A stretch of 64,000 bases of DNA. Origin: an uncultured Bacteroidales bacterium (lineage in GTDB: Bacteria; Bacteroidota; Bacteroidia; Bacteroidales; VadinHA17). The stretch is taken from contig CAVYYH010000011.1 in NCBI GenBank assembly GCA_963772705.1, positions 2,384-66,383 of the forward strand, in the 5' to 3' direction. How positions within the stretch are numbered: position 1 is the stretch's first letter; each line of letters begins with the position of its first letter. The notes below the pieces were generated by a model. That model made no database searches, was not told the origin of the DNA, and worked only from the letters and a program-made list of their open reading frames with translations. The translations under genes were made by a program, and so were the position numbers. Positions 1 through 64,000 of the stretch are shown here, piece by piece.

Positions 1-177
1 GCTCCTGCACACAAGACAGCTTTGTAATGGTTCTTGCACCCGGACACGCGCATCTGCCCGTAATATAAATTCAATATACCTTGACAGTTTTCTGGCCCCG
101 CTCAGGCGGGGTACCTGGACCCTGCCCGGATGCTGCGTCGGGTAATACAACCTCCCAATATTGCCGGGCCGTTAGGT
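1..177 (+). repeat. attC site, 3' portion (5' end cut by window edge)
   Basis: Near-identical to 763-853 plus 1027-1109. GC hairpin ccccgctcaggcgggg at 96-111. Ends with L'-like aatattgccgggccg and core GTTAGGT at 171-177. Confidence 0.7.
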
Positions 178-231
178 TTCAGGCAAGAACCACACGATTA
201 TAAAATTCTGTTATTTTAAAAAAGAAATCAT

Positions 232-672
232 ATGAGACATATTGCAATTATTATATGCTTAATATTCTTAATAGCATGCAATACCAGACCAAAACAACCT
301 GATAATTCTCCAATAAAAGCTCCAGAAGTTAGTGCATCAACAGATTCTATTGTACAATTTTTGCTTACCGCAGCTGCCTTAGATTTTTATAACCACCGTC
401 CCCCTGATCCTCTGCGATTCAGGGACGTGAGACTAGGGCACTTAACTGGATCAAATGGAGTAAGGAGGTATTTACTTTGTGGCCAGTTTCTCTCTGTGGA
501 GGAAAAAAACAAAGTTGAATGGATATCCTTCGTGACAATCAAGACAGATCCCTATGAACAATGGCTTGGTAATCAGGCTTATGCATATTGCAATGACACA
601 TCTGTCGTATGGGAGAATGTGAGTGATTTATCTTCTCTACTACAGATTAAATTAGATTCTTTGCGTAGATAG
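232..672 (+). CDS. hypothetical lipoprotein (cassette ORF)
   Basis: 146-aa ORF with a signal peptide and lipobox-like LIAC. Bounded by core GTTAGGT 171-177 and inverse core ACCTAAC 712-718. Confidence 0.6.
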   Translation: MRHIAIIICLIFLIACNTRPKQPDNSPIKAPEVSASTDSIVQFLLTAAALDFYNHRPPDPLRFRDVRLGHLTGSNGVRRYLLCGQFLSVEEKNKVEWISFVTIKTDPYEQWLGNQAYAYCNDTSVVWENVSDLSSLLQIKLDSLRR

Positions 673-711
673 TTTATAAAAACAATCTTGGAATTTAAAA
701 AGAGCCAGAAA

Positions 712-1109
712 ACCTAACACGGACGGTATAATTAATAAGCTCGTCACGGTTTTTGCTTTTGCTCCTGCACCCAAGACAGATTTGTAATGGTTCTTGCACC
801 CGGACACGCGCATCTGCCCGCAATTAAATTCTATACCTTGACAGTTTTCTGGCTTCGATCAACTTGTACCGCGACACTGCGCCAGTGCCCGCAACCAACT
901 TTGTAACCGGGGATAAGTTCGCGGCTCCGATCAAACTTGTACCGCGACACTCGTATAACTCACAAAACTTGTACCTGGATGGCAAAAACCGCGCCGTACT
1001 CTCCTCGCACCGTGACAGTTTTCTGGCCCCGCTGGCGCGGGGTACCAGGACTCTGCCCGGTGCTGTCGTCGGGTAACGCCCACTAAATTATACCGCCGGG
1101 CCGTTAGGT
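712..1109 (+). repeat. attC site, family A, about 398 bp (very long)
   Basis: R'' ACCTAAC 712-718 and R' GTTAGGT 1103-1109 are exact complements. L'' cacggacggtataatt faces L' aattataccgccgggccg with unpaired bases. Internal GC hairpin ccccgctggcgcgggg at 1027-1042. Confidence 0.75.
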
Positions 1110-1283
1110 TTAAGGCAGAGTCTTCTAATGACCATGAAAAAGCCCCCTTGAGAAAGAGATTGAATCATTAAATGTGTCAACGAAACTTCCTATGATTGGG
1201 TGGTTAGTAATAATATTTCAAGGTAAGCAAATACCCTATCTTTATAGTAACTTTGATTAGATTAACCTTCCAAAAATAAACTG

Positions 1284-1844
1284 ATGTGGATTGTAATTAT
1301 TTGCCTGGCCTACCTCTTTGGAATATCGGAATCCATACTTGCTTATGCCAGACGTTCAAAGAATAAGACTGTAAAAACCAGACGTGATAAAGGTTCGTTA
1401 ATAGCCCTTTATGTGGTATTCAGTATTAGCATGACGGCCGGTTTTATGCTGGCTGACTTCAGAACACGCACTGTATCTTATTACCTTACAGTATCTTGTG
1501 GACTGATCCTGTATTTACTTGGACTGATAATAAGGTGGACTGCCATTTTACAGCTTAAAAAAGCCTTTACAGTTGATGTTGCAATTAATCAGCAGCATGA
1601 GCTTAAAACCGATGGTATTTACAGTATAATCAGGCACCCGGCATACCTCGGACTTTGGCTTATCTTCATGGGACTGTCGGTTTCGTTGTACAGCATTTTA
1701 TCATTCATTTCAATTACAATTCCTGTTTTTCTAGTGATTTTGTACAGAATTAAAGTTGAGGAAAAGTTGCTGACTGAGGAATTTGGTGTTGAATATCAAA
1801 ATTATGCTAGGAATACGAGGAGACTGATTCCCTTTATATTTTAA
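1284..1844 (+). CDS. ICMT/phospholipid-methyltransferase-family membrane protein
   Basis: 186 aa, multi-TM. RHPAYLG motif followed by an EE..L region, typical of the isoprenylcysteine carboxyl methyltransferase superfamily. Confidence 0.65.
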   Translation: MWIVIICLAYLFGISESILAYARRSKNKTVKTRRDKGSLIALYVVFSISMTAGFMLADFRTRTVSYYLTVSCGLILYLLGLIIRWTAILQLKKAFTVDVAINQQHELKTDGIYSIIRHPAYLGLWLIFMGLSVSLYSILSFISITIPVFLVILYRIKVEEKLLTEEFGVEYQNYARNTRRLIPFIF

Positions 1845-1884
1845 TTCATTTGCATCTGGTAATCCTGATTTGAAACAGCCCTAA

Positions 1885-2143
1885 ACCTAACAGGTCGGTA
1901 TACGCAATTGGCTTCTGCACCGCGAGAACTCTCTGGCTAAAGAGGACCGTTAAGTACTCAGCGGTGCGGCCTGCCCCGGCTCCCGCCGGGGTACGGCGCG
2001 CCACCGTCCCGATGAATCGGGACGCCAACGCCACATTATTCGCCACTCACTACGGTTCGTGGCTCATGAGCTCGTCCCTGACATAGTTTCAGGCTAAAGT
2101 GTAGTTTTTTCGGCAGGATCCTCGGTTCCGCCGAACGTTATGG
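1885..2143 (+). repeat. attC site, family B, about 259 bp
   Basis: R'' ACCTAAC 1885-1891 followed by caggtcggtatacgcaatt. The 3' end is ggatcctcggttccgccgaacGTTATGG (2137-2143). GC hairpins at 1974-1991 and 2006-2023. Confidence 0.7.
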
Positions 2144-2760
2144 TGCATTTAAAAAAGACAGATATGAAAGATAAATTAGTGTTGAAAATTGGACTTATCC
2201 TCATTTGTATAAGTTTTAACTTATTTCAGAATAAAGCATTCTCTCAAGAGAAATACTTAATTGTACTTGATATTCAGAAATTTCCAAAAAAAAGCACACT
2301 ACTGGATAGTTCAGTTATGAAAATGATACAAAATGTAAATTCTTTGATAAGCCATTTCAATGCCGAGAATGTAATATATATTAAAGCAACAGGAAAGGCA
2401 ATAAGTATTACTTCAAAAGGATTTTCAATAGATACTTTGCCTGCCCCTGATTTTGATAGCACACTTAATATTGTGAGTAATAATATTTTTATCAAAATAG
2501 AAGGAGATGCATTTACCTCTGCAGAATTGATAAGTTTTCTGGAGAATAAAAAAGCAAAAGAGATTGTTTTGGTGGGTCTTATGGCAGAAAAATGTATTTA
2601 TAATACAGCTTTGGGTGGAAAAGACAAAGACTATGACATTACGATTGTACCCGAAGGGATTGTTGGTATGACACAAAAAAAGAAAGATAAAGCAATTGAA
2701 AAAATGAAAGTCAAAGGAATTAAATTTTTACCAATGTCAGCAATAATCAGCGCACCATAA
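2140..2760 (+). CDS. isochorismatase-family cysteine hydrolase (secreted)
   Basis: LIVLDIQ and EIVLVGLMAEKCI motifs. The likely true start is ATG 2164 (MKDKLV signal peptide). The stop TAA lies inside the next attC inverse core ccaTAAc. Confidence 0.6.
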   Translation: MVHLKKTDMKDKLVLKIGLILICISFNLFQNKAFSQEKYLIVLDIQKFPKKSTLLDSSVMKMIQNVNSLISHFNAENVIYIKATGKAISITSKGFSIDTLPAPDFDSTLNIVSNNIFIKIEGDAFTSAELISFLENKKAKEIVLVGLMAEKCIYNTALGGKDKDYDITIVPEGIVGMTQKKKDKAIEKMKVKGIKFLPMSAIISAP

Positions 2761-2886
2761 CACATGGTATAGTACATGCGGGTTTCAGAGGTTTTCGAAG
2801 GTTTATAGTACGTAAAAAAGGTAAGTGTAAACTGATAGGAAATCGCTTCGTAATCCCGCACGACACCATACCATCAGCCGTTAGGT
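2755..2886 (+). repeat. attC site, canonical length (132 bp)
   Basis: R'' CCATAAC 2755-2761 and R' GTTAGGT 2880-2886. Inner inverted repeat acatggtatagtacatgcggg / cccgcacgacaccataccat with mismatches and bulges. Confidence 0.75.
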
Positions 2887-2920
2887 GCAAGGCAATGCTA
2901 AACCCCAAGCAACTGATAAA

Positions 2921-3373
2921 ATGAGATCTGCCACAATAACTTGTTTCATTATTCTATTGATTAACTTGAACCTGAAAGGTCAAACCAAGATCATTACAGG
3001 CAGAGTAATAGATGAAGATTTTGAAACCATACCATTAACTATGATTCAAAACTCTGATTCAATTCTTATCGGACAGACAGATCTGGACGGTTACTTTAAT
3101 ATTGAAATCCCATTAGAAACTGATACTCTATTTTTCAGGTTTATTGCAATGGAATGGAAAACAATCACACTAACTCCTGATTGCGATACTATTGACGTAA
3201 TCCTTATGCATGACGCTATTTATGATTTTATGACAGCTACTAAGATTGATAGACTCCGTATGAAAAGATTCAAACAGTTGCCTGAGTTGCATCAAAAAGC
3301 CTATGAAAAAGGACTGTTTACCACTGTGCAACCTTGTTATGAGCAAGATTTTGTTCCAATAAAAAAAGATTAA
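2921..3373 (+). CDS. carboxypeptidase-regulatory-like (CarboxypepD_reg) domain protein
   Basis: Signal peptide, then GRVIDEDFETIP...DLDGYFNIEIP. The ORF-track start 2885 is a GTG inside the attC core, so ATG 2921 is preferred. Confidence 0.5.
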   Translation: MRSATITCFIILLINLNLKGQTKIITGRVIDEDFETIPLTMIQNSDSILIGQTDLDGYFNIEIPLETDTLFFRFIAMEWKTITLTPDCDTIDVILMHDAIYDFMTATKIDRLRMKRFKQLPELHQKAYEKGLFTTVQPCYEQDFVPIKKD

Positions 3374-3411
3374 ATGCCTTTAAGCAACAGAGAGAAAATG
3401 AATTGCCCAGC

Positions 3412-3678
3412 ACCTAACAGGTCGGTATATGCAATTAACTCCCCCTTCTTAGCATGGCTGGTTGAGCTCAACCTCAGAAGATGCAAAGAATATTTAACCC
3501 AATAGTGGCTGAGGCCTCGGTTGGCTTTCCGTAATGCGAGAATAATGTATTAACCGCATAACCCTGCATCGCATCACGAGTGCGAAAACACCCCGACCTC
3601 TTCGCGTTCGGCACGGGGCACGGCGCGCCACTGTCCGCCAGATGGCGGACCAACTGCACATATTGTCGAACGCTATTT
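3412..3678 (+). repeat. attC site, family B, about 267 bp, degenerate 3' core
   Basis: R'' ACCTAAC 3412-3418 plus caggtcggtatatgcaatt. Shares the module ggcacggcgcgccac + hairpin (3633-3650) with the 1885 element. The 3' end tcgaacGCTATTT is a degenerate core. Confidence 0.6.
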
Positions 3679-3685
3679 GCAATGC

Positions 3686-4590
3686 ATGACAAATACACAT
3701 ATTTACAAGCTCATTTATATGGACAATTACTTGACAGTCTTTAGAAATGAATCGGGAAAACAATTAGTCTTTGAGGCTTATGATTCAGTCATTAACTCAA
3801 TAGGAATTCAATTTGAAGAAATCTATCTGCCCACAAGACTAGGGGAAACTCATATATTAGTCTCGGGTGATAGAAAAAATCCTCCATTGCTACTGGTACA
3901 TGCCTATTATGCATCAGCTGCGTCTTGGTATAAAAACCTGAAGTCGTTATCTGAAAGATTCCGTGTTTATAATGTTGATATAATTGGTGACCCAAATAAA
4001 AGCAAACCGATAAAATTAATACGGCAACTAGATGACTTCCTCGACTGGTTTGAAGATATAATGCAAGGGTTGAACCTTGAAAATGCTGATTTCATTGGCA
4101 ATTCTGTTGGAGCCTTTCATATCACAAATTTTGCAATACATTCGCCAAATCGTGTAAAAAAGATGGTATTGATAGGTCCAGCTGCAACATTTAGACAAAT
4201 TATGCCATTTTATATTAAATACATTTCCTGGTGGAATTACCGGTTGGTCTTTTTTAGTTAATCATGCAATTAAATGGGTAGAAAATGGAGTTGAATTTGA
4301 TCATGAATTCAGAAAGCTATTCTTTTTACTGTTAAAATATGGGAAAGCTACAAATCAAGTATTTCCTGCGGTATTTACAGATCATCGATTTAAAAAAAAT
4401 TAAAACTGCCCACACTACTTATTTATGGAGATAAAGAAAATATCTACAATTATAATTTGGCAATAATCAGAGCAAAAGAGCATATTGAAAACTTAAGAGT
4501 AAGGATTATTAAAGAATGGTAATCATATTACTGCAGCGACAAACTGACGAAATGATAAATAAAGAACTATTGGATTTTCTTAAGGATTAA
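3686..4590 (+). pseudogene. alpha/beta hydrolase, multiple frameshifts
   Basis: The N-terminal 194-aa ORF (HAYYASAASW, GNSVGAF nucleophile-elbow-like) continues in other frames (NHAIKWVENG..., KLPTLLIYGDKENIY..., EMINKELLDFLKD). The breaks fall at T6 and A8 homopolymers. Confidence 0.6.
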
Positions 4591-4601
4591 AATGGCAAAG
4601 C

Positions 4602-4921
4602 ACATAACACGGACAGTATAATTAATGGGTTTGTCATGCTTTTTGCGGGGATTTCTGCCCTTAACTGGGGAAAGGTACTCAACACGCACCTCGATCGCCC
4701 CACTGCCCTTTAAACAGTTTCAGCGATCTGACTATTTCGCTATACCTATCAAATCTGTATCGCGAAACACGTAAATTTCTCACAGTTTTGTACCATGATT
4801 CAAAAAAGCACGCAATACCTTTCTCACATCACCATGACAGGCCGCTCGGTATCGCACCATGACAAAACACATTGGAGCTCGTCGGGGAACGCCCAATAAT
4901 TATATCGCCGGGCCGTTATGT
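4602..4921 (+). repeat. attC site, family A, about 320 bp
   Basis: R'' ACATAAC 4602-4608 and R' GTTATGT 4915-4921 are exact complements. L'' cacggacagtataatt faces L' aattatatcgccgggccg. The centre is homologous to 856-1011. Confidence 0.75.
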
Positions 4922-5133
4922 TTAAGCCTTAAAACCACTGATTACGAGCCAATTTCGTCTTGACAACCTAGGCCTAAGCATAACTCCTAGAAAAGTAGAT
5001 TATCTTTGATTAACTTAACAATTGTGTAAATAGTTATAAACATTGGCCATAGCATCAATATAAATTACTTCCATGTACACAGAGTATTATAATTCTAGCC
5101 TTTGCGTATTTATATTGATTCTTTGAGTTCTAT

Positions 5134-5622
5134 ATGAATGCGAGAATAAAAAAGAAGAGTAGCATTGTTAAATCCAGTGACAAAGGAAGCATTCGCTTTC
5201 TCTTTACATTAATTCAGATTGGCTGCTTGCTTTCATTCGGTATTGGCGCAACAAAAGTAGGTATGATTAATGATTGGAATATCTTATTTATCATTGGAGC
5301 AGTACTGATAATATTTGGAATTATAATAAGATTAAACTCAATCATGACACTTAGGCGACAATATACCTATACTGTAACAAGGATTGAGAATCATGCGCTA
5401 ATTGAATCAGGATTATATAAGACTATTAGGCATCCTGGATATCTGGGACTTGTAATTATTTTTCTCGGGATTTCAACTGCATTATCAAATTGGTTGTCAA
5501 TCATCTTGATGATCATTCCGGTCATCATTGGAATTATGAATCGAATACGAGTTGAAGAAAGTTTTCTAATCGAACAAATGGGTCAAAAATATACTGATTA
5601 TCAAAGCGGACAAAGAAGTTAA
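5134..5622 (+). CDS. ICMT/phospholipid-methyltransferase-family membrane protein
   Basis: 162 aa, multi-TM, with RHPGYLG and RVEESFL motifs. Paralogue of 1284-1844. Confidence 0.65.
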   Translation: MNARIKKKSSIVKSSDKGSIRFLFTLIQIGCLLSFGIGATKVGMINDWNILFIIGAVLIIFGIIIRLNSIMTLRRQYTYTVTRIENHALIESGLYKTIRHPGYLGLVIIFLGISTALSNWLSIILMIIPVIIGIMNRIRVEESFLIEQMGQKYTDYQSGQRS

Positions 5623-5705
5623 TTCCAAATATTTTTTAGCAAATAGGAAGTGCCAACATTAGGGTGAAGTATATAATCAATAAAATACTTTTATAACCTA
5701 AAAAA

Positions 5706-6056
5706 ATGAAACCCACAGTATTAATGAACATCGTCCGTTGGTCGGCTCGCATTATCGGAACATTAATAGTTGCATTCACTTTGTTAATTGGCATTGGTGA
5801 AATGCTTGAGGGGCGTAGTAGGCCTGCTTCTGAACCCAATATCTATAATATTATAACCTTTGTGGTCTGGGGAACAGGACTTTCCGGATTAATATTAGCA
5901 TTATGGAAAGAAGGTTTGGGAGGAATAGTCTCATTGCTTTGTTTTATAATCTTTAATATTCTTGCTGCGATGAATCCTACTCCCGGATCCAGATACATGT
6001 ATATACTTCTGTTTTTATGCTCCCATCATTATTATATTTACTTTACTGGTGGTTAA
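5706..6056 (+). CDS. small integral membrane protein (3' end possibly frameshifted)
   Basis: 116 aa with 3-4 hydrophobic helices. An alternative frame after the T5 run near 6010 continues as LPSLLYLLYWWLKRNSF to about 6110. Confidence 0.45.
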   Translation: MKPTVLMNIVRWSARIIGTLIVAFTLLIGIGEMLEGRSRPASEPNIYNIITFVVWGTGLSGLILALWKEGLGGIVSLLCFIIFNILAAMNPTPGSRYMYILLFLCSHHYYIYFTGG

Positions 6057-6196
6057 AAAGGAATTCTTTCATTAAAATTTCAGAAAACTCAACCACCGGG
6101 CTGTGATGGGCAGATTTAATCGTGCAAACTCCGAAAGGCAACCATGTCACTCGACAACCAGGAGTATCTGGAGTAATTATATTTTATAAAACCAGC

Positions 6197-6442
6197 CCAT
6201 AACACGGACAATATTGGTAAGTTGTCAATCCTACGCCAAAGCAATGGAGGGCAAAGACGGCAAAAAGTGCGCCCCCGTCTAACCCTGCTCATCGGGGCAC
6301 AGCATACCCTCCTTCGTACTCCGAAGCTTTAGCGAAGTAGTACTTTGCACCGTGCTCCGCCAGCTGCCAGCTAAAGTACCGGGATTAGTGCACGATTTGG
6401 CGTCAGGTAACACCTACTATTTTTATTGCCGGGCCGTTAGCG
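6197..6442 (+). repeat. attC site, family C 5' end with A-like 3' end, about 246 bp
   Basis: R'' CCATAAC 6197-6203 plus cacggacaatattggtaagttg. The 3' end is ttttattgccgggccGTTAGCG (6436-6442). GC hairpin ccccgtctaaccctgctcatcgggg. Confidence 0.65.
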
Positions 6443-6515
6443 TTCATGCTAAGACTCCCTACAAATATCAGGATACACCAAGAACCTCTGAATAATTCTT
6501 TAAAAGAACTGTTTT

Positions 6516-7271
6516 ATGACAAAAAACTTCTTAATCTTAACATTTCTGAGCTTTGGGCTAATGGCTGCTGCTCAAACTAAACCAATCATAGAATGGGTAT
6601 CAATTCCTGCCGGAACCTTTACAATGGGTAGTCCCGAAAGTGAGGTTGACAGAAGTAAAAATGAAACTCAGCATCAGGTAACGCTAAGTGCTTTTATGAT
6701 GAGTAAATACGAGATAACCTTTGAACAATACGATTTATTTTGCGATGCCACTGGCAGAAAAAAACCTGGTGATGAAGGCTGGGGTAGAAACAGCCATCCG
6801 GTAATAAATGTAAGTTGGGACGACGCCACTGCCTTTGCCAATTGGATGGGTTGCCGCTTACCTACCGAATCCGAGTGGGAATATGCAGCGCGCGGAGGGA
6901 CTTCCACTCCGTTTGATACAGGCAATAATCTTACTACTTCTCAGGCAAATTATGACGGGAATAATCCCTATAACAGCAATGCAAAAGGAGAATACAGAAA
7001 AAGAACTTTGCCGGTAGGAAGCTTTGAATCAAATGAATATGGTTTATTCGATATGCATGGTAATGTTTGGGAATGGTGCAGTGATTTGTATGGACCTTAC
7101 TCCACCTATCCACAAATAGACCCTCAAGGAGCAACATCAGGTAAAGCCCGTGTACGGCGTGGTGGCGGTTGGAATGACTTTGCGAGGCGTTGCCGGTCAT
7201 CATACCGCGACAACGTCTCTCCTGGATATTCCGACTATTCTATAGGTATCCGTCTTGTCAAATCTAAATAG
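6516..7271 (+). CDS. formylglycine-generating-enzyme (SUMF1/FGE-sulfatase) domain protein, secreted
   Basis: HPVINVSWDDATAFANWMG, RLPTESEWEYAARGG, GNVWEWCSD and RVRRGGGWN motifs. Has a signal peptide. Confidence 0.8.
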   Translation: MTKNFLILTFLSFGLMAAAQTKPIIEWVSIPAGTFTMGSPESEVDRSKNETQHQVTLSAFMMSKYEITFEQYDLFCDATGRKKPGDEGWGRNSHPVINVSWDDATAFANWMGCRLPTESEWEYAARGGTSTPFDTGNNLTTSQANYDGNNPYNSNAKGEYRKRTLPVGSFESNEYGLFDMHGNVWEWCSDLYGPYSTYPQIDPQGATSGKARVRRGGGWNDFARRCRSSYRDNVSPGYSDYSIGIRLVKSK

Positions 7272-7297
7272 ACAACTATCTAAATATCAGCACTAAA

Positions 7298-7379
7298 TGC
7301 TGACAGGTGAGTATTTGCAATTGTCTTCTGTGCCGCGAAAATTTAGAAGCAACCATGCACATACCGGCGAAAATTAGCC
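7298..7379 (+). repeat. degenerate attC (family B-like, about 82 bp)
   Basis: tgctgacaggtgagtatttgcaattg resembles acctaacaggtcggtatacgcaattg. The 3' side gcacataccggcgaaaATTAGCC has a mutated core. Confidence 0.4.
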
Positions 7380-7417
7380 GCAAGCTTTAGATTTCACAAC
7401 CAAATGAATCAATAATC

Positions 7418-7795
7418 ATGAAAAAAATGAGGCAAGATTTTGAACCTCCTGAAGCAATTGTCAAATGGGGATGGAAATTCCACCATATTGGAATTCCTAC
7501 TACTGAAGAAATGCCTGATGAGGATTATCTTCCACAGTTTAAGTTTTATGCTTCTGGCTTTCCATCATCACCATTCGGTATAGAATGGATGCGATTTGAA
7601 AAAGACTCGCCAATTAACTCGTTAATTCAAAAAGTGCCTCATGTTGCTTTTGAAGTGGAGAATCTTGATTTGGAACTTAAAATACACCAGTTTAATATCT
7701 TAACTAAAACAAATAGTCCAGGTAATGGAGTGAGGGTTGCCATGATTGAACACAATGGAGCACCGATTGAATTAATTGAATTCGTAAAAGAATAA
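7418..7795 (+). CDS. small VOC/glyoxalase-like protein
   Basis: 125 aa with HHIGIPT and HVAFEV patterns reminiscent of the VOC fold. Weak call. Confidence 0.4.
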   Translation: MKKMRQDFEPPEAIVKWGWKFHHIGIPTTEEMPDEDYLPQFKFYASGFPSSPFGIEWMRFEKDSPINSLIQKVPHVAFEVENLDLELKIHQFNILTKTNSPGNGVRVAMIEHNGAPIELIEFVKE

Positions 7796-7804
7796 ACAGC
7801 CGAT

Positions 7805-7828
7805 GGCTAACAGGCCGGTATGTTAGGC
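7805..7828 (+). repeat. 24-bp mini attC-like hairpin (inverse core plus half L-box fused to core)
   Basis: GGCTAAC-aggccggtat-GTTAGGC: a family B 5' start abutting a core heptamer directly. Confidence 0.35.
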
Positions 7829-7894
7829 TTCAGCGATGGCAGAGTGCCATAAATTCAGTTAAAGAAGTATTCACGTTGGTAAAGGAGATTACAA

Positions 7895-8801
7895 ATGATT
7901 AAAAAAGTACCCTATAATATCCATTTTGATCTTTTCACTCGTATTATCAGGGTGTGGTTCAAAAGACATTTACAAAAACAAAACTGAGTCACAGAAAATT
8001 GACTCATTAATAAAAGTTCAGGAAATTAATGACAGGACAGTTCTTGTAAAATTTGGTTATGATGCGATAACTGCAATAAAAACCACAAAAGGGATTGTTC
8101 TAATTGATGCGGGAATATCGACATCATTAACAGCACGGTACAAGAATATTATTGAAAACAAATTCGATAACAATAATTTCGTTTATGTAATCAATTCTCA
8201 TGGACACCATGACCATATAAGAGGTAATAGTCTCTTCCCGAAAGCACAGGTCATTGGACATGAAAATTGCCGGAAGGATGGATTTGTGAATCAAAATCCA
8301 GATAGTTTGTCGGTTAGAGTGGGCAAAATTGCAGACGATTATGAGCTTCAGCTTCAGCAATCAATTCCTAATACTGCAGAATGGGATGATATTTTTACTC
8401 AGAAAATCAGGTACAAGGGGGCATATTACGACATAAAAAACCAATATCCCTTTCAGATATCCTGATATCATATTCCCGATAGTATGAAGCTTGAGTGTGG
8501 CGACACTTCTTTTGAAATGATCTATTTTGGCAAATTTCATTCTGCCAGTGATATATTAATCTATGTACCCGAAATGAAAGTACTCTTTACCGGAGATTTA
8601 TTTTCAAAGTATGGCAGGCCAAGCTTTGGCAACTCATCTGACACAGATAATAACAGATGGCTGCATGCAAATAAGTGGATAAATAAAAGGATAAATAATA
8701 TTGAAACAATAATTGATGGTCATGGCCAGATCTTAACAACCGATGACCTTAGAATGTTTAATGAAAATCTTTTATTAAAGTACTCAAAGGAATCTGAATG
8801 A
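7895..8801 (+). pseudogene. MBL-fold metallo-hydrolase lipoprotein, frame-disrupted
   Basis: HGHHDH motif. ATG 7895 (MIKKVPYNI) is out of frame with the lipobox LVLSGC. There is an in-frame TGA at 8463-8465, while an alternative frame reads RYPDIIFP, matching the paralogue at 22046-22928. The sequence resumes as MKLECGDTSFEMIYFGKFHSASD. Confidence 0.65.
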
Positions 8802-8830
8802 CACCCATGTGTCGTTTATTAAGTGTTTCA

Positions 8831-8905
8831 TCCTGACACGATAATTTCTGCTCTTCGTAAGGGACAATACCCTCGCGCGACAGAAAATTTGCCATCCCGT
8901 CCTCA
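8831..8905 (+). repeat. degenerate attC-like site (about 75 bp)
   Basis: TCCTGAC, then ataatttctg ... cagaaaattt inverted repeat, then ccatcccGTCCTCA. The cores deviate from consensus. Confidence 0.4.
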
Positions 8906-8990
8906 TATGCCAAATTCATTAATCTCAATCTGATAAATTTGTTTTACTTTTCTAAAAATAGATAAAACGCATCCATATAAATCAATCATT

Positions 8991-9926
8991 ATGAAATCAA
9001 CAATCTTACTAATTGTATTTCTGACTGCCTTTTACATATGCGCACTTTCTCAGCCTGTTGCACCAAACCAGGGAAACAGAGCCGATAGTTTAATGAGCGA
9101 GGGCAACATTCCTGAAGCAATTGCCGAATATGAAAGATTATATAGCCAGAATCCTAAAGATGCCCGGATAGTATACAATTACGCCTGTGCACTGTCGATT
9201 GATAACACTGTTATTAAGAAATTTGACACTTGTTTTAAGTACCTCAATCTGGCGGTTGAACTCGATACTTCAGTCAATGCCCTTTTGGAACCTGACCTGT
9301 TACCGGCACGCGAAGACAAAAACTGGAGTGTTTTTGAGAATAGGCTTATATCAATGTTAAATGAAAAATACAATAACCCATACAAGGATATTGATTATGC
9401 AAAAGCACTATGGAAACTTGGTGCCCTGGACCAGGCTTATTTTGACGAAATTGGTATTGCATTCAGAAAATTAGGAATGAGATCTTCGGTTGCGTCAGCA
9501 ATCTGGAAATTGAAGTTTATGATACAGGAAAATAACCAGAAGGAACTTGAAAAGCTCGTCTCAGAAAAAGGATGGCCAAAAATAAGTGATGTTGGCCAGC
9601 CTGCAGTTATGGCAGCTTATCTTGTTGCAATGCATACCAATGACGGGAGTCAGAAAAAATACCTGCCAATGATATGGAAGAGTTGCGAGGAGAAGGAACT
9701 TCCATGGCAGAGATATGCAAATATTTATGACAGGTGCCTTTTTAATGAGAATAAGCCTCAGAAATACGGTACACATACTAGATTTAACGAGCAGACCAAA
9801 TCGGAAGAACTCTATCCACTCGAAGATGAATCAAAAGTTGATGAATGGAGAAAGGAACTTGGTCTGGAACCCCTGGCAGATTATCTTGCTCGCTTTAATA
9901 TAAAATATCCACCACAACATAATTAG
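8991..9926 (+). CDS. hypothetical secreted protein
   Basis: 311-aa ORF with a signal peptide and a TPR-like N-terminal segment (AIAEYERLYSQNPKDARIVYNYACAL). Confidence 0.5.
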   Translation: MKSTILLIVFLTAFYICALSQPVAPNQGNRADSLMSEGNIPEAIAEYERLYSQNPKDARIVYNYACALSIDNTVIKKFDTCFKYLNLAVELDTSVNALLEPDLLPAREDKNWSVFENRLISMLNEKYNNPYKDIDYAKALWKLGALDQAYFDEIGIAFRKLGMRSSVASAIWKLKFMIQENNQKELEKLVSEKGWPKISDVGQPAVMAAYLVAMHTNDGSQKKYLPMIWKSCEEKELPWQRYANIYDRCLFNENKPQKYGTHTRFNEQTKSEELYPLEDESKVDEWRKELGLEPLADYLARFNIKYPPQHN

Positions 9927-9967
9927 ACTGATAGCATGTCACATAAAATTGAATTTGAATTATTTGT

Positions 9968-9993
9968 GCTAACACTGACAAAATGGGTAATTG
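9968..9993 (+). repeat. attC 5'-half remnant (family C) fused to the start of the next ORF
   Basis: tgctaacactgacaaaatgggtaattg compares with tgctaacactgacaatatgggtaagttg at 14061. The ATG of ORF 9983 lies inside it. Confidence 0.45.
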
Positions 9994-11719
9994 GATATCG
10001 TTGACACTTATTCTGACATTGTTACAGGGTTGTGCCCGGCAACAATCTTACTATGATTTTAAAACCTCATTCGAAAAGGATTTTAAGGATGAGCTGCATA
10101 AAAACGATGTAAGTAACGCCGCCTATGCAGTGTTTACCGATGATAGTGTCATTTTTCAGGATGCTTTTAGCAATAATGGCACGAAGGTCGATGGCAATTC
10201 GCCTTTTTTAATAGGGTCCGTTACAAAGGTTTTTACAGCAGTTGCAGTGATGCAACTCTACGAACAAGGAAAAATCGACATCGACAAGCCGGTTTCGGAC
10301 TATGTGCCAGACTTTGCAATCAATCAACGTTTCCCCGACTCAGAACCTATTACCATTCGGGCGGTCTTAACACATCATGCAGGCATTCCCTCTGACTACT
10401 ACCTGCACAAATTCAGCAAAAAACAGCACGATTTCAATGAGATATTGCCTTACCTCAATTCGCAATACACCTGTTATCCTGTTGGCGAAATATGGGCATA
10501 CTCCAATCTGGGATATGCCCTGCTGGGCATACTGATTGAGCGTGCAGGCGGACTGAAATACGAAGATTACGTTGTCCGGAACATATTTACCCCATTGGGA
10601 ATGAAGAATTCCGGTTTTTATTCCGATTACGAAAAACAAAAACATTTAGCTATAGCATACTGTTCTGGTAAGAAGACATTCGAATATCCATTGCTGGATA
10701 AGCCAGCCGGGGCCATCTATTCAACAGTCAATGATATGGTTCTTTTTTGCAGGGCATTTATCGACAAAAAAGAACGTCTCTTAAAAAATGCCACACTTGA
10801 AGATATGTACGTGATTCAAAACCGCGATAATCTTCTGGATATGGACCATCGGATGGCTATTTGCTTTAACTATAAAAATAAGGCTTATGAACTGGGCCGG
10901 GTATTAGAACACGGAGGGGCTACCATGTACCATCGGGCACAAATGGTTATTGCACCCGATGCCGGGCTTGCTGCCATAATGCTCTCCGACTCACCCACCG
11001 GAAAAGACAACGCATGGAAACTTGACGAACAGCTGATGGTTGAATACTGCAAGACAACACAACTTGTGATTGATAAGGCTTTGAATCCCGAGAAAATAAC
11101 CCCGCTCACCCCTATCAGCAGTAAAAACCTGGCGCAATACGCAGGTAATTACGCCATGCCCGGTATGGTGTGCAAGTTCGAATGGAAAAACGGGTATCTG
11201 TCACCTACCATCAACGGGCAGAATTTTTACCTGGCGCCACATGATTCCAATTCATTTGTCCCTGCCAAACGCTTTCTGGGCATGATGCTCAAATCGAAGA
11301 AAATGTATTTCCTTCTTGAAGAAATAAATGGTGAGAAACATTTTATCCAGGCGATGCCATGGGGAGGCTTAAACATAATCGGTACCCAATTCAATCCGGA
11401 ACCAATTCCTCAGATATATCAAAACCGGACCGGAAATTACACCATAATGAATACAGATGATGAAGATGTACCATCGCTCGAAAAGGTCAGGATTTGTATA
11501 GAAGATGGGGTTCTGTTATTGAAATATTGTTTTAACCCTGAAATGTCGTTTGGTCAGGATGCAAGTCTTGCATTAGATATTTCTAATGATTCTGTTTCGT
11601 TTGTAATGGGCTATGGGCGCGGCGGAGGCGAGAGCGTGGTCTTTGATAAAAATGGTGACACTTTCCGGTATATGGGACTTAAGCTTAAAAGAACTGTGGA
11701 TTCGTCCATAAAAGAGTAA
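9983..11719 (+). CDS. serine hydrolase (beta-lactamase/transpeptidase-like fold) lipoprotein
   Basis: SxxK motif GSVTKVFTA, YSNLGY, lipobox LLQGC. 578 aa. Confidence 0.75.
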   Translation: MGNWISLTLILTLLQGCARQQSYYDFKTSFEKDFKDELHKNDVSNAAYAVFTDDSVIFQDAFSNNGTKVDGNSPFLIGSVTKVFTAVAVMQLYEQGKIDIDKPVSDYVPDFAINQRFPDSEPITIRAVLTHHAGIPSDYYLHKFSKKQHDFNEILPYLNSQYTCYPVGEIWAYSNLGYALLGILIERAGGLKYEDYVVRNIFTPLGMKNSGFYSDYEKQKHLAIAYCSGKKTFEYPLLDKPAGAIYSTVNDMVLFCRAFIDKKERLLKNATLEDMYVIQNRDNLLDMDHRMAICFNYKNKAYELGRVLEHGGATMYHRAQMVIAPDAGLAAIMLSDSPTGKDNAWKLDEQLMVEYCKTTQLVIDKALNPEKITPLTPISSKNLAQYAGNYAMPGMVCKFEWKNGYLSPTINGQNFYLAPHDSNSFVPAKRFLGMMLKSKKMYFLLEEINGEKHFIQAMPWGGLNIIGTQFNPEPIPQIYQNRTGNYTIMNTDDEDVPSLEKVRICIEDGVLLLKYCFNPEMSFGQDASLALDISNDSVSFVMGYGRGGGESVVFDKNGDTFRYMGLKLKRTVDSSIKE

Positions 11720-11800
11720 TAAGCAAACAATTACCCATTTAAAATTTATTCAGACATATAAGGCACGAACACATGACAAGCATAATAAACTAAACAAACT

Positions 11801-12553
11801 ATGAGAACGATTTTGACAATTCTGATGGCTCTGAGCTTATTTTCAACTTCATTAAATGCACAATTTCTTACTACTCCTGCTAAGGATAATACACTTGTTG
11901 TTGAAGGTGTCGCAATTTTGAAAGAAATACCTAAGAATATTTTTGTCTTCATTACAGTTAAATCTGAATCCAAGGATTACTCTGAATGTCAGGATATGCT
12001 GTTAGAAAGGATGGAGATTGTTAAATCCTCAATACTTAAACAAAGTATCAGCAAAGACCTATTAAAAACGACTGAAATTTCAATAAACGAAAACAAAGAA
12101 TATATCGATGGCAAGCAGGAAAAAATAGGTTTTTCCGGGACTATTACCCTAACAATAGAGACTTTGTTCTCTCCTGAATTTGCTAACAAGCTTTTAACTG
12201 CACTGAAGATTGACCTTGTTGAGTATAGTATAAAATTCAAATTATCGGAAGATCAGAAAACCAAATTAAGGCATGCTGCAATTACCATGGCAGTTGAAGA
12301 TGCAAAAGAGAAGGCCATCTTGCTGGCAAATTCATCAAATATTAAGTTGAATAGAATCAATTCCGTTACCTATTTAGATGAAAGGTATGTTTTCTATCAA
12401 GACAGTGATATTGTTAGAGAAGAGACACTACCCAGGCAGGAAGTATTCATGATGGCAGAAGCTTCGGGTAACTCAACAAGTATTGATTTCAATCCTAAGG
12501 AAATAGGAATATACAAATCAGTACAGATTGAGTGGAAAATTGATAAAAAATAA
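11801..12553 (+). CDS. SIMPL/DUF541-like periplasmic protein
   Basis: 250 aa with a signal peptide. The VVEGVAILKEIP... layout resembles the SIMPL family. Moderate call. Confidence 0.5.
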   Translation: MRTILTILMALSLFSTSLNAQFLTTPAKDNTLVVEGVAILKEIPKNIFVFITVKSESKDYSECQDMLLERMEIVKSSILKQSISKDLLKTTEISINENKEYIDGKQEKIGFSGTITLTIETLFSPEFANKLLTALKIDLVEYSIKFKLSEDQKTKLRHAAITMAVEDAKEKAILLANSSNIKLNRINSVTYLDERYVFYQDSDIVREETLPRQEVFMMAEASGNSTSIDFNPKEIGIYKSVQIEWKIDKK

Positions 12554-12561
12554 AGAACAAA

Positions 12562-12619
12562 CCATAACACGGACGGTAGTGTTAATAAACTTTCACTAAC
12601 TCTTACCGCCGGGTCGTCA
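12562..12619 (+). repeat. attC site, family A, short form (58 bp)
   Basis: CCATAAC plus cacggacggtagtgttaat ... cttaccgccggGTCGTCA. The 3' core is degenerate. Confidence 0.6.
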
Positions 12620-12656
12620 CACACAATCCCAGACTACAAACAGAAACATCAATATT

Positions 12657-12875
12657 ATGAAGAACAAACTTAACCAGGAAGTTCTGGATTCAATGACTAA
12701 AAATCCTTCTAATTGGAGAGGATTATTATATTTCAATCGTAAAGATCCCAGATTAGTAGTCCAAAAACTATTTCCATCTTTAGGCTGGACTTTTAATTTT
12801 GCAAATCCTCTAACTTATTTGACAATAATACTTTTGATTCTTATCGTTGTGGTTGTTACAATCATAACCAAATAG
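12657..12875 (+). CDS. small membrane protein
   Basis: 72 aa with NWRGLLYFNRKDPRLVV followed by one TM helix. Confidence 0.4.
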   Translation: MKNKLNQEVLDSMTKNPSNWRGLLYFNRKDPRLVVQKLFPSLGWTFNFANPLTYLTIILLILIVVVVTIITK

Positions 12876-12905
12876 CGTCAAATCGAAATTGTATAAACAA
12901 ACTGA

Positions 12906-13033
12906 GCATAACATGACGGTATATGCAATTAACTCCCCCTCCGGTGGCGGGGTTCGTTGAGCTCGTCCATGACAGAGTTACAGGTTAGAGAGTAGATTTT
13001 TCGGCAGGATCCTCGGTTCCGCTGAACGTATGC
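12906..13033 (+). repeat. attC site, family B mosaic (128 bp)
   Basis: GCATAAC 12906-12912. The 5' part matches 3420-3450 (ggtatatgcaattaactccccct). The 3' part matches 2065-2143 (gagctcgtcc.tgaca.agtt.cagg...ttttcggcaggatcctcggttccgc.gaacgt). Confidence 0.7.
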
Positions 13034-13126
13034 AAACAAACTAGCGAAATCTATTCTAGAATTCTATATTGAATTCTCAATGACTACATTTTAAAATTTG
13101 AGTTTAATCCTATTCCTTAATCTCAC

Positions 13127-14054
13127 ATGAAAAAAAACTACCCGCCTGAAGGAGAACCGACAGTTGATCTAATTAGCAATCCTTCCAGATATGCTCAAAA
13201 GCCAATACGGGGATTATTAATAATCTTTGCTGCACTCTCAGTGTGTATGTTGATCGTCGGCTTTTTCCTTTATGGTATTTTAAAGCTCCCGCAGGAATTT
13301 TCAGACAGTAATGCTTTATCGACCGTGATTCTGTTTACAACATGCAACATTATTGCATATCTTTTTGTGCCATATTTGTTGCGGATTCCAAATGGAAAGC
13401 GTACGTTCAGAGAATATCTAAGTGATATAGGCCTTACACGCATCCAACCATTTTCACGACTACTAATTCTAACAATTTCTTGTTTGCTTATACTTATTTT
13501 ATGCCAGGGAAGCGGTTCTTTGGTATATAGATTGACGGAGGGTAAACCTTTAACGGCTGACTTTATTAGAACGGTCTTTGACTTATCCTTAGCTCTACCA
13601 CCGAAATCAATCCTATTATTTACCGTATTTTATTCAATGTTCGAAGAAGTATGCTTTCGAGGTGTTTTTCTTACTATGCTTTTACACAAGTATTCTCAAT
13701 TTTAATGCAATTCTTTATTCAGCACTTGCTTTTGGAGTATTTCATATTTTCGCTGTATTTGCTGGAGGAGAGTTGGTTACTACTATTGCTCAGGTTGTGT
13801 GGGCATTCATTTTCGGGATATTTTATGGTTACATCTTCGTTAAAACCGGAAGCTTATGGCCATCAATGATAATTCACTGGCTAAGTAATGTATTTCAGTC
13901 CACTCTTACGGTTTATTGGTTGTCAGCACCTATATTTGAGAGAGCATTATTTGGAATTATTTTTGGTTATGGTCTGGCAGCCTTTTTTTCGATATTTTGG
14001 GTTCGTTTTTATTCATCAAAATGGCTTAAACCTCAAAAACAAGGACTGAATTAA
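13127..14054 (+). pseudogene. CPBP-family intramembrane glutamic endopeptidase (CAAX protease-like), one frameshift
   Basis: Motif 1 EEVCFRG is in frame A. Motifs 2 and 3 (FGVFH and HWLSN) are in frame B. The shift lies near the T4 run at about 13695. Confidence 0.7.
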
Positions 14055-14060
14055 TACGTT

Positions 14061-14241
14061 TGCTAACACTGACAATATGGGTAAGTTGTCTCCCACATTG
14101 CGGGACAGGTTGTCTCACTTTTTGCCCCGCCTTAGGGCGGGATCAGGTTCGTCTCCGCCAATGTCTGGCTCCTCCCGATTCTGTCATTAAGTGTCAGAAC
14201 TAAATGCAGGGCCCCCCTCCTATACTGCCGGTCCTTTATGC
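14061..14241 (+). repeat. attC site, family C, about 181 bp
   Basis: TGCTAAC plus cactgacaatatgggtaagttg ... cctatactgccggtccTTTATGC. GC hairpin cccgccttagggcggg. Confidence 0.6.
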
Positions 14242-14267
14242 TTAAAACCCAACAATAGTGCACTAGA

Positions 14268-15332
14268 ATGAATCTCCTTGACCTCGGATTTAATGATGAG
14301 CTCGCTGCCTGTCTGAGAGAAAATCAACTTACTGACTTTTCAATCGGCAGAGTGACTCAGGAACACCGGGAAAGATATGTCGTCTCAGATGGTGAAAATG
14401 AATATACTGCTGAAATTACCGGCAACTTAAGATTTGCTGCAAAATCAAGAACTGATTTTCCTGCTGTCGGTGACTGGGTGGCAATGACAACCTATGACTC
14501 CGATCAGGCAATTATTCATAAAATACTTCCCAGGAAATCAGTACTTGAAAGACAGGCTGTTGGCAAATTTGGCGAGACTCAGATCATTTCTGCAAATATT
14601 GACGTTGCGTTTATTGTTCAGGCAATAAACAATAATTTCAGTATAAACCGGCTTGAAAGATACCTGACTATATGTTATTCAGCTAACATTGAGCCAGTTC
14701 TGGTAATTAGCAAGATTGATTTATCCACCGAAAAAGATATTCAGGAAGCAATCAGCACCCTTGAAAAAAGAGACAAAAAAGTCAAGTATATCCTGCTCAG
14801 TAACATGACCCTGAAAGGACTTGACCAGATATTGGATTTTATACAAAAAGGAAAAACATATTGTGTAGTTGGCTCCTCGGGAGTTGGCAAATCAACCTTG
14901 ATCAATAACCTGTTAAAAAAGAACGTATTAAAAACAGGTCAAATAAGTCTGAGCACAAACAAGGGAAGACATACCACTGATCATCGTGAATTATTTGTTC
15001 TGGAAAATGGCGGTATCATAATTGACACCCCGGGAATGAAGGAACTGGGCATGACAGATAATGCGGAGGGGATTATAACAACATTTCAGGAGATCGTTAA
15101 CATCGCGTTAAATTGTAAATTTCCTGACTGTAAACACATTAATGAAACCGGATGTGCTGTAATTGATGCACTGAACAATGGGACTATCGACAAAGATTCC
15201 TATGATAACTATCAAAAAATTCAGAAAGAACAGGAAAGATTTCAGACTACTGTTTCAGAAAAACGAAAAAAAGACAAAGCCTTCGGAAAGATGATTAAGA
15301 ACTATTTTAAAGACAATAAAAACAAGTTCTAA
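14268..15332 (+). CDS. rsgA: ribosome small-subunit-dependent GTPase A
   Basis: Circularly permuted GTPase motif order: SKID, GSSGVGKSTLIN, DTPG. C-terminal zinc knuckle CKFPDCKHINETGCAV. Confidence 0.85.
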   Translation: MNLLDLGFNDELAACLRENQLTDFSIGRVTQEHRERYVVSDGENEYTAEITGNLRFAAKSRTDFPAVGDWVAMTTYDSDQAIIHKILPRKSVLERQAVGKFGETQIISANIDVAFIVQAINNNFSINRLERYLTICYSANIEPVLVISKIDLSTEKDIQEAISTLEKRDKKVKYILLSNMTLKGLDQILDFIQKGKTYCVVGSSGVGKSTLINNLLKKNVLKTGQISLSTNKGRHTTDHRELFVLENGGIIIDTPGMKELGMTDNAEGIITTFQEIVNIALNCKFPDCKHINETGCAVIDALNNGTIDKDSYDNYQKIQKEQERFQTTVSEKRKKDKAFGKMIKNYFKDNKNKF

Positions 15333-15552
15333 GCATAACACGGACAATATGGGCAAGTTGCTTCCCCCTTCGACGGACAAAATGTCACTATTTTTGAATG
15401 AATATGAGCCTCTTGCCATGGCGCGTCAGAAGCCCACGCACCCGTACATACACCATTTCCGCCAGCCGTGTATTTCTTCACAATAATGTTAAGTCTTAAC
15501 CACGGCAGTTGTTACTACGGAACATTAAACCTCATCCCTGCGAACGTTATTG
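15333..15552 (+). repeat. attC site, family C, about 220 bp
   Basis: GCATAAC starts 1 nt after the rsgA stop and is followed by cacggacaatatgggcaagttg. The 3' end is ccctgcgaacGTTATTG at 15546-15552. Confidence 0.65.
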
Positions 15553-15590
15553 TCAATACCAAAAAGACCGTAGTATAAAAAATCAACAAT

Positions 15591-15986
15591 ATGAAGAACA
15601 TTAAAAAGACAGTTTTACCAATTCTGATTGCGACAATCTGGATCAGCGTTTCTGAATTTGTTCGCAACTCCTTCTTGCTACACCACTTTTGGACTGAGCA
15701 CTATGAAACATTAGGGCTGACTTTTCCCGAACAACCAATTAATGGAGCTGTGTGGGGAATATGGTCTCTTTGTTTTGCCATAGCCATTTACATTTTTAGC
15801 AAAAAATATACTTTGCTTCAAACTGCTATTTTATCATGGTTTATAGGATTCGTATTTATGTGGTTGGTAGTAGGAAACTTAGGGGTACTTCCGTTTGGTA
15901 TTTTGCTTTTTGCAATTCCGTTAAGCTTATTGGAAGCTTTTGTAGCAACATACATTATATTTAAACTAACCATTCAAAAAAATTGA
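15591..15986 (+). CDS. small 4-TM membrane protein
   Basis: 131-aa hydrophobic ORF with no recognisable motif. Confidence 0.5.
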   Translation: MKNIKKTVLPILIATIWISVSEFVRNSFLLHHFWTEHYETLGLTFPEQPINGAVWGIWSLCFAIAIYIFSKKYTLLQTAILSWFIGFVFMWLVVGNLGVLPFGILLFAIPLSLLEAFVATYIIFKLTIQKN

Positions 15987-15991
15987 AAGCA

Positions 15992-16095
15992 CCTTTAACC
16001 ATTTTAATATTAATGGGCTTTAAAGGTAGCTCCGGGCTTAAGGGACAGTTAAGTGATTCTGATCCGTTGCTCCACATGCATGCAAGCCGTTACAG
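15992..16095 (+). repeat. attC-like site (about 104 bp)
   Basis: cctttaac at the 5' end is complementary in 7 of 8 positions to GTTACAGG at 16089-16096. Contains an internal hairpin cctttaacca...tgggctttaaagg. Confidence 0.45.
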
Positions 16096-16126
16096 GGCAT
16101 AGCCACTCTAATAAATACCATCGCAT

Positions 16127-16543
16127 ATGACTGACTCAAAACAAGAGGTTTCAAGGGTATTGGATGCACATTGGTCTGCCTTAAAAGCCAAAGACGCTGA
16201 TGCTGTTATTGCTTTACTGTCTGAAGATTTTCTGTCATGTGGAAGTGACCCAAAAGAATTCTGGAACAAGGCAGAAATGTATAATACTGTTAAACAGATG
16301 TTAGCCAACACTGAACTTATAATAGATATCACTGTCGACAAACGGGAAATACGCATTTCAAAAGATGGTAATTCAGCAATCGCCTTTGAACAGATGTTTC
16401 TGACACCTTTCAGCCAGAAGATACCAGTCCGAACAGTTTATCATTTCGTAAAAGAGGATGATTCCTGGTTAATCGATTTTACAAGTACTGGTTTTATTCC
16501 GAACAATGATGATATAGAAAAACTAAATAGGGCATTAGATTAA
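16127..16543 (+). CDS. SnoaL-like/NTF2-fold (DUF4440-like) protein
   Basis: 138 aa. The HWSALKAKDADAVIALLSEDF start and the size are typical of this fold. Confidence 0.55.
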   Translation: MTDSKQEVSRVLDAHWSALKAKDADAVIALLSEDFLSCGSDPKEFWNKAEMYNTVKQMLANTELIIDITVDKREIRISKDGNSAIAFEQMFLTPFSQKIPVRTVYHFVKEDDSWLIDFTSTGFIPNNDDIEKLNRALD

Positions 16544-16675
16544 AAAATAAGCCATTACCAATCCATCATGAAAAACCAATAATATGGATTATATGGCCGG
16601 GAATTCTGAGTATCCAGGATTTAAATTAGTCTGAATTATTAAGTCATATATTTGAAATTTAATTCCTTATGAGCA

Positions 16676-17148
16676 ATGAAACCCATGAATTACATTCTGT
16701 CTTTGCTTTTCATAATGACAGCATTAAATATCCAGGCCCAACCTGATACAATACAGGTTAAAAAAAGCTGGGTACTGTTTTCCAGGTAAACGGGACCAAT
16801 GTTACCCCGGACAGAATGCTTGAGATCATGGAAATAAATCCTGCAGCCTATGCGGAAATGAAAATTGCAAAAACAAACTATGTTGTAAGTATGGCCTTCG
16901 GCGCCGGAGGGTTAGTGCTTGGTTACTTTATTGGCGCATCTGCTTCAAGTGGCGATCCAAACTGGACTCTTCTTGGTGTGAGTGCAGGAATGATTGTTGT
17001 TTCCATTCCTTTTGGAATAAGCTATACAAAACATGCCAGAAATGCAGTGAGTATCTATAACAGTGAAATCAGAAACTCGTACAGAAACATCCCCGAAATG
17101 ACATTAAATATTGCTCCATACGGAGCAGGATTGAAGCTGCGCTTTTAA
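16676..17148 (+). pseudogene. hypothetical secreted/membrane protein, frameshift in an A7 run
   Basis: MKPMNYILSLLFIMTALNIQAQ...VKK stops. The reading frame continues in frame 1 (LGTVFQVNGTNVTPDRMLEIMEINP...) after the A7 run at 16760-16766. Confidence 0.45.
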
Positions 17149-17359
17149 AATAGGTCTGATCAATACCGTCCGCATCTTACCCGAAACATCAGCTGGTAGC
17201 TTATAGCACTTTGAATGATCTGTTAAATTCATCATGAATTCAGAGGTTTGCGAATGTTATTGGCCAGTTAAAGATTCAGGTGCAAACTGACAGTAACCAG
17301 GGGAAAATAACTTTGCCGGAGAATTTTTATTTTGGTAAACATAAATAAGTTCAGTTTCT

Positions 17360-18575
17360 ATGGCGGAAAATCATTTACAGTTAAAGTGCAAAGATTACCT
17401 TAAGACTCTTTGTGTAAATATTACTGAGCGATGTGTTGGCAGTTACGGGAACAGGCAAGCCACCACCTTCCTGGAGAAAGAGCTATCAATACAAGGCTGG
17501 GAAACCGAAATGGCTGAATTCGAAGCATTTGATTGGGAGGAAAATGGAGCAATTCTCAAATCCGGTGAAGATAATTTTAATGTTCTGGTAAGTCCTTATT
17601 CTCTTGGGTTCAGAGGTGAGGGAAAGTTGGTCTGTGCATCAACCACCGAAGAATTATCAGGGATTAACGCAAACAATAAGATAATCCTCCTTTACGGAGA
17701 GATTGCCAGGGAGCAATTGATGCCAAAGAACTTTGTATTTTATAATCCGGAGGAGCATCAAAAAATCATCTCGATCCTTGAGAACAGCGGGGCAAAAGCA
17801 ATAATATGTGCAACCGGCAGAAATGCAGCACTGGCAGGAGGAGTATACCCCTTCCCATTGATAGAAGATGGTGATTTCGATATCCCCTCTGTCTACATGA
17901 CAGAAGAAGAAGGTTCAAGACTCATACTCAAAAGCGGGAAGACCGTTTCCCTTGAGTCTGAGTCAAAGAGGATACCAGGGAAAGGTTACAATGTCATTGG
18001 AAGAAAAGGGTAACAGCAACTCACCAAAGATCGTGGTTACAGCCCATATTGATGCCAAGAAAGGCACTCCCGGTGCAATCGATAACGCGACAGGAGTGAT
18101 TGTACTTATGTTATTGTCAGACCTGCTCAAAGATTTTAACGGCAACAGACTCATCGAAATTGTTGCACTTAACGGGGAGGATCACTACGCTGTCCCTGGT
18201 CAGATGAATTACATATCATCAAGTATGAATGACTTCAGCAGGATGCTGCTGAATATAAACATAGACGGTGCAGGGTACCGTGAAGGTCTGTCGTCATTTT
18301 CCCTTTTTAACCTGCCGGATGAAATACTGCAGCAAACTAACAAAGTAATCAGTCATTACAGTGGAATAACAGAAGGAGTCCAATGGCCTCAGGGCGATCA
18401 TAGTATCTTTTTGCAGTTTGGTGTCCCGGCTATTGCGGTGTCTTCAAAATGGTTCATTGATAACATAGGTGATCAGGATATAACACACACACCAAAAGAT
18501 AATACCGGGATTGTTGATTGCAACCGGATTGTTGAGATTTCCCGTGCACTGAATGACCTTATCAGGTCAATATAG
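17360..18575 (+). pseudogene. M28-family aminopeptidase, one frameshift
   Basis: YNVIGRKG stops at 18013. NSNSPKIVVTAHIDAKKGTPGAIDNATGV continues in another frame. The shift is at the aaaaggg run 18004-18010. Confidence 0.65.
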
Positions 18576-18719
18576 GCTCTGAATCATGAAGTCACGTGCA
18601 CGATGGTCTTAATGAACACCCATCGGTTATTGAAGGCGGTGCTGCGGGGTTAAGGATAACCATTTACCCTGGAAGAATTACATTTACATTAAGAAACCAG
18701 ACTAAAACAAAGACTGAAA

Positions 18720-19017
18720 ATGAAGCTGACAACTCTGCTCTTAATGACATTTACCGGAATGCTTCTTATCACTAGCCCCATCCTCTCTGGTCAGAGCGGA
18801 ATGTCAGAGCCCTGGGAAAAAGAGACCAAAACTTGTGATCCTTGATCCTCGTGACGAAGAGATAGACAGGGAATTTGGGATTGACAGATCGAAACCTGGC
18901 ATAAAACCCCAAACCATTTATTATCTTTATCTTGAGAACGGTCCTGACAGTTTGAATGCCAGTGCTATAATGCAGAATTTTGATCTGATATATGAACAGT
19001 TGCGCCCGAAGGAGTGA
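18720..19017 (+). pseudogene. small secreted protein, possible frameshift
   Basis: The signal-peptide ORF (MKLTTLLLMTFTGMLLITSP) terminates early. A 60-aa ORF continues in another frame. Confidence 0.3.
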
Positions 19018-19505
19018 TAAACAAAAAGGCAATGGAAGTATTTGGCAAACCGGCAATAAACCCTCTCCTGTTCTACTCCGGTAAAATAGCAGGATACATC
19101 GTCTGGATGATTTTAATATTATCCTTGATGAACAAAAACATCCTGCCTGAAACGATTCATTTGAATTTGGATGTCATTGGATATATATTACTCGTTCCTG
19201 GAGTGCTGTTATCTGTTCTAAGCCTCTTCACCCTGGGCAGATCAACCCGGTTTGGCATACCCACAAAAAAAACCATCCTTAAAACCGGAGGACTTTATAG
19301 GATCAGCAGAAACCCGATTTACCTGGGATTTAACCTTATTACCGTCTCTTCTGTACTTATTCTGTTAAATCCGGTAATCCTGATCCTGGGGGTGTTCAGT
19401 ATGGCAGTTTATCATCTGATAATAAAAGCGGAAGAGCGATTTCTTGAAAAAGCTTTTGGATCCGATTATCTTGAATATAAGAAGAGAGTCAGACGTTATG
19501 TTTAA
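19014..19505 (+). CDS. ICMT/phospholipid-methyltransferase-family membrane protein
   Basis: 163 aa, multi-TM, with RNPIYLG and AEERFLE motifs. The GTG start overlaps the previous stop. Confidence 0.6.
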   Translation: MINKKAMEVFGKPAINPLLFYSGKIAGYIVWMILILSLMNKNILPETIHLNLDVIGYILLVPGVLLSVLSLFTLGRSTRFGIPTKKTILKTGGLYRISRNPIYLGFNLITVSSVLILLNPVILILGVFSMAVYHLIIKAEERFLEKAFGSDYLEYKKRVRRYV

Positions 19506-19564
19506 AATATCTGCCGGGTCAATAAAAATAACAATACAAATTACTGACAATAAATATATTGCAA

Positions 19565-20260
19565 ATGAATTCCGTGAATAGACAGGCTGAAGTTACCGCA
19601 ACGGTTATGAAAGACATCGTGAGAATTATAATAAGAATAGCCCTGCTGGCTATTATCCTTCTTCTGATTACCAGGCAGTTTAAAAGGGCTGATGAGAAGG
19701 TAGTTCTATCTCCGGTCAGATCTTTTTATTCTGCAGGAAGTGCTCCTGATACAGCAAGAACAGCCATTATTCTTCAGCTAAAAAAGTTCCAGGACGGATA
19801 TTCCAGACGCGATCCGAATGAAATAGATGCCTTTATGCAGTCGCTCTATTCAACGGAAAACATACTGATTCTCGGCACAATGCCAAATGAAGTTTACATT
19901 GGCTATGAGGCTGCATCCCAGTTGGTTAAATCAGACTGGGAATCATGGGGAGACTGCAGGTTTGACATTGACAGTGCAAATATCTCTGTATCAGGCAATA
20001 CTGCCTGGTTTTCGACAAGGGGATTAGTTGAGTTTGACCTTTCCGGTATGCTGGTCATCCCTCTAAGACTGACGGGGGTAATGGTAAAAGAGGATCAGGT
20101 ATGGAAATTCCAGCAACAGCAATTTCAGTTTGATATCGACTTTTCTTTCAGTCTGCTCGCAGTCCTGGTACTTTCAGCCTGGATTGTGATTAGTTTATGC
20201 ATTCTTGCGATCAGGATCATTAAAAAGTTAAGAAACAAACAATTAAACCAGCATAATTAA
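19565..20260 (+). CDS. membrane-anchored NTF2/SnoaL-like domain protein
   Basis: N- and C-terminal TM helices flank a domain of about 130 aa (DPNEIDAFM...NTAWFSTRG...). Weak call. Confidence 0.4.
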   Translation: MNSVNRQAEVTATVMKDIVRIIIRIALLAIILLLITRQFKRADEKVVLSPVRSFYSAGSAPDTARTAIILQLKKFQDGYSRRDPNEIDAFMQSLYSTENILILGTMPNEVYIGYEAASQLVKSDWESWGDCRFDIDSANISVSGNTAWFSTRGLVEFDLSGMLVIPLRLTGVMVKEDQVWKFQQQQFQFDIDFSFSLLAVLVLSAWIVISLCILAIRIIKKLRNKQLNQHN

Positions 20261-20319
20261 GCCACAAAGCTCATAAGGCAACATTTTCCTGAATATGTAA
20301 CTATTAATAATTGAATAGC

Positions 20320-21813
20320 ATGAAAGGATTAATTTTCAATTTCTTATGTCTGGCAATACTGGTGATTTCAGCAGGTCATATGTCCGGGCAACAAGTATAT
20401 GATTTGAAGTTTGACAGCGAAAAATATGTGATTCAGTCTCTTGCATTCGAAGTAAAAACACTTATCGTGAGGGCTTATGAAGATATTGTTTATGTTGCCA
20501 GACCGTCCGACACAGCCTATCAGAGACTGAATGTCTATATTCCTGAAGAATATTTTCACGGAGAAAGTATCAACGGGTATAATTCGCAGACAGCTCCCGT
20601 CTTTTTCCCTAACCGGGTTGGAGGTTACATGCCGGCACTTCCTGCATCCGCAGCAGACAGCCCCGGAAGGGGGATGCCCCAGGGTGGCGGTATGACGGGC
20701 GGTCAGCGACAATCTGCTGTGCTGGTTGCACTCTCGAAGGGTTATGTTGTGGCATCTGCCGGAGCAAGGGGAAGGACGACCAGAAACGAAGATGGCATTT
20801 ACACCGGGAAGGCTCCGGCCGGAATCGTTGACCTGAAAGCTGCCATACGTTATTTGAAATTTAACGATCAGCATATGCCGGGCGATGCCGGTAAAATAAT
20901 ATCTAACGGAACAAGCGCCGGAGGAGCAATGTCAACCTTGCTTGGAGCAACAGGAAATCATCCTGATTATGAGCCTTATCTTAAAGCATTGGGTGCAGCA
21001 GAAGCCGGCGATAATATTTTTGCCGTCTCAGCCTATTGTCCTATTACTGACCTTGATAATGCTGACATGGCATATGAGTGGCAATTCAATGGCATAAACA
21101 CCTATAAGAAAAGGGGTGCAATGCAGGGGAATGCACAGGAAGCTCTGGCATTGAGCGATAATCAAGTTCTTGCTTCAAAACAATTAAAAGATCTGTTTCC
21201 CGGTTATATTAACAGATTAAACCTAATTGACCGGGACGGCGATCTGCTGACGTTGGATCAGGATGGAAACGGTACGTTCAAAGAGTATGTGAAATCGTAT
21301 TTAATTGCCTCTGCACAAAAAGCCCTGGATGACGGAACCGACATGTCAAAATACTCATTCCTGACTATTGTCAATGGAATGGTAAGCCAAATTGATTTTA
21401 ATGCGTATGTGGAATATCTGGAAAGACAAAAAACACCTCCGGCATTTGATGCCTTTGACTTATCGTCACCGGAAAATCAGCTGTTTGGAAATGAGTCGGT
21501 TGATAGGCAGCATTTCACTCAGTATTCTCTTGCAAACCCAACAGGGAATGGCTCTATGGCTGACAAACAGGCAGTAAAAATGATGAATCCGATGTACTAC
21601 ATTGGCCAGCCTGAATCCAAAACGGCTGAATACTGGAGAATCCGCCACGGTACAAAAGACAAAGATACAGGGCTGGCTGTATCGGTCATCCTGGCGACTT
21701 ATCTCCGGAATAATGGTTTTAATGTGAATCTGGAGCTTCCGTGGGATATACCGCATAGCGGAGATTATGACCTGACAGAATTATTTGACTGGATTGATAA
21801 CATTTGCAAATAA
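20320..21813 (+). CDS. secreted alpha/beta hydrolase (tannase/feruloyl-esterase-like)
   Basis: Signal peptide. Nucleophile elbow GTSAGG. About 500 aa. Confidence 0.6.
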   Translation: MKGLIFNFLCLAILVISAGHMSGQQVYDLKFDSEKYVIQSLAFEVKTLIVRAYEDIVYVARPSDTAYQRLNVYIPEEYFHGESINGYNSQTAPVFFPNRVGGYMPALPASAADSPGRGMPQGGGMTGGQRQSAVLVALSKGYVVASAGARGRTTRNEDGIYTGKAPAGIVDLKAAIRYLKFNDQHMPGDAGKIISNGTSAGGAMSTLLGATGNHPDYEPYLKALGAAEAGDNIFAVSAYCPITDLDNADMAYEWQFNGINTYKKRGAMQGNAQEALALSDNQVLASKQLKDLFPGYINRLNLIDRDGDLLTLDQDGNGTFKEYVKSYLIASAQKALDDGTDMSKYSFLTIVNGMVSQIDFNAYVEYLERQKTPPAFDAFDLSSPENQLFGNESVDRQHFTQYSLANPTGNGSMADKQAVKMMNPMYYIGQPESKTAEYWRIRHGTKDKDTGLAVSVILATYLRNNGFNVNLELPWDIPHSGDYDLTELFDWIDNICK

Positions 21814-21831
21814 ATAACCGGTATATACAAG

Positions 21832-22026
21832 ATGAATAATCTATTGACAATCAACACCATCAATGACATCCTTCCTGAGTACAGGCAAACTCCTATCGGA
21901 CTGTTATTAGAATACCATAACCTTAACAGACCGCTTGATGCTTATGATAAGGCACAAATTCTTGTCGGGATGTGTATGGACAACAGACAGCCAGCAGGGA
22001 TAGAAACCCGGTACAAATCATCTTAA
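21832..22026 (+). pseudogene. N-terminal gene fragment (possibly beta-carbonic-anhydrase-like)
   Basis: 64 aa ending just after a CMDNR motif that resembles the beta-CA CxDxR motif. Truncated. Weak call. Confidence 0.3.
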
Positions 22027-22045
22027 AACACCCATTCCCTGGATA

Positions 22046-22928
22046 ATGATTATAAAAGGATCACAGGTCAGCATAATATTCTGTGTCTGGTTGTACCTTT
22101 TATCAGGCGTTCTGCAAAGCAAATTTGATAACATTGACTTAAAGAGTTGCCCAGTTAATCGGAGTACAAAGAATTAAGAGCCGCTCCTATAGTGAATTTT
22201 GGATATGATGCTATTACAACAATTGATACCGACCAGGGTATTGTTGTCATTGACGCAGGAATTTCCACTGTACTAACGTCCAGATACAGGAAACGAATTG
22301 AAAATGTGCTTCAAAAGGATCATTTTATTTATGTGATCAACACTCACGGACACCAAGACCAGGGCTGAGGGAATCTTCTTCACACACCCAGGTTAGTCGG
22401 ACACGAAACTGTTCCGTTGATTTAAGTGAAAGATGACTAAACGTTCTGATCGATGGCGAGCTTAAGCAATATTATCCGGGATTATGAGCGAAAAATCTGG
22501 ATCGCTCCTAACAGTGACAATGTTATGACATTATACCAGAAAACAAATATATAGTTTAATCAGATCTGAATAGCAATGTACTGAGAGTTCCGGATATTAT
22601 ATTCTCTGATAGTCTGACCCTTCCCACCTGAGATACTACATTTGAAATGTTCTACTTTGGCAAATCCCACTCAAATAGTGATATAATAATCTTTATACCT
22701 GAACTTAAACTGATCTTTACCGGAGATTTGTTTTCAAAGTTTGGCATGCCGGGTATTAATGCAACAACAATAGATGAAGCAAGATCCAGACAAGCTATCT
22801 TATGGATAAAAGAAAGGATGGATAAAATTGAAATAATTGGGGAGCACGTTCAGATTTTGTCGCCAGATGATCTTAAACAATTTTATAACAATATTTTGAG
22901 TAGCTTTTCAGCGGAGAATATTAACTAA
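22046..22928 (+). pseudogene. MBL-fold hydrolase paralogue of 7895-8801, heavily decayed
   Basis: VNFGYDAITTIDTDQGIVVIDAGIS parallels the first copy. The metal motif is mutated (HGHQDQG followed by a stop). Several stops and frameshifts occur before the intact C-terminal ORF 22647-22928. Confidence 0.7.
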
Positions 22929-22944
22929 TACTGTGTGGTGCCAG

Positions 22945-23895
22945 ATGGAAAAAATGAAAGCCATTGTTTATAATAAAAAAAGTCCTCCGGACAGGCTTGT
23001 TTACTGCGACGTTGAAAAACCCGTTCCAACTGATGATGAGGTTTTAATAAAAATCCATTCAGTATCCCTGAATGCTGCTGATTACCGTTCAATGAAAATG
23101 GGATTAATCCCTAAAGGAAAAATATTCGGGGCTGATATTGCCGGCCGGATCGAATCAGTTGGGAAAGACATTGCTCTGTTTAAACCTGGAGATGAAGTGA
23201 TGGGCGATCTTGCCAGTTACGGCTTTGGAGGCCTTGCTGAATATGTTACAGCTCCCGAAAAAGCATTGATAGTCAAGCCTGCAAATGTCTCATTTGAGGA
23301 GGCGGCCACAATGCCTATGGCAGCAGTCACTGCTCTCCAGGCTCTGCGAAATAAGGCAAACATTCAAAAAGGACATAAAGTGCTGATTATAGGCAGTTCA
23401 GGCGGCGTTGGATCATTTGCAGTCCAACTGGCCAAATACTTTGAAGCTGAGGTAACCGGTGTATGCAGTTCGAAAAATGTCCGGCAAACATTGTCTCTTG
23501 GTGCAGATTATGTTATTGATTACACAAAAGAGGAATTCTTAAAAAAAGACAAAAGGTACGACGTTATCGTGGCTGTAAATGGTAATTACCCTATAATAGC
23601 ATGTAAAAGGATTCTGGCTCCAAACGGAACCTACGTCATGGTTGGCGGGTCTTTGTCACAGATTTTCAAATCATTGCTCTTTGGCTGGGCATTGTCTTCA
23701 GGATCAAGGAAAATAAAGTCACTGGCCGCAAAAGCAGACAAAACTGACCTGGATTTGCTGGCAAAACTTTTAGAGCGAGGTATCATCAAACCTGTTATAG
23801 ACAGGCGCTACCCGCTTGAAAAGACAGCAGAAGCAATGAACTATTTACAACTTGGACATTCCGGAGGGAAAGTGGTGATTAATGTCATCTCCTGA
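22945..23895 (+). CDS. NAD(P)-dependent medium-chain (zinc-type/quinone) oxidoreductase
   Basis: MDR layout with Rossmann motif GSSGGVGSFAVQLAK and a GGKVVI C-terminus. Confidence 0.8.
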   Translation: MEKMKAIVYNKKSPPDRLVYCDVEKPVPTDDEVLIKIHSVSLNAADYRSMKMGLIPKGKIFGADIAGRIESVGKDIALFKPGDEVMGDLASYGFGGLAEYVTAPEKALIVKPANVSFEEAATMPMAAVTALQALRNKANIQKGHKVLIIGSSGGVGSFAVQLAKYFEAEVTGVCSSKNVRQTLSLGADYVIDYTKEEFLKKDKRYDVIVAVNGNYPIIACKRILAPNGTYVMVGGSLSQIFKSLLFGWALSSGSRKIKSLAAKADKTDLDLLAKLLERGIIKPVIDRRYPLEKTAEAMNYLQLGHSGGKVVINVIS

Positions 23896-23973
23896 TTCAA
23901 CTTAAAGTTTGCAGCTCAACTCTTTTACTTGCCCTTCTGCACCCCGCGAGAACTAATAGTAACAACAATCAGA

Positions 23974-24612
23974 ATGGAACCCGAAAATAAGCTGTACAGG
24001 AGAGCGTTGAATCTAAGCCTGTTTACTGTATTCTACAATGTTATTGAAGGCGTAGTCTCAATGATGATGGGATTTCAGGATGAATCATTAGCCCTATTTG
24101 GGTTTGGGGTCGATAGTTTTATTGAGGTATTATCCGGTCTTGGAATAATGGTAATGGTTTTAAGAATAAGACAAAATCCGAATAGCTCAAAAAACAAATT
24201 TGAGATTACAGCTCTGAAGATAACAGGAATAGCATTTTTTCTTCTTTCAGCCGGCCTCCTGGCAGGAATAGTATTAAACATTATAAAAAACAACAAACCT
24301 GAAACAACAATATGGGGTATCATTATATCATTAATATCTATAGTAGTTATGTTGTGGCTGATGAGAGCAAAGAAAACCGTAGGCAAAGAATTGAACTCAG
24401 AGCCTATAATTTCTGACAGCAACTGCACAAAGGTTTGTGTCTATATGTCCATAGTATTACTCGTTTCCAGCTTTATCTACGAAATCACTGGCTTTGCTTA
24501 TGCCGATGCTATTGGAGCAGCCGGACTTATTTATTTCTCAGTTTCAGAAGGTATAGAAGCGTTTGAAAAGGCAAAAGGGAAAACATGTTCATGTGACCAA
24601 TGCAATTCTTGA
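23974..24612 (+). CDS. cation-efflux (CDF-like) membrane protein
   Basis: Six hydrophobic helices with ALFGFGVDSFIE in TM2, as in CDF transporters. C-terminal CSCDQC. Confidence 0.55.
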   Translation: MEPENKLYRRALNLSLFTVFYNVIEGVVSMMMGFQDESLALFGFGVDSFIEVLSGLGIMVMVLRIRQNPNSSKNKFEITALKITGIAFFLLSAGLLAGIVLNIIKNNKPETTIWGIIISLISIVVMLWLMRAKKTVGKELNSEPIISDSNCTKVCVYMSIVLLVSSFIYEITGFAYADAIGAAGLIYFSVSEGIEAFEKAKGKTCSCDQCNS

Positions 24613-24764
24613 TAAATGCTACTGATCAGACCATTCGCCCTCTTTGCTGACCGCCGTTACGGCCAGGTCTTCGTTTATCATAACAGTGCACCCTCCTACT
24701 ATAGTTCCAGGGCATTCCGTGGCTCGCTGAAGGTTTAGAACAGTTCGGAAAAAATATTTTAAAA

Positions 24765-24812
24765 TTTACTTTGTAATTCAAAGTATTCTTATTTACTTTG
24801 TAATTCAAAGTA
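24765..24812 (+). repeat. two direct copies of a 21-nt motif, 27-bp period
   Basis: tttactttgtaattcaaagta occurs at 24765-24785 and 24792-24812, about 115 bp upstream of ORF 24926. Confidence 0.8.
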
Positions 24813-24925
24813 CTTTAACTCCCATGAATAATTGAATCCATGTCTACAAACCATTCGGAAACAAAAAAATCAGGGCAGTAATTAATTTTTATGAACAAGT
24901 AAACTTAATAAGAGGAGAAACAGTC

Positions 24926-25216
24926 ATGGTTAACAGGTCAATCTTTTGGAACATCATCAGCTGGATTTTCGGTGTATTTTTCTTTGCCATCGGGATTGTA
25001 AATACATTCTGGGGGAACGATACCGGATTCGGCATATTTATAATGCTTCTTTCTTTAATTTATTTTTTGCCGGCCAATCCAATCTTAAGGAAACGGATAG
25101 GCTTCTCAATTCCCGTTGTAGTAAAAATCCTCCTGGGAATCTTTATTCTCTGGGCAGCTCTGGGAGTTGGTGAGTTGTTCGATAAGGTAGATATGATGTT
25201 GAACAGCTTGCAGTAG
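24926..25216 (+). CDS. small 3-TM membrane protein
   Basis: 96-aa hydrophobic ORF preceded by aggag. Confidence 0.45.
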   Translation: MVNRSIFWNIISWIFGVFFFAIGIVNTFWGNDTGFGIFIMLLSLIYFLPANPILRKRIGFSIPVVVKILLGIFILWAALGVGELFDKVDMMLNSLQ

Positions 25217-25328
25217 CCCATCACTCCGTTCTGCCTCCGGTACCAAAAACCATTAGGGCTGCTGTTTCGGTTTGCAGCCCGGATGAATAACAATACATCC
25301 AGAAAAAGTGTTTTTATACAGAAAAATA

Positions 25329-25378
25329 TATATCGCTTGCGATATAACAAAAGTTTTGTACTTTTGTGTCGCAGGCGA
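25329..25378 (+). promoter_or_regulatory. candidate promoter with two operator palindromes upstream of gpx
   Basis: Perfect 8+8 palindrome tatatcgc-tt-gcgatata at 25329-25346. TActTTTG at 25359-25366 matches the Bacteroidetes -7 box TAnnTTTG. A second half-palindrome tcgc-ag-gcga lies at 25369-25378. Confidence 0.5.
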
Positions 25379-25407
25379 TATTGTCTGTAACGATAAATTA
25401 AAAATGT

Positions 25408-25890
25408 ATGAATTCAGTTTTCTATAGCTTTAAGGCAAAGAGTCTTCAGGGAAAGGAAGTTGGTATGGATACATATCAGGGGAAGACCGTGTTAATAGTA
25501 AATACAGCCAGCAAATGCGGGCTAACCCCGCAGTTTGAGGGATTGGAGGCGTTGTATCAGAAGTACAGGGATAAGGGCTTTGTAATACTTGGTTTCCCGT
25601 GCAATCAATTCGCAAACCAGGAACCGGGTGATGAAAAATCTATCGCGGAAGGCTGTCTTATAAACTATGGCGTAACGTTCCCGATGTTTTCGAAGATAGA
25701 TGTGAATGGCGACACAGCCCATCCTGTGTACAAGTACCTGAAGAAAGAATTAAGAGGCTTTTTCGGCAGTAAGATCAAGTGGAATTTCACAAAATTCCTG
25801 GTTGATAAGAATGGCAAGCCTCTTAAGCGATTTTCTCCGACAACAAAACCCGAAGAGATAGACCGCTACCTGAGTAAGATATTAAACTAA
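25408..25890 (+). CDS. gpx: glutathione peroxidase
   Basis: NTASKCGLTPQ, LGFPCNQF and KWNFTKFLV signature motifs. Confidence 0.9.
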   Translation: MNSVFYSFKAKSLQGKEVGMDTYQGKTVLIVNTASKCGLTPQFEGLEALYQKYRDKGFVILGFPCNQFANQEPGDEKSIAEGCLINYGVTFPMFSKIDVNGDTAHPVYKYLKKELRGFFGSKIKWNFTKFLVDKNGKPLKRFSPTTKPEEIDRYLSKILN

Positions 25891-25934
25891 ATGAATCGTA
25901 ATACCTGTTTAATATTGGTAAAAGCATACTCAAC

Positions 25935-26389
25935 ATGAAATATGAACAGCTACGACTAAGCAATCAGCTTTGCTTTCCGGTGTATGCGGCTTCGAGATTG
26001 ATAATCCGTGAATATCAGCCATATCTTGATAAACTGCGGATAACTTATCCGCAGTATCTGGTGCTTATGGTGCTATGGGAAAACGATGGCATTACGGTTA
26101 ATGACATAACGGATAAGCTGGTACTCAAAACCAATACCGTAACACCTCTTCTGAAACGGATGGAGTCTCTGGGTATCATCTCAAGGAATCGTTCAGGTGA
26201 AGATGAAAGAAAAGTGTTGATTACTCTTACAGAAAAAGGAAAAAGATGAAGCTGGTGGCTTCATCAATACCCGGGCTGCTTATCGACAAACTTAAAGACG
26301 GAGCCCTGACAATGGAACAGTTAATTGAATTAAGAACAAATCTTAATGTACTTATTGATTATCTGCAAAATAAAGAAGACAGCAGGTAA
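25935..26389 (+). pseudogene. MarR/OhrR-family regulator, one frameshift in an A5 run
   Basis: Winged-helix region YPQYLVLMVLWENDGITVNDI...LLKRMESLGIISR. The frame breaks at about 26240-26249 and continues as KLVASSIPGLL...LIDYLQNK. Confidence 0.7.
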
Positions 26390-26543
26390 TGATCAGACAT
26401 TTGTAAATCTCTGATCTTCACTTACTATAAAGACTTAAAGAAGAAGAACGACTTCTGATGAGTCTGAGGATATCATTTCCTTCCATTATTTATGATTAAT
26501 TTAGTTCCTTAGCGGTACAAAGCCGGTTCCCGGATAATAATCA

Positions 26544-29244
26544 TTGAACGTGCACTGTGATTCTTTAATAAGGAAATCAACTTTTCTGCCAGTTTTATTC
26601 CTCCTGTTCTCTGAACCCGGCTGGACGCAAATAAATCCACTGCCAACGAAGGATTCTGTTGTCAGGAATATTGTGGAACAGGTACTGCTCTTCCCTCAGG
26701 AAAAGATTTATATCCAGACTGACAAGACTGTTTACCTGTGCGGAGAGGAGATCTGGTTCAGTGCATATGTGGTCGATGCTGTTCTCCATAAACCCCTCAA
26801 AGACCAGTATGTGATTGCGGAGCTTATCAACCCGGCAGATTCGGTAATAAGCAGGATTAAGATAAGGCAAACCGACGGAGTGTACAGCGGTCATTTTCCG
26901 TTAAGTGAAAGAGTTCCCAGGGGCACCTACACCCTGTGTGCCTACACCGAAAATATGCTCAATACAGGCGGGGAGTCCATTTTTAAGAAAAGTATAAGGA
27001 TAGAGAGCCCTCTGTCGGCCACCATGATTTCCGTGGTGAACTTCAGGTTTGGCACAGGAGACAGAATTACAGCAGAGGTGACCTTCAGGGATATCAGGGC
27101 GCAAAGAAAGATAAAACCTGAAGAACTGAAGATGAGAATCAACGACCAGACGCTGACAGAAGTGCAGACGGGATCTGATACAGTATCATATTTTAACTTC
27201 AGGCTTCCGGAACAGAGCAGGAAAAGAGTGCTCTACCTTGAAACCGGAAATCACAGTGAGTTTGTCACCGTGCCTTTTCCCGCAAATGATTATGATGTCT
27301 CCTTCTATCCGGAAGGAGGTTATCTGATGACAGGAGTAAGAAGTAAAGTGGCCTTTAAGGTACTTAATTCCAATGGCTTGCCGGAGAATGTCAACGGAAA
27401 GGTATTTGACAATGCCGGACGCGAATGTGCACAGATAACTGCACTGCATGACGGCATGGGCCTCTTCTACCTCCAGCCTGAGGAAGGATTGACATACAAT
27501 GCCATATGCAGGAATGAGGCCGGGATGGAAAAACGATTTGAACTTCCGGCAGCCCATAACGGAATTTATTCCCTTCAGGTTGAAACTGAGGGGAACGAGT
27601 TGTTTGTCTCAGTGATCAAGTCTCCGGATATAAGAGATCAGAGCGAGCTGTTTCTTGTGATGCACACAAGGGGAATGATTCATTACGCAAAAAGCTGGGA
27701 CCAGAATTATGAGAGCATTGCCTTCAATTCTGATCTGTTCCCTTCAGGGGTAATGCAAATCATACTGTTTGACGATAAACTCCATCCGCTGAGCGAGCGG
27801 ATGGTATTCTGCCTTAATGATGACCAGGCGCATACTGAAATGATCACCGACCGGCAGGATTATGACTCCCGTGACAATGTGCATGCCGGTTTGAAGGTAA
27901 CAGACAGCAAAGGGATCCCGCTCAGCGGTAAATTATCCGTTTCAGTGACCGACGACAAAGATGTCAGACCTGATACCGTCTCGACTATTATGTCGGCTCT
28001 TTTACTGACATCAGACCTGAAAGGCAATATCAATGACCCGGGGTATTATTTCAGGGAGAGTAACCCTGAAGTGCGCCAGGCGCTTGATTTGCTGATGCTT
28101 ACAAATGGGTGGAGGCGTTATGACATTCCCGAAGTGATCAGGGGGAATTACACCAGTCCGGAATCCCCGGTAACCGGCGGAATGGAGATCAGCGGAAGGG
28201 CGAAGCGCCTTTTAAGTGACAAGCCTGTTGTGAATGGAAAAGTGACAATCTTCTCCTGGGATGCAGGTTATTTTGATGAGACTTTAACGGACAGTGCAGG
28301 AACTTTTGTTTTCAACAAAATTGAGTTTCCTGACAGTACTGAATTTATCGTACAGGCACTTAACGAAAAGGGCAAAGATTATATCGAATTGCTTGTTGAC
28401 GAAGACAGATTCGCACAGGCTTCAGGACTGCCCCAGCGGGTCTCAACATGAAAAGGCGCAGGCAAAAGAATCTATACAAATGGCCAGCTATGTTGCCAGG
28501 GCTGATGCAAAGTATACATTTGAAAATGGCATGCGCACAATCGACATAGAAGAGGTTGTCATCAAGGGGCAGGCCCCGGAAAAGAAAAGTTACAACTTTT
28601 CATACTACATGCCCAAGGGCAGCTCGTCGGCTACTCTTTTAACATCTGAACAGATAGAGGAGCTGCATCCGGCAGTTGTATCAGATATCTTCATCCATAT
28701 ACCGTTCACCCGGATCGAGAACGGGAAGGTAGTCATAGAAAGAATGAGTTACGGACTGAACGGCACAAACTACGCGGTTCTCATCATCGATGACATTATT
28801 ATCCATGATTATGACATTGATGCCCTTGACCCGACCAATATTGAAAGAATAGGCATCCTTAAGGGTACTGCTGCCAGCATTCTGGGTGGTTACGGCTCAG
28901 GCGGAGCCGTGGTTATCACAACAAAAAAAGGGCACTTCGAATTCAAAGAGACGCCGAAGTACAATATAAAGAAGGTCTCACCCCTGGGATATCAGGAGCC
29001 GGCAGAGTTTTACTCACCGAGATATGATACGCCGGAACTGAGGAACAACGGTCAGCCTGACCTGCGAACAACCATTTACTGGAATCCGAACGTCACCGTA
29101 TCGGATGCCGGCGAAGCCTCATTTGATTTTTACACTGCTGATGCCTCAACAACATATACGGCAGTGGTTGAAGGAGTTGCCTCCGACGGATCTGTCGTTC
29201 GCAAGATCAAGAAGATAGCACGCAGGCAGTCACGCATATATTGA
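26544..29244 (+). pseudogene. large secreted protein with a C-terminal TonB-dependent-receptor Plug-like domain; one frameshift or sequencing error near 28445
   Basis: Two overlapping ORFs in different frames. The C-terminal part contains IERIGILKGTAASILGGYGSGGAVVITTKKG (Plug signature). No beta-barrel follows. Confidence 0.5.
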
Positions 29245-29431
29245 ATGCCACACGTAAAATGATTCGCCCGTAAATTAACAAGTGGTATGAAATTCAGACC
29301 CTTCAACGATCTCCTCCGGCATCTCTGAAAGAAACAGTTTCTTCCTTTTTTACCTGCTATGCAGGTATCGCTTCAGGCACTGGACAGCGGACGATATCCG
29401 CAGATACCAGGAGAGCCGGATAAGAGACAGG

Positions 29432-30658
29432 GTGAGGTTCGTGATGAGAAAGTCAGAGTTTTATCGCAGTCATTATTCGGGTTGTGATACCTCAGACATC
29501 TGGAACCTTCCTGTTACGAACAAGAAACTGATGATGGAAAATCTCGGTACCTTCAATACTCTCGGTCTTGACAAGCAGGAGATAATGGATTTCTGCGTTA
29601 ATGCAGAAAAAACACGCGATTTCAGCAAGAGACTCAGGGGAGTAAATGTCGGCCTGTCATCAGGCACAAGCGGTAACAAGGGTGTCGAGATCACTTCACC
29701 AAAAGAGGAGAACCTTCTCCGGGCTGCTTTTTTTGCACGGTTCAGCTTTCCGAAGAAGGAGAAGATCAACCTTGCTTTCATACTCAGGGTAACCTCCCCT
29801 GCCTTCAGCCTTAACCGATTCGGGCACAGGCTGACATACATCGGGCAGCTTGACTCGATGGAAAATATTGTTAAAAAGCTCGGCGGCCTGCAACCAAATA
29901 TCATTTCAGCACCGCCATCCATGCTTAAGATCCTTGCAAGGGAGGCTGAGGAAGGAAGACTGAGCGTCAACCCGTTAAAGGTAGTGTCATATGCAGAGGT
30001 CCTCTACCCCGATGTAAAGGATTACCTGCAAAAGGTCTTCGGATGCGAGGTGCATGAAATTTATAAATGCAGCGAAGGAGCCATTGCAATAACATGCGCT
30101 TACGGAAAGCTTCACGTTAATGAGGACATTGTTGCCATCCAGCCCCTGAATGCCAAAGAGTCACCTGTCACGCCTGGGGAGCCGTGCCATAAACTAATCA
30201 TCACTGATTTGCATAAGAGCTCTTTGCCAATCATCCGTTACGAACTCAATGACGTCATTACCCTGAGCAATGAAAAATGCAGGTGCGGGTCTTCATTCAG
30301 AGTGATTGAGAAAATAGAGGGACGTGCTGACGACCTCCTGTGGGGTTTAAGAAAATCAGACCGTTCAAGGCATTTCATATACCAGGATTATATCAGCAGA
30401 ACTATTATTTGTGTCTCCAACGATATTGAAGAGTTTCAGGTTATTCAGAAGGATTTTGACCGTCTTAATTTAAGGATTAAACTTAAGTCACTGGCTGACA
30501 AAGAGTTGATTAAGCAACCGCTTATTGACAGCATCAGGAAGGTCTTTGCTGACTATGGTTGTATTGAACCGGAGATTGATTTGATATTTGGCGAACCTTT
30601 ACCGAATATCAACTCGGGCAAGCTGAGCAGAGTAATTTGCGAAATAAGAGAGATATGA
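29432..30658 (+). CDS. PaaK/F390-synthetase-like adenylate-forming enzyme
   Basis: GLSSGTSGNKG AMP-binding P-loop-like motif. The same frame is open back to 29291 (ERNSFF...WTADDIRRYQESRIRDR). An out-of-frame ATG at 29287 suggests an N-terminal frameshift. Confidence 0.65.
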   Translation: MRFVMRKSEFYRSHYSGCDTSDIWNLPVTNKKLMMENLGTFNTLGLDKQEIMDFCVNAEKTRDFSKRLRGVNVGLSSGTSGNKGVEITSPKEENLLRAAFFARFSFPKKEKINLAFILRVTSPAFSLNRFGHRLTYIGQLDSMENIVKKLGGLQPNIISAPPSMLKILAREAEEGRLSVNPLKVVSYAEVLYPDVKDYLQKVFGCEVHEIYKCSEGAIAITCAYGKLHVNEDIVAIQPLNAKESPVTPGEPCHKLIITDLHKSSLPIIRYELNDVITLSNEKCRCGSSFRVIEKIEGRADDLLWGLRKSDRSRHFIYQDYISRTIICVSNDIEEFQVIQKDFDRLNLRIKLKSLADKELIKQPLIDSIRKVFADYGCIEPEIDLIFGEPLPNINSGKLSRVICEIREI

Positions 30659-31869
30659 AAAGAGAACGTATTGAGTCCCTTGACTTGCTGAGAGGATTGG
30701 CGATCATGCTTATCATACTGTTTCATTCCTCCATATACAACTTTGCAAACATTCACCGGCTCGACTTCAGCAACCCTCCTCTGATTGTGGTACTCATGAG
30801 CTTCATGGGTCTATGGGGAGGTGTGTTCATCATATACTCCATGACACTGAATACCATCATGCTGGGTGAAAGAACAAGGCATGGAATGAATTTCAAGCCC
30901 TTTTACTTTACCATCGTGGCAGGTGTAATCTACATCGGGGTGCATTACCTCCTCAATTTGTTCCTTGGCCGGTGGAACGTTGATTTTGTCAATAACCGTC
31001 CCGTTCTGACTCTGACGGCATACTTTCTGAGGAACGGATCATTTTCCGCACCTGCAGTCATGAAGCTTTTCGACGGGTCTTCAATAGGGACAATCGGGCT
31101 CAACCTGATATTGCTTTCACTGGCGCTGTTCCTTGTATTCAGAAAGGGAACCATGGACAGGACAATCTGGTTTTATCCTGCTGCAGGAGCCACTGCAATA
31201 ATAATTATGTTGTTGTCATTTGTCAGGGTTTATCTCCATCCTTATTTTGTTCAGCAGATCGAATCTGGAAATTATTTCACGGCACTGGCGCTGAGTTTTC
31301 TTCTGGCGAACCCATATCCTCTTCTCCCCTATCTTGCTTACGGTATCTTCGGCATGATGATGGGTCTGATGATCTTCCAGGAGAAGGATCATCTGTTAAA
31401 GAGGATCATGATCCCTCTCAGCGTCTTCTTCATTATTTATGGTCTAACAGGCATGATGAGCTTTGAAAAGACCATCTCCAAACCCGATTATTTCTGGTAT
31501 TTCAAAACCAGTTTCGAACTCGGGCTATTCGTTCTGATGGTTGTTTTGTGCAGGTTTTTCCCCTCTCCTGGCAGCATTTTACTCTCAAAGCTGCCTTTGA
31601 TCAGGTGGTTCAGCCGCGTAAGCCTCACGATCTATCTTCTTGAAACAACGCTTTCAGAGCTGGTTAGAATTGCCGGCTCGGCACTCTTGCCGGGCTGGAA
31701 TGAGACCATTAATGGCTGTCTTGCATTCGGAGCCATAAATATCGTGATATGGTCCGTCATTCTTTTTTTCTGGCAAAAATCAGGGTTCAGGTACAGCCTC
31801 GAGTATTTCTGGGTAGTACTGTTCAGAAAGCTTGGGAAAGAATCAACCAGGCTTCATCATATAAACTAA
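30655..31869 (+). CDS. membrane acyltransferase (DUF1624/HGSNAT-like, acyltransferase-3 superfamily)
   Basis: RIESLDLLRGLAIMLIILFH N-terminal signature and about 10 TM helices. The start overlaps the previous stop (ATGA). Confidence 0.65.
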   Translation: MKRERIESLDLLRGLAIMLIILFHSSIYNFANIHRLDFSNPPLIVVLMSFMGLWGGVFIIYSMTLNTIMLGERTRHGMNFKPFYFTIVAGVIYIGVHYLLNLFLGRWNVDFVNNRPVLTLTAYFLRNGSFSAPAVMKLFDGSSIGTIGLNLILLSLALFLVFRKGTMDRTIWFYPAAGATAIIIMLLSFVRVYLHPYFVQQIESGNYFTALALSFLLANPYPLLPYLAYGIFGMMMGLMIFQEKDHLLKRIMIPLSVFFIIYGLTGMMSFEKTISKPDYFWYFKTSFELGLFVLMVVLCRFFPSPGSILLSKLPLIRWFSRVSLTIYLLETTLSELVRIAGSALLPGWNETINGCLAFGAINIVIWSVILFFWQKSGFRYSLEYFWVVLFRKLGKESTRLHHIN

Positions 31870-31920
31870 AAGTTTAGCAGCCTGTGTGGCTCTCCTGCAT
31901 TACAAAATAATTCCGTTCCG

Positions 31921-34056
31921 GTGATCGACAGATTTGTACATAACCTTGTAAGCTTCCGCAGACTATATGCCGCTTCATCTGTTGTCATTCTGATTGTTAT
32001 GGCCGCTTTGTCGGACACTCCAGTCATTGACAGCAGCCTGGCCGGATATAATATCGACAACAATCCCTATGACACTGTGGGGAAGAGGATGAACTCACTT
32101 TTCGGTTCAAAGAATATGATCCAGGTTCTTGTGAAGCCCGAAGCTACAACCGTAAGGACTCTTTTCAGTGGACTTGGTGAAGTGGAGGATGAGATCACTG
32201 AGGCCTTCCCCGGGACACGCGCAGAATCACTTAACAGTGCAGCTGTTCTACTGTACAGGAAAATCAAGGCAGATAGCCCGGTTACTGAGATGCTGACAGC
32301 CTCGCTCAACATTCCTCTCATAAAGGACATGGTCAGCCGGGATACAAATTCATTAATGCTGGTTGCCTTTATTGACAGTATAGAGACTTTTGATCCGGAA
32401 CTCTTTGATTCAATTATCGGAAAGCATTATGACGGTATTGAATCTATGTCCGCGGTAAGCCAGTTTCACATTCAGGCAGCTATAGAAAAATCGATTATAA
32501 GAGACTATATTGTTCTGCTGCCTATAATTCTGCTGTTTATTGTTCTTTTCATCTATTTTGCTTACCGAAGTATTCATGCAGTGATCTTCTGCCTTATCAA
32601 CATTGGCCTTTCGTTTATACCTGTCCTGTTCTTCCTTACCATATTTGATGTGAGTATTAACCAGGTAACCGCAAGTGCATTGCCGGTGGTGGTAATTCTT
32701 TCTCTCTCGGCATCAGTTCATCTGATTACGGGATTCGTCCACCGGCATGAGGAGACGGACCTGCAGATCAGGCTGTATCAGACAATCAGACATTATTTTA
32801 TTCCCTGCTTTCTCTCATCGCTGACAACGGCAATTGCATTCGGTTCGTTTTATCTGAGCGATTCGCATTATATAAGGCAGTTCGGAACAGTCACAGCGTT
32901 CAGTATTATCGCCGTATTCATTCTTACTTTCATGATTGCTCCGATTGCCCTGCCATTTGTTCATTCCAGGGAAGAAAAAGAGTTTAAGTTCAGGTTAATA
33001 ACACGTATTGAGAAACTGCTCATTGCAAATAACAGGTTAATATCACTGATCATTATTGGCGTAATGATCTGCTCTGTGTTCTTCATTTCCGGAATTGAGT
33101 TCAAAACGGATCTGGAGACATATATTCCCCGCAATTCAACAGTTCTTCAAAGCAATAAGGAGATCAACGATGCCTTTCACTCATTGGCTGAGATAGATTT
33201 GCTGATTGAGTTGACTGATACTGCGGCCGTCTTACACGAGAAAAGCCTGCGACAGGAACTCAGGACAGTGGTCTCCGATATTGGTGAGATAATATCAACT
33301 TATCCGGAGGTCGCTTCAGTTCAGTCAGTCAGGAACCAGCTCGATTTTGAGAGCCATTACATGTTTTTCGGTCTTAATCCGACGATCTTCCCGAAGAAGG
33401 GTAATCCCTATGTGTCGGAAGACCAGAGGCAATACCGGATCAACATCAAGCTTCGCAATCAGGATGGTATTGCTGATGTCATAGACAGGCTGGAAGGTGA
33501 TTTTCAAAAGTATGAACCGCGGTTCAGACACAGTATTTTCAGTGAGTTCCTCTATTTTGAGTATATCAGTTCAAGTGTAACAAAATCTCTGCTGAGGTCA
33601 CTGCTGGTTTCCGCATTGCTTATTTTTTTCCTCCTCTTCCTGCTTTCATTGAATCTGAGAGACACCCTTGTAAGCATCCTGGCCAATCTCATTCCACTCG
33701 GATTTCTGATAATTATCTTCGCCATTTTCGGCATAAAAATGAATATTACAACCTCCCTCACGTTGGTAATCTGCCTTGGACTTATCGTTGATGATACCAT
33801 TCATATTCTCTATCGCAGAATTAATCTTGCAGAGCCACTCGAAGAACTTGGTTTCGGAGTCCTGGCCACAAGCCTTATCCTAATAGGAGGCTTTCTTTCA
33901 TTTGTTTTAAGCCAATCACAGCCTAACCAGATCTTTGGTCTTCTGTGTGCAATAGTTTTCCTGATTGCAGTAATCAGCGACATTACTGTAATGACCTGGC
34001 TTTTGAGAGATAATAATATGGTAAGTGGCAGAAAGAATCACAAGGACGAACCATGA
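31921..34056 (+). CDS. MMPL/RND-superfamily exporter
   Basis: 711 aa. Two blocks of about 6 TM helices, each preceded by a soluble loop. GTG start. Confidence 0.7.
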   Translation: MIDRFVHNLVSFRRLYAASSVVILIVMAALSDTPVIDSSLAGYNIDNNPYDTVGKRMNSLFGSKNMIQVLVKPEATTVRTLFSGLGEVEDEITEAFPGTRAESLNSAAVLLYRKIKADSPVTEMLTASLNIPLIKDMVSRDTNSLMLVAFIDSIETFDPELFDSIIGKHYDGIESMSAVSQFHIQAAIEKSIIRDYIVLLPIILLFIVLFIYFAYRSIHAVIFCLINIGLSFIPVLFFLTIFDVSINQVTASALPVVVILSLSASVHLITGFVHRHEETDLQIRLYQTIRHYFIPCFLSSLTTAIAFGSFYLSDSHYIRQFGTVTAFSIIAVFILTFMIAPIALPFVHSREEKEFKFRLITRIEKLLIANNRLISLIIIGVMICSVFFISGIEFKTDLETYIPRNSTVLQSNKEINDAFHSLAEIDLLIELTDTAAVLHEKSLRQELRTVVSDIGEIISTYPEVASVQSVRNQLDFESHYMFFGLNPTIFPKKGNPYVSEDQRQYRINIKLRNQDGIADVIDRLEGDFQKYEPRFRHSIFSEFLYFEYISSSVTKSLLRSLLVSALLIFFLLFLLSLNLRDTLVSILANLIPLGFLIIIFAIFGIKMNITTSLTLVICLGLIVDDTIHILYRRINLAEPLEELGFGVLATSLILIGGFLSFVLSQSQPNQIFGLLCAIVFLIAVISDITVMTWLLRDNNMVSGRKNHKDEP

Positions 34057-34208
34057 ACATTTATTCCGGACTTTATCTTATTCTGTCCTTCCTTTATGAA
34101 GAAATGCATTATGACCTGTGTGACCAGTCGTAACTGAAGAGCTGAACCTGAACAATCTGAGGGGTAAATATGTTATTTGAAATTGTTTATAATATCTAAA
34201 TCTCAATT

Positions 34209-35021
34209 ATGATGAACCTTGAATATATCCTGAACCGTCTCTGGGTTGATTACATCACTCAGAATCCGTCAGCCGGAAGAATCCACGACCTGTTTTCAGA
34301 CGAGGGAGAGAAAGTTGTAAATGATCACATTGCCTTCAGAACACTTGATTTTCCTGCGATAAACATCGATGTTCTGGCAAAACAGTTTATTAAAAACGGC
34401 TATGTTCCCAGCGGGGAATACGAATTCAAAGACAAGCACCTTTTTGCAAGGCATTTTGAATTGCCGGGAGAAAAGACTTCTCCCCGTATCTTTATAAGTC
34501 AGCTGATACTCTCAGATTGCTCCCCATATATTCAGAAGACGTTCAGCGAACTGCTCGGGAAGGCTGACCACGGAAGGTTCAGCGCTGATGATTTAATATT
34601 TGCAGGCACCCTGTTCAATCCCCTCTCGTACGAGGTATATACGCGCCTCAGGGAAGAGTCTGAATATGCAGCATGGTTCTACATCTTCGGATTCAGGGCA
34701 AATCATTTCACGGTCGGAATCAATTACCTGAACAAATACAATGACATCTATAAAGTCAATGAGTTGCTGAAGAAAAACGGGTATCTCCTGAACAGCTCCG
34801 GAGGTGAGGTGAAAGGTACTCCGGAAGAACTCCTTCAGCAGTCGAGCACAATGGCGGATATAGTTAAAATTAAATTCATCGAGGGCGTTTTTGAGGTGCC
34901 TTCATGCTATTATGAGTTCGCTCAGAGATTTCCAGACTCAAATGGCAATCTCTACAGCGGATTCATTGCAAAATCTGCTGATAAAATATTCGAAAGCACA
35001 AATTTCTATCAGAAGAAATAG
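34209..35021 (+). CDS. DUF1338/HglS-like 2-oxoadipate dioxygenase/decarboxylase family protein
   Basis: VNDHIAFRT metal-site motif. About 270 aa. Confidence 0.65.
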   Translation: MMNLEYILNRLWVDYITQNPSAGRIHDLFSDEGEKVVNDHIAFRTLDFPAINIDVLAKQFIKNGYVPSGEYEFKDKHLFARHFELPGEKTSPRIFISQLILSDCSPYIQKTFSELLGKADHGRFSADDLIFAGTLFNPLSYEVYTRLREESEYAAWFYIFGFRANHFTVGINYLNKYNDIYKVNELLKKNGYLLNSSGGEVKGTPEELLQQSSTMADIVKIKFIEGVFEVPSCYYEFAQRFPDSNGNLYSGFIAKSADKIFESTNFYQKK

Positions 35022-35044
35022 TTCTGTTTAATTTCGATTTTCTA

Positions 35045-35084
35045 AAGCACTCCCTGACAAAACGGGGCAGTGCTTTTTTATTTT
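35045..35084 (+). terminator. intrinsic terminator
   Basis: aagcactccc / ggggcagtgctt stem (10 bp with one bulge) followed by tttttta tttt. Confidence 0.75.
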
Positions 35085-35185
35085 AAATCCTTTAATCACC
35101 TTCTCTGTTTTTGTTGTTTCAACACTGATGAAGTGCAGTAACGGTAAAAATGTATATATTTAATGGCACTCATTAAATTTCTAAG

Positions 35186-36850
35186 ATGAAAAGAATTCCA
35201 CACTGCCTGATCATCATCGCACTCGCCCTGACAGCGGTCTCATGCAAGAAATTACAGCAAGCAGATATGATAATAACAAATGCAAAAATATGGACTGGCA
35301 ATGACCTCCGGCCTCTGGCTGAAGCAATGGCTGTCTCCGGAGATACAATTGTTGCTGTCGGCACTAACCGTGATATTCTGAAATTCAGAGGCAGCAACAC
35401 TGTTGTAACTGATATGAACGGGAAATTTGTTACCCCCGGATTCATCGATTCACATGTTCACTTTTTGCAGGGAGGACTGAATCTCACCTCGGTGCAGCTC
35501 AGAGATGCCTCCACTCCGGAAGAGTTTGTCAGAAGGATTGGTGAGTATGCCAGGACTCTTAAACCAGGTACCTGGATCCTTGGAGGCGACTGGGACGGCA
35601 AGGGATGGGAAAAACTTCCCGAGAGTGGGTGGATTGACTCCGTGACACCTGACAACCCGGTGTTTGTGAGCCGTCTTGACGGACACATGGGTCTGGCCAA
35701 TTCGCTCGCAATGAAAATCGCTGGGGTCGACCGTAAGGTCAAAGACATCGCCGGTGGCACCATCGTGCGCGATGCCTCAGGCAACCTTACGGGAGTGTTC
35801 AAGGACAACGCCATGAATCTCATCTTCGGAAAGATACCTCCCGCAACACCGGAAGAGACTGAAAGTGCGCTTATCGCTGCCATGGAATATTTCGCCTCCA
35901 ACGGCGTCACCTCAGTTCAGGCAGTAGATGCTTCAGCGTATGCAGATGCCATAGACAGGGTGCGCAACAGGGGGAAACAGATCACCCGCATATATGTCAT
36001 GACCCCCATCCATGCCTGGTCAGCGCAACATGAAAAGATCAGCCTTGAGGGTAACGGTGATTTATGGGTGAGAACAGGAGGCGTCAAAGGGTTTGTTGAC
36101 GGGTCACTGGGGTCTCATACTGCGGCTTTCATTGAGCCCTATTCTGATCTGAAGACAGACTCCGGATTCTTTGTCAATAGCGAGGAAGACCTTTACAGAT
36201 GGCTCTATGAGGCTGACAGGGCAGGGTTGCAGGCTGCGATACATGCTATCGGCGACCGTGCCATCAATTTCCTCCTTGATACCTATGAACGTATCGGCAA
36301 TGAGAATGGCGTCAGAGACCGCAGGTTCAGAATTGAACATGCGCAGCATATCTCTCCGGCTGACATTGAGAGGTTTGCGATGCTGAACGTAATTGCATGC
36401 ATGCAGCCCTATCATGCGATTGACGACGGCAGATGGGCTGAAGAGTACATCGGCCCTGAGAGAATCAAAACAACATATGCCTTCAGGTCATTGATTGACG
36501 CAGGTGCCACGGTAGCCTTCGGCAGCGACTGGCCGGTAGCACCTGCCACTCCGATCGAGGGTATCTATGCAGCAGTTACTCGCAGGACACTTGATAATAA
36601 GAATCCGGACGGATGGGTTCCGGAAGAAAAGATCACGGTGGAGCAGGCCCTCCTTGCATACACAAAGAATGCAGCTTATGCCTCGTTCGAGGAAAAGATA
36701 AAGGGAACGCTCGAAGCCGGTAAACTGGCAGACTTCGCGGTGCTTGACCGTGACATCACCGCCATAGATCCGGTGGAGATATGGGATATGAAGGTGCAGC
36801 AGACCTGGGTCGGCGGAAAAAAGGTATTTGACCGCACTGAAGAACAGTAA
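35186..36850 (+). CDS. amidohydrolase-family (Amidohydro_3-like) metal-dependent hydrolase, lipoprotein
   Basis: Lipobox AVSC, GFIDSHVHF, and C-terminal GTLEAGKLADFAVLDRD. Confidence 0.8.
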   Translation: MKRIPHCLIIIALALTAVSCKKLQQADMIITNAKIWTGNDLRPLAEAMAVSGDTIVAVGTNRDILKFRGSNTVVTDMNGKFVTPGFIDSHVHFLQGGLNLTSVQLRDASTPEEFVRRIGEYARTLKPGTWILGGDWDGKGWEKLPESGWIDSVTPDNPVFVSRLDGHMGLANSLAMKIAGVDRKVKDIAGGTIVRDASGNLTGVFKDNAMNLIFGKIPPATPEETESALIAAMEYFASNGVTSVQAVDASAYADAIDRVRNRGKQITRIYVMTPIHAWSAQHEKISLEGNGDLWVRTGGVKGFVDGSLGSHTAAFIEPYSDLKTDSGFFVNSEEDLYRWLYEADRAGLQAAIHAIGDRAINFLLDTYERIGNENGVRDRRFRIEHAQHISPADIERFAMLNVIACMQPYHAIDDGRWAEEYIGPERIKTTYAFRSLIDAGATVAFGSDWPVAPATPIEGIYAAVTRRTLDNKNPDGWVPEEKITVEQALLAYTKNAAYASFEEKIKGTLEAGKLADFAVLDRDITAIDPVEIWDMKVQQTWVGGKKVFDRTEEQ

Positions 36851-36861
36851 CCGAAACAGGA

Positions 36862-38028
36862 ATGATGATTAACAGACAATTTATCAGGGCAGCGGCTGCA
36901 CTCATTCTTATGCTGCCGGCCCTGAACTGTCAGAACACGTTTGCTCAGATGAAAAGAGCCAGGGATTACGGAATAGAGATCGGCATACTGCGTACCGGCA
37001 GTAACAATGCCATAACAGATGTGCCCGGAGTAAAGGTGGGCCATGTCACTTTAATTGAGGGCGAATCGGTAAGGACAGGTGTCACGGCTATACTGCCTCA
37101 TGACGGAAACATATTCCAGCAGAAGGTACCGGCCGGTATCTTCGTTGGCAACGGATTCGGCAAGCTGACCGGGTACACGCAGGTTGAAGAGCTGGGAAAC
37201 CTTGAGACCCCGGTGGTGCTGACCAACACGCTAAGTGTACCGGTAGCCGCCGCAGCTGTCATTGAGTATACGCTCAGCCGGCCCGGCAACGAGGGAGTGA
37301 CAAGCGTCAACGCCGTGGTTGGAGAGACCAACGATGCCAGGATCAATGACGTCAGGGGAAGGAATATCACAACGGAGCATGTCCTGGAGGCAATCAGCAA
37401 TGCAGCGGGTGGTCCTGTTGCCGAGGGCAGCGTTGGTGCCGGCACCGGAACCGTCTGTTTCGGGTTCAAGGGAGGGATAGGCACATCATCGCGAGTACTG
37501 CCTGCCACCAGGGGTGGTTATACCGTGGGTGTGCTGGTACAGACGAACTACGGGGGGATACTGCATGTCAACGGTGTACCCGTCGGTCAGGAACTGGGTC
37601 GTTACAGCTTCAGGACCACCGCCAGTGAGTACAGGGAAGACGGATCGTGCATGATTGTGGTCATGACCGATGCGCCTCTCACCTCGAGGAACCTCAAGAG
37701 GCTGGGTTCCAGGGCTTTTGCCGGCATGATGCGAACAGGGTCATCCGGATCAAACAGCAGCGGAGATTATGTCATTGCAGTATCGACAGCAGAGGAGCTG
37801 CGTATCCCCTACTCTTCCGACTCAATGTACGAGCAGTGGCGCGAGATCAGGAATGACGAGATGGACCTGTTATTCCAGGCAGCAGCGGAGGCAACAGAGG
37901 AGGCTATAATAAACTCCCTCTTTGCAGCTGAGACAACCAAGGCCAGGAACGGGATGACAGTTGAGGCCCTGCCTGTTGAAAAGACGCTGGAGATACTTCG
38001 TAAATACAATAGGCTGAACGAAAAATGA
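36862..38028 (+). CDS. P1/S58 DmpA-type aminopeptidase
   Basis: GVKVGH, TGVTAILP, VGETND and GTGTVCFGFKGGIGTSSR motifs. Confidence 0.8.
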   Translation: MMINRQFIRAAAALILMLPALNCQNTFAQMKRARDYGIEIGILRTGSNNAITDVPGVKVGHVTLIEGESVRTGVTAILPHDGNIFQQKVPAGIFVGNGFGKLTGYTQVEELGNLETPVVLTNTLSVPVAAAAVIEYTLSRPGNEGVTSVNAVVGETNDARINDVRGRNITTEHVLEAISNAAGGPVAEGSVGAGTGTVCFGFKGGIGTSSRVLPATRGGYTVGVLVQTNYGGILHVNGVPVGQELGRYSFRTTASEYREDGSCMIVVMTDAPLTSRNLKRLGSRAFAGMMRTGSSGSNSSGDYVIAVSTAEELRIPYSSDSMYEQWREIRNDEMDLLFQAAAEATEEAIINSLFAAETTKARNGMTVEALPVEKTLEILRKYNRLNEK

Positions 38029-39185
38029 TTACGATTTCAGGATTTGCAGCCAGGTGGATAGCTGCTGTCGCGGTCTTCATACTGGCTGTTTCCGGCCGGC
38101 CGCTGTCAGCACAGGAGCTCTCTGCGGGGCTTACACATGAAATTGACAGCCTTTACCATGACTTTTCAGCAATGAATCATCTGCCCGGAGCCGCGGTTCT
38201 TGTCATGAAGGGTGACAGCATCACATATCTGAAGTGCTTCGGCCTTGCCGACATGGTGACCGGGGTGAAGATAACTGCGAATACTCTCTTCAACCTCGGC
38301 TCAATCTCAAAGACTTTCGTGGCCAACGGGATACTGATACTGCAGGAGGAAGGGAAACTGTCGGTTGATGACCCGGTGAGCAAATATTTTCCCGGGTTTA
38401 AAAGCAGGGAAATAGCTGACAGGGTAACGGTGATGCACCTGCTGACCCACACATCTGGATTGCCTGACAACAGACCGGTGAGCGAGAACAGGGAGTTTTT
38501 CATCACTGCAAAGGATTATGAGAACTGGGCCCCCGTGATGCAGGCAGAGAGCCTGGTTTTTGAACCCGGCTCGGGTTATGAGTATTCCAATCCTGCGTTC
38601 AACGGCCTGGCGCTGATAATAGAGCAGGTCAGCGGACAAAAGTGGCAGGATTTCATTGCTGAAAGGATTTTCAGGCCGGCAGGTATGGTTACAAGCACAA
38701 TTACTGACGGACCTCACCCCGAAACAGGCGTGGCACACGCATATGAGATGGCAGACGGAAAGTGGACAGAGTCTGACTACGGTGAGTTTCCTACTTTCGC
38801 AGCCGCTGGCAACGGAGGCGTCTGGAGCTCAGTTACTGAACTTGCAATGTATGAAAAGGCCATCCGGCATAATGCATTCCTGGGCAGAGAATTAACCGAT
38901 GAATCAAGATCAGTCTGTCGTCCTGAAAACTGGGCTGCCGATGAAGAACCGTTTATCGGTTACAGCTGGTTTATAGGTGAAGATCAGTTCCTGGATGAAA
39001 AGAATAATTTCAGCGTCAGGTTCATCTACCATACGGGTGATCAGGGTGGATTCAGGGCATTCTATGTCTCAATCCCTGAAAAGGATATCCTTTATATCGG
39101 CCTCTTTAACAGGCCGCCTGAGGACCTCAATAAATTAATCATCGGAGGGATCTCCCTTTTTGAAAAGAACAACTGGATTGAATAA
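38025..39185 (+). CDS. serine hydrolase (class C beta-lactamase/D-aminopeptidase-like fold)
   Basis: SxxK motif GSISKTF, YSNPAF. Signal peptide. The start overlaps the previous stop. Confidence 0.75.
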   Translation: MITISGFAARWIAAVAVFILAVSGRPLSAQELSAGLTHEIDSLYHDFSAMNHLPGAAVLVMKGDSITYLKCFGLADMVTGVKITANTLFNLGSISKTFVANGILILQEEGKLSVDDPVSKYFPGFKSREIADRVTVMHLLTHTSGLPDNRPVSENREFFITAKDYENWAPVMQAESLVFEPGSGYEYSNPAFNGLALIIEQVSGQKWQDFIAERIFRPAGMVTSTITDGPHPETGVAHAYEMADGKWTESDYGEFPTFAAAGNGGVWSSVTELAMYEKAIRHNAFLGRELTDESRSVCRPENWAADEEPFIGYSWFIGEDQFLDEKNNFSVRFIYHTGDQGGFRAFYVSIPEKDILYIGLFNRPPEDLNKLIIGGISLFEKNNWIE

Positions 39186-39207
39186 TTGTATCGCAGTAAC
39201 TAAGAAA

Positions 39208-41262
39208 ATGAAGAATAAGTGGCAATATACTCGCCGGAGCCCCCTTGTTAAAGTTCTGACCCTGATTTCCCTGGTGCTCATTACAGGATGCATAAGCCGT
39301 GATAAGATCTCATTTGAGGCGCAGGGGGTAAAAATTTCGTTGGACGATAGAGGAAGAATAAGTGAACTTATCAACACGCGAACAGGGATAAACTATCTGA
39401 ATGCTGATACTATTTCATATTTCTTCTCTGTGATCTCAGAAGGGACCAGGCATAATCCTGCATCTGCAATTTATAACAGGAAGAAGGGCGTTCTGAGTCT
39501 GAGTTTTGAAAACCCTGACGCCCAGGTTGACGTACAGGTTACAAATAAAGAGACTCATATAACTTTTCATGTGACAAGGGCTGAGCCAGCCGGAAAGATC
39601 GACGGAATAGCCTGGGGGCCGATATACACTTCGATCTCAAAAACAATAGGAGAAGCAGTTGGAGTGGTGAGGGATGACAATGTTGCTGTCGGTATGCTGG
39701 TATTGAACCCTAAGACGCTCGGCGGATTTTTCAATGAGAACGGTTTGAGTGAAGACAGAGGATCTCTCGCCTGGCCTTTCAGGTCGGGCAGCAGCATGCA
39801 GGCATACTCCCTCAACCGTGACAGAGAGAGGCAGGTCTATGCGATGTGGCATGATGACATACCTGTGAAACCGCTTAAGGGAGAGACGGTGACGGGCAGC
39901 AGCATTGCCCTCTTCTCATGTGACGAACCTGAAGTCCTCGACATAATTGAACAGATAGTCATTGCAGAGGGTCTGCCCCACCCTACCTACAAGGGCGTCT
40001 GGACCAAAAAGGCATTTCTCCGCAGCCCCTCCTACCTGATCTCTGATTTCCGTGAATCAGACATTGATGAAGTTATCGGTTACACTGTCAGAGGCGGCTT
40101 CTTCTCCGTCTACCATGAGGGACCTTTCAAAACATGGGGGCACTATGAATTAGACACAGCAATCTTCCCCGGGGGAATCGAAGGGATAAGGAGGTGCGTA
40201 GAGAAAGCCGGTGCAGCAGGGCTGAATTTCGGTGTCCATACACTCACCAACTTCATAAATACGAATGATCCGTATGTTTCGCCAGTTCCCGACCGGAGAC
40301 TTGCCCATACCGGCTACGGATTGCTGGCTCGGGATATCTCTGCCACTGATACTGAGATTGAGGTCTCTACGGAAAAATACTTCAGCCAGAAGAAGGAGAA
40401 CAACCTTCATGCTGTCATGATAGGGGCTGAAATTATAGTGTACAATGATGTTTCCTCCGCGGAACCGTATATACTTTCCGGTTGCCGGCGTGGTGCCTTC
40501 GGAACTGAAGCCTGCGACCATTCTGGAAACGACACTGTAAGGAAGCTGATCGATCATGGCTACAAGGTTTTTTTTCCTGATATTGAGTTGCAGAGAGAGA
40601 TTGCAGTCAGCCTTGGAGAGTTCTTTAACAAGACCGGAATAAACCATCTCGATTTTGACGGTTATGAGGGGAGCCAGGCTTCGGGTGAAGGTGATTTCGC
40701 GCAGAGCCTCTTTGCCGAAGACTTTTACAGGACACTTGACCATGAATTTGTAAACGGCACAAGCCGTTCTCTTCCTTACTACTGGTATATCAACACGCTT
40801 TGCAACTGGGGCGAACCGTGGTACGGAGGATTCACCGAGAGCATGCAGGAATACAGGATAAGCAACCAGACCTTTCTCTCAAGGAATTATTATCCCAATA
40901 TGCTTGGATGGTACATGCTCACTGCAACCACTACCATGGAAGAGATGGAATGGATGCTTGCCAGGTCAGCCGGCTATGATGCGGGTTTTGCAATGGTTGT
41001 GAGGATGAATGCCGCAAGAAGCAATCCAATCACCGGCCAGCTCCTTGATGTTATAAGGGAGTGGGAGAAGGCCAGGCTGGCAGGTGCCTTTACGGCTGAT
41101 CAGAGGGAAAGGCTTAAGGATCCGAAGAGATTGTTTCATCTTGAGAAGATAAATGAAAATGAATGGAACCTGTATGAGGCGGCGACAAACGCTCCTTCGG
41201 CGGAACAGGAACAGAGCAGGGCATTCAGCAAGCCGGAAAGGATAACTCTGCCCGAACAATAA
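39208..41262 (+). CDS. large lipoprotein of unknown function
   Basis: MKNKWQ...LVLITGC lipobox, 684 aa, no motif I can assign. ATG 39208 is preferred over the overlapping ORF-track start 39160. Confidence 0.55.
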   Translation: MKNKWQYTRRSPLVKVLTLISLVLITGCISRDKISFEAQGVKISLDDRGRISELINTRTGINYLNADTISYFFSVISEGTRHNPASAIYNRKKGVLSLSFENPDAQVDVQVTNKETHITFHVTRAEPAGKIDGIAWGPIYTSISKTIGEAVGVVRDDNVAVGMLVLNPKTLGGFFNENGLSEDRGSLAWPFRSGSSMQAYSLNRDRERQVYAMWHDDIPVKPLKGETVTGSSIALFSCDEPEVLDIIEQIVIAEGLPHPTYKGVWTKKAFLRSPSYLISDFRESDIDEVIGYTVRGGFFSVYHEGPFKTWGHYELDTAIFPGGIEGIRRCVEKAGAAGLNFGVHTLTNFINTNDPYVSPVPDRRLAHTGYGLLARDISATDTEIEVSTEKYFSQKKENNLHAVMIGAEIIVYNDVSSAEPYILSGCRRGAFGTEACDHSGNDTVRKLIDHGYKVFFPDIELQREIAVSLGEFFNKTGINHLDFDGYEGSQASGEGDFAQSLFAEDFYRTLDHEFVNGTSRSLPYYWYINTLCNWGEPWYGGFTESMQEYRISNQTFLSRNYYPNMLGWYMLTATTTMEEMEWMLARSAGYDAGFAMVVRMNAARSNPITGQLLDVIREWEKARLAGAFTADQRERLKDPKRLFHLEKINENEWNLYEAATNAPSAEQEQSRAFSKPERITLPEQ

Positions 41263-41268
41263 AGACCT

Positions 41269-42615
41269 ATGTTTGAATGGCTTAGACACTGGCAATTAGG
41301 TAACCGGTACGGTTACGAGGTGCTCTTCAGGGGTCACGACCGCCGTCCGAAGGGTAAGGTTGGAATTATCATGGCAGACCTGGGAATGCCTGAAGATTAT
41401 CAGCCCGGGTTTTACATAGATTTTATGGATCATGTCTTTGATTACTCCCTCCCATTTTTTCTTCACAAAATTGTGCTGGCTGACAGGGGCATAGCCCTGA
41501 TAGACCCGGGAAATCCCCTTGCGCGGGAATCGTTCGTGCCGCAGAGGCTGGTTGATATGCATGGGTCAGCTGCCAACCGCAGAGGAGAGCTATACGTTGA
41601 CTGCAAGGTTGAATGGCGACCGCCGGGGATGAAAAGGAATCCCTGGGACCATGGTTACTTCCTGTATAAAGGTGACGGCAAGGGAGGTGCCCCTGATGTA
41701 TGCCAGAAGAGTGCTGCCAAGATTGCCGGCTGGTATTTCGGCCGTCTGATCCCTGAAAAAAGAGTCGCATGGGCTCATCAGTGCAGAAAGGTATATGAAG
41801 AAACTGTCACCCTGCTGAGAAAAGAATTTGCTGATGTTGAATTCCGGCATGCCAGGTACATTGACGAAAACTCGTTGAGGCAGGCTGTGGAAGAGTTGCT
41901 GGCTGCAGGCTGTGAAACAATTATTTACCAGTGCTACAGCAACCCCGTTTTCAGCGACTTTGAAGATTATGCGCTGGCTATGCCCAGGGTACACCGCCTT
42001 GTTAACGGCCGCGCCAAGCTGATTTTTGGAGATCAGCCAGGCAACCAGCCTGCATTGCGTGAAGCCTATGTTCACATGGTTCGTGACCAGCTCAGACAAT
42101 TACCTGCTGACAGCTCCGTGCTGCTTGTACTTTCAAAACACGGCAATCCATTCAAACATGACACACTGAACAAACGGGCACATGAGTACAGGCAGCCCCT
42201 TGAAGAGAAGATGAGGGAGGCAATGAATGAGTGGGGCGGAAAGTGGCAGCTCACCTGGAGCGATGATGAATATGCTGACCATTACTGGGACCCCCGCAGA
42301 ACAAAGTTTTCAACCCTGGATGCATTCAGAAAGGCAATAACCGAAAGATATGACTATGCACTGGAAGTGCCGACAGACTTCATTGCCGAGAACACTGACC
42401 TGATGATATTCCATGCCATGAAGAAATATACCATCTTCAGCGACTATGACATGCATGCTCCCATCCCCTATCCCGACTGGGAGAAGCCTCTTATCCGAAC
42501 CTTCAGGGAAGGGAAGACGACGGCCATTTACGTAGGTTGTCCGGTGGGGCCTTACAGAAAATATGTCGCAGAAGCTGCGGCAGCATCTATTGCAGATATA
42601 CTTGTAAACAAATAA
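41269..42615 (+). CDS. cytoplasmic ferrochelatase-like (class II chelatase fold) protein
   Basis: GKVGIIMADLGMPEDY and LLVLSKHGNPF resemble the two ferrochelatase signature regions. No signal peptide. Tentative call. Confidence 0.4.
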   Translation: MFEWLRHWQLGNRYGYEVLFRGHDRRPKGKVGIIMADLGMPEDYQPGFYIDFMDHVFDYSLPFFLHKIVLADRGIALIDPGNPLARESFVPQRLVDMHGSAANRRGELYVDCKVEWRPPGMKRNPWDHGYFLYKGDGKGGAPDVCQKSAAKIAGWYFGRLIPEKRVAWAHQCRKVYEETVTLLRKEFADVEFRHARYIDENSLRQAVEELLAAGCETIIYQCYSNPVFSDFEDYALAMPRVHRLVNGRAKLIFGDQPGNQPALREAYVHMVRDQLRQLPADSSVLLVLSKHGNPFKHDTLNKRAHEYRQPLEEKMREAMNEWGGKWQLTWSDDEYADHYWDPRRTKFSTLDAFRKAITERYDYALEVPTDFIAENTDLMIFHAMKKYTIFSDYDMHAPIPYPDWEKPLIRTFREGKTTAIYVGCPVGPYRKYVAEAAAASIADILVNK

Positions 42616-42623
42616 GAGTTCTA

Positions 42624-43454
42624 ATGAGACATTACCACCTGTTATTCCCGGTTCTTCTGGCATACTGTCTGCTCATGGTGCAGTCGTGTGAGGATTCTGA
42701 TCCCCGATCAGAAATTGACTGGGATAATCAGCGCATCGCCAGCGGTATAGTACTGAAATCGGCAGTGACCAATTACCTTGAATCATTTCAGGCAATTTAT
42801 GTTTTAAAGATAGACCCTGATAAAGCTGATTTCGAGTTTTGTGTGGGAGTGCCGGGCGGACGCGTATTGACCAGCACCTTTGCTGACAGTTGCGGAGCCG
42901 TGGCGGCAATAAACGGGACATTTTTCAATATGGCCGAGGGGTACAATACGCATTATATAAGCATCAAAGACAGTGTAATATCAACAACGGCAGAAGGTGA
43001 GTTTAATTTCCGGGCAACAGGGGTCTTCTCTGCAACGGGTGAGGAGGTAGAAATTACCTACTGGACCAGGGACAAGGAAAACAAAGGTGCAGCGGAGGAT
43101 GATTATGCAATGGTCAGCGGGCCTCTGCTGATAGCCGATAATATAGACGTTACCCTGGCAGACATACCATTCAACACAGCGAGGCACCCGCGATCTTTCG
43201 TTGCCATAACGGCAAAAGGAGATATCCTGCTCGTTGCCGTTGACGGACGACAGCCCGGATATGCAGAGGGGATGAACCTTACTGAACTGAGGGAGTTGGC
43301 GCACATGCTCGATTGTGTTGATGCCCTCAATCTTGACGGTGGCGGGTCAACAACGCTCTTTGTCAGCGGTCAGGGGCAGACAGGTGTGGTGAACAAACCT
43401 TCGGGCGGGGTGGAGAGAGCTGTGGCAAGCATGTTATACGTGATGAAAAATTAA
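42624..43454 (+). CDS. phosphodiester glycosidase (DUF2233/NAGPA-like) lipoprotein
   Basis: Lipobox VQSC, AINGTFF, LNLDGGGSTTL. ATG 42624 is preferred over the ORF-track start 42537. Confidence 0.75.
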   Translation: MRHYHLLFPVLLAYCLLMVQSCEDSDPRSEIDWDNQRIASGIVLKSAVTNYLESFQAIYVLKIDPDKADFEFCVGVPGGRVLTSTFADSCGAVAAINGTFFNMAEGYNTHYISIKDSVISTTAEGEFNFRATGVFSATGEEVEITYWTRDKENKGAAEDDYAMVSGPLLIADNIDVTLADIPFNTARHPRSFVAITAKGDILLVAVDGRQPGYAEGMNLTELRELAHMLDCVDALNLDGGGSTTLFVSGQGQTGVVNKPSGGVERAVASMLYVMKN

Positions 43455-43504
43455 CAAAGCAGCCGGGCGGTTGTTAAAAAGACATAACCAGAAAACAAGA
43501 GAAT

Positions 43505-44086
43505 ATGAGCTTTACACTTGAACCAGGGCATAAAGCCATCGACTTCAGGCTGCCCTCGACAGAAGGGAGGGAATACAGCCTCTCAGACTTCAAAGATTAC
43601 CCTTTCCTGGTGATCTTCTTTACATGCAATCACTGTCCTTATGTAATCGGATCAGATGAGGTAACGCGTGCAACTGCAGAGAAATACAGCAGCTCCGGCG
43701 TTACTTTTGTCGGAATAAACTCCAACAGTGAAAACACCTACCCTGAAGACAGTTTTCCGAACATGGTCGAAAGGATGAAGAAGCATAAGTTCCCGTGGAA
43801 ATACCTGTATGACAGGGATCAGTCAGTTGCCATGAAATACGGGGCCCTCAGGACTCCTCATTTCTATGTCTTCAACGAGAAGAGGGAGCTCGTGTACACC
43901 GGAAGAGGCGTTGACTCACCCCGTGACACATCAAGGATGACAATCAACAATCTGGACATTGTACTCGGGGAGCTGACCTCCGGCAAGCCTGTCACCGTAG
44001 CTAAGACAAATCCCATTGGCTGCAACGTCAAATGGGAAGGAAAGGATGCACACTGGATGCCGCCCGAAGCATGTGACCTGGTCTGA
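43505..44086 (+). CDS. thioredoxin-fold (AhpC/TSA-like) protein
   Basis: [10 protein letters not shown] redox motif. 193 aa. Confidence 0.65.
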
Positions 44087-44128
44087 TTGATTTATCCTTC
44101 TGGTAAACCGTTATACCCGGATAGAAAT

Positions 44129-44677
44129 ATGGACAAAATCATCCTTTTCATTCTGCTTACCATTCCCATCATAATTATCTCCCGGAGGGCTCTCTTTGAC
44201 TTCCGGAGTCATGGATTCTACAGGTTCTTCAGCTGGGAGGGCATTATCCTGCTCTTTACCCTGAATTACAGCTACTGGTTTAAAAACCCGTTCTCATGGC
44301 AACAGATTGCCTCCTGGCTGTTTCTGGTAGTATCAGCATACCTGGTGACAACAGGTGTGATAACGCTCAGAAAAAGAGGGATACCGGCAGACCATCGAGA
44401 GGATCCTGCTCTTTTTCAGTTTGAAAAGACATCTGAGCTTGTCACGACCGGTATCTTCAGGTACATACGACATCCGCTATACTCTTCGCTTCTCTTCCTC
44501 ACATGGGGAATCTGGCTTAAGAACCCCAATATACCAGGGATCTTTATTGCCCTTGCCTCGTCAGCTCTGCTGTTTCTCACAGCAAAAGCTGATGAGACTG
44601 AATGTGTTGCCTTTTTCGGGGAAAAGTACAGTGATTATATGAGCCGGACAAAGATGTTCATCCCGTTTCTCTTCTGA
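44129..44677 (+). CDS. ICMT/phospholipid-methyltransferase-family membrane protein
   Basis: RHPLYSS motif, multi-TM, ADETECVAFFGEKY C-terminal region. Confidence 0.6.
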   Translation: MDKIILFILLTIPIIIISRRALFDFRSHGFYRFFSWEGIILLFTLNYSYWFKNPFSWQQIASWLFLVVSAYLVTTGVITLRKRGIPADHREDPALFQFEKTSELVTTGIFRYIRHPLYSSLLFLTWGIWLKNPNIPGIFIALASSALLFLTAKADETECVAFFGEKYSDYMSRTKMFIPFLF

Positions 44678-44718
44678 AATATTTAAGATCATTACCTTCG
44701 GTATTTAAAGGAAATAAT

Positions 44719-45639
44719 ATGGCAATCCCAACATCACGCACAGCAGAGCCTGGCATAATCACGATAGATGAAGAGAAATGCACTGGCTGCGGGCTGTGCA
44801 TCTCTGTGTGCAAGGATTTCTCCATAGTGATGGAGAATGGCAAGGCAAAGGCCGGCAAGAATCCCGTTTTCGGCTGCATAGCATGCGGACACTGCATGGC
44901 TGTCTGTCCTGAGGGCGCCATCAGCGTGAACGGCAGAACCTTGTCACCTGACGACCTCTTTGACCTCCCTCCGAAAGAAGCAGCAGCAGACTATGGTCAG
45001 CTTCTGTCACTGCTGCAGAGAAGAAGAAGCATCAGGGAGTTCACCGACAGAGAGGTGGAACCGGAGAAGGTTAATCTAATACTGGATGCAGCAAGGACCG
45101 CCCCAATGGGACTGCCTCCTTCGGACGTGAATGTGCTGGTCTTCGGCAGCAAGGCAGCCAACAGGGCCTTCGCTGAGGATTTCTGCAAACATCTTGAGGG
45201 GATGAGGTGGTTTGTCTCAGACTGGTTCCTGGCTATTATGAGACCCTTCTGGGGGAAGGCCAACGATGAGCTCTTCAGGGGTTTTGTCAGACCCTGCCTT
45301 GAAGTCTATATATCAAGGATGAAGGAGGGTGAGAATGTTGTCACCTATGACGCCCCGCTGGCAATATATTTTTACGGTTCACCATATTGTGACCCGGCTG
45401 ACCCGGTTATTGCCGCAACATACGCCATGATCGCCGGGGAGTCACTCGGCCTTGGAACCTGCATGCTTGGAGCGATCCATCCCTTAATCCAGAACGGTAA
45501 GACGGCCGAAAAGCTGAGGAGCAAATATGGAATTAAATACAAGAGCCGCGAAGGGATATTCGTAATATTCGGATACTCCTCAGTTAAATACAGCAAAGGT
45601 ATCGGGAGAACCTTCGCGTCAGTGAACATCAGCAACTGA
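44719..45639 (+). CDS. nitroreductase-family protein with an N-terminal 2x[4Fe-4S] ferredoxin domain
   Basis: CTGCGLCISVC and CIACGHCMAVCP clusters, then LLQRRRSIREF, typical of nitroreductases. Confidence 0.75.
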   Translation: MAIPTSRTAEPGIITIDEEKCTGCGLCISVCKDFSIVMENGKAKAGKNPVFGCIACGHCMAVCPEGAISVNGRTLSPDDLFDLPPKEAAADYGQLLSLLQRRRSIREFTDREVEPEKVNLILDAARTAPMGLPPSDVNVLVFGSKAANRAFAEDFCKHLEGMRWFVSDWFLAIMRPFWGKANDELFRGFVRPCLEVYISRMKEGENVVTYDAPLAIYFYGSPYCDPADPVIAATYAMIAGESLGLGTCMLGAIHPLIQNGKTAEKLRSKYGIKYKSREGIFVIFGYSSVKYSKGIGRTFASVNISN

Positions 45640-45687
45640 CAGGTGTTACAGAAATAAACCTGCCTGTCCAGAATATAAAAAACACGT

Positions 45688-47109
45688 ATGAAAATACTCC
45701 TTACCGGTGCAACAGGTTATATCGCAAAACGGCTTCTTCCAGTACTGCTGGCTGAAGGTCATGAGGTAGTATGTTGTGTCAGGGACAGAAAGAGGTTTGA
45801 CACAACCAGGTTCGCCTCCGGCAATCTCAAAGTCATAGAGGCGAATTTCCTCAATAAAGACTCATTGGCCAATATACCTGGCGATATTGATGCAGCCTAT
45901 TATCTCATTCATTCAATGTCAGCCTCAACGGGCGACTTTGCTGCAATGGAGCGGACCTCCGCTCTCAATTTCAGGGACAGAATGAATGAAACGGGGATCA
46001 GGCAGGTGATATACCTCAGCGGAATTGTAAACAATGATTCCCTGTCAAAACACCTCTCTTCCCGCAAGACGGTCGAGGATGTTTTGTCATCAGGATCATA
46101 CAATCTGACAGTGCTCAGGGCAGGTATCATTCTCGGCTCAGGCAGTGCTTCGTTTGAGATAATCCGTGATCTGGTGGAGAAACTGCCGGTGATGATTACG
46201 CCAAAGTGGCTAAACACCAGGTCACAGCCCCTAGCAGTACAGAATGTAATTGAATTTCTGAACGGAGTACTGTTGAAGGAAGATACATACGGTAAAAGCT
46301 TCGATATAGGCGGTCCGGATATTTTGACTTACAAAGAGATGCTTCTCAGGTTTGCTAAAGTCAGGAAGCTGAAGCGCAGTATCTTCGTAGTGCCTGTAAT
46401 GACTCCCAGGTTGTCATCCTACTGGCTCTATTTTGTAACCTCAACCTCCTACAAGCTGGCGGTCAACCTCGTTGACAGCATGAAGGTAGAGGTGATCTGC
46501 CGCGAGAATGACCTGCATAAAAGGCTGGGCATCAATCTCATCGGTTTTGAAGATTCAATACGGATGGCATTTGACAGGATTGAGCAGCAGGAAGTATTCT
46601 CAAGCTGGACCGACGCACTCTCCGGCCCCCTGCTTGAAAAAGGTATCTCTGACCTCATCAGGGTTCCTGTTTACGGTTGCCTGTTCGATAAAAGAGTAAG
46701 GCCGATAAGCGATGAGGAAGCAGTACTCAATAAGATATGGGCAATAGGGGGAAAAAACGGATGGTATCATGCCAACTGGCTATGGGGGATGCGCGGTTTC
46801 CTCGATAAACTTTCAGGAGGTGTCGGACTTCGAAGGGGAAGAAGAAACAGCAGCGAAATCTCGCCGGGCGACGCACTCGACTTCTGGAGAGTGATCTATG
46901 CCGACAGGAAAGAGAAGAGGCTTCTGCTTTACGCTGAGATGAAACTCCCCGGAGAAGCATGGCTCGAATTCCGGATCGAAGACAACATGCTTTACCAGAC
47001 TGCAACATTCAGGCCACTGGGTTTATGGGGAAGAGTGTACTGGTATTCTATCGTTCCGCTTCATGCAATTGTCTTCGGAGGAATGATAAAGAAACTGTCA
47101 GAGGGATGA
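45688..47109 (+). CDS. NAD(P)-binding SDR-like domain fused to a DUF2867-like domain
   Basis: MKILLTGATGYIA Rossmann start. The C-terminal third has the DFWRV...LLYAEMKLPGEAWLEF pattern. Confidence 0.65.
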   Translation: MKILLTGATGYIAKRLLPVLLAEGHEVVCCVRDRKRFDTTRFASGNLKVIEANFLNKDSLANIPGDIDAAYYLIHSMSASTGDFAAMERTSALNFRDRMNETGIRQVIYLSGIVNNDSLSKHLSSRKTVEDVLSSGSYNLTVLRAGIILGSGSASFEIIRDLVEKLPVMITPKWLNTRSQPLAVQNVIEFLNGVLLKEDTYGKSFDIGGPDILTYKEMLLRFAKVRKLKRSIFVVPVMTPRLSSYWLYFVTSTSYKLAVNLVDSMKVEVICRENDLHKRLGINLIGFEDSIRMAFDRIEQQEVFSSWTDALSGPLLEKGISDLIRVPVYGCLFDKRVRPISDEEAVLNKIWAIGGKNGWYHANWLWGMRGFLDKLSGGVGLRRGRRNSSEISPGDALDFWRVIYADRKEKRLLLYAEMKLPGEAWLEFRIEDNMLYQTATFRPLGLWGRVYWYSIVPLHAIVFGGMIKKLSEG

Positions 47110-47223
47110 CAGGTCTCAAAAGAATAGTTATTTTTGATTTATTGATGAATAATTGATTTAACCCCTGATCTGAAGATAAAGACAACTTAAGCAAAGGGAA
47201 ATGGTTTAGCCACTGTCAGGACA

Positions 47224-49551
47224 ATGAAGAAACAGCAACTGATAAAGCGGTTAAGAGCAGGGCTCAAATCAGACGAGACAGGGAATAAGGCTAATTCCCT
47301 GATTTTTCTACACAGATACGGTTTTAACATCCCTCTCACCTTCCTTGTGACCATCAGGGCGCATGAAAGGTATCTTAAGGAAGGATCTGCAGTGCTTGAT
47401 GAGCTCCGCAGGGAAGTGCTTGAACTGCCTGATAAACTCTATGCGGTCAGGTCCTCTACCACTGCTGAGGATTCAAAGGAGTTCAGTTTTGCCGGTCAGT
47501 TTCAGACTCTCATGAATGTGCGGGGAACGGAGAATATCCTTGCCGCAGTTCGCACAGTATGGGAGTCAGCTTCACATCTTAATGACAACGAGTATCTCAG
47601 AAGGACAGGCATCACAGCCATTAAATGCGGCGTTATCATCCAGGAGATGATCGAGTCACAACTGGCAGGGGTCAGCTTCAGCCGCAATCCGGTAACAAAC
47701 CAGAATGAGACAGTGATCGAAGCCCTCGAGGGTCTTGGGGAAGATCTTGTTCAGAAAGGGATTACCCCCCTGCGATGGAGGATAAGAAAGGAGGAGGTTA
47801 TTGAAGGTGACAGGGGCCATCGCTTCTACGCAGTGATAAAGAAGGTGGCAGCCGATACGTTAAAGCTAAGGCGGTATTACGGGGAGCACGCCGATATTGA
47901 ATGGGCATGGGACGGGAAACATCTTTACTATCTTCAGCTCAGGCAGATAACCGGAAGAAAGGAGCTTAATATCTACTCCAATAAGATGGCCAAGGAGATG
48001 CTGCCTGGCCAGGTCAAGCCTCTTATATGGTCAGTGAACATCCCCATGGTCAACGGAACATGGATAAAGATTCTTTCTGAAATAACAGGCCCGCTGAGTG
48101 TTAAGCCTGAGGAGCTGGCAAAACCGTTCTATTACCAGACTTATTTCAACATTGCGGCGCTGGGGAGGATATTCAGTGAATTCGGAATGTCAACAGACGC
48201 TCTTGAGCAGATGATGCTCAGCACTGATAATAAAAAACCTTCAGTAAAACCCGGCCTTAAAACACTCAGGCATTCATTCAGAATTATCAGGTTCATCATT
48301 GACAAAATGAGGTTCGAAAAGAAGCTCATCTCAGAATACAACGACCTGAAAGAAAGATTCACCGCGATTGAGGCTGAACTGAGGAACGGTTTTTCCAGAC
48401 AGTCATTCGGCAAATACTACTCAATCCTTTTTTCTGAAGGCCAGCGTATGGCATATCTCAATATCATGGCCCCTATCCTCATGACCCTTAACCACAAGAG
48501 ACTGAGAAAAAGGCTCGCCAAAAAGGGGCTCGAGTATGACAATCTTGATTTCCGTCGCGATTTTCCGCAGCTCGATGACTACACCCCGATGCCGGCAATC
48601 ATGAGGATCAAAAATGCCATTGAAAGCCTTCCCGAAGGGCTGAGAGAACAGTGCACTTCACTGCAGCGACTCAGGTCTGTTCCGGAAGCAGCCTCAATGG
48701 CCGGAGAAATTGACAGGTTCATGAAAGACTTCGGTCATCTCAGTGAGAGCGGCAACGACTTTTCATTTCCGAAATGGGAGGAAAACCCGGAGCAGGTTTT
48801 CAATATGATAATGAATTCAGCCAATCATGAGCCAAGGACAGAACTCTACAGTCCTGATGACTTGAGACAAAAGGGCATTAAGCTCAGCCGGTCACTGCGC
48901 AAAACCTATCTTAAGGCTGGCAGATTCAAGCTCTACCGCGAACAGATCAGCTCTTTATACATATTTGGTTACGGCCTTTTCCGGAGGCTGTTCCTGAGCC
49001 TCGGACGAGAGTTCGCAGCCGCAGGCGTCATTGAGTCTGAAAATGACATCTTCTATCTCCACAAGGAAGAGACAGATCTGATTCTGAATGACCCGGATAA
49101 TCCGGGCAATAGCCGTTTCAGGGAGCTTATACTGCAACGGAAGAAAGAGATGGAGGAGACAAAGGATATCGTTCTTCCGCCTGTTATTTACGGTGATGAG
49201 GCTCCTCAGCCTGATACCCGCAGGGTCGTAAATCATCCGGGTATTGGTACGTCATCCGGATCTTATACAGGCAGGACCAGGGTCGTAAGGAATACAGATG
49301 ATTTTGCAGCAGTTGAAAAAGGAGACATCGTATTGATACCTTTTTCTGACGTAAGCTGGACACCCATACTCGTCAAGGCCGGAGCCATAGTATCTGAAAC
49401 CGGGGGTATGCTGTCACACAGCTCTATCATTGCTCGTGAAATGGGTATCCCCGCCCTTGTCTCAGTTGCAAATGCCTGTGCGCTGGGCAGCGGCCTCAAG
49501 GTCACGGTAAACGGTTCAAACGGACTTTTAACAGTTCATGATTATGAGTGA
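47224..49551 (+). CDS. PEP-utilising enzyme family kinase (PpsA/rifampicin-phosphotransferase-like: ATP-grasp N-domain plus His swivel domain, no PEP/pyruvate TIM barrel)
   Basis: AVRSSTTAEDSKEFSFAGQFQTLMNV (PPDK_N type) and C-terminal GGMLSHSSIIAREMGIPA (phospho-His mobile domain). Confidence 0.75.
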   Translation: MKKQQLIKRLRAGLKSDETGNKANSLIFLHRYGFNIPLTFLVTIRAHERYLKEGSAVLDELRREVLELPDKLYAVRSSTTAEDSKEFSFAGQFQTLMNVRGTENILAAVRTVWESASHLNDNEYLRRTGITAIKCGVIIQEMIESQLAGVSFSRNPVTNQNETVIEALEGLGEDLVQKGITPLRWRIRKEEVIEGDRGHRFYAVIKKVAADTLKLRRYYGEHADIEWAWDGKHLYYLQLRQITGRKELNIYSNKMAKEMLPGQVKPLIWSVNIPMVNGTWIKILSEITGPLSVKPEELAKPFYYQTYFNIAALGRIFSEFGMSTDALEQMMLSTDNKKPSVKPGLKTLRHSFRIIRFIIDKMRFEKKLISEYNDLKERFTAIEAELRNGFSRQSFGKYYSILFSEGQRMAYLNIMAPILMTLNHKRLRKRLAKKGLEYDNLDFRRDFPQLDDYTPMPAIMRIKNAIESLPEGLREQCTSLQRLRSVPEAASMAGEIDRFMKDFGHLSESGNDFSFPKWEENPEQVFNMIMNSANHEPRTELYSPDDLRQKGIKLSRSLRKTYLKAGRFKLYREQISSLYIFGYGLFRRLFLSLGREFAAAGVIESENDIFYLHKEETDLILNDPDNPGNSRFRELILQRKKEMEETKDIVLPPVIYGDEAPQPDTRRVVNHPGIGTSSGSYTGRTRVVRNTDDFAAVEKGDIVLIPFSDVSWTPILVKAGAIVSETGGMLSHSSIIAREMGIPALVSVANACALGSGLKVTVNGSNGLLTVHDYE

Positions 49552-50329
49552 AGTAATAACATACCTGGCTGACCATCCATGGTTTACTGCAATACTCTGC
49601 AGTGTCACGGCTTATCTTATCGGATCAGTCTCTTTTGCCCGTATTGTCTATTTTCTGGCAACAAAGAAGAGTCAGATTGAACCTTTCTCGGAGCCGGTAC
49701 CTCATTCTGATGAGACCTTCGAATCAGACCTGGTAAGTGCCACCCTGGTGACTAAAAAGATCGGGGCAAGGTATGGAGTCATCACCTCTGTTGCCGATAT
49801 GCTGAAAGTTGCCGTACCAACTCTGCTGGTCAAACTTGCATTCCCTGGTGAACTCTGGTTCCTCCTGGTAGCACTCTTCGGTGTGGCAGGCCATAATTTC
49901 CCGGTTTATTACAGGTTTGTCGGCGGCCGCGGGGAATCATCCATACTCGGAATTATTCTCGTAATCAACTGGTTCGGCCTAATCGTTGCCAACCTCGCTG
50001 CGACACTTCTCGGATTCATTGCAGGAAGCGTACTGGTAATACGTTGGGGGGGATATGTGATACTCATCTTCTGGCTGTGGTACTGGTTCGACGATTGGCG
50101 ATATGCCCTCTTTATGCTATTGATCAATTGCCTCTTCTGGATCTCAATGCGAAAGGATCTGGCCCGCTTCATCGAGCTGAAAAAGAAGAGAGGCCTGGCC
50201 TTTACCGAGGAGGAGGTATCGGAATTTATCCTGATGGGAAAAAGCATGGGCAGAGCACTTGACAGGTACAGCCTGTATGCAATTATTAAAAGAATCGCAG
50301 ACAAAAAAGGAGAAGGACCAAAAGGGTGA
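49538..50329 (+). CDS. PlsY-like acyl-phosphate:glycerol-3-phosphate acyltransferase family membrane protein
   Basis: GSVSFARIV and GHNFPVYYRFVGGRG motifs. The start overlaps the upstream stop. Confidence 0.7.
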   Translation: MIMSEVITYLADHPWFTAILCSVTAYLIGSVSFARIVYFLATKKSQIEPFSEPVPHSDETFESDLVSATLVTKKIGARYGVITSVADMLKVAVPTLLVKLAFPGELWFLLVALFGVAGHNFPVYYRFVGGRGESSILGIILVINWFGLIVANLAATLLGFIAGSVLVIRWGGYVILIFWLWYWFDDWRYALFMLLINCLFWISMRKDLARFIELKKKRGLAFTEEEVSEFILMGKSMGRALDRYSLYAIIKRIADKKGEGPKG

Positions 50330-51480
50330 GATCCGGAATTTTATACCATTGCATAGCATTGATCATGTGCCTTTCGCAGGCAGTCAGTGGTCAGAATTTG
50401 ACTCTTGGTTTTGACAACCAGGTAAGCACCTGGGTCGGGTCAAATTATACCGAACAGTTATACACCCAGGCGGGAATAAGATACATTCCCACCCTCAGTC
50501 CTTCATGGAAAACAGGCAGGAACAGCAAATTCGATGCTGAATTATCTATAAATACATATGGAAATCTGTTATTCACAGATGCTGAATTAGATACAGCAAC
50601 ATATGACTTCAAGGCATACCGTCTGTGGATGAGATATTCGACATCTAATCTTGAGATAAGAGCAGGGCTGCAAAAAATTAACTTCGGTTCCTCTAATATT
50701 CTCCGGCCGCTGATGTGGTTTGACAATATCGACTTCAGAGATCCCCTTCAGCTGACCAACGGTGTCTACGCCCTCCTCGGGCGATACTATTTCAATAACA
50801 ACGCGAACATCTGGCTATGGACTCTTTACGGGAACAAGGAGACCAAAGGATGGGAAGTGGTACCCTCCGTATGGGACATTCCGGAGTATGGCGGCCGGCT
50901 TCAGCTGCCTGTGCCCCTCGGAGAGATTGCTTTCAGCTATCACCACCGCGATGCTGATTATTCTGAGCTTTATGCCGGCAATCCCCTGGTTACTGACACC
51001 CGCTTTACGGAACAGATGTTTGCCCTTGACGGCAAATGGGACGTTGGACCGGGAATATGGTTTGAATACTCCGGAAAGCTAAACGACAAGGATAATCTGC
51101 TTGTTACCAGGTGGGAGACCTATTACAGCCTTGGAATAGATTATACTTTCCCGCTGGGAAAGGGGCTGAATGCCGGTTCGGAATTCTTCCACTATTCCAA
51201 CAATGCTGAAGATGAGCAGATGAAGACGACCCGTAATTTTTCAACACTCTCTCTCAGTTACCCTCTGTTCCTTTCCCACAGTATTTCAGGACTTGTATAC
51301 TATAACTGGGATACGGAAGAGTGGTACCGTTTTCTGAACCTCCAGCTGAAATATGATTATATAAGTCTATATTTAATGGCATTTTGGAATCCTGATAAGC
51401 TTACAATGTTTGTTGGCAGCGATGACAGCAACAGTTTTGCAGGGAAAGGATTCCAGCTCATGGTGGTACTCGATATCTAA
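50326..51480 (+). CDS. putative outer-membrane beta-barrel protein
   Basis: Signal peptide (AVSGQ). Alternating amphipathic strands rich in Y/W/G. Overlaps the upstream stop by 4 nt. Confidence 0.45.
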   Translation: MRSGILYHCIALIMCLSQAVSGQNLTLGFDNQVSTWVGSNYTEQLYTQAGIRYIPTLSPSWKTGRNSKFDAELSINTYGNLLFTDAELDTATYDFKAYRLWMRYSTSNLEIRAGLQKINFGSSNILRPLMWFDNIDFRDPLQLTNGVYALLGRYYFNNNANIWLWTLYGNKETKGWEVVPSVWDIPEYGGRLQLPVPLGEIAFSYHHRDADYSELYAGNPLVTDTRFTEQMFALDGKWDVGPGIWFEYSGKLNDKDNLLVTRWETYYSLGIDYTFPLGKGLNAGSEFFHYSNNAEDEQMKTTRNFSTLSLSYPLFLSHSISGLVYYNWDTEEWYRFLNLQLKYDYISLYLMAFWNPDKLTMFVGSDDSNSFAGKGFQLMVVLDI

Positions 51481-51500
51481 GCAATTAATTTCTCTGTCAG

Positions 51501-52202
51501 ATGGACAACGAAACGATAATAACAATTGAAGGTCTCAAAAAACACTTTCCCATGGGAAGCGGCAGGTTCACCGCTCTGAACGGCATTGATCTCACAGTCG
51601 GAAAGGGTGAGTTTGCAGGCATTATAGGGCCGAGCGGGTCAGGCAAGACAACGCTTCTCAATATTATCGGTACTCTCGATGTCCCTTCCGAGGGGAGGGC
51701 TGTCATACTCGGGCAGTCTGTCGCCAGTCTCACACCGGCAGCCTCAGCGGCACTGCGCAAGTCAAAGCTGGGTTTTATTTTCCAGAGCTATAATCTCTTC
51801 CAGGTGCACACCGTTTTTGAGAATGTTGAGTTTCCTCTGCTGCTTCAGGGGATAGAAACCGCCAAACGCAGACAGATGGTCCTTGATGCCCTGGAATGGG
51901 TAGGCCTTACTGACAAGATTAAATCACGACCGGCACAGCTCTCAGGCGGCGAGAGCCAGCGTGTCGCGATAGCGCGTGCCATGGTGAAGAGACCAGCCAT
52001 CGTTCTTGCTGATGAGCCTACGGCAAACCTTGATGCTGCAAACTCTCACAACATACTGCAGACAATGGAAAAGCTGAACCGTGAACTGCAGACAACATTC
52101 CTCTTTGCCACACATGATGAGAAAGTAATAAGCTATGTCAGAAGAAAAATTATTCTTCTTGACGGGAAAGTAGCCAGGGATGAGATCATTGAAAAAAACT
52201 AA
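51501..52202 (+). CDS. ABC transporter ATP-binding protein (LolD/MacB type)
   Basis: Walker [10 protein letters not shown], signature LSGGESQRV, Walker B IVLADEPT. Confidence 0.9.
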
Positions 52203-52217
52203 CCGGAGGAAGCGCAT

Positions 52218-53390
52218 ATGATGGCATTCAATCTGGCATTCAGAAACCTCCTGGGAGCAGGATTACGAACATGGCTCAACGTCATTGTTCTCTCATTCTC
52301 ATTTGTCATAATCATATGGACCAAAGGGCTGCTGGAAGGATGGGACCGTCAGGCAAGGAATGATATGATCAAGTGGGAGATAGGCGGCGGTCAGTACTGG
52401 CATGCCAGCTATGACCCCTATGACCCATTTACTTTATCTGACAGCCACGGCGCCATTCCCGGTGAACTTTCGGCAATTGCCAATGACACCTCCGTAGTTC
52501 CGGTTCTCATAGCACAGGGGACCATCTTTCCCGCCGGAAGGATGCAGTCAGTCCTTATCAAGGGTATACCCCCTGAACAGAAGCTCCTGGCCCTGCCGAC
52601 AGAAAAGCTGGTATCAGTTGATAATGATATACCGGCCATAATCGGTAGTACCATGGCTGAGAACACAAAGCTCGGCGAGGGTGATTATGTGACACTGCGC
52701 TGGCGTGACAGGAATGGCACATTCGATGCCACAGAGATAAGGATAGCGGGGCTCTTTGAGACCACGGTGCCGACTGTCGACGTGGGGCAGGTGTGGATAC
52801 CTTTGGATAATCTCCGCGAGATGATGCTTCTCCCCGGTGAGGCAACATTAATTATCGCCGGAGAGACGTCAGGGGCCGTACCTGTGAATGACGAGTGGGT
52901 ATTCAAGGATCACAGGACGCTGCTGGCAGACATAGAGCAGATCATTAAGGCAAAAAGTTCGATGGGGATGATAATATGGGCAATACTGCTCATGCTTGCG
53001 ATGCTTGCCGTGTTCGATACACAGGTGTTCTCAATTTTCAGGAGACAGAAGGAGATCGGAACCTATGTGGCACTCGGCATGACCCGGGGAGAGGTTGTTA
53101 AGCTGTTTACAATCGAGGGAGCAATGAATTCAGTCCTGGCAGCAATCGTAGGTGCTCTCTACGGCATCCCGCTGCTTACATTGCAGGCCGTAAACGGCAT
53201 TGCCATACCTGTCAAAAGCAGCGACTACGGCATTGCCATGGCTGAGAGGCTATACCCTGTGTACAGTTTAGGCCTTATTGCAGGAACAGTATTCATAGTG
53301 ATGCTGGTAACAACCATCGTCAGCTACTGGCCTTCGCGCAAAATTGCCAGGCTTAATCCCACAGATGCTCTAAGGGGGAGGATGCAATGA
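52218..53390 (+). CDS. ABC permease, FtsX/MacB-like
   Basis: N-terminal TM helix, large periplasmic domain, and a C-terminal 3-TM FtsX-type block. Confidence 0.75.
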   Translation: MMAFNLAFRNLLGAGLRTWLNVIVLSFSFVIIIWTKGLLEGWDRQARNDMIKWEIGGGQYWHASYDPYDPFTLSDSHGAIPGELSAIANDTSVVPVLIAQGTIFPAGRMQSVLIKGIPPEQKLLALPTEKLVSVDNDIPAIIGSTMAENTKLGEGDYVTLRWRDRNGTFDATEIRIAGLFETTVPTVDVGQVWIPLDNLREMMLLPGEATLIIAGETSGAVPVNDEWVFKDHRTLLADIEQIIKAKSSMGMIIWAILLMLAMLAVFDTQVFSIFRRQKEIGTYVALGMTRGEVVKLFTIEGAMNSVLAAIVGALYGIPLLTLQAVNGIAIPVKSSDYGIAMAERLYPVYSLGLIAGTVFIVMLVTTIVSYWPSRKIARLNPTDALRGRMQ

Positions 53391-54661
53391 TCAGATTTAT
53401 ATTCAAGGGCCTCATAAGGGACCGAAATCGCAGCCTGATACCTTTCATCGTAACAGCTACAGGGGTAATGCTCACAGTGATCTTCCATGCATGGATGACA
53501 GGCGTTATTGGCAACAGCATTGAGTTTAATGCAAGGTTTGCAGCAGGCCATGTAAAAATTATGACCAGCGCTTACGCAGAGAATGCAGGTCAGTCGCCGA
53601 ATGATCTTGCAATACTCGGCACTGATACCCTTACAGGAATCATCTCTGCTGAGATACCGGAGATGGAGTTTGTGGAGCGCATATATTTCGGAGGACTGAT
53701 CGACGTTCCCGACAGTTCAGGAGAGACAAGGGCACAGGGGCCGGCATTCGGCATCGGCATTGACATGCTTTCCGGACGTAACGATGAGACAGAGCGAATG
53801 AATATCACCTCATCACTCAAGAGCGGACGCCTGCCCCTGAACAGGAATGAAGCAATCCTCAGCAGCGTTTTTGCAGATAAACTCGAAATCATTCCGGGTG
53901 ATACCTTCACACTGGTAGGATCAAGCATGTACGGAGAGCTTACGATGCACAATTTCGTACTCTGCGGGACAGTGGAATTCGGGACAACAGCTCTTGACAA
54001 AGGAACCATCATAGCTGATATAAAGGATGTGAGAGAGGCACTGAATATGTATGACGCCACTGGTGAGATACTCGGTTTTTTAAGAACAGGAACCTATGAC
54101 GATGAACAGGCAACTATGATCGTCAATCGATTCAATGAAAAATATTTTTCGGCGGAGGATGAATTCTCGCTGCTGATGAAGAGCCTCGCCCAGCAGAATA
54201 ACATGGGTTTCCTGGTTGAGTATTCAGGCAAGCTTAAGGCGATACTCGTTTCAGTATTCATTATGGCAATGTCGCTGATTTTATGGAATGCAGGACTGCT
54301 GGGAGGATTAAGAAGATACGGCGAGTTTGGTATGAGACTTGCAATAGGTGAAGAGAAAGGACATGTCTATAGAACAATGCTGATGGAATCGCTGATCATA
54401 GGTTTCTTCGGATCTCTGGCAGGTGTCGCCGCAGGGATGGTCATAGCACTCTATCTTCAGGACCATGGCATCGATCTTGGAATAATGATGAAGAATGCTT
54501 CTATCATGATGCCACATGTGTTCAGGGCCCGGATCACTCCGGAAACATGGTATATTGGCTTTGTTCCGGGCTTCCTGTCAACACAGCTGGGGGCGCTTCT
54601 TGCCGGAATCGGAATTTACAGACGCCAGACTGCACAACTCTTTAAAGAACTTGAAGCATGA
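53387..54661 (+). CDS. ABC permease, FtsX/MacB-like (second)
   Basis: Same architecture as 52218-53390. 4-nt overlaps on both sides. Confidence 0.75.
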   Translation: MIRFIFKGLIRDRNRSLIPFIVTATGVMLTVIFHAWMTGVIGNSIEFNARFAAGHVKIMTSAYAENAGQSPNDLAILGTDTLTGIISAEIPEMEFVERIYFGGLIDVPDSSGETRAQGPAFGIGIDMLSGRNDETERMNITSSLKSGRLPLNRNEAILSSVFADKLEIIPGDTFTLVGSSMYGELTMHNFVLCGTVEFGTTALDKGTIIADIKDVREALNMYDATGEILGFLRTGTYDDEQATMIVNRFNEKYFSAEDEFSLLMKSLAQQNNMGFLVEYSGKLKAILVSVFIMAMSLILWNAGLLGGLRRYGEFGMRLAIGEEKGHVYRTMLMESLIIGFFGSLAGVAAGMVIALYLQDHGIDLGIMMKNASIMMPHVFRARITPETWYIGFVPGFLSTQLGALLAGIGIYRRQTAQLFKELEA

Positions 54662-55398
54662 AAAGATTCATCACAATAGTGATTTTAATTACATGTTACT
54701 GCGGCCTTAATGCCCAGTACCCGGACGCCAGGAAAATTATCGAAGGTATTGATCAGAATATGTCATCTGAGAACAGGGTCTTCTCATCTTCAATGATAAT
54801 CCATGGAAGACGGTCAACACATACTGTAAAGCTCAAGACCTGGACTGCAGGTGAGGATAAGTCTTTCACCGAATATCTCTTTCCGGTGCGTGAGCAGGGA
54901 ACGAAGATGCTCAAGCTTGAAGACCAGCTCTGGATATACTCCCCGTCAACAGACCGCATTATTCAGATTGCCGGACATATGCTCCGCCAGTCGGTAATGG
55001 GTTCAGACCTCTCCTATGAAGACCTCATGGAGGACAGCAAACTGACCGACCAGTACAATGCCAGGATTACAGGAACAGAGACTGTCGACGGGCACCAGTG
55101 CTGGGTAATAGAACTGACTGCCTTCGTGACGGAAATAGCATATCACGGAAAGAAGTTATGGGTTGACCAGAAGCGAAATATCCCCCTCAGGGAAGAGATG
55201 TACGCCAAAAGCGGGACCTTGCTAAAACGAACTGAGTTATCTGATATTCAGCGTATTAATGAGCGATGGTATCCGAAAAAGATTGTCTTCAGGGATATGC
55301 TCAAGGATGGTGAGGGAACTGAATTCATTATTGAGGATATCGAATTCAATGTTCCGATCGAAGATTATATCTTTTCAAAGGCGAGTCTTAAAAAGTAG
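54658..55398 (+). CDS. LolA-like outer-membrane lipoprotein-sorting protein
   Basis: Signal peptide. MGSDLSYEDLMED and WYPKKIVF patterns typical of the LolA_like family. Confidence 0.7.
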   Translation: MKRFITIVILITCYCGLNAQYPDARKIIEGIDQNMSSENRVFSSSMIIHGRRSTHTVKLKTWTAGEDKSFTEYLFPVREQGTKMLKLEDQLWIYSPSTDRIIQIAGHMLRQSVMGSDLSYEDLMEDSKLTDQYNARITGTETVDGHQCWVIELTAFVTEIAYHGKKLWVDQKRNIPLREEMYAKSGTLLKRTELSDIQRINERWYPKKIVFRDMLKDGEGTEFIIEDIEFNVPIEDYIFSKASLKK

Positions 55399-55499
55399 GA
55401 GCACACTTATCACCTGCACTGACAAGAGGATGCGATCTGAGGTACTCAACTGAAATATCAGATCTTATCGCGGAATCAAACTCCAGACCCGCGTCGTAA

Positions 55500-56279
55500 T
55501 CACCCTTCAGAATAAAAATTGAGCCAGGGCAGCAGGTACCTGTTGAGAGTCAGATGCTGCTCTTCCTCACTAATCCCGTCATTGCAGAACGCCATTGTCT
55601 CACCGAAATTGCACAGTGAATTATGCGATCCCATCTGGCAATGTGTTGCACCTTTGATAAGAAGGTAGGTCTTGTTGACAGATGCTGAAAAATTATAGAT
55701 CGGAAGCTGATGTTTTTCAGGCGGCGTAATGCAGTCATTGCCTCCGGCAACGATAAGGGTAGGTGCTTTAACTGAAGAGGCAGACTGAATGGCAGACGGA
55801 GAGGTGTTCAAGGGTGCCAGTGAAACAATGGCGGCTATATCAACCTGCATGTTGGCTGCAGCAAACACGGCCCCCCCTCCCATGCTGTGACCCATAAGAC
55901 ACCTTGAAGCATCAGTTATACCATGAAGCGGAGAGGAAGCATCGGCAGCCAGGCTGTCAATCGCACCAAGAACAAAGGCCAGGTCTTCTGAATACTCTTC
56001 ATGTGACGGAAAAAGTCCGGATGCACTTCCGGGAAAGACAAGAATATAGCCGGCCGGCACAAGCGCCTCCTGAATATTGAGGTATGCCGATGTAGGTAAC
56101 ATGTAACCATGTGCAAAACAGATCACCGGGAATTTGACTTTTGATGATACACCCTCTGCACCACCATCTCCAGGCAGAGCCTGAGGATAAAATATATCTG
56201 CGGGAATATTCCTTCTACCACTCAGACCATCACTGAATACTGTATTTATGTGCCCGATAGCGTAATCCTGCGCAAACAT
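55500..56279 (-). CDS. alpha/beta hydrolase (dienelactone hydrolase/chlorophyllase/cutinase-like)
   Basis: GHSMGGG nucleophile elbow. An in-frame signal-like stretch (LQLVITALLICSG) lies upstream without an in-frame ATG, so the 5' end is uncertain. Confidence 0.65.
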   Translation of the reverse strand: MFAQDYAIGHINTVFSDGLSGRRNIPADIFYPQALPGDGGAEGVSSKVKFPVICFAHGYMLPTSAYLNIQEALVPAGYILVFPGSASGLFPSHEEYSEDLAFVLGAIDSLAADASSPLHGITDASRCLMGHSMGGGAVFAAANMQVDIAAIVSLAPLNTSPSAIQSASSVKAPTLIVAGGNDCITPPEKHQLPIYNFSASVNKTYLLIKGATHCQMGSHNSLCNFGETMAFCNDGISEEEQHLTLNRYLLPWLNFYSEG

Positions 56280-56390
56280 CCCGGAACAGATGAGCAGGGC
56301 AGTTATGACTAGTTGGAGTTCTCATTCTGCAAATTTAAGTGTATCATATTTCAAAATGATGGTTACATTTGACTGAATTTGCTGATTTCT

Positions 56391-57365
56391 ATGAAAATTG
56401 CCGTTACCGGTGCCTCAGGCCATGTGGGCACAAACCTGTGCAGGATGCTGATTGGCGAGGGGTTTAGTGTTAAAGCCCTGATTCATAGCAGCACGCTGGG
56501 TCTGGAGGATCTCGACATTGAAATAGTCAGAGGTGACATCAACAGTGAATCCGATCTGAGAAATCTTTGCAGAGGTTGTGAAACTGTCTTTCATCTTGCA
56601 GCATGCATCAGTATCCGCCGGAAGGATCAGGAATGCATCAGGACCAATGCTGAAAGCTGTGTCACCCTTATCAGTGCGGCCAGGGCTGAGGGAGTAAAAA
56701 GGATCATCCACTTCAGCTCGATACATGCCTTCAGTCATGAGCCGATGGACCGGGTGCTCGATGAAACGCGCGAGCTCGCCCTCGGCAGCACGGCGTCATA
56801 TGACAGGTCAAAGGCTCTCGGCCAGAAGATAATGCTCGATGCCTCATCACCTGAACTGGAAGTGGTTGTTTTAAACCCGACAGCCATAATAGGCCCCTGC
56901 GATCACAAGCCTTCACTGATCGGCAATGCCGTCATCAGATTCTACAAGGGGCAGAACCCCACCCTTATCCCCGGTGGATACAACTGGGTGGATGTGAGAG
57001 ATATATGCAGGGCCGCGGTCAATGCTATAACCCGGGGAACTCCCGGTCAGTGCTATCTGCTGGGTGGAAGCTGGCAGAGCCTGCCAACACTGGCTGACAC
57101 CATTGCACAGCTGGGGGGCCACAAGACACCTGCCATAACACTGCCGATGTGGCTCGCCGGAATCGGGGCCGTATTTCTCAACCTGCATGCCACATTCACA
57201 GGCTCAACTCCACTCTATACCGCTATGTCACTTGAAGCACTCAAATACGGTCATAAGAACATATCAAGCCTCAAGGCAGCAAAAGAGCTCGGTTTTGTCT
57301 CCCGTCCCTTTATTGAGACTATCACTGACACCATAAGCTGGTTCAAACAAAAAAGCTACATCTGA
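56391..57365 (+). CDS. NAD-dependent epimerase/dehydratase (extended SDR; 3-beta-HSD/dihydroflavonol-reductase-like)
   Basis: MKIAVTGASGHVG Rossmann start. YDRSK catalytic Y-x3-K. Confidence 0.75.
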   Translation: MKIAVTGASGHVGTNLCRMLIGEGFSVKALIHSSTLGLEDLDIEIVRGDINSESDLRNLCRGCETVFHLAACISIRRKDQECIRTNAESCVTLISAARAEGVKRIIHFSSIHAFSHEPMDRVLDETRELALGSTASYDRSKALGQKIMLDASSPELEVVVLNPTAIIGPCDHKPSLIGNAVIRFYKGQNPTLIPGGYNWVDVRDICRAAVNAITRGTPGQCYLLGGSWQSLPTLADTIAQLGGHKTPAITLPMWLAGIGAVFLNLHATFTGSTPLYTAMSLEALKYGHKNISSLKAAKELGFVSRPFIETITDTISWFKQKSYI

Positions 57366-58123
57366 TGGACAAAACAACTTTCACCCTCCTGGTGTGGCTC
57401 TGGACCGCCATAGGCGTCATAGTCTTCCTCCTGTTGCTGTTTGTAACGGCACCCTACGGCAGACACTCCTCTAAGAAATGGGGCGTCACCATACCTGACC
57501 GGCTGGGATGGTTCATGATGGAAGTGCCGGCACTGCTTATATTTATATGGCTGATAATCACCGGTGATGCTCAGAAGACAGCTGTGGTATGGATCATAGC
57601 CTTTCTCTATGCGTTTCACTATTTCAACCGCTCAGTAATATATCCTATGCGTATCAGGACCAGAGGGAAAGAGATGCCCCTGGTCATTGCGCTGATGGCA
57701 ATATTCTTCAACTTCGTCAACGCAGGATTCCTGGGGTATTATACCGGAACCCTGCAGACACAGTACGGCAATGAATGGTTCACCGACCCACGCTTCGCAG
57801 CCGGACTGGCACTTTTCATTACCGGTATGATAATCAATGTCTCCTCAGACGAGAAGCTGATACATCTCAGGAAAAAAAGCACCAGCGGCTACCAGATTCC
57901 CCGCGGGGGACTGTTTGAGAAGATCTCCTGTCCGAACTTCTTCGGAGAGATAGTGGAATGGGCAGGGTTTGCAATTATCTGCTGGTCGCTGCCGGCCCTC
58001 TCGTTCTTTGTATGGACCTTCTGTAACCTGGTACCCCGGGCTCTTGCCCATCACAAATGGTACAGGAGCAATTTCAGTGATTATCCTCCCGGCAGAAAGG
58101 CTGTATTTCCCTTTATTTTGTAA
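57365..58123 (+). CDS. steroid 5-alpha-reductase (3-oxo-5-alpha-steroid 4-dehydrogenase) family membrane protein
   Basis: Six TM helices with C-terminal PRGGLFEKISCPNFFGEIVEWAGFA and HHKWY motifs. TGATG overlap with the upstream gene. Confidence 0.7.
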   Translation: MDKTTFTLLVWLWTAIGVIVFLLLLFVTAPYGRHSSKKWGVTIPDRLGWFMMEVPALLIFIWLIITGDAQKTAVVWIIAFLYAFHYFNRSVIYPMRIRTRGKEMPLVIALMAIFFNFVNAGFLGYYTGTLQTQYGNEWFTDPRFAAGLALFITGMIINVSSDEKLIHLRKKSTSGYQIPRGGLFEKISCPNFFGEIVEWAGFAIICWSLPALSFFVWTFCNLVPRALAHHKWYRSNFSDYPPGRKAVFPFIL

Positions 58124-58146
58124 CTTAACGTCTCATATCATCTGAA

Positions 58147-58896
58147 GTGGATTCTACTTATCTCAGTTATCGGCTAAGATTCGTCTGGCTTACGGTTTTT
58201 GCCGTAGCCATGGGTTTCCTTGAGGCTATTGTGGTAGTATATCTCAGAATGATATACTACCCCGAAGGATTCGATTTTCCGCTTGCCCTTATGCCCCCGG
58301 AGGTGCTGTCAGTTGAGTGGGTGAGGGAGATTGCAACCCTTGTCATGCTAGCCGCTGTTGGCATTATTGCAGGCAGAAATAATCTCCAGAGGCTCTTCTA
58401 CGCTCTCTTTGCCTTTGGGGTATGGGACATCATCTATTACGTGGCACTCAAGATCTTCCTCGCATGGCCTGCTTCTCTCCTTACCTGGGACCTTTTGTTC
58501 CTGATACCTCTCCCCTGGCTGGGGCCTGTGCTGGCACCCGTGATCTGCTCAGTCACAATGATGATCATGGCAGTCATCATTATCGGCAGACAGGAAAGAG
58601 GTTATACTGTGAGGCCCGCTCCTGCCGACTGGATATTGATCTATGGAGGCGCCGCAGTAATACTTTATACGTTCCTTATTGACTACTCAATGCTTATAAT
58701 TAACAGCGGCATACTGTCATCAGAGGGCACCCCGGCCGACGCAGAGAAACTCCTGTCAATAATAAACCAGTATATACCTGGCAGTTATAAATGGGTTCTC
58801 TTTGTTGCAGGGGAGCTGCTGATAATTGCCGGGACTGTCAGAATCTTCATTAAATCCAGGAAAAGAAAACTGCCGGTCGGGGAACCGGCAGTTTAG
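58147..58896 (+). CDS. polytopic membrane protein of unknown function
   Basis: 249 aa with about 7 hydrophobic helices. GTG start. Confidence 0.5.
   Translation: MDSTYLSYRLRFVWLTVFAVAMGFLEAIVVVYLRMIYYPEGFDFPLALMPPEVLSVEWVREIATLVMLAAVGIIAGRNNLQRLFYALFAFGVWDIIYYVALKIFLAWPASLLTWDLLFLIPLPWLGPVLAPVICSVTMMIMAVIIIGRQERGYTVRPAPADWILIYGGAAVILYTFLIDYSMLIINSGILSSEGTPADAEKLLSIINQYIPGSYKWVLFVAGELLIIAGTVRIFIKSRKRKLPVGEPAV
58867..58894 (-). terminator. intrinsic terminator for the minus-strand gene, embedded in the 3' end of the plus-strand gene
   Basis: Perfect 10-bp stem aaactgccgg / ccggcagttt with an 8-nt loop. On the minus strand it is followed by tcttttcc. Confidence 0.55.
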
Positions 58897-58933
58897 TGTT
58901 AAAAAAACGGACTTATGGAAAGAAAGAAGGAAT

Positions 58934-59962
58934 TCAGAGTTGACGGTAATAAACTGACATTGCTATGTAATCTGCAACACGTCTGGCACAATTCATCTCA
59001 CGCATAGGAATAATAAGGGTGCCGAGTGTCTCAAGCGCGGGTCCGATCAGCTCGCTCAGCTTCACACTCGTCCCGTCATCGAAGGTAAGCAGGATATCCC
59101 TGTGGCGGCAGACGGAGCCCTCTGTCTCATCCTCATCGGTGATCTTCACTGCTGCCGTTGACTGAAGCACACCGTTCAGGAAGACCTGTATCGAGTCTAT
59201 CCCGGTCGATCTTACTATATCAACGTCTCCTATTGTCAGAGTATATTTTCGTTCTGATTTGCGGAAATCCTTCCAGATAAAAACAGACTCTTCTCCCATA
59301 AGTATTTCTTCACCCTCCTTCAGCGAGAATGAAGAGATTGAAGTGTCACCCTTTGTATAAGAGACCATCACACTGTAATCATCTGTAAAATTATACTCCG
59401 AGGCATAATTGCCGTCTGTAAAATTGCTTCCTGCAGCCGTCACCTCGAGAGTACCGATATCTTCAGTATCAATGGCGAATCCTGCCATCAGCCTGTAGTC
59501 ATACCTCCTGAAGTATGAAAAATAGTTATGGTATTCACTCGCTGTAATTGTGAAATCATTCTCTTCTGCAACCTCTTCCGGATTGGTCTGGTAAAGGTAC
59601 CTTGGATGAAATATCATTTTCTGAGGAATGTTCACCACCAGCATTTCACTCTCGCCGGTTTTTTCAAACGTCCACCGGGGTCTCATGTCGCGATGGCACA
59701 TGTAGGTTTCCGGCTTGAAATCATATATGCCGGCTATCATGTCGAGCTCTATGCTGTCACTGTAAATCTCACCCGATTTAGTCTGATCTGACGCCGTCAT
59801 CAATTGGAAGCCCCTGGTATCAGAGATGACTGCCGTGGCTTTGTTAATCTTTAATGAGCTCTCATCCAGAGCATTCCTGAGAGACGTATCACCAACATTT
59901 CTTGAACACTGTGATGTCAGTATTGCTGCAATGACGATAAATAGGATAACGATCTTTCTCAT
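58934..59962 (-). CDS. hypothetical lipoprotein
   Basis: MRKIVILFIVIAAILTSQC lipobox at the second in-frame Met. About 342 aa with no assignable motif. Confidence 0.55.
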   Translation of the reverse strand: MRKIVILFIVIAAILTSQCSRNVGDTSLRNALDESSLKINKATAVISDTRGFQLMTASDQTKSGEIYSDSIELDMIAGIYDFKPETYMCHRDMRPRWTFEKTGESEMLVVNIPQKMIFHPRYLYQTNPEEVAEENDFTITASEYHNYFSYFRRYDYRLMAGFAIDTEDIGTLEVTAAGSNFTDGNYASEYNFTDDYSVMVSYTKGDTSISSFSLKEGEEILMGEESVFIWKDFRKSERKYTLTIGDVDIVRSTGIDSIQVFLNGVLQSTAAVKITDEDETEGSVCRHRDILLTFDDGTSVKLSELIGPALETLGTLIIPMREMNCARRVADYIAMSVYYRQL

Positions 59963-60185
59963 AATAAAGATATTAGATTTCAACTTGTCACTTTTTGCAA
60001 ATTTAAATATCATTTATGAAGTTTTGATGAAAATGATGCTGAAATAAATAGTTGTGCCGTTCTCCCGCATCAGGGTGAAAGAGGCGAATTGATATTTAAG
60101 ACAGTTGAAGGTATTGAATTGAAAAATTTATACATTTATACAGCCTGATTTTTAATTGAAATACCTAACCTAAAACATATTTACT

Positions 60186-60524
60186 ATGACAAGAAAAAGA
60201 ACTATGGGGTACACGCTCCTCCTCGTTATGGCCATGTTCCTGATCTCATGCGGTGGCGGAGGGAAGAAGGAAGTTAAGGAACCAACTGCTGAATCAGCTC
60301 TCATCGAGGTCTCCATCACCGGTATGACCTGCACCGGATGTGAAAATACGATACAGGCCAACCTGGCAAAGGTACCCGGCATTATTTCAGTAAAGGCATC
60401 TCACACGCTTGGCAATGCCATGGTTGAGTATGAGCCTGCAAAAGTAGATACTGCCAAAATCAAAGAGGTCGTTGACGGTCTCGGATATAATGCCGTTAAG
60501 GTAATGACCCGGCAGGCTGAGTAG
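60186..60524 (+). CDS. heavy-metal-associated (HMA) domain lipoprotein
   Basis: Lipobox LISC and GMTCTGCENT metal-binding motif. Confidence 0.8.
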   Translation: MTRKRTMGYTLLLVMAMFLISCGGGGKKEVKEPTAESALIEVSITGMTCTGCENTIQANLAKVPGIISVKASHTLGNAMVEYEPAKVDTAKIKEVVDGLGYNAVKVMTRQAE

Positions 60525-60576
60525 GCATCGGCAGACTGGCTGTTTACTTTCTGTTTTTTATCCAATCAATCCATCT

Positions 60577-61554
60577 ATGGAGAAAGAGAAGCAAGAGAAG
60601 AGCAATGAGAAGCCGGATCTCGACAAGGTTGTAGAGGCATCGAGGCGCGATTTCATTCGCAGGCTGTCAATTGCAGGGGCTGTTTCCGTCACCGGGGCAG
60701 CGGCGTTGTATTCGGGCCACAGTTTTGAGAAGGCCAAGCACAACAAGGGCATGATCAAGGTGCTCACCGAAGATAACAGACTGGTGGAGATTCCCGCTGA
60801 CCAGATCAAGGATCTCAAGCCTGACGTTAAGGCATTGAAGGCCAGGGGTAAAGAGGGACTTCAGGGAAAGAAGTGGGTGATGGTCATTGACCTGTCACGC
60901 TGCAGGAATGCCAGGAAATGCGTTGAGGCATGCCAGAGCGCTCATCATCTCAGACCCTATGAGTACCACATCAACACCCTGGTGATGAAGGAATCGGCCA
61001 ATACCCCCGAGTATTTCATGCCCAAGCCGTGCCAGCACTGCGATAACCCGCCCTGCGTCTCAGTCTGTCCGGTTGATGCAACTTACAAAAGGCAGGACGG
61101 CATAGTACTAATCGATAATGAGAGGTGTATCGGCTGTCGTTTCTGCATGGCTGCCTGTCCCTATTCTGCAAGGATGTTTCACTGGCAGGAGCCGTCACAG
61201 GCAGAGAATGACAAGGAGAAGACATATGACGTCGAGCTGAATGTGCCTCAGAAAAAGGGTACCATCTCGAAATGCCTATTCAGTGCTGACAGGATCAGGG
61301 AAGGGCTTCTTCCCTACTGTGTCTCCGCCTGCCCCAACGGCGTCTTCTATTTCGGTGATGAGAACGAGGATGCTGTTACCAACGGAACTACAAAAGAGAC
61401 TGTCATGCTGAGCGAGCTGCTTGAAAAGAATGCAGGATACAGGCTCCATGTAGAGCTGGGCACCAACCCGAGGGTGTATTACCTGCCGCCGAAAAACAGG
61501 CTCTTTGAGTTTGAGCGCGGTCCTGAGAAAGAATACAGGGAAGAAACGATCTAA
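60577..61554 (+). CDS. NrfC/PsrB/DsrO-type periplasmic 4Fe-4S ferredoxin subunit (Tat-exported)
   Basis: Twin-arginine motif SRRDFIRRLS. Several cysteine clusters (CQHCDNPPCVSVCP, CIGCRFCMAACP). Confidence 0.8.
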   Translation: MEKEKQEKSNEKPDLDKVVEASRRDFIRRLSIAGAVSVTGAAALYSGHSFEKAKHNKGMIKVLTEDNRLVEIPADQIKDLKPDVKALKARGKEGLQGKKWVMVIDLSRCRNARKCVEACQSAHHLRPYEYHINTLVMKESANTPEYFMPKPCQHCDNPPCVSVCPVDATYKRQDGIVLIDNERCIGCRFCMAACPYSARMFHWQEPSQAENDKEKTYDVELNVPQKKGTISKCLFSADRIREGLLPYCVSACPNGVFYFGDENEDAVTNGTTKETVMLSELLEKNAGYRLHVELGTNPRVYYLPPKNRLFEFERGPEKEYREETI

Positions 61555-61566
61555 AGCCTTGACAAT

Positions 61567-62916
61567 ATGAATGAAATACGTTTCAGCTCACCGGAGGAAC
61601 AGGTAAAGTTAGATTCCGTTGCAGCAGATGTTCTCAGGAATGTAAGGATAAGCAAGGGTTTCATCATCTGGATGGGCTTTCTGCTGCTCGCACTCGCAGC
61701 ATGTCTCTTCGCTTATATCATACAGCTCAGGGAAGGACTGGGTGTGACAGGCCTTCGTGACTATACCAGCTGGGGAATGTATATCGCCAACTTCGTCTTC
61801 TTTGTCGCGACAAGCCTCGTCGGAATGCTTATCAGTGCGGTTCTCGGTCTTATAGGTTACAGCTGGGTCAAACCCATCTCGAGAATCGCAGAGATAATCG
61901 CGATAGCCTTTGCTGCTGTTGCCGGACTGGTAATCATATCCGATATGGGGCGCCCTGACAGATTTCCATTCCTTTTCAGGTTCGGACGGATACAGTCGCC
62001 GATTCTTTGGGACGTTACCGTGGTTACTACTTATCTGGTGCTCAGCCTTTTACTTTGGTTCTTCCCTCTCATCCCCGACCTGGCAATATCAAAAAACAGA
62101 CTCCAGGGAAGACCCTCGTTCCTTGCAAAAACCTATGAAGTGCTTTCATTAAGATGGGAACACCATGAGTCACAGTACCGCATTCTGACACAGGCCATGA
62201 GGATCCTTCTGATTTTGATCATTCCTACTGCCTTTGCCATTCATACAGTCACCTCATGGCTCTTCGCGGTCACTCCCAGGACAGGATGGGACAGCACAAT
62301 TTTCGGACCCTACTTCCTTTCAGGCGCCTTCGTGTCAGGAACCGCCGCCGTAATTATTGCTATGTATTTCTTCAGGGTTAATTATAAACTTGAAAAGTAT
62401 CTCACACCATTCCACTTCGAAAAGATGGGACGGGTGCTGATCCTGGTATCGATAATATATATATATTTCAACCTGAACGAGTTTCTTGTCCCCGGATACA
62501 AGCTGAAGACCGGTGATGCAATACACCTGCGTGAACTCTTCACAGGGCATTACGCTATGCTTTTCTGGAGTGTTCAGCTGGCTGGCCTTGTCATACCGGT
62601 TATTCTCCTCCTCATAAAGCAAATGCGGAAACCGCTGCCGATGCTGATTATCTCAATATTTGTCCTTGCCGCCTCATGGTTTAAGCGTTATATCATTGTT
62701 GTTCCCGGCCAGGGGCACCCTAACCTTCCGATACAGAACGTACCTGTTGAGTGGGTTGTATACAAGCCTACCCTTATTGAAACAGCAATCACAATGGCAT
62801 CAATACTGCTTGTTCTTATCATTATTACTGTCCTTTCCAAGCTCTTCCCCGTCATCCCGATATGGGAAATGGCGGAGGATGGGCATGATAAAGAAAAACT
62901 TCCCGGTAACGAATAA
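61567..62916 (+). CDS. NrfD/PsrC-type polytopic quinone-interacting membrane subunit
   Basis: 449 aa with about 10 TM helices. Positioned directly after the NrfC-like gene. Confidence 0.75.
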   Translation: MNEIRFSSPEEQVKLDSVAADVLRNVRISKGFIIWMGFLLLALAACLFAYIIQLREGLGVTGLRDYTSWGMYIANFVFFVATSLVGMLISAVLGLIGYSWVKPISRIAEIIAIAFAAVAGLVIISDMGRPDRFPFLFRFGRIQSPILWDVTVVTTYLVLSLLLWFFPLIPDLAISKNRLQGRPSFLAKTYEVLSLRWEHHESQYRILTQAMRILLILIIPTAFAIHTVTSWLFAVTPRTGWDSTIFGPYFLSGAFVSGTAAVIIAMYFFRVNYKLEKYLTPFHFEKMGRVLILVSIIYIYFNLNEFLVPGYKLKTGDAIHLRELFTGHYAMLFWSVQLAGLVIPVILLLIKQMRKPLPMLIISIFVLAASWFKRYIIVVPGQGHPNLPIQNVPVEWVVYKPTLIETAITMASILLVLIIITVLSKLFPVIPIWEMAEDGHDKEKLPGNE

Positions 62917-62926
62917 CAGACTGTTT

Positions 62927-63868
62927 ATGAAATACTTTATTCAAATAGCACTTTTCACCTTATTGGCCACAGGATTTGCCAGGGGGCAGGACTGGGTAGT
63001 TCCTGAAGACAGGAAAGGGAGGCTCAGTACTTTTCCCTTCACCGATGAGACGAGACAAAGCGGAGAGAAGCTTTATCTGACAAACTGTATTTCATGTCAC
63101 GGTACGCCGGGCAAAGGCAACTACATCAACCTTGTCCCTCCACCGGGCGATCCGGCTACCGAAAAGATACAGAAAAACAGTGACGGTGAGATATTTCACA
63201 AAGTATCAGTCGGGAGAGGTCAGATGCCATCATTCCGCAATGTTCTGACCGGAGATGACATATGGCATGTGGTCTCTTACATAAGAAGCTTCAACAAGAA
63301 CTACGTTCAGAAAGTGATGCAGATAATCACATCATCTGCATACCCCGGAGCTGTGATAAAGATGACCCTTGGCTACAATGAGGCTGACAGCACGGTTCTC
63401 GTCATTGCCAGTGCTGTTGATGAAAAGAAAACCGTAGCTGTTGCCGGCGCAGGTGTCAGGCTCTTTGCGCGCCGTTATTTCGGGATGATGCCGGTAGACG
63501 AGGAGAAGACAACCAATGATGCCGGAGTCGCTGCCTTCAGAATCCCGGCAGGGCTTCCCGGTGATAAGGATGGAAATATTCATTTCAGCGCCAAATTCAC
63601 CGATGAGGATGTTTTCGGTATTGTGTCAAAGGATACTACACTGATGGCAGGAATCAAAACCATTCCGGTAAGCCTGCTGGCCGAGAGGGCTATGTGGAAT
63701 AACATAAGAAAAGCTCCCGTGTGGGTCATACTGACATACACCATCGGAGTGCTTGCAGTATGGGGATTTATCTTCCTGATCCTCATGAAACTGCGTGACA
63801 TATACACCATCGGCAGCGTCATTCAGGGGAAGAAATCAGGAGATACAATAACAGAGACCGAAAACTAA
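62927..63868 (+). CDS. membrane-anchored monohaem cytochrome c
   Basis: Signal peptide, CISCHG haem-binding motif, C-terminal TM helix. ATG 62927 is preferred over the ORF-track start 62660. Confidence 0.7.
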   Translation: MKYFIQIALFTLLATGFARGQDWVVPEDRKGRLSTFPFTDETRQSGEKLYLTNCISCHGTPGKGNYINLVPPPGDPATEKIQKNSDGEIFHKVSVGRGQMPSFRNVLTGDDIWHVVSYIRSFNKNYVQKVMQIITSSAYPGAVIKMTLGYNEADSTVLVIASAVDEKKTVAVAGAGVRLFARRYFGMMPVDEEKTTNDAGVAAFRIPAGLPGDKDGNIHFSAKFTDEDVFGIVSKDTTLMAGIKTIPVSLLAERAMWNNIRKAPVWVILTYTIGVLAVWGFIFLILMKLRDIYTIGSVIQGKKSGDTITETEN

Positions 63869-63878
63869 CCTCCATAAA

Positions 63879-64000
63879 TATGAAAAACCTGACTACTCTT
63901 GGAAGAATCCTGTTCGCCCTGCCATTTGCGGTGTTCGGGATAAACCATTTCATGATGATGGATTACTATGTTGGTATGCTTACCTCCTTTATTCCGCTCG
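63879..64000 (+). CDS. DoxX-like membrane protein (partial, runs off the window)
   Basis: MKNLTTLGRILFALPFAVFGINHF is a typical DoxX-family N-terminus. Confidence 0.5.

Follow-up and report, generated by a model that had tools for sequence, protein, structure and literature searches.

The window analysed here is a stretch of 64,000 nucleotides from an uncultured Bacteroidales bacterium, and its first 17 kb are an integron-type array of mobile gene cassettes. This region holds 13-14 GC-rich elements of 60-398 nt, each behind an open reading frame (ORF) on the + strand, in a single orientation; all features below are on that strand. The window edge cuts E0 (1-177), the 3' part of an attC-like site with R' box GTTAGGT at 171-177 and 95% identity to the interior of E1. 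A cassette ORF of 146 aa without a Pfam family (232-672) precedes E1 itself (712-1109), a 398-nt site of family A with R'' ACCTAAC, R' GTTAGGT and 21 terminal pairs, for which the folding energies were -74.2 kcal/mol (bottom strand) versus -59.3 kcal/mol (top strand). The protein of the following ICMT/PEMT-type methyltransferase cassette (1284-1844) recurs unchanged on six other contigs, where its neighbours differ. E2 (1885-2143) is a 259-nt family B site with a 3' extension module, R'' ACCTAAC and R' GTTATGG at 2137. Behind the isochorismatase-family cassette (2140-2760) lies E3 (2755-2886; family C, 132 nt), in which R'' CCATAAC is complementary to R' GTTATGG of E2 and the inner motif GGGTTTCAG.GGTTT.CGAAG is common to the first attC of the related locus L136. 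A CarboxypepD_reg-like cassette (2885-3373), the family B site E4 with a degenerate 3' end (3412-3678; GCTATTT at 3672), an alpha/beta-hydrolase cassette interrupted by frameshifts or stops (3677-4590) and E5 (4602-4921; family A, 320 nt, ACATAAC/GTTATGT, 21 terminal pairs) complete the first five kilobases.

Further along, a two-gene cassette (5134-6056) carries an ICMT/PEMT-like gene (5134-5622) and a DUF7670 gene (5706-6056), followed by E6 (6197-6442; family A, 246 nt, CCATAAC/GTTAGCG) and an FGE-sulfatase (SUMF1-like) cassette (6516-7271). E7 (7298-7379) is a short family B site of 82 nt, its R' mutated to ATTAGCC (GTTAGCC in L001, the closest relative). A 125-aa cassette ORF (7418-7795), with a 92% identical counterpart in L001/L002, is followed by the truncated site E8 (7805-7864), whose R'' GGCTAAC fits the start of its own cassette. 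Four genes with no intact sites between them occupy 7926-12553 (a frameshifted MBL-fold gene, DUF6624/TPR, a 578-aa member of the beta-lactamase family, and SIMPL); the sole attC trace between 7.9 and 12.5 kb is a 5' end remnant, TGCTAACACTGACAAAATGGGTAA, at 9967-9990. E9 (12562-12622) is a short family A site of 61 nt (CCATAAC/GTCACAC), E10 (12906-13034) a 129-nt family B site with an internal deletion and R' GTATGCA, and E11 (14061-14241) a family A-like site of 181 nt with a degenerate R' (TGCTAAC/TTTATGC). Between them lie a DUF5808 cassette (12657-12875) and a membrane-protein cassette (13127-14054) split by a frameshift into 13127-13705 and 13662-14054. An RsgA-type GTPase (14268-15332), a homologue of which is the first cassette behind the recombinase in L112, precedes E12 (15333-15552; family A-like, 220 nt, GCATAAC/GTTATTG). 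Next come a 131-aa cassette ORF (15591-15986; 80% identical cassette in L001), the weak candidate site E13 (15993-16095; CTTTAAC...GTTACAG), which is without folding support, and the last cassettes (16127-17148), encoding a SnoaL-like protein (16127-16543) and a small membrane protein (16816-17148). The array ends in a degenerate element (17150-17262) that resembles the E3 interior and terminates in GTTATTG (17256).

All 16 heptamers named by the first-pass annotation were present at their positions, and the inverted repeats it quoted were located at 718 and 1086. Its figure of at least 14 attC-bounded cassettes is a fair one, with about 14 elements, several of them degenerate or truncated: the parts concerned are the 3' end of E4, R' of E7 (ATTAGCC), E8, R' of E10 and E11, and the last two elements. 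The elements are GC-rich as described (0.51, versus 0.37 for the cassette ORFs); GC content is 0.386 in the array versus 0.463 in the flank, rising from 0.39 to 0.46 past position 17262. The opening heptamers (R'') had been placed 0-30 nt from the stop codon, and their position near the stop stands, with an actual range of -6 to +40 nt in 10 of 11 cases and +140 nt in one. For the 5' motif TAACAN{3,5}RRTAT the window has 12 copies where 1.69 are expected; none of 100 shuffles gave as many as 12, and 10 of the copies lie at 715-15350, all on the + strand. Family-specific motifs in the window were likewise confined to the + strand, in agreement with the single orientation first noted. Across 137 sequences, the 5' motif was counted 361 times on the + and 51 times on the - strand, and the 3' motif 333 and 65 times.

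Anatomy of the sites and the crossover rule

The reading of the elements as attC-type R''-L''...L'-R' sites, put forward from the letters of the window, is borne out by computation of the site anatomy (R and L boxes, closing helix), strand asymmetry (bottom-strand preference), covariation and crossover position (G|TT), and by reshuffling. Each site comprises an R box (YTAAC/GTTAR), an asymmetric spacer, an L box (GGTAT/ATACC) and a long, branched variable region of 60-400 nt in the window; sites in relatives have a modal length of 243 nt and reach about 640 nt. On folding, families A and C gave R/L closing helices; where a family B site carries the 3' extension, its ends were not closed in the minimum-energy fold. 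An alignment of 151 copies of the 243-nt family yielded 56 consensus pairs, with pairing of 96.9% for the bottom strand, 89.5% for the top strand and 34-47% for shifted controls. Compensatory changes were observed at eleven of these pairs. Two invariant positions that are A.C mismatches in the top strand read as T.G wobbles in the bottom strand, which was the stabler of the two strands in all 151 copies.

Hairpins that are conserved with compensatory changes and that lie directly behind ORFs are also in keeping with RNA-level elements, that is, structured 3' UTRs, terminators or small RNAs insulating or regulating each gene. This explanation is very unlikely, since the conserved wobble positions pair on the bottom strand only, antisense to the genes, no Rfam family matches the sites, and both the cassette rule and the reshuffling are left unexplained. 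A secondary role of the sites in transcription is conceivable.

Complementarity of R'' and R' inside one element, as claimed initially, was observed in two of 10 elements and does not hold as a general rule. As a rule, the outer triplet of R'' complements the R' of the element before it, where its cassette begins. This match was seen in 78% of 165 pairs from the window and its relatives; for the R' of the same element the figure was 11%, and shuffling gave 6.6%. By hand count the pairing was observed in seven of 10 cases in the window, and in L137 it was observed in seven of seven. Pairing with the preceding R' is the signature of a crossover at G|TT.

Reshuffled cassettes and the associated recombinase

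Computation also revealed cassette reshuffling between related genomes. Metagenome contigs of relatives carry near-identical cassettes in a different arrangement, with synteny breaking exactly at G|TTAGGT. The window and L001 share ICMT and isochorismatase cassettes at 95-97% identity but have them in opposite order, and at the G|TT breakpoint upstream of the ICMT cassette the window has a family A site and L001 a family C site. Further shared cassettes have different neighbours in the window and in relatives. Judged from record names, the hosts of these arrays are environmental (digester, wetland and sediment metagenomes).

Gene order could also be altered by homologous recombination between long dispersed repeats of the REP/BIME or MITE-like type; with their length and 80% likeness within a family the elements are good substrates, and E2 is readable as a hybrid or internally deleted copy of L001 sites. 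Such an origin is highly improbable given the strictly single orientation of the elements, their location behind stop codons, breakpoints at G|TT even across different site families, and a relation between R'' and the preceding R' that homologous recombination would not produce. Among 185,579 genomes, only one exact 23-mer copy was found outside arrays.

No integrase had been seen in the window at first pass, and neither a recombinase nor a remnant of one was found in the 64 kb or in L001, whose array seems to start beside ordinary genes. Because the L001 array is apparently without an adjacent recombinase, the window array may lack one as well and be served in trans; its recombinase is either outside the window or acting in trans. 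Adjacency of recombinase and attI-like site in relatives was established computationally at L112, L128, L136 and L137, the only four recombinase-linked arrays seen with cassettes. At each, the recombinase is followed by CACnnAC|GTTAnnn and then by cassettes, the first of which has an R'' complementary to the junction. L112 has the window's family B site, the sites of L128 and L136 resemble families A and C, respectively, and L137 presents the full chain. Four more recombinase loci were found, of which L129, L130/L131 and L134/L135 stop at contig breaks and L132/L133 is without an obvious array.

These recombinases, of about 390 aa, are oriented like the cassettes and head arrays of 7 or more. 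In addition to a SAM_4 core-binding domain and the catalytic domain, they carry an extra domain of about 100 aa at the N terminus. Sequence identity is 36% with IntI1 and 27% with XerD, and among solved structures XerA comes closest, with IntI4 second. All 33 family members have RKHRHY and lack the IntI insertion of 31+11 aa. Scores against the integron-integrase model TIGR02249 were 211-222 bits (cut-off 265), with the match split around model positions 181-231, and those against NF040815 were 230-239 (cut-off 220).

A classical integron, with a canonical IntI bearing the additional domain to the left of the window or elsewhere and the window itself an ordinary CALIN or sedentary chromosomal integron, would agree with the site anatomy and crossover position. 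Complete integrons have been reported from the Bacteroidetes/Chlorobi group, and the left flank of the window lies outside the sequence seen. This explanation is nevertheless unlikely, since tblastn with IntI1 detected no IntI across the window and 126 related loci (~0.5 Mb), the insertion is absent from every recombinase heading related arrays, and most sites are longer than the 200 nt that IntegronFinder allows for attC by default (a limit raised by users to 300). A classical IntI placed divergently to the left is probably not the partner to expect. Positions 1-17262 can be regarded with some confidence as the distal part of a chromosomal cassette array, the recombinase of which most likely belongs to the ~390-aa Bacteroidota family and is most likely not a classical IntI.

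Each cassette unit runs from TTANNN through the ORF or ORFs to an attC-like site ending in G. In the mechanism proposed, the bottom strand of the site would fold as in integrons, presumably as a single strand in vivo, and a tyrosine recombinase, which we infer to be of the ~390-aa family, would cleave R' between G and TT. Recombination of attC with attC would release cassettes as circles, and such intermediates would enter at the attI-like site beside the recombinase gene; cassette expression may proceed through read-through.

Comparison with known systems

The array resembles integrons in being a one-way array of promoter-less-looking cassettes (2016, PMC4889954), with sites of attC R''-L''...L'-R' type that have bottom-strand folding, an extrahelical base and a G|TT crossover, and that are more alike within arrays than between them. 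Degraded cassettes, toxin-antitoxin cassettes in relatives (among the cargo of L001) and group II introns in the L136 array are further likenesses. It differs in that the associated recombinase is without the IntI additional domain, falls below the integron-integrase cut-off and is co-oriented with the cassettes, with the attI-like site behind its 3' end. Classical attC sites measure 57-141 nt, and the sites here are far longer. Integrase and cassettes also point the same way in some integrons, such as that of Treponema denticola, but integrases of that type keep the IntI additional domain.

By sequence profile and fold (4a8e, 5hxy), the best match of the recombinases is to Xer proteins (XerC/D, and archaeal XerA, at dif), with which they share a simple catalytic domain without the IntI insertion. 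However, Xer resolves chromosome dimers at one double-stranded site, whereas the recombinases here head cassette arrays and carry the additional N-terminal domain.

The rAID-1 and rAID ("recombinase-associated AID", with AID for acquired interbacterial defence) arrays of gut Bacteroidales, published in 2019 as "reminiscent of integrons", consist of short, low-GC, co-oriented genes with conserved intergenic repeats (Ross et al. 2019, bioRxiv 10.1101/471110; PMC12247911). The recombinase family of the relatives includes the recombinases of published rAID arrays from gut Bacteroides. That of a Bacteroides ovatus array of immunity genes is 43% identical over its full length, including the N-terminal domain; an identity of only ~43% was counted against the main reading. 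Co-oriented genes, conserved repeats between them and a 5' tyrosine recombinase are common to both systems, and complementarity of R'' with the preceding R' holds at three successive junctions checked in the B. ovatus array. The B. ovatus sites, however, are mini-hairpins of ~45-55 nt ending in ATTA, whereas those here are 60-398 nt and end in GTTA, and the window itself is without a recombinase. The rAID cargo consists of orphan immunity genes, whereas the window cargo is general, with methyltransferases, hydrolases, a beta-lactamase family protein, RsgA and SnoaL and without recognisable immunity genes; the hosts also differ, gut for rAID and environmental here. The window array most likely represents a relative of rAID from an environmental host, with attC sites of giant size and a general cargo.

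Sites and cargo of the array

Between position 1 and about 17.3 kb of the window, nearly all ORFs lie on the + strand, and each is followed by one attC-like site. The GC content of the sites is 0.51 compared with 0.37 for the cassette ORFs, bearing out the first-pass annotation of a GC-rich element behind nearly every + strand ORF from 1 to about 17 kb; all 16 of the heptamers listed there were found in place. The window carries 13 to 14 attC-like sites (E0 to E13, in order), all on the + strand, and the left end of the array is cut by the window edge. The sites span 60-398 nt, and seven of the 13 complete ones exceed 200 nt. The 5' pattern TAACAN{3,5}RRTAT was counted 12 times in the window against 1.69 expected, a number reached in none of 100 shuffles. 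Ten of these 12 copies are inside the array and all 12 are on the + strand, and narrower site motifs were observed on the + strand only in the window. The sites form three + strand sequence families: family A (YATAACACGGACRRTAT ... TATnGCCGGGCCGTTAG), family B (CTAACAGGTCGGTATAYGCAATT ... CCGCCGAACGTTA), which often has an extra 3' module of about 95 nt, and family C, of 132 nt (2755-2886).

Several sites are truncated or degenerate and several cassette genes are broken. The widest interval between intact sites, about 4.7 kb (7864-12562), contains an attC remnant at 9967-9990, a 24-nt 5' end (TGCTAACACTGACAAAATGGGTAA) whose remainder is gone and which shares 96% identity with the beginning of the 14061 site. 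This remnant runs into the start codon of a gene for a 578-aa beta-lactamase-family protein; the homologue in L001, the closest related locus, has a complete site and a different 5' leader upstream. Site E2 is 140 nt short in mid-site compared with L001. The longest site, E1 (712-1109), contains the internal repeats CTTGTACCGCGACAC and GACAGTTTTCTGGC, three copies of each, which suggests that long sites may grow via internal duplication.

The approximately 20 cassette ORFs of the window, all on the + strand, have a mean GC of 0.374, and the remainder of the window has 0.463. The array ends near 17262, where GC changes from 0.386 inside to 0.463 beyond. Pfam assigned the cargo to unrelated small genes: two ICMT/PEMT methyltransferases, an isochorismatase, hydrolases, an FGE-sulfatase, an MBL fold, SIMPL, RsgA and SnoaL, together with the 578-aa beta-lactamase-family protein. 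The Pfam scan found no SUKH/SMI1, Imm or Tdi families among this cargo, although unannotated ORFs may still be immunity proteins. The RsgA-type ribosome-biogenesis GTPase at 14268-15332 is odd cargo for a mobile cassette; in a related array, L112, a homologue occupies the first cassette position behind the recombinase (L112:431-1513). Outside the array, an ICMT-like gene at 19014-19505 shares a 62-nt stretch, 71% identical, with the ICMT cassette at 1284-1844 (repeat D11) and may be a resident paralogue of the cassette gene. Just past the array, a gene at 20311-21813 scored 661 bits with the model for subtype B tannase, whose cut-off is 300, and the rest of the right part of the window holds accessory-looking metabolic and transport genes. 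The right flank of the window and the left flank of L001 matched none of the other loci compared. For a protein encoded in the flank, the best named relatives were 'Bacteroidales bacterium' proteins at 66-69% identity, which places the host among uncultured Bacteroidales. Rfam at gathering thresholds returned zero families, a result of little weight since Rfam lacks an attC model.

Predicted bottom-strand folding and the crossover point

Related arrays L001-L006 were found by exact-protein look-up with the ICMT cassette protein, and scanning metagenomes with a family B 20-mer added at least 120 further contigs. A 23-mer from the family B 3' module had its sole exact match among 185,579 species-representative genomes in a 2190-nt contig (L007, CACYHJ010000532.1) binned in a rumen 'Ruminococcaceae' MAG; this contig is probably a mis-binned Bacteroidales fragment. 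Among the matches listed, the sites in relatives shared a predominant direction, with the 5' motif on the + strand 361 times vs 51 on the - strand and the 3' motif 333 vs 65. The 281 sites of the window and relatives among these matches had a median length of 244 nt (range 62-640), and 172 of them fell at 241-245 nt.

The R/L-box hairpins anticipated by the first-pass annotation appeared in folds computed with DNA parameters. The two ends of E1, E3, E5, E6 and E9 closed on each other in a helix comprising an R box, a short asymmetric loop and an L box, and such end closure of the window sites persisted over 250-400 nt. The bottom strand of the long window sites was the more stable, for example -74.2 vs -59.3 kcal/mol for the top strand of E1. 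The commonest site type in relatives, the 243-nt family, was represented among the matches listed by 151 aligned copies with a median pairwise identity of 82%. Unconstrained folding of its consensus gave inner hairpins and not the R/L closing helix; this helix was specified and its pairs then counted. The whole consensus comprises 56 pairs on the bottom strand, in a closing stem of about 24 bp and three inner stems. The stem runs from the R box through a spacer of 5 nt vs 7 nt to the L box and has a single extrahelical base, on the '' arm.

Across the 151 listed copies, 96.9% of cells were paired for the bottom strand and 89.5% for the top. Compensatory double changes occurred at 11 pairs (e.g. 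CG 75 / TA 73, AT 101 / GC 48); partner-shifted controls gave pairing of 34-47% and 0-3 covarying pairs. Two positions are A.C on the top strand in 150/151 and 149/151 copies, and therefore T.G wobbles on the bottom, and the bottom strand was the more stable in all 151 listed copies and in 7/7 further copies. The wobbles and this uniform difference in stability show selection for bottom-strand folding of the sites. The data on the 243-nt family argue for a folded bottom DNA strand over a structure in the sense transcript.

In integrons, the final six bases of attC (TTRRRY) are part of the following cassette, so that R'' is expected to match the preceding R', which is the start of its own cassette. 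Among the matches listed, 165 adjacent pairs were compared, and in 78% of them the outer three R'' bases complemented the R' of the site before, against 11% for the R' of the same site and 6.6% after shuffling. The same rule was true by hand count in seven of the ten testable cases in the window, and in 7/7 cases in L137, a recombinase-headed related array. Complementarity of the two heptamers inside each element, as described in the first-pass annotation, held for two of the ten window sites but failed as a general rule.

Six cassettes are common to the window and L001-L003, 80-97% identical and with different neighbours, and the ICMT and isochorismatase cassettes are in reversed order between the two. 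Similarity in this comparison begins and ends exactly at G|TTAGGT, including where the upstream sites belong to different families. The 165-pair rule, the seven L137 cases and these synteny breakpoints all support a cassette boundary at G|TT of R'. Homologous recombination between the repeats can yield neither the match to the preceding R' nor breakpoints at G|TTAGGT. Site-specific exchange at G|TT can account for both.

Recombinases heading related arrays

The first-pass annotation saw no integrase, and tblastn with IntI1 (a query verified at 799 bits against NF011946) and XerD found zero tyrosine recombinases across the 64-kb window. Classical IntI was absent from the window and from 126 related loci searched with IntI1. 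No tyrosine recombinase was found in L001, whose array seems to start beside ordinary genes, and the array starts in L107, L045 and L061 likewise have ordinary genes and no recombinase upstream. Among the related loci, matches to the two queries were confined to L033, L094 and L112. The L033 match is a 301-aa tyrosine recombinase of another kind, inside the array and in the opposite orientation (L033:4288-6356); it is paired with a 388-aa ORF that, read from its N-terminal sequence, is an apparent IS91-family transposase, and the segment looks like a mobile element inserted in the array. The L094 match is a Xer-like pair adjoining an apparent IS256-type transposase gene, the type again read from N-terminal sequence.

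A family B site containing the exact 20-mer is present in L112, whose contig begins in the 3' end of a tyrosine recombinase gene co-oriented with the cassettes. At E < 1e-40 this recombinase has over 7,900 relatives, proteins roughly 375-400 aa long (hereafter the 390-aa family). Hosts are Bacteroidota such as Mangrovibacterium, Draconibacterium, Maribellus and Mariniphaga, and fragments are also named from Ignavibacteriaceae and Caldithrix. The motif CACnnAC|GTTAnnn was found 38-375 nt past the recombinase stop codon in seven of eight genomic contexts, L137 included. This attI-like junction, seen in relatives, is located 3' of the recombinase gene and not 5'. Cassettes with attC-like sites come next in L112, L128, L136 and L137, and in these four the R'' of the first cassette is complementary to the junction. 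The L137 array, on a 3.57-Mb contig, has seven consecutive cassettes with sites of 132-133 nt and perfect complementarity between R'' and cassette start. The contigs of L130/L131, L134 and L135 stop no more than about 1.3 kb past the recombinase gene, as expected ahead of a repeat array. All three site families of the window have counterparts in arrays linked to a recombinase: family B matches L112, while families A and C are similar to the sites of L128 and L136, respectively.

The recombinase of L132/L133 (10001-11182) is 59% identical to that of L128 and has no clear CACnnAC|GTTA junction downstream; the genes after it are one of the AraC family, on the opposite strand, two for aldo-keto reductases, SnoaL_4 and a HigB toxin-antitoxin pair, and the locus may represent a degenerate array or an alternative use of the enzyme. 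L136, on a 5.86-Mb contig, has three genes for group II intron reverse transcriptases (RVT_1 + GIIM) within its array (13525-19961); one is + strand and two are - strand. They recall classical integrons, where attC sites are targets of group IIC introns.

Thirty-three family members were aligned with IntI1 and XerD. The R-K-H-R-H-Y residues were kept in all 33, and all 33 lack the 31+11 residues that IntI1 has inserted between the beta-hairpin region and the HxLRH box and carry about 100 additional residues at the N-terminus. The members share 36% identity with IntI1 and 27% with XerD. Full-length members score 230-239 bits with the NCBIfam XerA model, above its cut-off of 220, and fall under the cut-off of the integron-integrase model TIGR02249 (211-222 bits vs 265), which they match in two stretches with positions 181-231 skipped. 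The core-binding domain is Phage_int_SAM_4. By profile and an AlphaFold model (pLDDT 84), archaeal XerA is the nearest solved structure, followed by Vibrio IntI4; the N-terminal domain, which has no Pfam match, is predicted with confidence to adopt a small alpha/beta fold. The family is not IntI, because the additional domain that defines integron integrases is absent. Many members, among them P0022 (L129:10001-10555), P0003, P0044 and P0102, carry internal deletions or truncations. One example is a fusion of the N-terminal domain straight to the last 110 aa, and recombinase decay seems common in the family. The L129 copy adjoins a tRNA gene, read by eye as tRNA-Asn.

Proposed mechanism and comparison with known systems

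The sequence comparisons gave the anatomy of the sites, selection for their bottom-strand folding, the crossover point, cassette reshuffling and, in relatives, a recombinase with an attI-like junction. A mechanism can be proposed in which a recombinase without the additional domain would bind the folded bottom strand and cut at G|TT. Cassettes would circularise by attC x attC recombination and insert at the attI-like site, and transcription would read through from the recombinase side. The window array may lie far downstream of its own recombinase or be served in trans. Cumulative GC skew climbs across the window, which would make + the leading strand and place the bottom strands of the sites on the template for leading-strand synthesis, a minor point. 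The same arrangement has been reported for large chromosomal integrons.

Classical attC sites span 57-141 nt, and the IntegronFinder default maximum is 200. The sites described here match integron attC in anatomy, with R''-L''...L'-R' boxes, folding, an unpaired spacer and an extrahelical base, and the first-pass reading of an integron-type cassette array is supported by this anatomy, by the signs of selection for bottom-strand folding, by crossover at G|TT and by reshuffling. An integron comprises IntI, attI and attC cassettes (the definition used by IntegronFinder, PMC4889954). A counterpart of the attI beside the integrase was seen in relatives, at the 3' end of the recombinase gene; an integrase with the additional domain (intI_Cterm) is absent from the window and the 126 loci and the array-heading recombinases of relatives lack it; and site lengths of 60-398 nt in the window and up to 640 nt in relatives lie outside the classical range. 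Strict integron membership is not supported, because recombinase domain and site length both fail in relatives. Recombinases without the IntI domain near attC were judged not to be IntI by Cury et al. 2016 and were never beside three or more sites; the 390-aa family, also domain-less, does adjoin three or more. The term CALIN denotes two or more attC sites that share a strand, are separated by less than 4 kb and have no integron integrase in their vicinity. The window array, with 13-14 + strand sites and no tyrosine recombinase in 64 kb, is of this kind, its widest interval between intact sites being about 4.7 kb.

The additional domain of IntI is held necessary for recognising folded attC. 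Genome surveys define integrons by this domain and by sites of at most 200 nt, so arrays of this kind are missed or counted as orphan clusters, and Bacteroidota are listed as nearly integron-free. The arrays stretch these two assumed limits of integron-type recombination, indicate that recombination sites can reach several hundred bases with a conserved branched structure, and provide practical search rules. Full-text literature searching with integron vocabulary turned up no account of integron systems that lack the IntI domain, and the mechanistic reading given here was not found in the literature searched. The chances are about even that Bacteroidota possess a widespread general gene-capture system parallel to integrons, of which rAID (recombinase-associated acquired interbacterial defence) is only a gut-specialised branch, with a Xer/IntI-like recombinase that lacks the I2/additional domain, has a new N-terminal domain and recombines folded bottom-strand sites at G|TT, tolerating about 50 to more than 600 nt. 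If so, single-strand attC recombination would be possible without the domain that is regarded as both defining integron integrases and enabling their activity, and the family would be a natural intermediate in, or an independent solution to, the Xer-to-IntI transition.

The rAID-1 arrays of gut Bacteroidales are defined by a 5' XerD-like recombinase more than 44% identical to B. fragilis BF9343_RS08045, at least two co-directional downstream genes of GC no more than 41%, conserved repetitive intergenic motifs, and a cargo of orphan immunity genes against interbacterial toxins (Ross et al. 2019, bioRxiv 10.1101/471110; PMC12247911). The rAID literature only likens them to integrons ("reminiscent"), and a 2025 preprint describes their biogenesis mechanism as still an open question. 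Relatives in gut Bacteroidales came to light when plasmids were searched in translation, and the link to rAID was drawn from a single annotated B. ovatus plasmid. Its recombinase is 43% identical over full length to those of the related arrays (the rAID reference being BF9343_RS08045) and stands in front of 16 genes in the same orientation, whose annotations are immunity proteins of the SMI1/KNR4, Imm26, PoNe/PoNi and Tdi1 kinds. This array is the published rAID-1 architecture (Ross et al. 2019), with a recombinase of the same family, so the kind of system is already known. Its repeats, hairpins that end in ATTA, measure only 45-55 nt, and R'' matched the preceding R' at all three successive junctions checked.

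With exchange at G|TT, folding of the bottom strand and an attI-like site 3' of the recombinase gene, the sequence evidence offers a testable mechanism for the whole rAID family, which the present arrays extend to environmental Bacteroidales with general adaptive cargo. The window shares with rAID-1 low-GC co-directional genes and repeated intergenic motifs (families A, B and C), but its sites are far longer than the B. ovatus repeats and its cargo is general by Pfam, in contrast to the immunity cargo of rAID-1. The window array is best filed as a divergent relative of rAID, an environmental variant whose cargo is general and whose sites are branched and very long.

Follow-up and report, generated by a model that had tools for sequence, protein, structure and literature searches.

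The sites of 180 to 400 bp that separate gene cassettes at the start of this 64-kb stretch of DNA (the window) are real recombination sites of a conserved folded repeat family, and positions 1 to ~16.1 kb are probably part of a chromosomal, Bacteroidales-specific integron-like cassette array with long structured attC-type sites. Each cassette consists of one (occasionally two) plus-strand ORF(s), followed by an attC-type recombination site; the ORFs are on the plus strand throughout, and their cargo is typical of cassettes. When the family HMMs were run with nhmmer, matches were confined to the plus strand and to 1-16 kb, with no copies beyond the array in the 48 kb of flanking genome within the window. 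Because the window begins inside the array, the array head is unseen. The sites, with model positions as matched by nhmmer, are as follows.

1 to 178, plus strand: 3' two-thirds of a family-1 site, truncated by the window start (R' GTTAGGT at 170-176); 95% and 82% identical to A1 at 761-824 and 1009-1076; family-1 model positions 49-146 and 316-396.
712 to 1109, plus strand: A1, a 398-bp family-1 site (R'' ACCTAAC, R' GTTAGGT), with R'' at 712-718, CGG at 720-722, a bulged A at 723, L'' at 724-733, the P4 halves GTCACGGTTTTTGC (5', 743-756) and GGCAAAAACCGCGCC (3', 981-995), L' at 1086-1095, CCG at 1096-1098, GGCC at 1099-1102, R' at 1103-1109 and the crossover at G1103|T1104.
1885 to 2143, plus strand: A2, a 259-bp composite family-2 site (R'' ACCTAAC, R' GTTATGG, G2137|TT; family-2 model positions 2-107), with R'', L'', P2 and P3 in its 5' part (1885-1991), P4 lost by internal deletion, a degenerate internal L'/R' (2024-2046) and a lineage-specific 3' module of ~100 nt (2047-2143) that supplies the R' actually used.
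2755 to 2886, plus strand: A3, whose 132 bp are a canonical length, a simple long hairpin without the P4 helix, its fold closed through the L box (R' GTTAGGT, G2880).
3412 to 3678, plus strand: A4, a 267-bp family-2 site with its middle replaced (R'' ACCTAAC, degenerate R' GCTATTT); at both ends it keeps the register of the family, since family-2 model positions 1-30 match at 3413-3442 and 130-239 at 3526-3675.
4602 to 4921, plus strand: A5, a 320-bp family-1 site (R'' ACATAAC at 4602-4608, R' GTTATGT at 4915-4921), with P4 halves GTCATGCTTTTTGC at 4633-4646 (5') and at 4800-4814 (3').
6197 to 6442, plus strand: A6, a 246-bp family-1 site with its centre replaced and its L box partly decayed (R'' CCATAAC, R' GTTAGCG); P4 3' half GGCAAAAAGTGCGCC at 6259-6273; family-1 model positions 1-28 and 268-396, with A6 left out of model building.
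7296 to 7375, plus strand: A7, a short degenerate family-2 site (R' ATTAGCC; family-2 model positions 3-53).
7808 to 7830, plus strand: a 24-bp remnant, GGCTAACAGGCCGGTATGTTAGGC, read from the sequence as the start of R''/L'' joined straight to R'; the homologue of its cassette in the related strain L001 has a 248-bp site.
12562 to 12619, plus strand: A12, a 58-bp site with family-1 ends, a mutated R' (GTCACAC) and no P4.
12905 to 13036, plus strand: A13, a 131-bp site in which the lineage-specific 3' module immediately follows a family-2 5' end; its R' lacks one T (GTATGC).
14061 to 14241, plus strand: A14, a 181-bp site with a family-1 5' end (family-1 model positions 2-44 only), a motif like the P4 5' half at 14112-14125 and a decayed 3' end, CCGGTCCTTTATG.
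15333 to 15552, plus strand: A15, a 220-bp chimeric site with a family-1 5' end (family-1 model positions 2-43 only), a P4-like motif at 15384-15397 and a family-2-type 3' end, GCGAACGTTATTG.
15990 to 16100, plus strand: the final element that can be recognised as site-like in the array, ~110 bp, ending in GCCGTTACAGG, read from the sequence and folded.

The long intervals proposed by the first-pass annotation are real: each opens with an RYYYAAC-like heptamer (YYTAAC inverse core) and closes with a GTTRRRY-like heptamer (GTTRRR core), 181 to 398 bp being spanned, and the same array does include the sites of normal length (2755-2886 and 12562-12619). The 3' motif GCCGGGCCGTTAGG gave seven matches at ≤3 mismatches, versus 1.9 expected (reached in 0 of 100 shuffles), and the 5' motif gave three, versus 0.03 expected. 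Heptamers of this kind at the site ends are shared with attC sites (59-base elements), as are the adjoining imperfect L''/L' inverted repeat with its unpaired spacer and bulged base, the single site per promoterless cassette, the co-directional cassettes, the crossover at G|TT and the mixture of site lengths in one array; the likeness of sites within an array recalls the attC sites of sedentary chromosomal integrons (Vibrio cholerae repeats of ~120-130 bp). However, the Bacteroidales sites are typically 240 bp and up to 400 bp long, versus 57-141 bp for attC, and as had been claimed, they exceed the described range, in which the variable terminal structure measures 20-100 nt (Cury 2016, PMC4889954).

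The extra length had been assigned to a central variable region, a view that we abandon: the centre is a branched structure, conserved and supported by covariation, whose modules recur from site to site and in many Bacteroidales genomes. The family seed had 264 matches on 119 genome tiles; in 199 of the 264, on 78 tiles, the P4 motif came after the seed, and the family is thus present on at least 78 tiles, mostly from uncultured Bacteroidales. Lengths peak at 225-250 bp (70 of 133 elements), with ~240 bp the commonest and ~400 bp the longest; mean identity is 78-80% among 63 distinct copies and ~80% between copies from different assemblies, and A1 shares 87.8% identity with L054 2491-2899 across 411 bp, other full-length relatives occurring in L092, L130, L001 and L066. 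A site starts with xYTAAC-A-(C)GG-(A or T bulge)-CGGTAT and ends with ATACCG-CC(G)-GGCC or GAAC-G|TTAGG, the spacer being asymmetric (1 nt versus 4), unlike that of attC. Between these ends lie 150 to 350 nt of conserved sequence, forming the local helices P2 and P3 and the near-invariant P4 (GTCAYGGTTTTTGC with GCAAAAAC), so that the branched fold comprises a terminal R/L stem and three inner helices. Such a multi-helix junction, with a sequence that is conserved in many species-level assemblies, likewise sets the centre apart from attC. In this fold the two site ends pair as an R box and an L box, and P2, P3 and P4 draw these distant ends to one another. P4 is not strictly required, since A3 and A12 lack it and the A3 core is nevertheless used.

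RNAalifold, mutual information and pair counts were concordant on this structure. Paired cells amounted to 97.5%, versus 91.5% in shuffles; compensatory changes were seen in 17 pairs, versus 8.4 expected (reached in 0 of 500 shuffles); and sliding the partners out of register reduced pairing to 34-46%. Site ends 220 to 400 nt apart covary, as do the inner helices, and in the 315- to 400-nt class the terminal stem was 93.6% paired, versus 85.3% (0 of 500 shuffles), with five compensatory pairs. Compensatory changes in stems with halves 40 to 400 nt apart are a prediction of intrastrand pairing rather than of protein binding to a duplex, and they weigh against double-strand Xer-type sites that owe their length to accessory-protein binding instead of hairpin folding. 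In cer and psi, a core of ~30 bp is accompanied by ~180 bp of accessory DNA that is bound by host proteins and enforces intramolecular deletion, and these accessory sequences bring the sites to ~200-250 bp. The total length of ~240 bp resembles theirs, and the associated enzyme (see below) is Xer-like and lacks the domain with which IntI reads extrahelical bases. However, the same arrays also contain sites of 58-132 bp that have no such centre, the A3 core among them being used. Xer sites (dif, cer and psi), double-stranded cores of 28-30 bp, are not known to show long-range compensatory pairing, to flank tandem cassettes or to carry RYYYAAC...GTTRRRY ends. We give this explanation very little credence.

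Covariation alone cannot separate RNA from single-stranded DNA, and the helices, located directly 3' of ORFs and on the coding strand, might also belong to a structured 3' UTR for stabilisation, processing or termination, with only the short terminal cores recombining. That the centre is mainly such an RNA element seems improbable to us: non-Watson-Crick cells could be read as G.T pairs on the bottom strand in 24 cases, versus 9 on the top strand (p = 0.014, a modest result, uncorrected for relatedness), an Rfam search returned no matches even at E ≤ 0.1, terminator-like sites were not enriched (15 versus 12.6 expected), and the outermost helix is the R/L stem itself, crossover site included. 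In the folded-site reading, which we prefer, the canonical 240-nt bottom strand has a predicted fold with a closed terminal stem. The bottom-strand folding check suggested by the first-pass annotation came out positive for A1 and A5: for the DNA fold of A1 (-74.2 kcal/mol, z = -3.38), minimum-energy and centroid structures alike contain the terminal stem and P4, and for that of A5 (-41.8 kcal/mol, z = -1.65) both close the terminal stem, while the ends of A6 are closed in the minimum-energy fold. Strong end-to-end complementarity is kept only in A1 (-18.5 kcal/mol), A5 (-13.0 kcal/mol), A3 and A12, with A6 intermediate; the cognate ends of A1 are the best of all 10x10 end combinations, and those of A3 and A5 likewise rank first. 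In A2, A4, A13, A14 and A15, cognate ends pair no better than noncognate ones, pairing being weak in A2, A4 and A13 and the ends of A14 and A15 staying unpaired when folded. A2, A4, A14 and A15 are decayed or chimeric.

Comparison with L001 shows which cores are used. Shared cassettes have different neighbourhoods in the two genomes, and the point at which identity changes is precisely G|TT of the outermost core. In the window, A1 precedes ICMT (with their junction at G|TT), A3 precedes CarbopepD and A2 precedes isochorismatase. In L001, ICMT comes after an A3-like site, taking the place of CarbopepD behind A3, and DNA_alkylation takes that of isochorismatase behind A2, the break again being at G|TT. 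The junction between A7 and the cassette of the 125-aa ORF agrees with its L001 counterpart on the right-hand side of the crossover point. Since cassette order switches at G|TT of the outer cores, the long units are true cassette boundaries: crossover occurs at G|TT of the outer core, and the long unit moves with its cassette. The heptamers were thus not mispaired: the units that they delimit, whose two ends covary, are the functional boundaries, as initially assumed. Homologous recombination between near-identical 3' modules could be behind part of the shuffling, the NERD site and A2 being 95% identical over 155 nt.

The first-pass annotation had itself considered that real, shorter sites might lie within the long intervals. 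This applies in part to A2 and A13, and such composites, in which an internal degenerate L'/R' is followed by the ~100-nt 3' module (almost confined to this lineage), would suit a scenario in which short attC sites had received insertions of MITE- or REP-like selfish repeats or of remnants fused together. Indels flanked by short direct repeats would suit it as well (the A2 site of 259 bp measures 400 bp in L001, the additional 140 bp lying between direct repeats of GGGGCAC), and large internal deletions do take place, as seen from the remnant at 7808-7830. Still, no hairpin of canonical length and with an R''/R' pair of its own lies within A1, A4, A5 or A6, the order and register of the modules are constant in dozens of assemblies, no copies were found in the 48 kb outside the array, and it is the outer cores that are used at cassette junctions; we consider insertion a highly unlikely origin of the long sites.

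Neither the window nor L001 was found to contain a recombinase, and no attI is visible in the window or at the left edge of the L001 array. Several cassettes are frameshifted or pseudogenes, and several sites are eroded or chimeric. Because a recombinase is lacking and several cassettes are pseudogenes, the array in the window is probably an orphan that is decaying. The tie to an enzyme therefore comes from related genomes, where array heads are chromosomal, syntenic and downstream of the rnf operon. There, a Xer-like tyrosine recombinase, co-oriented with the array, is followed by a conserved attI-like motif that ends in GTTAG, often with an Exo_endo_phos gene in between; recombinase, motif and same-strand array succeed one another in L039, L052, L099, L126, L130 and L131, whereas the L128 contig, with recombinase and motif, ends before any array. 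Many toxin-antitoxin genes and small enzymes make up the cargo of these arrays. A tyrosine recombinase heading an array, next to a GTTAG-ending site where the first cassette starts, resembles the integron platform (intI, attI and array), and in "inverted-integrase" integrons, too, intI is oriented as the cassettes are. The recombinase departs from that platform in scoring 161-227 bits against TIGR02249 (cutoff, 265), with a match in two stretches, in lacking the IntI-specific insertion (the alignment has a gap of ~43 residues) and in carrying an extra N-terminal domain of ~70 residues with a disordered linker, besides the often intervening Exo_endo_phos gene. Its closest solved structure, by sequence and by predicted fold, is XerA (5hxy), an archaeal Xer protein, followed by IntI4 (2a3v). 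In Messier and Roy 2001, as cited in PMC9668308, the additional domain that defines integron integrases is reported to be necessary for activity.

These heads also bear on whether the array is an ordinary integron, with canonical attC sites that merely have very long variable terminal structures, a canonical IntI encoded elsewhere in the genome (left of the window or at a different locus) that recombines them and the Xer-like gene as a bystander. The R''/R' cores, the L box with its bulged base, the unpaired spacer, the array layout and the G|TT crossover all fit attC, the head of the array lies beyond the start of the window, and Bacteroidota are reported to carry integrons (PMC9668308, PMC8618304). 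However, no IntI was found at the seven related recombinase/attI-like loci (tiles plus 10-kb flanks of the related genomes), all of which have the same insertion-less recombinase and conserved attI-like motif; the left edge of the L001 array is without an integrase; and a centre that is ~80% conserved between assemblies and covaries is unlike a free variable terminal structure. We consider this explanation unlikely, although less so than the others. Of the original attC identification, the boundary units and cores stand, while the IntI partner that it implied was not found and the adjacent recombinase lacks the IntI-specific domain. We infer that the enzyme of the family is the Xer-like tyrosine recombinase heading the arrays in related genomes and that the recombining form would be the folded bottom strand, as in integrons; with its long sites, the family looks like an overlooked integron-like system.

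Positions 1 to ~16,100 of the window consist of tandem small ORFs, on the + strand only, each followed by a G+C-richer element of the form YYTAAC...GTTRRR; the window start falls within one such site-like element, and the remaining 48 kb are ordinary chromosome. The first-pass annotation had described several of these elements as attC sites of unusual length, and a re-reading of the sequence bore out their boundaries: the heptamers are present at both ends of each long-site interval and the lengths are right. An RYYYAAC inverse core (R'') at the 5' end and a GTTRRRY core (R') at the 3' end were read at each of the intervals below, with a degenerate R' in A4, A12 and A13.

712-1109, + strand, attC-like site A1
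1885-2143, + strand, attC-like site A2
2755-2886, + strand, attC-like site A3
3412-3678, + strand, attC-like site A4
4602-4921, + strand, attC-like site A5
6197-6442, + strand, attC-like site A6
12562-12619, + strand, attC-like site A12
12905-13036, + strand, attC-like site A13
14061-14241, + strand, attC-like site A14
15333-15552, + strand, attC-like site A15

Matches to the terminal motifs exceeded those in shuffled sequence (7 versus 1.9 expected, and 3 versus 0.03), and profile HMMs built from relatives had matches only within the 16-kb array, all of them on the + strand, and none in the other 48 kb. This confinement to one strand and to the array is unlike REP, BIME or MITE elements, which occur as scattered copies irrespective of orientation and, where terminal inverted repeats are present, with target-site duplications.

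That the two heptamers of an interval belong to one unit, as the annotation had assumed, is supported by junction switches, end covariation and bottom-strand folding. The junctions come from L001, a contig of a related strain, in which the ICMT protein is identical and the cassette DNA ~93 to 97% identical, in a different cassette order. At the five junctions compared between window and L001, identity switches exactly at the G|TT of the outer core R'.

Cassette junctions that differ between the window and L001
Upstream of the ICMT cassette: window, the 398-bp A1; L001, a 132-bp A3-like site
Downstream of A3: window, CarbopepD; L001, ICMT
Downstream of A2: window, isochorismatase; L001, DNA_alkylation
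Upstream of the 125-aa ORF cassette: window, A7 (7296-7375); L001, a composite site

Since A1 and A3 have CGTTAGG in common and nothing else, the exchange points to site-specific rather than homologous recombination. Between the two contigs the ICMT ORF and its long site relocate together, the site going with the ORF upstream of it. As for the ends, the terminal stem of the 315- to 400-nt class is 93.6% paired, against 85.3% after shuffling (0 of 500 shuffles), with compensatory changes in five pairs; sliding the partners reduces pairing to 33 to 52%.

The annotation had also asked whether single strands of this length can still fold, and for A1 and A5 they are predicted to do so. The A1 bottom strand has a predicted fold of -74.2 kcal/mol (z = -3.4), and in both sites the terminal stem is closed in the minimum-energy and the centroid structures; in this stem a 3-nt bulge separates the R box from an L box that carries a single bulged base. 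When all 5' ends were paired with all 3' ends (a 10 by 10 test), the cognate pair ranked first for A1, A3, A5 and A12, A6 was intermediate, and the cognate ends of A2, A4, A13, A14 and A15 paired no better than noncognate ones. Accordingly, an attC-type stem (L''/L' inverted repeat, unpaired spacer and extrahelical base) was found in the first four and not in the last five. HMM mapping traced the weak end pairing in A2, A4, A14 and A15 to replaced, lost or composite parts: A4 and A6 have both family ends in register with their middles replaced, A14 and A15 retain the first ~44 model positions alone, and the 3' end of A15 belongs to the other of the two end families. A2 is a composite, in which the family-2 5' part is followed by a deletion, then by a degenerate internal L'/R' at 2024-2046 and finally by a ~100-nt 3' module, almost restricted to the window lineage, which provides the core used; in L001 the same cassette carries a 400-bp version with an additional 140 bp between short direct repeats. 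Near-total internal deletion occurs as well, as shown by the following remnant, in place of which the homologous L001 cassette carries a site of 248 bp.

7808-7830, + strand, 24-bp remnant GGCTAACAGGCCGGTATGTTAGGC, a site start fused straight to the core

Searching a genome collection with the family-2 5' motif as the seed gave at least 119 tiles; those among the matches listed came mostly from assemblies of uncultured Bacteroidales or Rikenellaceae, and same-strand copies often numbered four to eight per 8 kb. Within the same listed matches, the motif of an inner helix, P4, lay downstream of the seed in 199 of 264 cases, and element length was most often 225 to 250 bp (70 of 133) and extended to ~400 bp. 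Some single-match tiles from bins outside the Bacteroidales may reflect chance or errors of binning; one apparent match in a cultured isolate, L056 (Porphyromonadaceae COT-184), was ruled out as a chance match within a coding region. Uncultured Bacteroidales of soils, sediments and digesters commonly carry large arrays of long-site cassettes. Mean identity among 63 distinct ~240-bp copies was 78 to 80%, and an element of another assembly matches the 398-bp A1 from end to end at 88% identity; A1 has further full-length relatives. Because conservation extends over the full length across assemblies, the "extra" DNA is conserved, and the earlier placement of the added length in a central variable region does not hold: the centre is ~80% conserved between assemblies and has a conserved branched structure. 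An internal duplication or insertion private to A1, with GACAGTTTTCTGGC on its flanks, was considered as the origin of its length and also ruled out, since the full 400-bp form recurs, conserved, in five or more other assemblies.

The same fold emerged from RNAalifold, from mutual information and from explicit counts of base pairs: a terminal stem (the R box and an L box of ~20 bp), a helix P2, a G+C-rich hairpin P3 and the helix P4 (GTCAYGGTTTTTGC with GCAAAAAC). In a curated 41-pair structure, 97.5% of cells were paired, against 91.5% in shuffles, and 17 pairs had compensatory changes, against 8.4 expected (0 of 500 shuffles); with partners slid, pairing was 34 to 46%. The bottom strand of a canonical element is predicted to form a three-way junction. 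Families 1 and 2 share one end architecture, TAAC-A-(C)GG-[A or T bulge]-CGGTAT... with ...ATACCG-CC(G)-GGCC or GAAC-GTTA; P4 follows P2 and P3 in family 2; in family 1, as in one 120-nt site, its distance from the 5' end is 30 nt. A core of the Xer/dif type, ~28 to 30 bp with two 11-bp arms around a 6- to 8-bp centre, is recombined as duplex DNA, and the long-range covariation in the sites argues for a folded single strand instead. Departures from Watson-Crick pairing were G.T compatible 24 times on the bottom strand versus 9 times on the top strand (p = 0.014, uncorrected), which speaks weakly for a bottom strand that folds rather than for an RNA from the top strand; Rfam 15 gave no match at the gathering threshold in the window and none at E <= 0.1 in three related loci (L001, L031 and L051).

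No integrase was found by tblastn with an IntI1 probe in the window or in L001 to L006, including the left edge of the L001 array; the IntI1 sequence, used as this probe and in an alignment, is approximate. Among 125 loci fetched from related genomes there were six tyrosine recombinases, none of which has the IntI insertion. Four of these six form one family and lie upstream of, and co-oriented with, arrays. A blind look-up added four homologues (57 to 71% identity), with the complete layout again present in L126, L130 and L131; the contig of L128 ends just beyond the attI-like motif. The order is rnf operon, DUF4180 and GPP34, recombinase, optional Exo_endo_phos, motif AATATGCMTACCTTTASTACMCATATAAACRAGTTAG, and a same-strand array with sites of 219 to 399 bp. 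The motif AATATGCMTACCTTTASTACMCATATAAACRAGTTAG is present in seven loci, and the sequences downstream of it diverge immediately past GTTA, which matches the expectation for an attI-type insertion point.

The recombinases at seven array heads are without the IntI insertion and under the cutoff of the IntI family profile TIGR02249 (161 to 227 bits versus 265), with the match split in two stretches. Alignment with this IntI1 sequence leaves a gap of ~43 residues at the IntI1-specific insertion, a gap that is also implied independently, since the profile and PDB matches are both split. The nearest solved structures are archaeal XerA and then IntI4, and the recombinase model has an extra N-terminal beta/alpha domain of ~70 residues and a disordered linker; for this domain, a Foldseek search with the whole model returned catalytic-domain relatives only. 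From the gene order in these genomes we infer that this recombinase would act on the sites, and its mechanism would be single-strand recombination. The platform lies downstream of the rnf operon in L126, L128, L130 and L131 (positions 1 to 10000 of each), past DUF4180 and GPP34 in three of the four, and this conserved chromosomal position suggests vertical inheritance. Six of eight platforms (L052, L099, L041, L126 at 12677-13468, L128 at 12112-12921 and L131 at 11714-12523, with L039 and L130 as the exceptions) have a gene for an EEP-family nuclease/phosphatase (Exo_endo_phos) between the recombinase and the attI-like motif, the product of which might act as an accessory factor. L017 shows another type of recombinase-array arrangement: a different short tyrosine recombinase (6339-7350), also without the insertion, is divergent from an array, and the 5' end of a family-2 site lies ~75 bp from its start codon.

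The window itself holds a cassette array alone, without intI or attI, and is thus CALIN-like. Its cargo, which is typical for integron cassettes, includes two ICMT/PEMT-family, isochorismatase, FGE-sulfatase, metallo-beta-lactamase-fold, serine beta-lactamase-family, SIMPL, SnoaL and RsgA proteins; a protein look-up of the ORFs at 232-672, 6516-7271, 2140-2760 and 2164-2760 gave no matches. Several cassettes are frameshifted, three of them pseudogene-like:

3677-4530, + strand, alpha/beta hydrolase cassette
7926-8801 (7926-8465 plus 8484-8801), + strand, metallo-beta-lactamase-fold cassette
13127-14054 (13127-13705 plus 13662-14054), + strand, membrane protein cassette

These three are consistent with an eroding array, and the window array looks like an orphan, eroding copy. 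The ICMT/PEMT-family paralogues form two cassettes (1284-1844 and 5134-5622), the second of which also includes a DUF7670 ORF (5706-6056), the intervening 5623-5705 being without a site. RsgA, a ribosome-biogenesis GTPase that is normally a housekeeping gene, is placed like a cassette at 14268-15332, with site-like elements on both sides. Finally, a 13-nt perfect inverted repeat (AAATGGGTAATTG / CAATTACCCATTT, at 9967-9993 and 11728-11740) brackets the beta-lactamase-family ORF (578 aa, 9983-11719); its left copy includes the start codon and is part of TGCTAACACTGACAAAATGGGTAA, a motif of the R''/L'' kind that matches the 5' end of A14 at 96% identity. A split attC-like site may surround this gene. 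A scan for terminators and for promoters, the latter of the sigma-70 type rather than the Bacteroidetes type, showed no enrichment, and it identified no promoter. Cumulative GC skew climbs over the entire window (1-64000); the + strand is therefore probably the leading strand, which places the bottom strands of the sites on the leading-strand template, the orientation described for sedentary chromosomal integrons.

In operation the system resembles an integron, with cores, a folded site, a G|TT crossover, an attI-like site and a recombinase at the array head, but two defining features are missed, namely, the IntI-specific domain and the size and variability range of attC. Canonical attC sites measure ~57 to 141 bp and have a poorly conserved terminal structure, whereas the long sites here span 181 to 398 bp, in a family with its mode at ~240 bp and reaching ~400 bp. 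The variable terminal structure of attC is given as 20 to 100 nt (Cury 2016, PMC4889954), and two papers cite the additional IntI domain as necessary for integron recombination (PMC9668308, PMC4792948). A complete integron comprises intI, attI and an array; the related loci have a recombinase under the IntI family cutoff, an attI-like motif and an array. The attC interpretation therefore stands in part: the sites are real, long, of attC type and, judging from the predictions for A1 and A5, foldable, but their centre is conserved and branched, and no IntI was found in the window or the fetched loci, though one may be encoded at a distance in these genomes. With its Xer-like recombinase, the system seems to be an integron-like variant specific to Bacteroidales. 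IntegronFinder 2.0 found Bacteroidetes essentially without integrons (In0 only earlier, then one complete integron, in Salinibacter; PMC9024848), and in the openly accessible literature we found neither long attC sites, nor Xer-like integrons of Bacteroidales, nor the platform described.

Taken jointly, the data are compatible with a reading to which we give slightly less than an even chance: many Bacteroidales would carry, beside the rnf operon, a distinct, vertically inherited integron-like platform, in which an Xer-type recombinase that has a new N-terminal domain and lacks the I2 domain of IntI captures and shuffles cassettes via branched single-stranded sites of 240 to 400 nt, P4 serving as a second recognition module that replaces the reading of extrahelical bases by IntI. 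If true, either integron-type recombination would have arisen from Xer independently here, or the platform would be an intermediate form that has survived; the evolution of integron integrases from Xer has been treated before (PMC4792948). Folded sites of 240 to 400 nt, together with a recombinase lacking the domain, make both the maximal arm separation in a single-stranded site and the origin of IntI from Xer testable, and the conserved ends and P4 helix are an easy handle for searches. Surveys define integrons by IntI and short-loop attC sites, and under these definitions Bacteroidetes have seemed almost integron-free; on the reading proposed here, they would harbor a major reservoir of mobile cassettes invisible to current tools, with a cargo that includes beta-lactamase-family, metallo-beta-lactamase-fold, toxin-antitoxin and acetyltransferase genes.

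Follow-up and report, generated by a model that had tools for sequence, protein, structure and literature searches.

Conserved GC-rich hairpins as probable branches of unusually long attC sites in a Bacteroidales gene-cassette array

[quoted passage not shown] In the window, by which we mean the whole 64,000-nt stretch of DNA analysed here, positions 1 to about 16100 form an integron-type gene-cassette array, in which at least 12 attC sites within 16 kb, all on the plus strand, separate unrelated single ORFs of one orientation, as judged by a Pfam scan of the window ORFs. Each attC element is bounded by YTAAC (R'') at its start and GTTA (R') at its end, and each cassette starts with the reverse complement of its own R''. 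The sites that concern us, several of which belong to two families (F1 and F2), and one complete cassette are as follows.

1-177, plus strand: attC site A1, family F2, cut by the left window edge; R' GTTAGGT at 171-177
713-1109, plus strand: attC site A2, family F2, about 397 nt, with internal duplications; R'' TAAC at 715-718, R' GTTAGGT at 1103-1109
1104-2137, plus strand: complete gene cassette, a PEMT/ICMT-like ORF (1284-1844) plus attC
1886-2143, plus strand: attC site A3, family F1, a 144-nt deletion derivative with a 3' extension module; R'' TAAC at 1888-1891, R' GTTATGG at 2137-2143
3413-3678, plus strand: attC site A5, a mosaic with an A13-like 5' part and a 3' part of family F1 from GCGAGAAT on; degenerate R' GCTATTT at 3672-3678
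4604-4925, plus strand: attC site A6, family F2, with a degenerate centre
6196-6443, plus strand: attC site A7, family F2, containing the non-significant hairpin proposed at 6270-6296
7300-7375, plus strand: attC site A8, a mini F1-type site of about 80 nt; arms kept, centre almost wholly deleted
12908-13030, plus strand: attC site A13, about 120 nt; 5' arm in common with A5 (94%), 3' module with A3 (89%)
14062-14240, plus strand: attC site A14, with hairpin CCCGCC-TTAG-GGCGGG at 14126-14141
15334-15550, plus strand: attC site A15, with an F2-like 5' arm

The initial annotation had read these elements as long attC sites, and the analysis supports that reading. The PEMT cassette recurs in another genome, in another array context with other neighbours (loci L061, L062 and L063; contig ERZ25039459:contig_52295). 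Its homology starts at CGTTAGGTTT, ends at CGTTAT and breaks exactly at the R' boxes, as expected of a cassette that moves as a unit with the crossover in R' (G|TT). A scan for the tyrosine-recombinase box-II motif found no intI in the window or in any fetched locus, and a Pfam scan of approximately 30 window ORFs, which all lie in the 1-41 kb part, turned up no recombinase. In L061 the array adjoins an ordinary gene at its left end, with no intI, and exact protein look-ups for window positions 232-672 and 36862-38028 returned no match and hence no extension toward intI. A complete integron, with intI, attI and Pc beside the array, is thus not present in the captured DNA; an intI may lie upstream of the window, because the left window edge falls inside the array.

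The hairpins, helices and flanking motifs of interest lie within these sites.

96-111: GC hairpin CCCCGC-TCAG-GCGGGG, an optional apical insertion in the F2 3' module, where other copies have GGC-TAAA-G
1027-1042: GC hairpin CCCCGC-TGGC-GCGGGG, homologous to 96-111
1915-1969: long-range helix P1 (arms 1915-1923 and 1961-1969), with the strongest covariation of the F1 helices
1974-1991: hpA, CCCCGGC-TCCC-GCCGGGG, its 3' arm now at the A3 deletion junction
1993-2004: ACGGCGCGCCAC, ending in CACC, which in full-length copies forms the 3' arm of LR1', a long-range helix
2006-2023: hp2 allele X, GTCCCGA-TGAA-TCGGGAC, in A3
2025-2029: CCAAC, 3' arm of the main attC stem extension, pairing with ATTGG at 1907-1911
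3591-3618: hpC, CCCCGA...TCGG-CAC-GGGG, in A5
3620-3631: ACGGCGCGCCAC, 3' arm of LR1'
3633-3650: hp2 allele Y, GTCCGCC-AGAT-GGCGGAC, in A5

Six of the hairpins proposed in the initial annotation (at 96-111, 1027-1042, 1974-1991, 2005-2024, 3633-3650 and 14126-14141) were confirmed. Their stems are perfect over 6-7 bp with at least 80% GC, their loops measure 4-6 nt, and folded as ssDNA they reach -8.0 to -10.3 kcal/mol, with z-scores of -2.7 to -5.2 relative to dinucleotide shuffles. A further hairpin proposed at 6270-6296 proved weak, with a 5-7 bp stem, a loop of at least 16 nt and a z-score of -0.44. The common flanks reported for the two hp2 hairpins are indeed there, ACGGCGCGCCAC upstream (1993-2004 and 3620-3631) and CCAAC downstream; both acggcgcgccac and CCAAC serve as arms of long-range helices, which makes hp2 a hairpin that branches off at a junction. 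The hairpins at 96-111, 1027-1042 and 1974-1991 had also been grouped as one set, which is right for the first two, whereas the third belongs to the other attC family and is not positionally homologous; the 'tac' said to follow all three does follow the third, but through a C-to-T change at the deletion junction. Comparable GC hairpins number 6 in 2,460 nt of attC sequence versus 4 in the other 61,540 nt of the window, so that within the window they are not the generic palindromes that had been offered as an alternative, and hairpin density is approximately 60-fold higher in the inter-cassette elements than in the remaining window.

Family F1, which holds the segments 1974-2023 and 3633-3650, was collected by metagenome and genome scans and nhmmer, yielding 120 hits that include 51 distinct full-length copies of 234-353 nt. 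Ten of 28 metagenome loci (GC-rich contigs) and three of 17 genome loci (Myxococcales, Anaerolineae, Actinomycetes) were excluded as chance matches because nhmmer found no element in them, and the genuine genome loci are all Bacteroidales or Rikenellaceae MAGs. A scan of viral contigs with ACGGCGCGCCACNGTCC gave 15 loci, all of them chance matches without hairpin context, and the F1 element has no match in plasmid or phage collections. The centre between the arms, or variable terminal structure (VTS), measures 163-267 nt in F1, while F2 sites span 189-551 nt; with overall lengths of about 250-400 nt these sites are unusually long and fall outside the range described for attC, a range that is descriptive and sets no mechanistic requirement.

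The sites carry the ends expected of attC. YTAAC and GTTA are nearly invariant in the 44 aligned F1 copies (columns 8-11/379-382, 94.9% paired) and match the inverse core RYYYAAC and core GTTRRRY, although R' positions 5-7 are often not RRY; examples from the window are CCTAAC...GTTAGGT and GTTATGG. The arms pair as an R-box, an unpaired central spacer (A12 opposite GAAC) and an L-box stem (13-24/363-373, 96.6% paired), extended to ATTGG/CCAAC. Bottom-strand folds leave one base of the R''-L'' arm unpaired, at column 15 (T on the top strand, A on the bottom), a position that fits the canonical extrahelical bases, whereas identity and number differ from the canonical G and T (PMC2727003). Inside the arms lie the P1 domain, hpA, the long-range helix LR1', the P2 domain, optional hpB and hpC, and hp2, all of which fold on either strand. 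These modules are dispensable, with hp2 absent from 27, hpB from 34 and hpC from 18 of the 44 copies, and stems are less diverse than loops (0.145 vs 0.341 in hpA, 0.019 vs 0.256 in hpC, and 0.019 vs 0.197 in P2).

In the window, A3 has lost 144 nt of its centre between 8-nt direct repeats, CGGGGCAC, and with them the GGTG partner of LR1'. Whole-element folds of A3, A5 and A13 did not recover a clean R/L stem; these are deletion or mosaic derivatives, in which the stem is visible only through the family alignment. Short ORFs inside the centres (for example 1846-2046 and 3474-3698, both on the minus strand) were dismissed as coding because family indels are not multiples of three.

The R/L stem is continuous only on the bottom strand, by virtue of three invariant G·T wobbles; on the top strand the pairs 22/365 and 28/359 become A·C in 43 of 44 copies, and 12/378 is also A·C. 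The consensus fold reaches -28.1 on the bottom strand (50 pairs, full R/L stem) versus -19.05 on the top, and the median probability of the R/L stem is 0.42 versus 0.013, the bottom strand being higher in 42 of 44 copies. Computationally, therefore, the bottom strand is predicted to form the recombinogenic fold, and of the levels at which structure had been suggested to act, folded ssDNA is the best supported. In the inner helices, the numbers of wobble pairs do not consistently favour either strand. Minimum free energy was set aside as evidence of strand asymmetry: the bottom strand is more stable in all 44 copies (-5.0 kcal/mol), but this is a weak measure because composition alone accounts for -3.4. 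The VTS is more stable than its shuffles on both strands (mean z of about -2.25), with the same paired fraction (0.56-0.58 vs 0.55-0.59). We also asked whether the recombinogenic stem is made more probable at equilibrium by the hairpins. Shuffling the VTS gave a median of 0.48 against the native 0.42, and the native value was higher in only 25 of 44 copies; since shuffling does not lower stem probability, a thermodynamic 'helper' role is not demonstrated.

The initial annotation held that homologous copies keep their hairpin potential while the sequence changes, and the larger sample bears this out. In the F1 structure 94.7% of cells are paired, compared with 36-47% when partners are slid, and double-change cells number 61 versus 23.8 in shuffles, a value reached by none of 500 shuffles. 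Six of nine P1 pairs covary across arms approximately 40 nt apart, and stem pair 32/355 is GC in 25 copies and CG in 10. The 20 distinct hp2 sequences show two-sided switches at three stem positions (CG/GC, GC/CG and AU/CG), and 93.6% of their cells pair, where shuffles give 73.7% and slid partners 31-50%. Real as it is, the covariation goes back to very few events. The hp2 alleles form discrete haplotypes (X, Y and Z) with no intermediates, their three inner pairs switching together; within allele X, the loops TGAA and TTCA are precisely each other's reverse complement, a sign of spacer inversion. The same palindromes also turn up elsewhere, CCCGATAGCTATCGGG in hp2 and inside P1 of another copy (L022), and CCGCC-nnnn-GGCGG in hp2, in the hpC loop and in F2. 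Relative to its L061 orthologue, whose ORF differs at 4 of 561 sites, A3 hpA carries a paired insertion that recreates the family majority allele. Selection on structure, as originally suggested, is thus not the only reading, because whole palindrome alleles are exchanged and the same palindromes occupy different positions. With a few discrete alleles replacing one another or dropping out altogether, much of the 'covariation' may be due to gene conversion and template switching.

Taken together, the GC hairpins are probably conserved branches of giant attC centres, an extreme variant of the known VTS. Upon unwinding of the site, the GC-rich Watson-Crick hairpins would form locally on both strands, contributing an estimated 7 kcal/mol or so per strand of stability over composition-matched random sequence; a site of such length would then be less costly to expose or extrude, and its centre would stay self-folded. 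No single hairpin would be essential, modules being gained, lost and swapped among the many paralogous attC copies. The VTS is known to range from 3 nt to complex branched structures (PMC2727003), and how long it is determines both its extrusion from dsDNA and the recombination seen in replicating cells (PMC8946536, PMC5371416). Counting against this explanation, when a triplet took the place of the 65-bp VTS of VCR, bottom-strand recombination in a conjugative assay shifted only 1.6- to 2.4-fold (PMC2727003). The frequent absence of hp2 and the near loss of the centre in A8 likewise count against it, as do the lack of an intI in the captured DNA, the stem probability that shuffling does not lower, the paired fraction equal to that of shuffles and the non-canonical extrahelical A.

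The most serious alternative, which we consider distinctly less likely yet worth keeping in view, is that the hairpins arise as by-products of mutation, none of them being selected for a role of its own: intrastrand template switching, to which frequently folding DNA is prone, would homogenise quasipalindrome arms, invert loops and spawn palindromes, while gene conversion and slippage would spread and delete units across the dozens of near-identical attC copies, leaving covariation as a handful of block events. The co-switching hp2 haplotypes, the inverted allele-X loop, the palindromes recurring at other positions, the paired hpA insertion, the 144-nt loss between direct repeats and the optional modules all fit this account, and there is published evidence that template switching both generates hairpins and preserves them (PMC8794818, PMC8604942, PMC7202029). 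Unpaired linkers such as GGCACGGCGCGCCACC (diversity 0.047) and the long-range P1 helix are conserved as well, however, and local arm-to-arm copying accounts for them poorly, given the spacing of the P1 arms and their six covarying pairs; VTS stability also exceeds the expectation from composition in most copies. Mutational origin is compatible with the VTS interpretation, and the two are not exclusive.

It appears improbable, in turn, that the branched centre is a lineage-specific functional device of Bacteroidales arrays, serving multi-hairpin cruciform extrusion of a 300-bp site or docking of a host or recombinase accessory factor, and thereby tuning cassette excision, possibly with a distant or non-canonical recombinase. 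An extrudable 300-bp site would matter because bottom strands appear on the leading-strand template. The initial annotation had likewise suggested that the centres do more than act as a spacer, and this found no support: with no Rfam match, no T-run tails and optional modules, a function beyond DNA folding is unsupported.

A role in RNA, in which attC read-through in cassette mRNA would yield top-strand hairpins acting as a structured 3' UTR that stabilises the message or attenuates read-through, or as an ncRNA, is more doubtful still. The inner helices consist of Watson-Crick pairs and form just as readily on the top strand, where RNAalifold proposes a helix GGTGT/GCGCC in which nearly all variant cells still pair (G·U or U·A); six copies have a canonical hpB (CCCCGA-nnnn-TCGGGG) followed directly by GTTTTTG, and bottom-strand hpC precedes TGTTTTTG; both arrangements resemble terminators. 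Against this, the helix with the best support, the R/L stem, is peculiar to the bottom strand and therefore antisense to cassette mRNA, the wobbles of the inner helices favour neither strand, and the architecture, with its optional modules and tolerated deletions, is not kept. Rfam returned no match at the gathering threshold or at E<=1. The originally described hairpins lack a T-run tail (their tails are TAC..., GCCAAC and CAAC), a T5 run abutting only hpB and hpC in some family members; terminator-like sites number 15 versus 12.6 expected, with none of those hairpins among them, and promoter-like sites are not enriched (61 vs 54). The originally described hairpins thus lack the features of an intrinsic terminator, and the elements those of a structured ncRNA (a curated family, or transcription signals together with a fixed architecture); there is no indication of a separate RNA gene.

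A reading of the hairpins as small REP- or MITE-like palindromes, mobile in their own right and colonising attC centres, is scarcely credible: units do recur at several positions with polymorphic presence and GTAC adjoins several hairpins, but they are confined to attC (none of the 4 comparable hairpins in the 61.5 kb outside has the same sequence), show no target-site duplications or terminal repeats, are accompanied by no RAYT or IS200/IS605 gene among the scanned window ORFs, lack, within the window, the intergenic dispersal and GTAG head of REP elements, and, for family F1, have no match in the plasmid or phage collections.

Among known systems, REP/BIME elements and intrinsic terminators share with these hairpins a short, GC-rich, intergenic stem-loop form, whereas the present hairpins are not dispersed outside attC and have no GTAG head, no RAYT and, for those originally described, no U-tract. 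The window and L061 arrays, with no intI in the captured DNA, resemble the IntegronFinder category CALIN, attC clusters without an integron integrase. They differ in that the array is large and known from fragments, beyond which an intI may lie, and in that the exchange of cassettes between genomes implies that a recombinase was active recently. The default attC size ceiling of the standard detector is approximately 200 nt, so arrays of 250-550 nt sites could be missed. In Bacteroidetes proper only one complete integron has been reported, in Salinibacter ruber (PMC9024848), which is consistent with under-detection of long-attC arrays.

Quasipalindromes and inverted repeats that act as template-switch hotspots offer a second parallel, with perfect arms, variable or inverted loops, two-arm block changes and inverted-repeat expansion (PMC8794818, PMC8604942). 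Here, by contrast, the palindromes lie within a site that needs ssDNA folding, and because attC function requires such folding, selection and mutation bias are confounded. The F1 centre is a clear example of how not only selection but also template switching and gene conversion can produce 'covariation' in DNA hairpins.

The closest relatives are VCR and other attC families of sedentary chromosomal integrons. These too are lineage-specific, conserved in sequence and located at the 3' end of cassettes, with R''/L''...L'/R' inverted repeats, bottom-strand folding and a branched VTS (PMC2727003, PMC5371416). The sites described here differ in size (234-353 nt in F1 and up to about 550 nt in F2, versus a published 57-141 bp with a VTS of 20-100 nt; PMC5371416, PMC4889954), in a centre that is itself highly conserved and modular, in their Bacteroidales host, in an extrahelical base that is A on the bottom strand, and in that no adjacent intI was seen. 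A conserved, modular, branched centre of more than 200 nt provides a natural experiment on how VTS size and structure bear on folding pathways and cassette stability.

The GC hairpins picked out in the initial annotation are real and statistically supported, and are best explained as belonging to an extreme, modular form of the attC variable terminal structure (VTS, the attC centre between the stem arms) in Bacteroidales cassette arrays. From position 1 to about 16100 the window carries unrelated open reading frames (ORFs), mostly single and on the + strand throughout, separated by GC-richer elements that each start with YTAAC and end with GTTA. At its start, every cassette carries the reverse complement of the R'' found at its own 3' end, as is characteristic of integron cassettes.

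Genes of the array and matched cassette ends
1 to ~16100, +: PEMT/ICMT-like, isochorismatase, α/β-hydrolase, FGE-sulfatase, serine β-lactamase-like, SIMPL and RsgA-like genes
171 GTTAGGTTT and 711 AAACCTAAC: cassette start and own R'', reverse-complement match
1103 GTTAGGTTTAAGGC and 1878 GCCCTAAACCTAAC: cassette start and own R'', reverse-complement match

Direct evidence of cassette mobility comes from the PEMT/ICMT-like cassette (window 1104-2137), which recurs, with an identical protein and different neighbours, in ENA contig ERZ25039459:contig_52295 (locus L061, at 9830-11000) and in two JGI contigs (L062 and L063). Its breakpoints are located exactly in R' boxes, the similarity between window and L061 starting precisely at CGTTAGGTTT and stopping at CGTTAT. 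An integrase gene was found neither in the window nor in any of the retrieved loci, and intI is absent at the start of the L061 array, which adjoins an ordinary gene there; this left boundary (L061 2228-2547) is a 320-nt AT-rich spacer following an alginate-export-family gene, with neither an integrase gene nor a recognisable attC.

The α/β-hydrolase cassette (window 3677-4590) appears broken: its ORF ends at 4261, the Pfam profile is matched over the first half only, an apparent remnant of ~330 nt lies between this stop and the next attC, and the preceding attC has a degenerate R' box, GCTATTT. The R' box GTTATGG (2137-2143) overlaps the first isochorismatase ATG (2140), and translation may really begin at the ATG at 2164. 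Membrane methyltransferases of the PEMT/ICMT family are encoded by three separate genes (1284-1844, 5134-5622 and 19014-19505), and within or just past the array lie a serine β-lactamase-like gene (9983-11719), a metallo-β-lactamase-fold gene (7926-8465) and two SnoaL-like genes (16127-16543 and 19559-20260). A 119-nt direct repeat of 80% identity (8502-8620 and 22632-22750) joins the starts of ORFs 8484-8801, in the array, and 22647-22928, past its recognisable end, which are probably small paralogues. The two pairs of repeated AT-rich palindromes (24770-24815 and 25325-25385; TTTACTTTGTAATTCAAAGTA twice, ATATCGC..GCGATAT twice), upstream of ORFs 24926 and 25408, the latter a glutathione peroxidase, look like operator sites.

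Two attC families were delimited: F1 holds the hairpins at 1974-2023 and 3633-3650, and F2, which is bounded by TAACACGGAC and GCCGGGCCGTTA, is 189-551 nt long and is found in the same arrays, holds those at 96-111 and 1027-1042. A metagenome scan with the pattern GGGGYACGGCGCGCCAC-N(14-30)-CCAAC, leaving the F1 hairpin hp2 unconstrained, gave 28 loci, of which 18, in AT-rich contigs, are true homologues. In a genome scan, 14 of 17 loci carry the element, all in MAGs labelled Bacteroidales or Rikenellaceae. An nhmmer profile gave 120 matches, among them 51 distinct full-length F1 copies of 234-353 nt. The F1 element had no match in plasmid or phage collections.

Elements of F1 in order along the top strand (the coding strand of the cassettes), from an alignment of 44 copies and 393 columns
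R''-L'' arm: YTAACAGGTCGGTATATG, 5' arm of the main stem
Stem extension, 5' side: ATTGG, partner of CCAAC
P1 long-range helix: CCGCACCGC...GCGGTGCGG, columns 38-46/101-109, both sides changing in 6/9 pairs
hpA: CCCCGGC-TCCC-GCCGGGG, 41/44 copies with a stem of 6 bp or more
Linker after hpA: includes GGTG, 5' arm of helix LR1'
hpB: optional, in 10/44 copies
P2 helix: GGTTTTTGC...GCAAAAAC, nearly invariant
hpC: optional, in 26/44 copies
Conserved block: CACGGCGCGCCACC, whose CACC end pairs with GGTG to give LR1'
hp2: between the CACGGCGCGCCACC block and CCAAC, forming a hairpin in 17/44 copies
Stem extension, 3' side: CCAAC, pair 32/355 covarying (GC:25, CG:10)
L'-R' arm: GCCACATACCGCCGAAC-GTTA, 3' arm of the main stem

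Six of the seven named hairpins are perfect GC stems (-8 to -10.3 kcal/mol, z = -2.7 to -5.2); the one at 6270-6296 falls short of significance. In attC there are 6 perfect GC-rich hairpins over 2,460 nt, in the rest of the window 4 over 61,540 nt, so they are not generic palindromes. The claim that hairpin potential outlasts sequence change also holds: a hand-drawn F1 structure has 94.7% paired cells, vs 36-47% with slid partners, and 61 double-side changes vs 23.8 in shuffles (0/500 as high). Conservation is higher in stems than in loops. The reported flanks, CACGGCGCGCCACC and CCAAC, are indeed conserved, and are themselves arms of long-range helices, so that hp2 branches off as a hairpin where several helices meet.

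The 18-nt hp2, seen in 28 distinct genomic contexts, has two haplotypes, X (GTCCCGA-nnnn-TCGGGAC) and Y (GTCCGCC-nnnn-GGCGGAC), between which three stem pairs switch on both sides, always jointly; its stems are mostly perfect and its loops hypervariable. A longer allele, Z, reads GCGACCCGATAGCTATCGGGTCTGC, and 27/44 aligned copies have GCGACTCTGCG in place of hp2, leaving only a mini-hairpin of 4-5 bp. The hpA stem has at least five variants, one being CCCCTGACGG-TA-CCGTCAGGGG. On allele X, comparing locus L035 (690) with window 2006-2023 and locus L053, the loops TGAA and TTCA are exact reverse complements on identical stems, which looks like hairpin or spacer inversion.

The bottom strand is the one predicted to fold into the complete R/L stem. 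At three invariant main-stem positions (12/378, 22/365 and 28/359), A·C on the top strand corresponds to G·T on the bottom. For the bottom strand RNAalifold gives a consensus of -28.1, comprising 50 pairs and the full R/L stem, vs -19.05 and 30 pairs for the top, and the median ensemble pairing probability of R-box plus L-box is 0.42 vs 0.013 (bottom higher in 42/44). The inner F1 helices are strand-neutral, wobble counts favouring neither strand consistently, and the VTS is ~7 kcal/mol more stable than shuffles (mean z about -2.25), equally on both strands. Cumulative GC skew climbs almost steadily across 1-64000 and long ORFs are nearly all on the + strand, which is therefore probably the leading strand; this would place attC bottom strands on the leading-strand template, as has been reported of sedentary integrons of large size (PMC5371416).

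As to how variation arises, attC A3 (1886-2143) has a full-length orthologue in L061, the ORFs differing at 4/561 nt. A deletion between two direct repeats, CGGGGCAC, has removed 144 nt from A3 (junction 1986-1993; L061 about 10705-10850), and its hpA differs by a paired insertion that restores the family's majority allele. Divergence of ~7% in the attC vs 0.7% in the ORF indicates that the attC evolves, or is converted, far faster than the gene. Elsewhere, A5 (3413-3678) is mosaic, its 5' part resembling A13 (12908-13030) and its 3' part being F1, A8 (from 7300) is an 80-nt mini-F1, and the palindromes CCCGAT..ATCGGG and CCGCC..GGCGG reappear at differing positions. The deletion, the hpA insertion, the A5 and A8 forms, the moved palindromes and the inverted loops bear the imprint of slippage, of gene conversion and of template switching between the arms of inverted repeats, the last being a documented source of hairpins that also maintains them (PMC8794818, PMC8604942). 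The hairpins may be selected structures or by-products of mutation. An octamer, GGCTAAAG (1935-1942, 2092-2099 and many loci), lies in loops of several non-homologous F1 and F2 modules, with 77 occurrences per ~301 kb of integron loci vs ~9 expected by chance; its TAAA is replaced by a GC hairpin in F2.

A thermodynamic helper role is unsupported, as the recombinogenic stem had no lower an equilibrium probability once the VTS was shuffled (0.48 shuffled vs 0.42 native). The proposed attenuator found no support, the hairpins having no T-run tails and terminator-like sites numbering 15 vs 12.6 expected; nor did the structured ncRNA, with no Rfam match, whether at the gathering threshold or relaxed to E<=1, and with optional modules. 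A REP reading is very unlikely, attC sites being the only places where the hairpins lie.

In published work an attC VTS may be a complex branched structure, and swapping the 65-bp VCR VTS for a triplet altered recombination only 1.6- to 2.4-fold with the site supplied as ssDNA (PMC2727003). In replicating cells a long VTS cuts recombination by up to 4 logs, and VTS melting is needed for extrusion from dsDNA (PMC8946536, PMC5371416). From these reports and the VTS results we infer that hairpins folding on both strands would mainly reduce the unwinding or extrusion cost of so long a site. Published attC sites total 57-141 bp with a VTS of 20-100 nt (PMC5371416, PMC4889954), whereas those of the families described here are 2-3 times longer.
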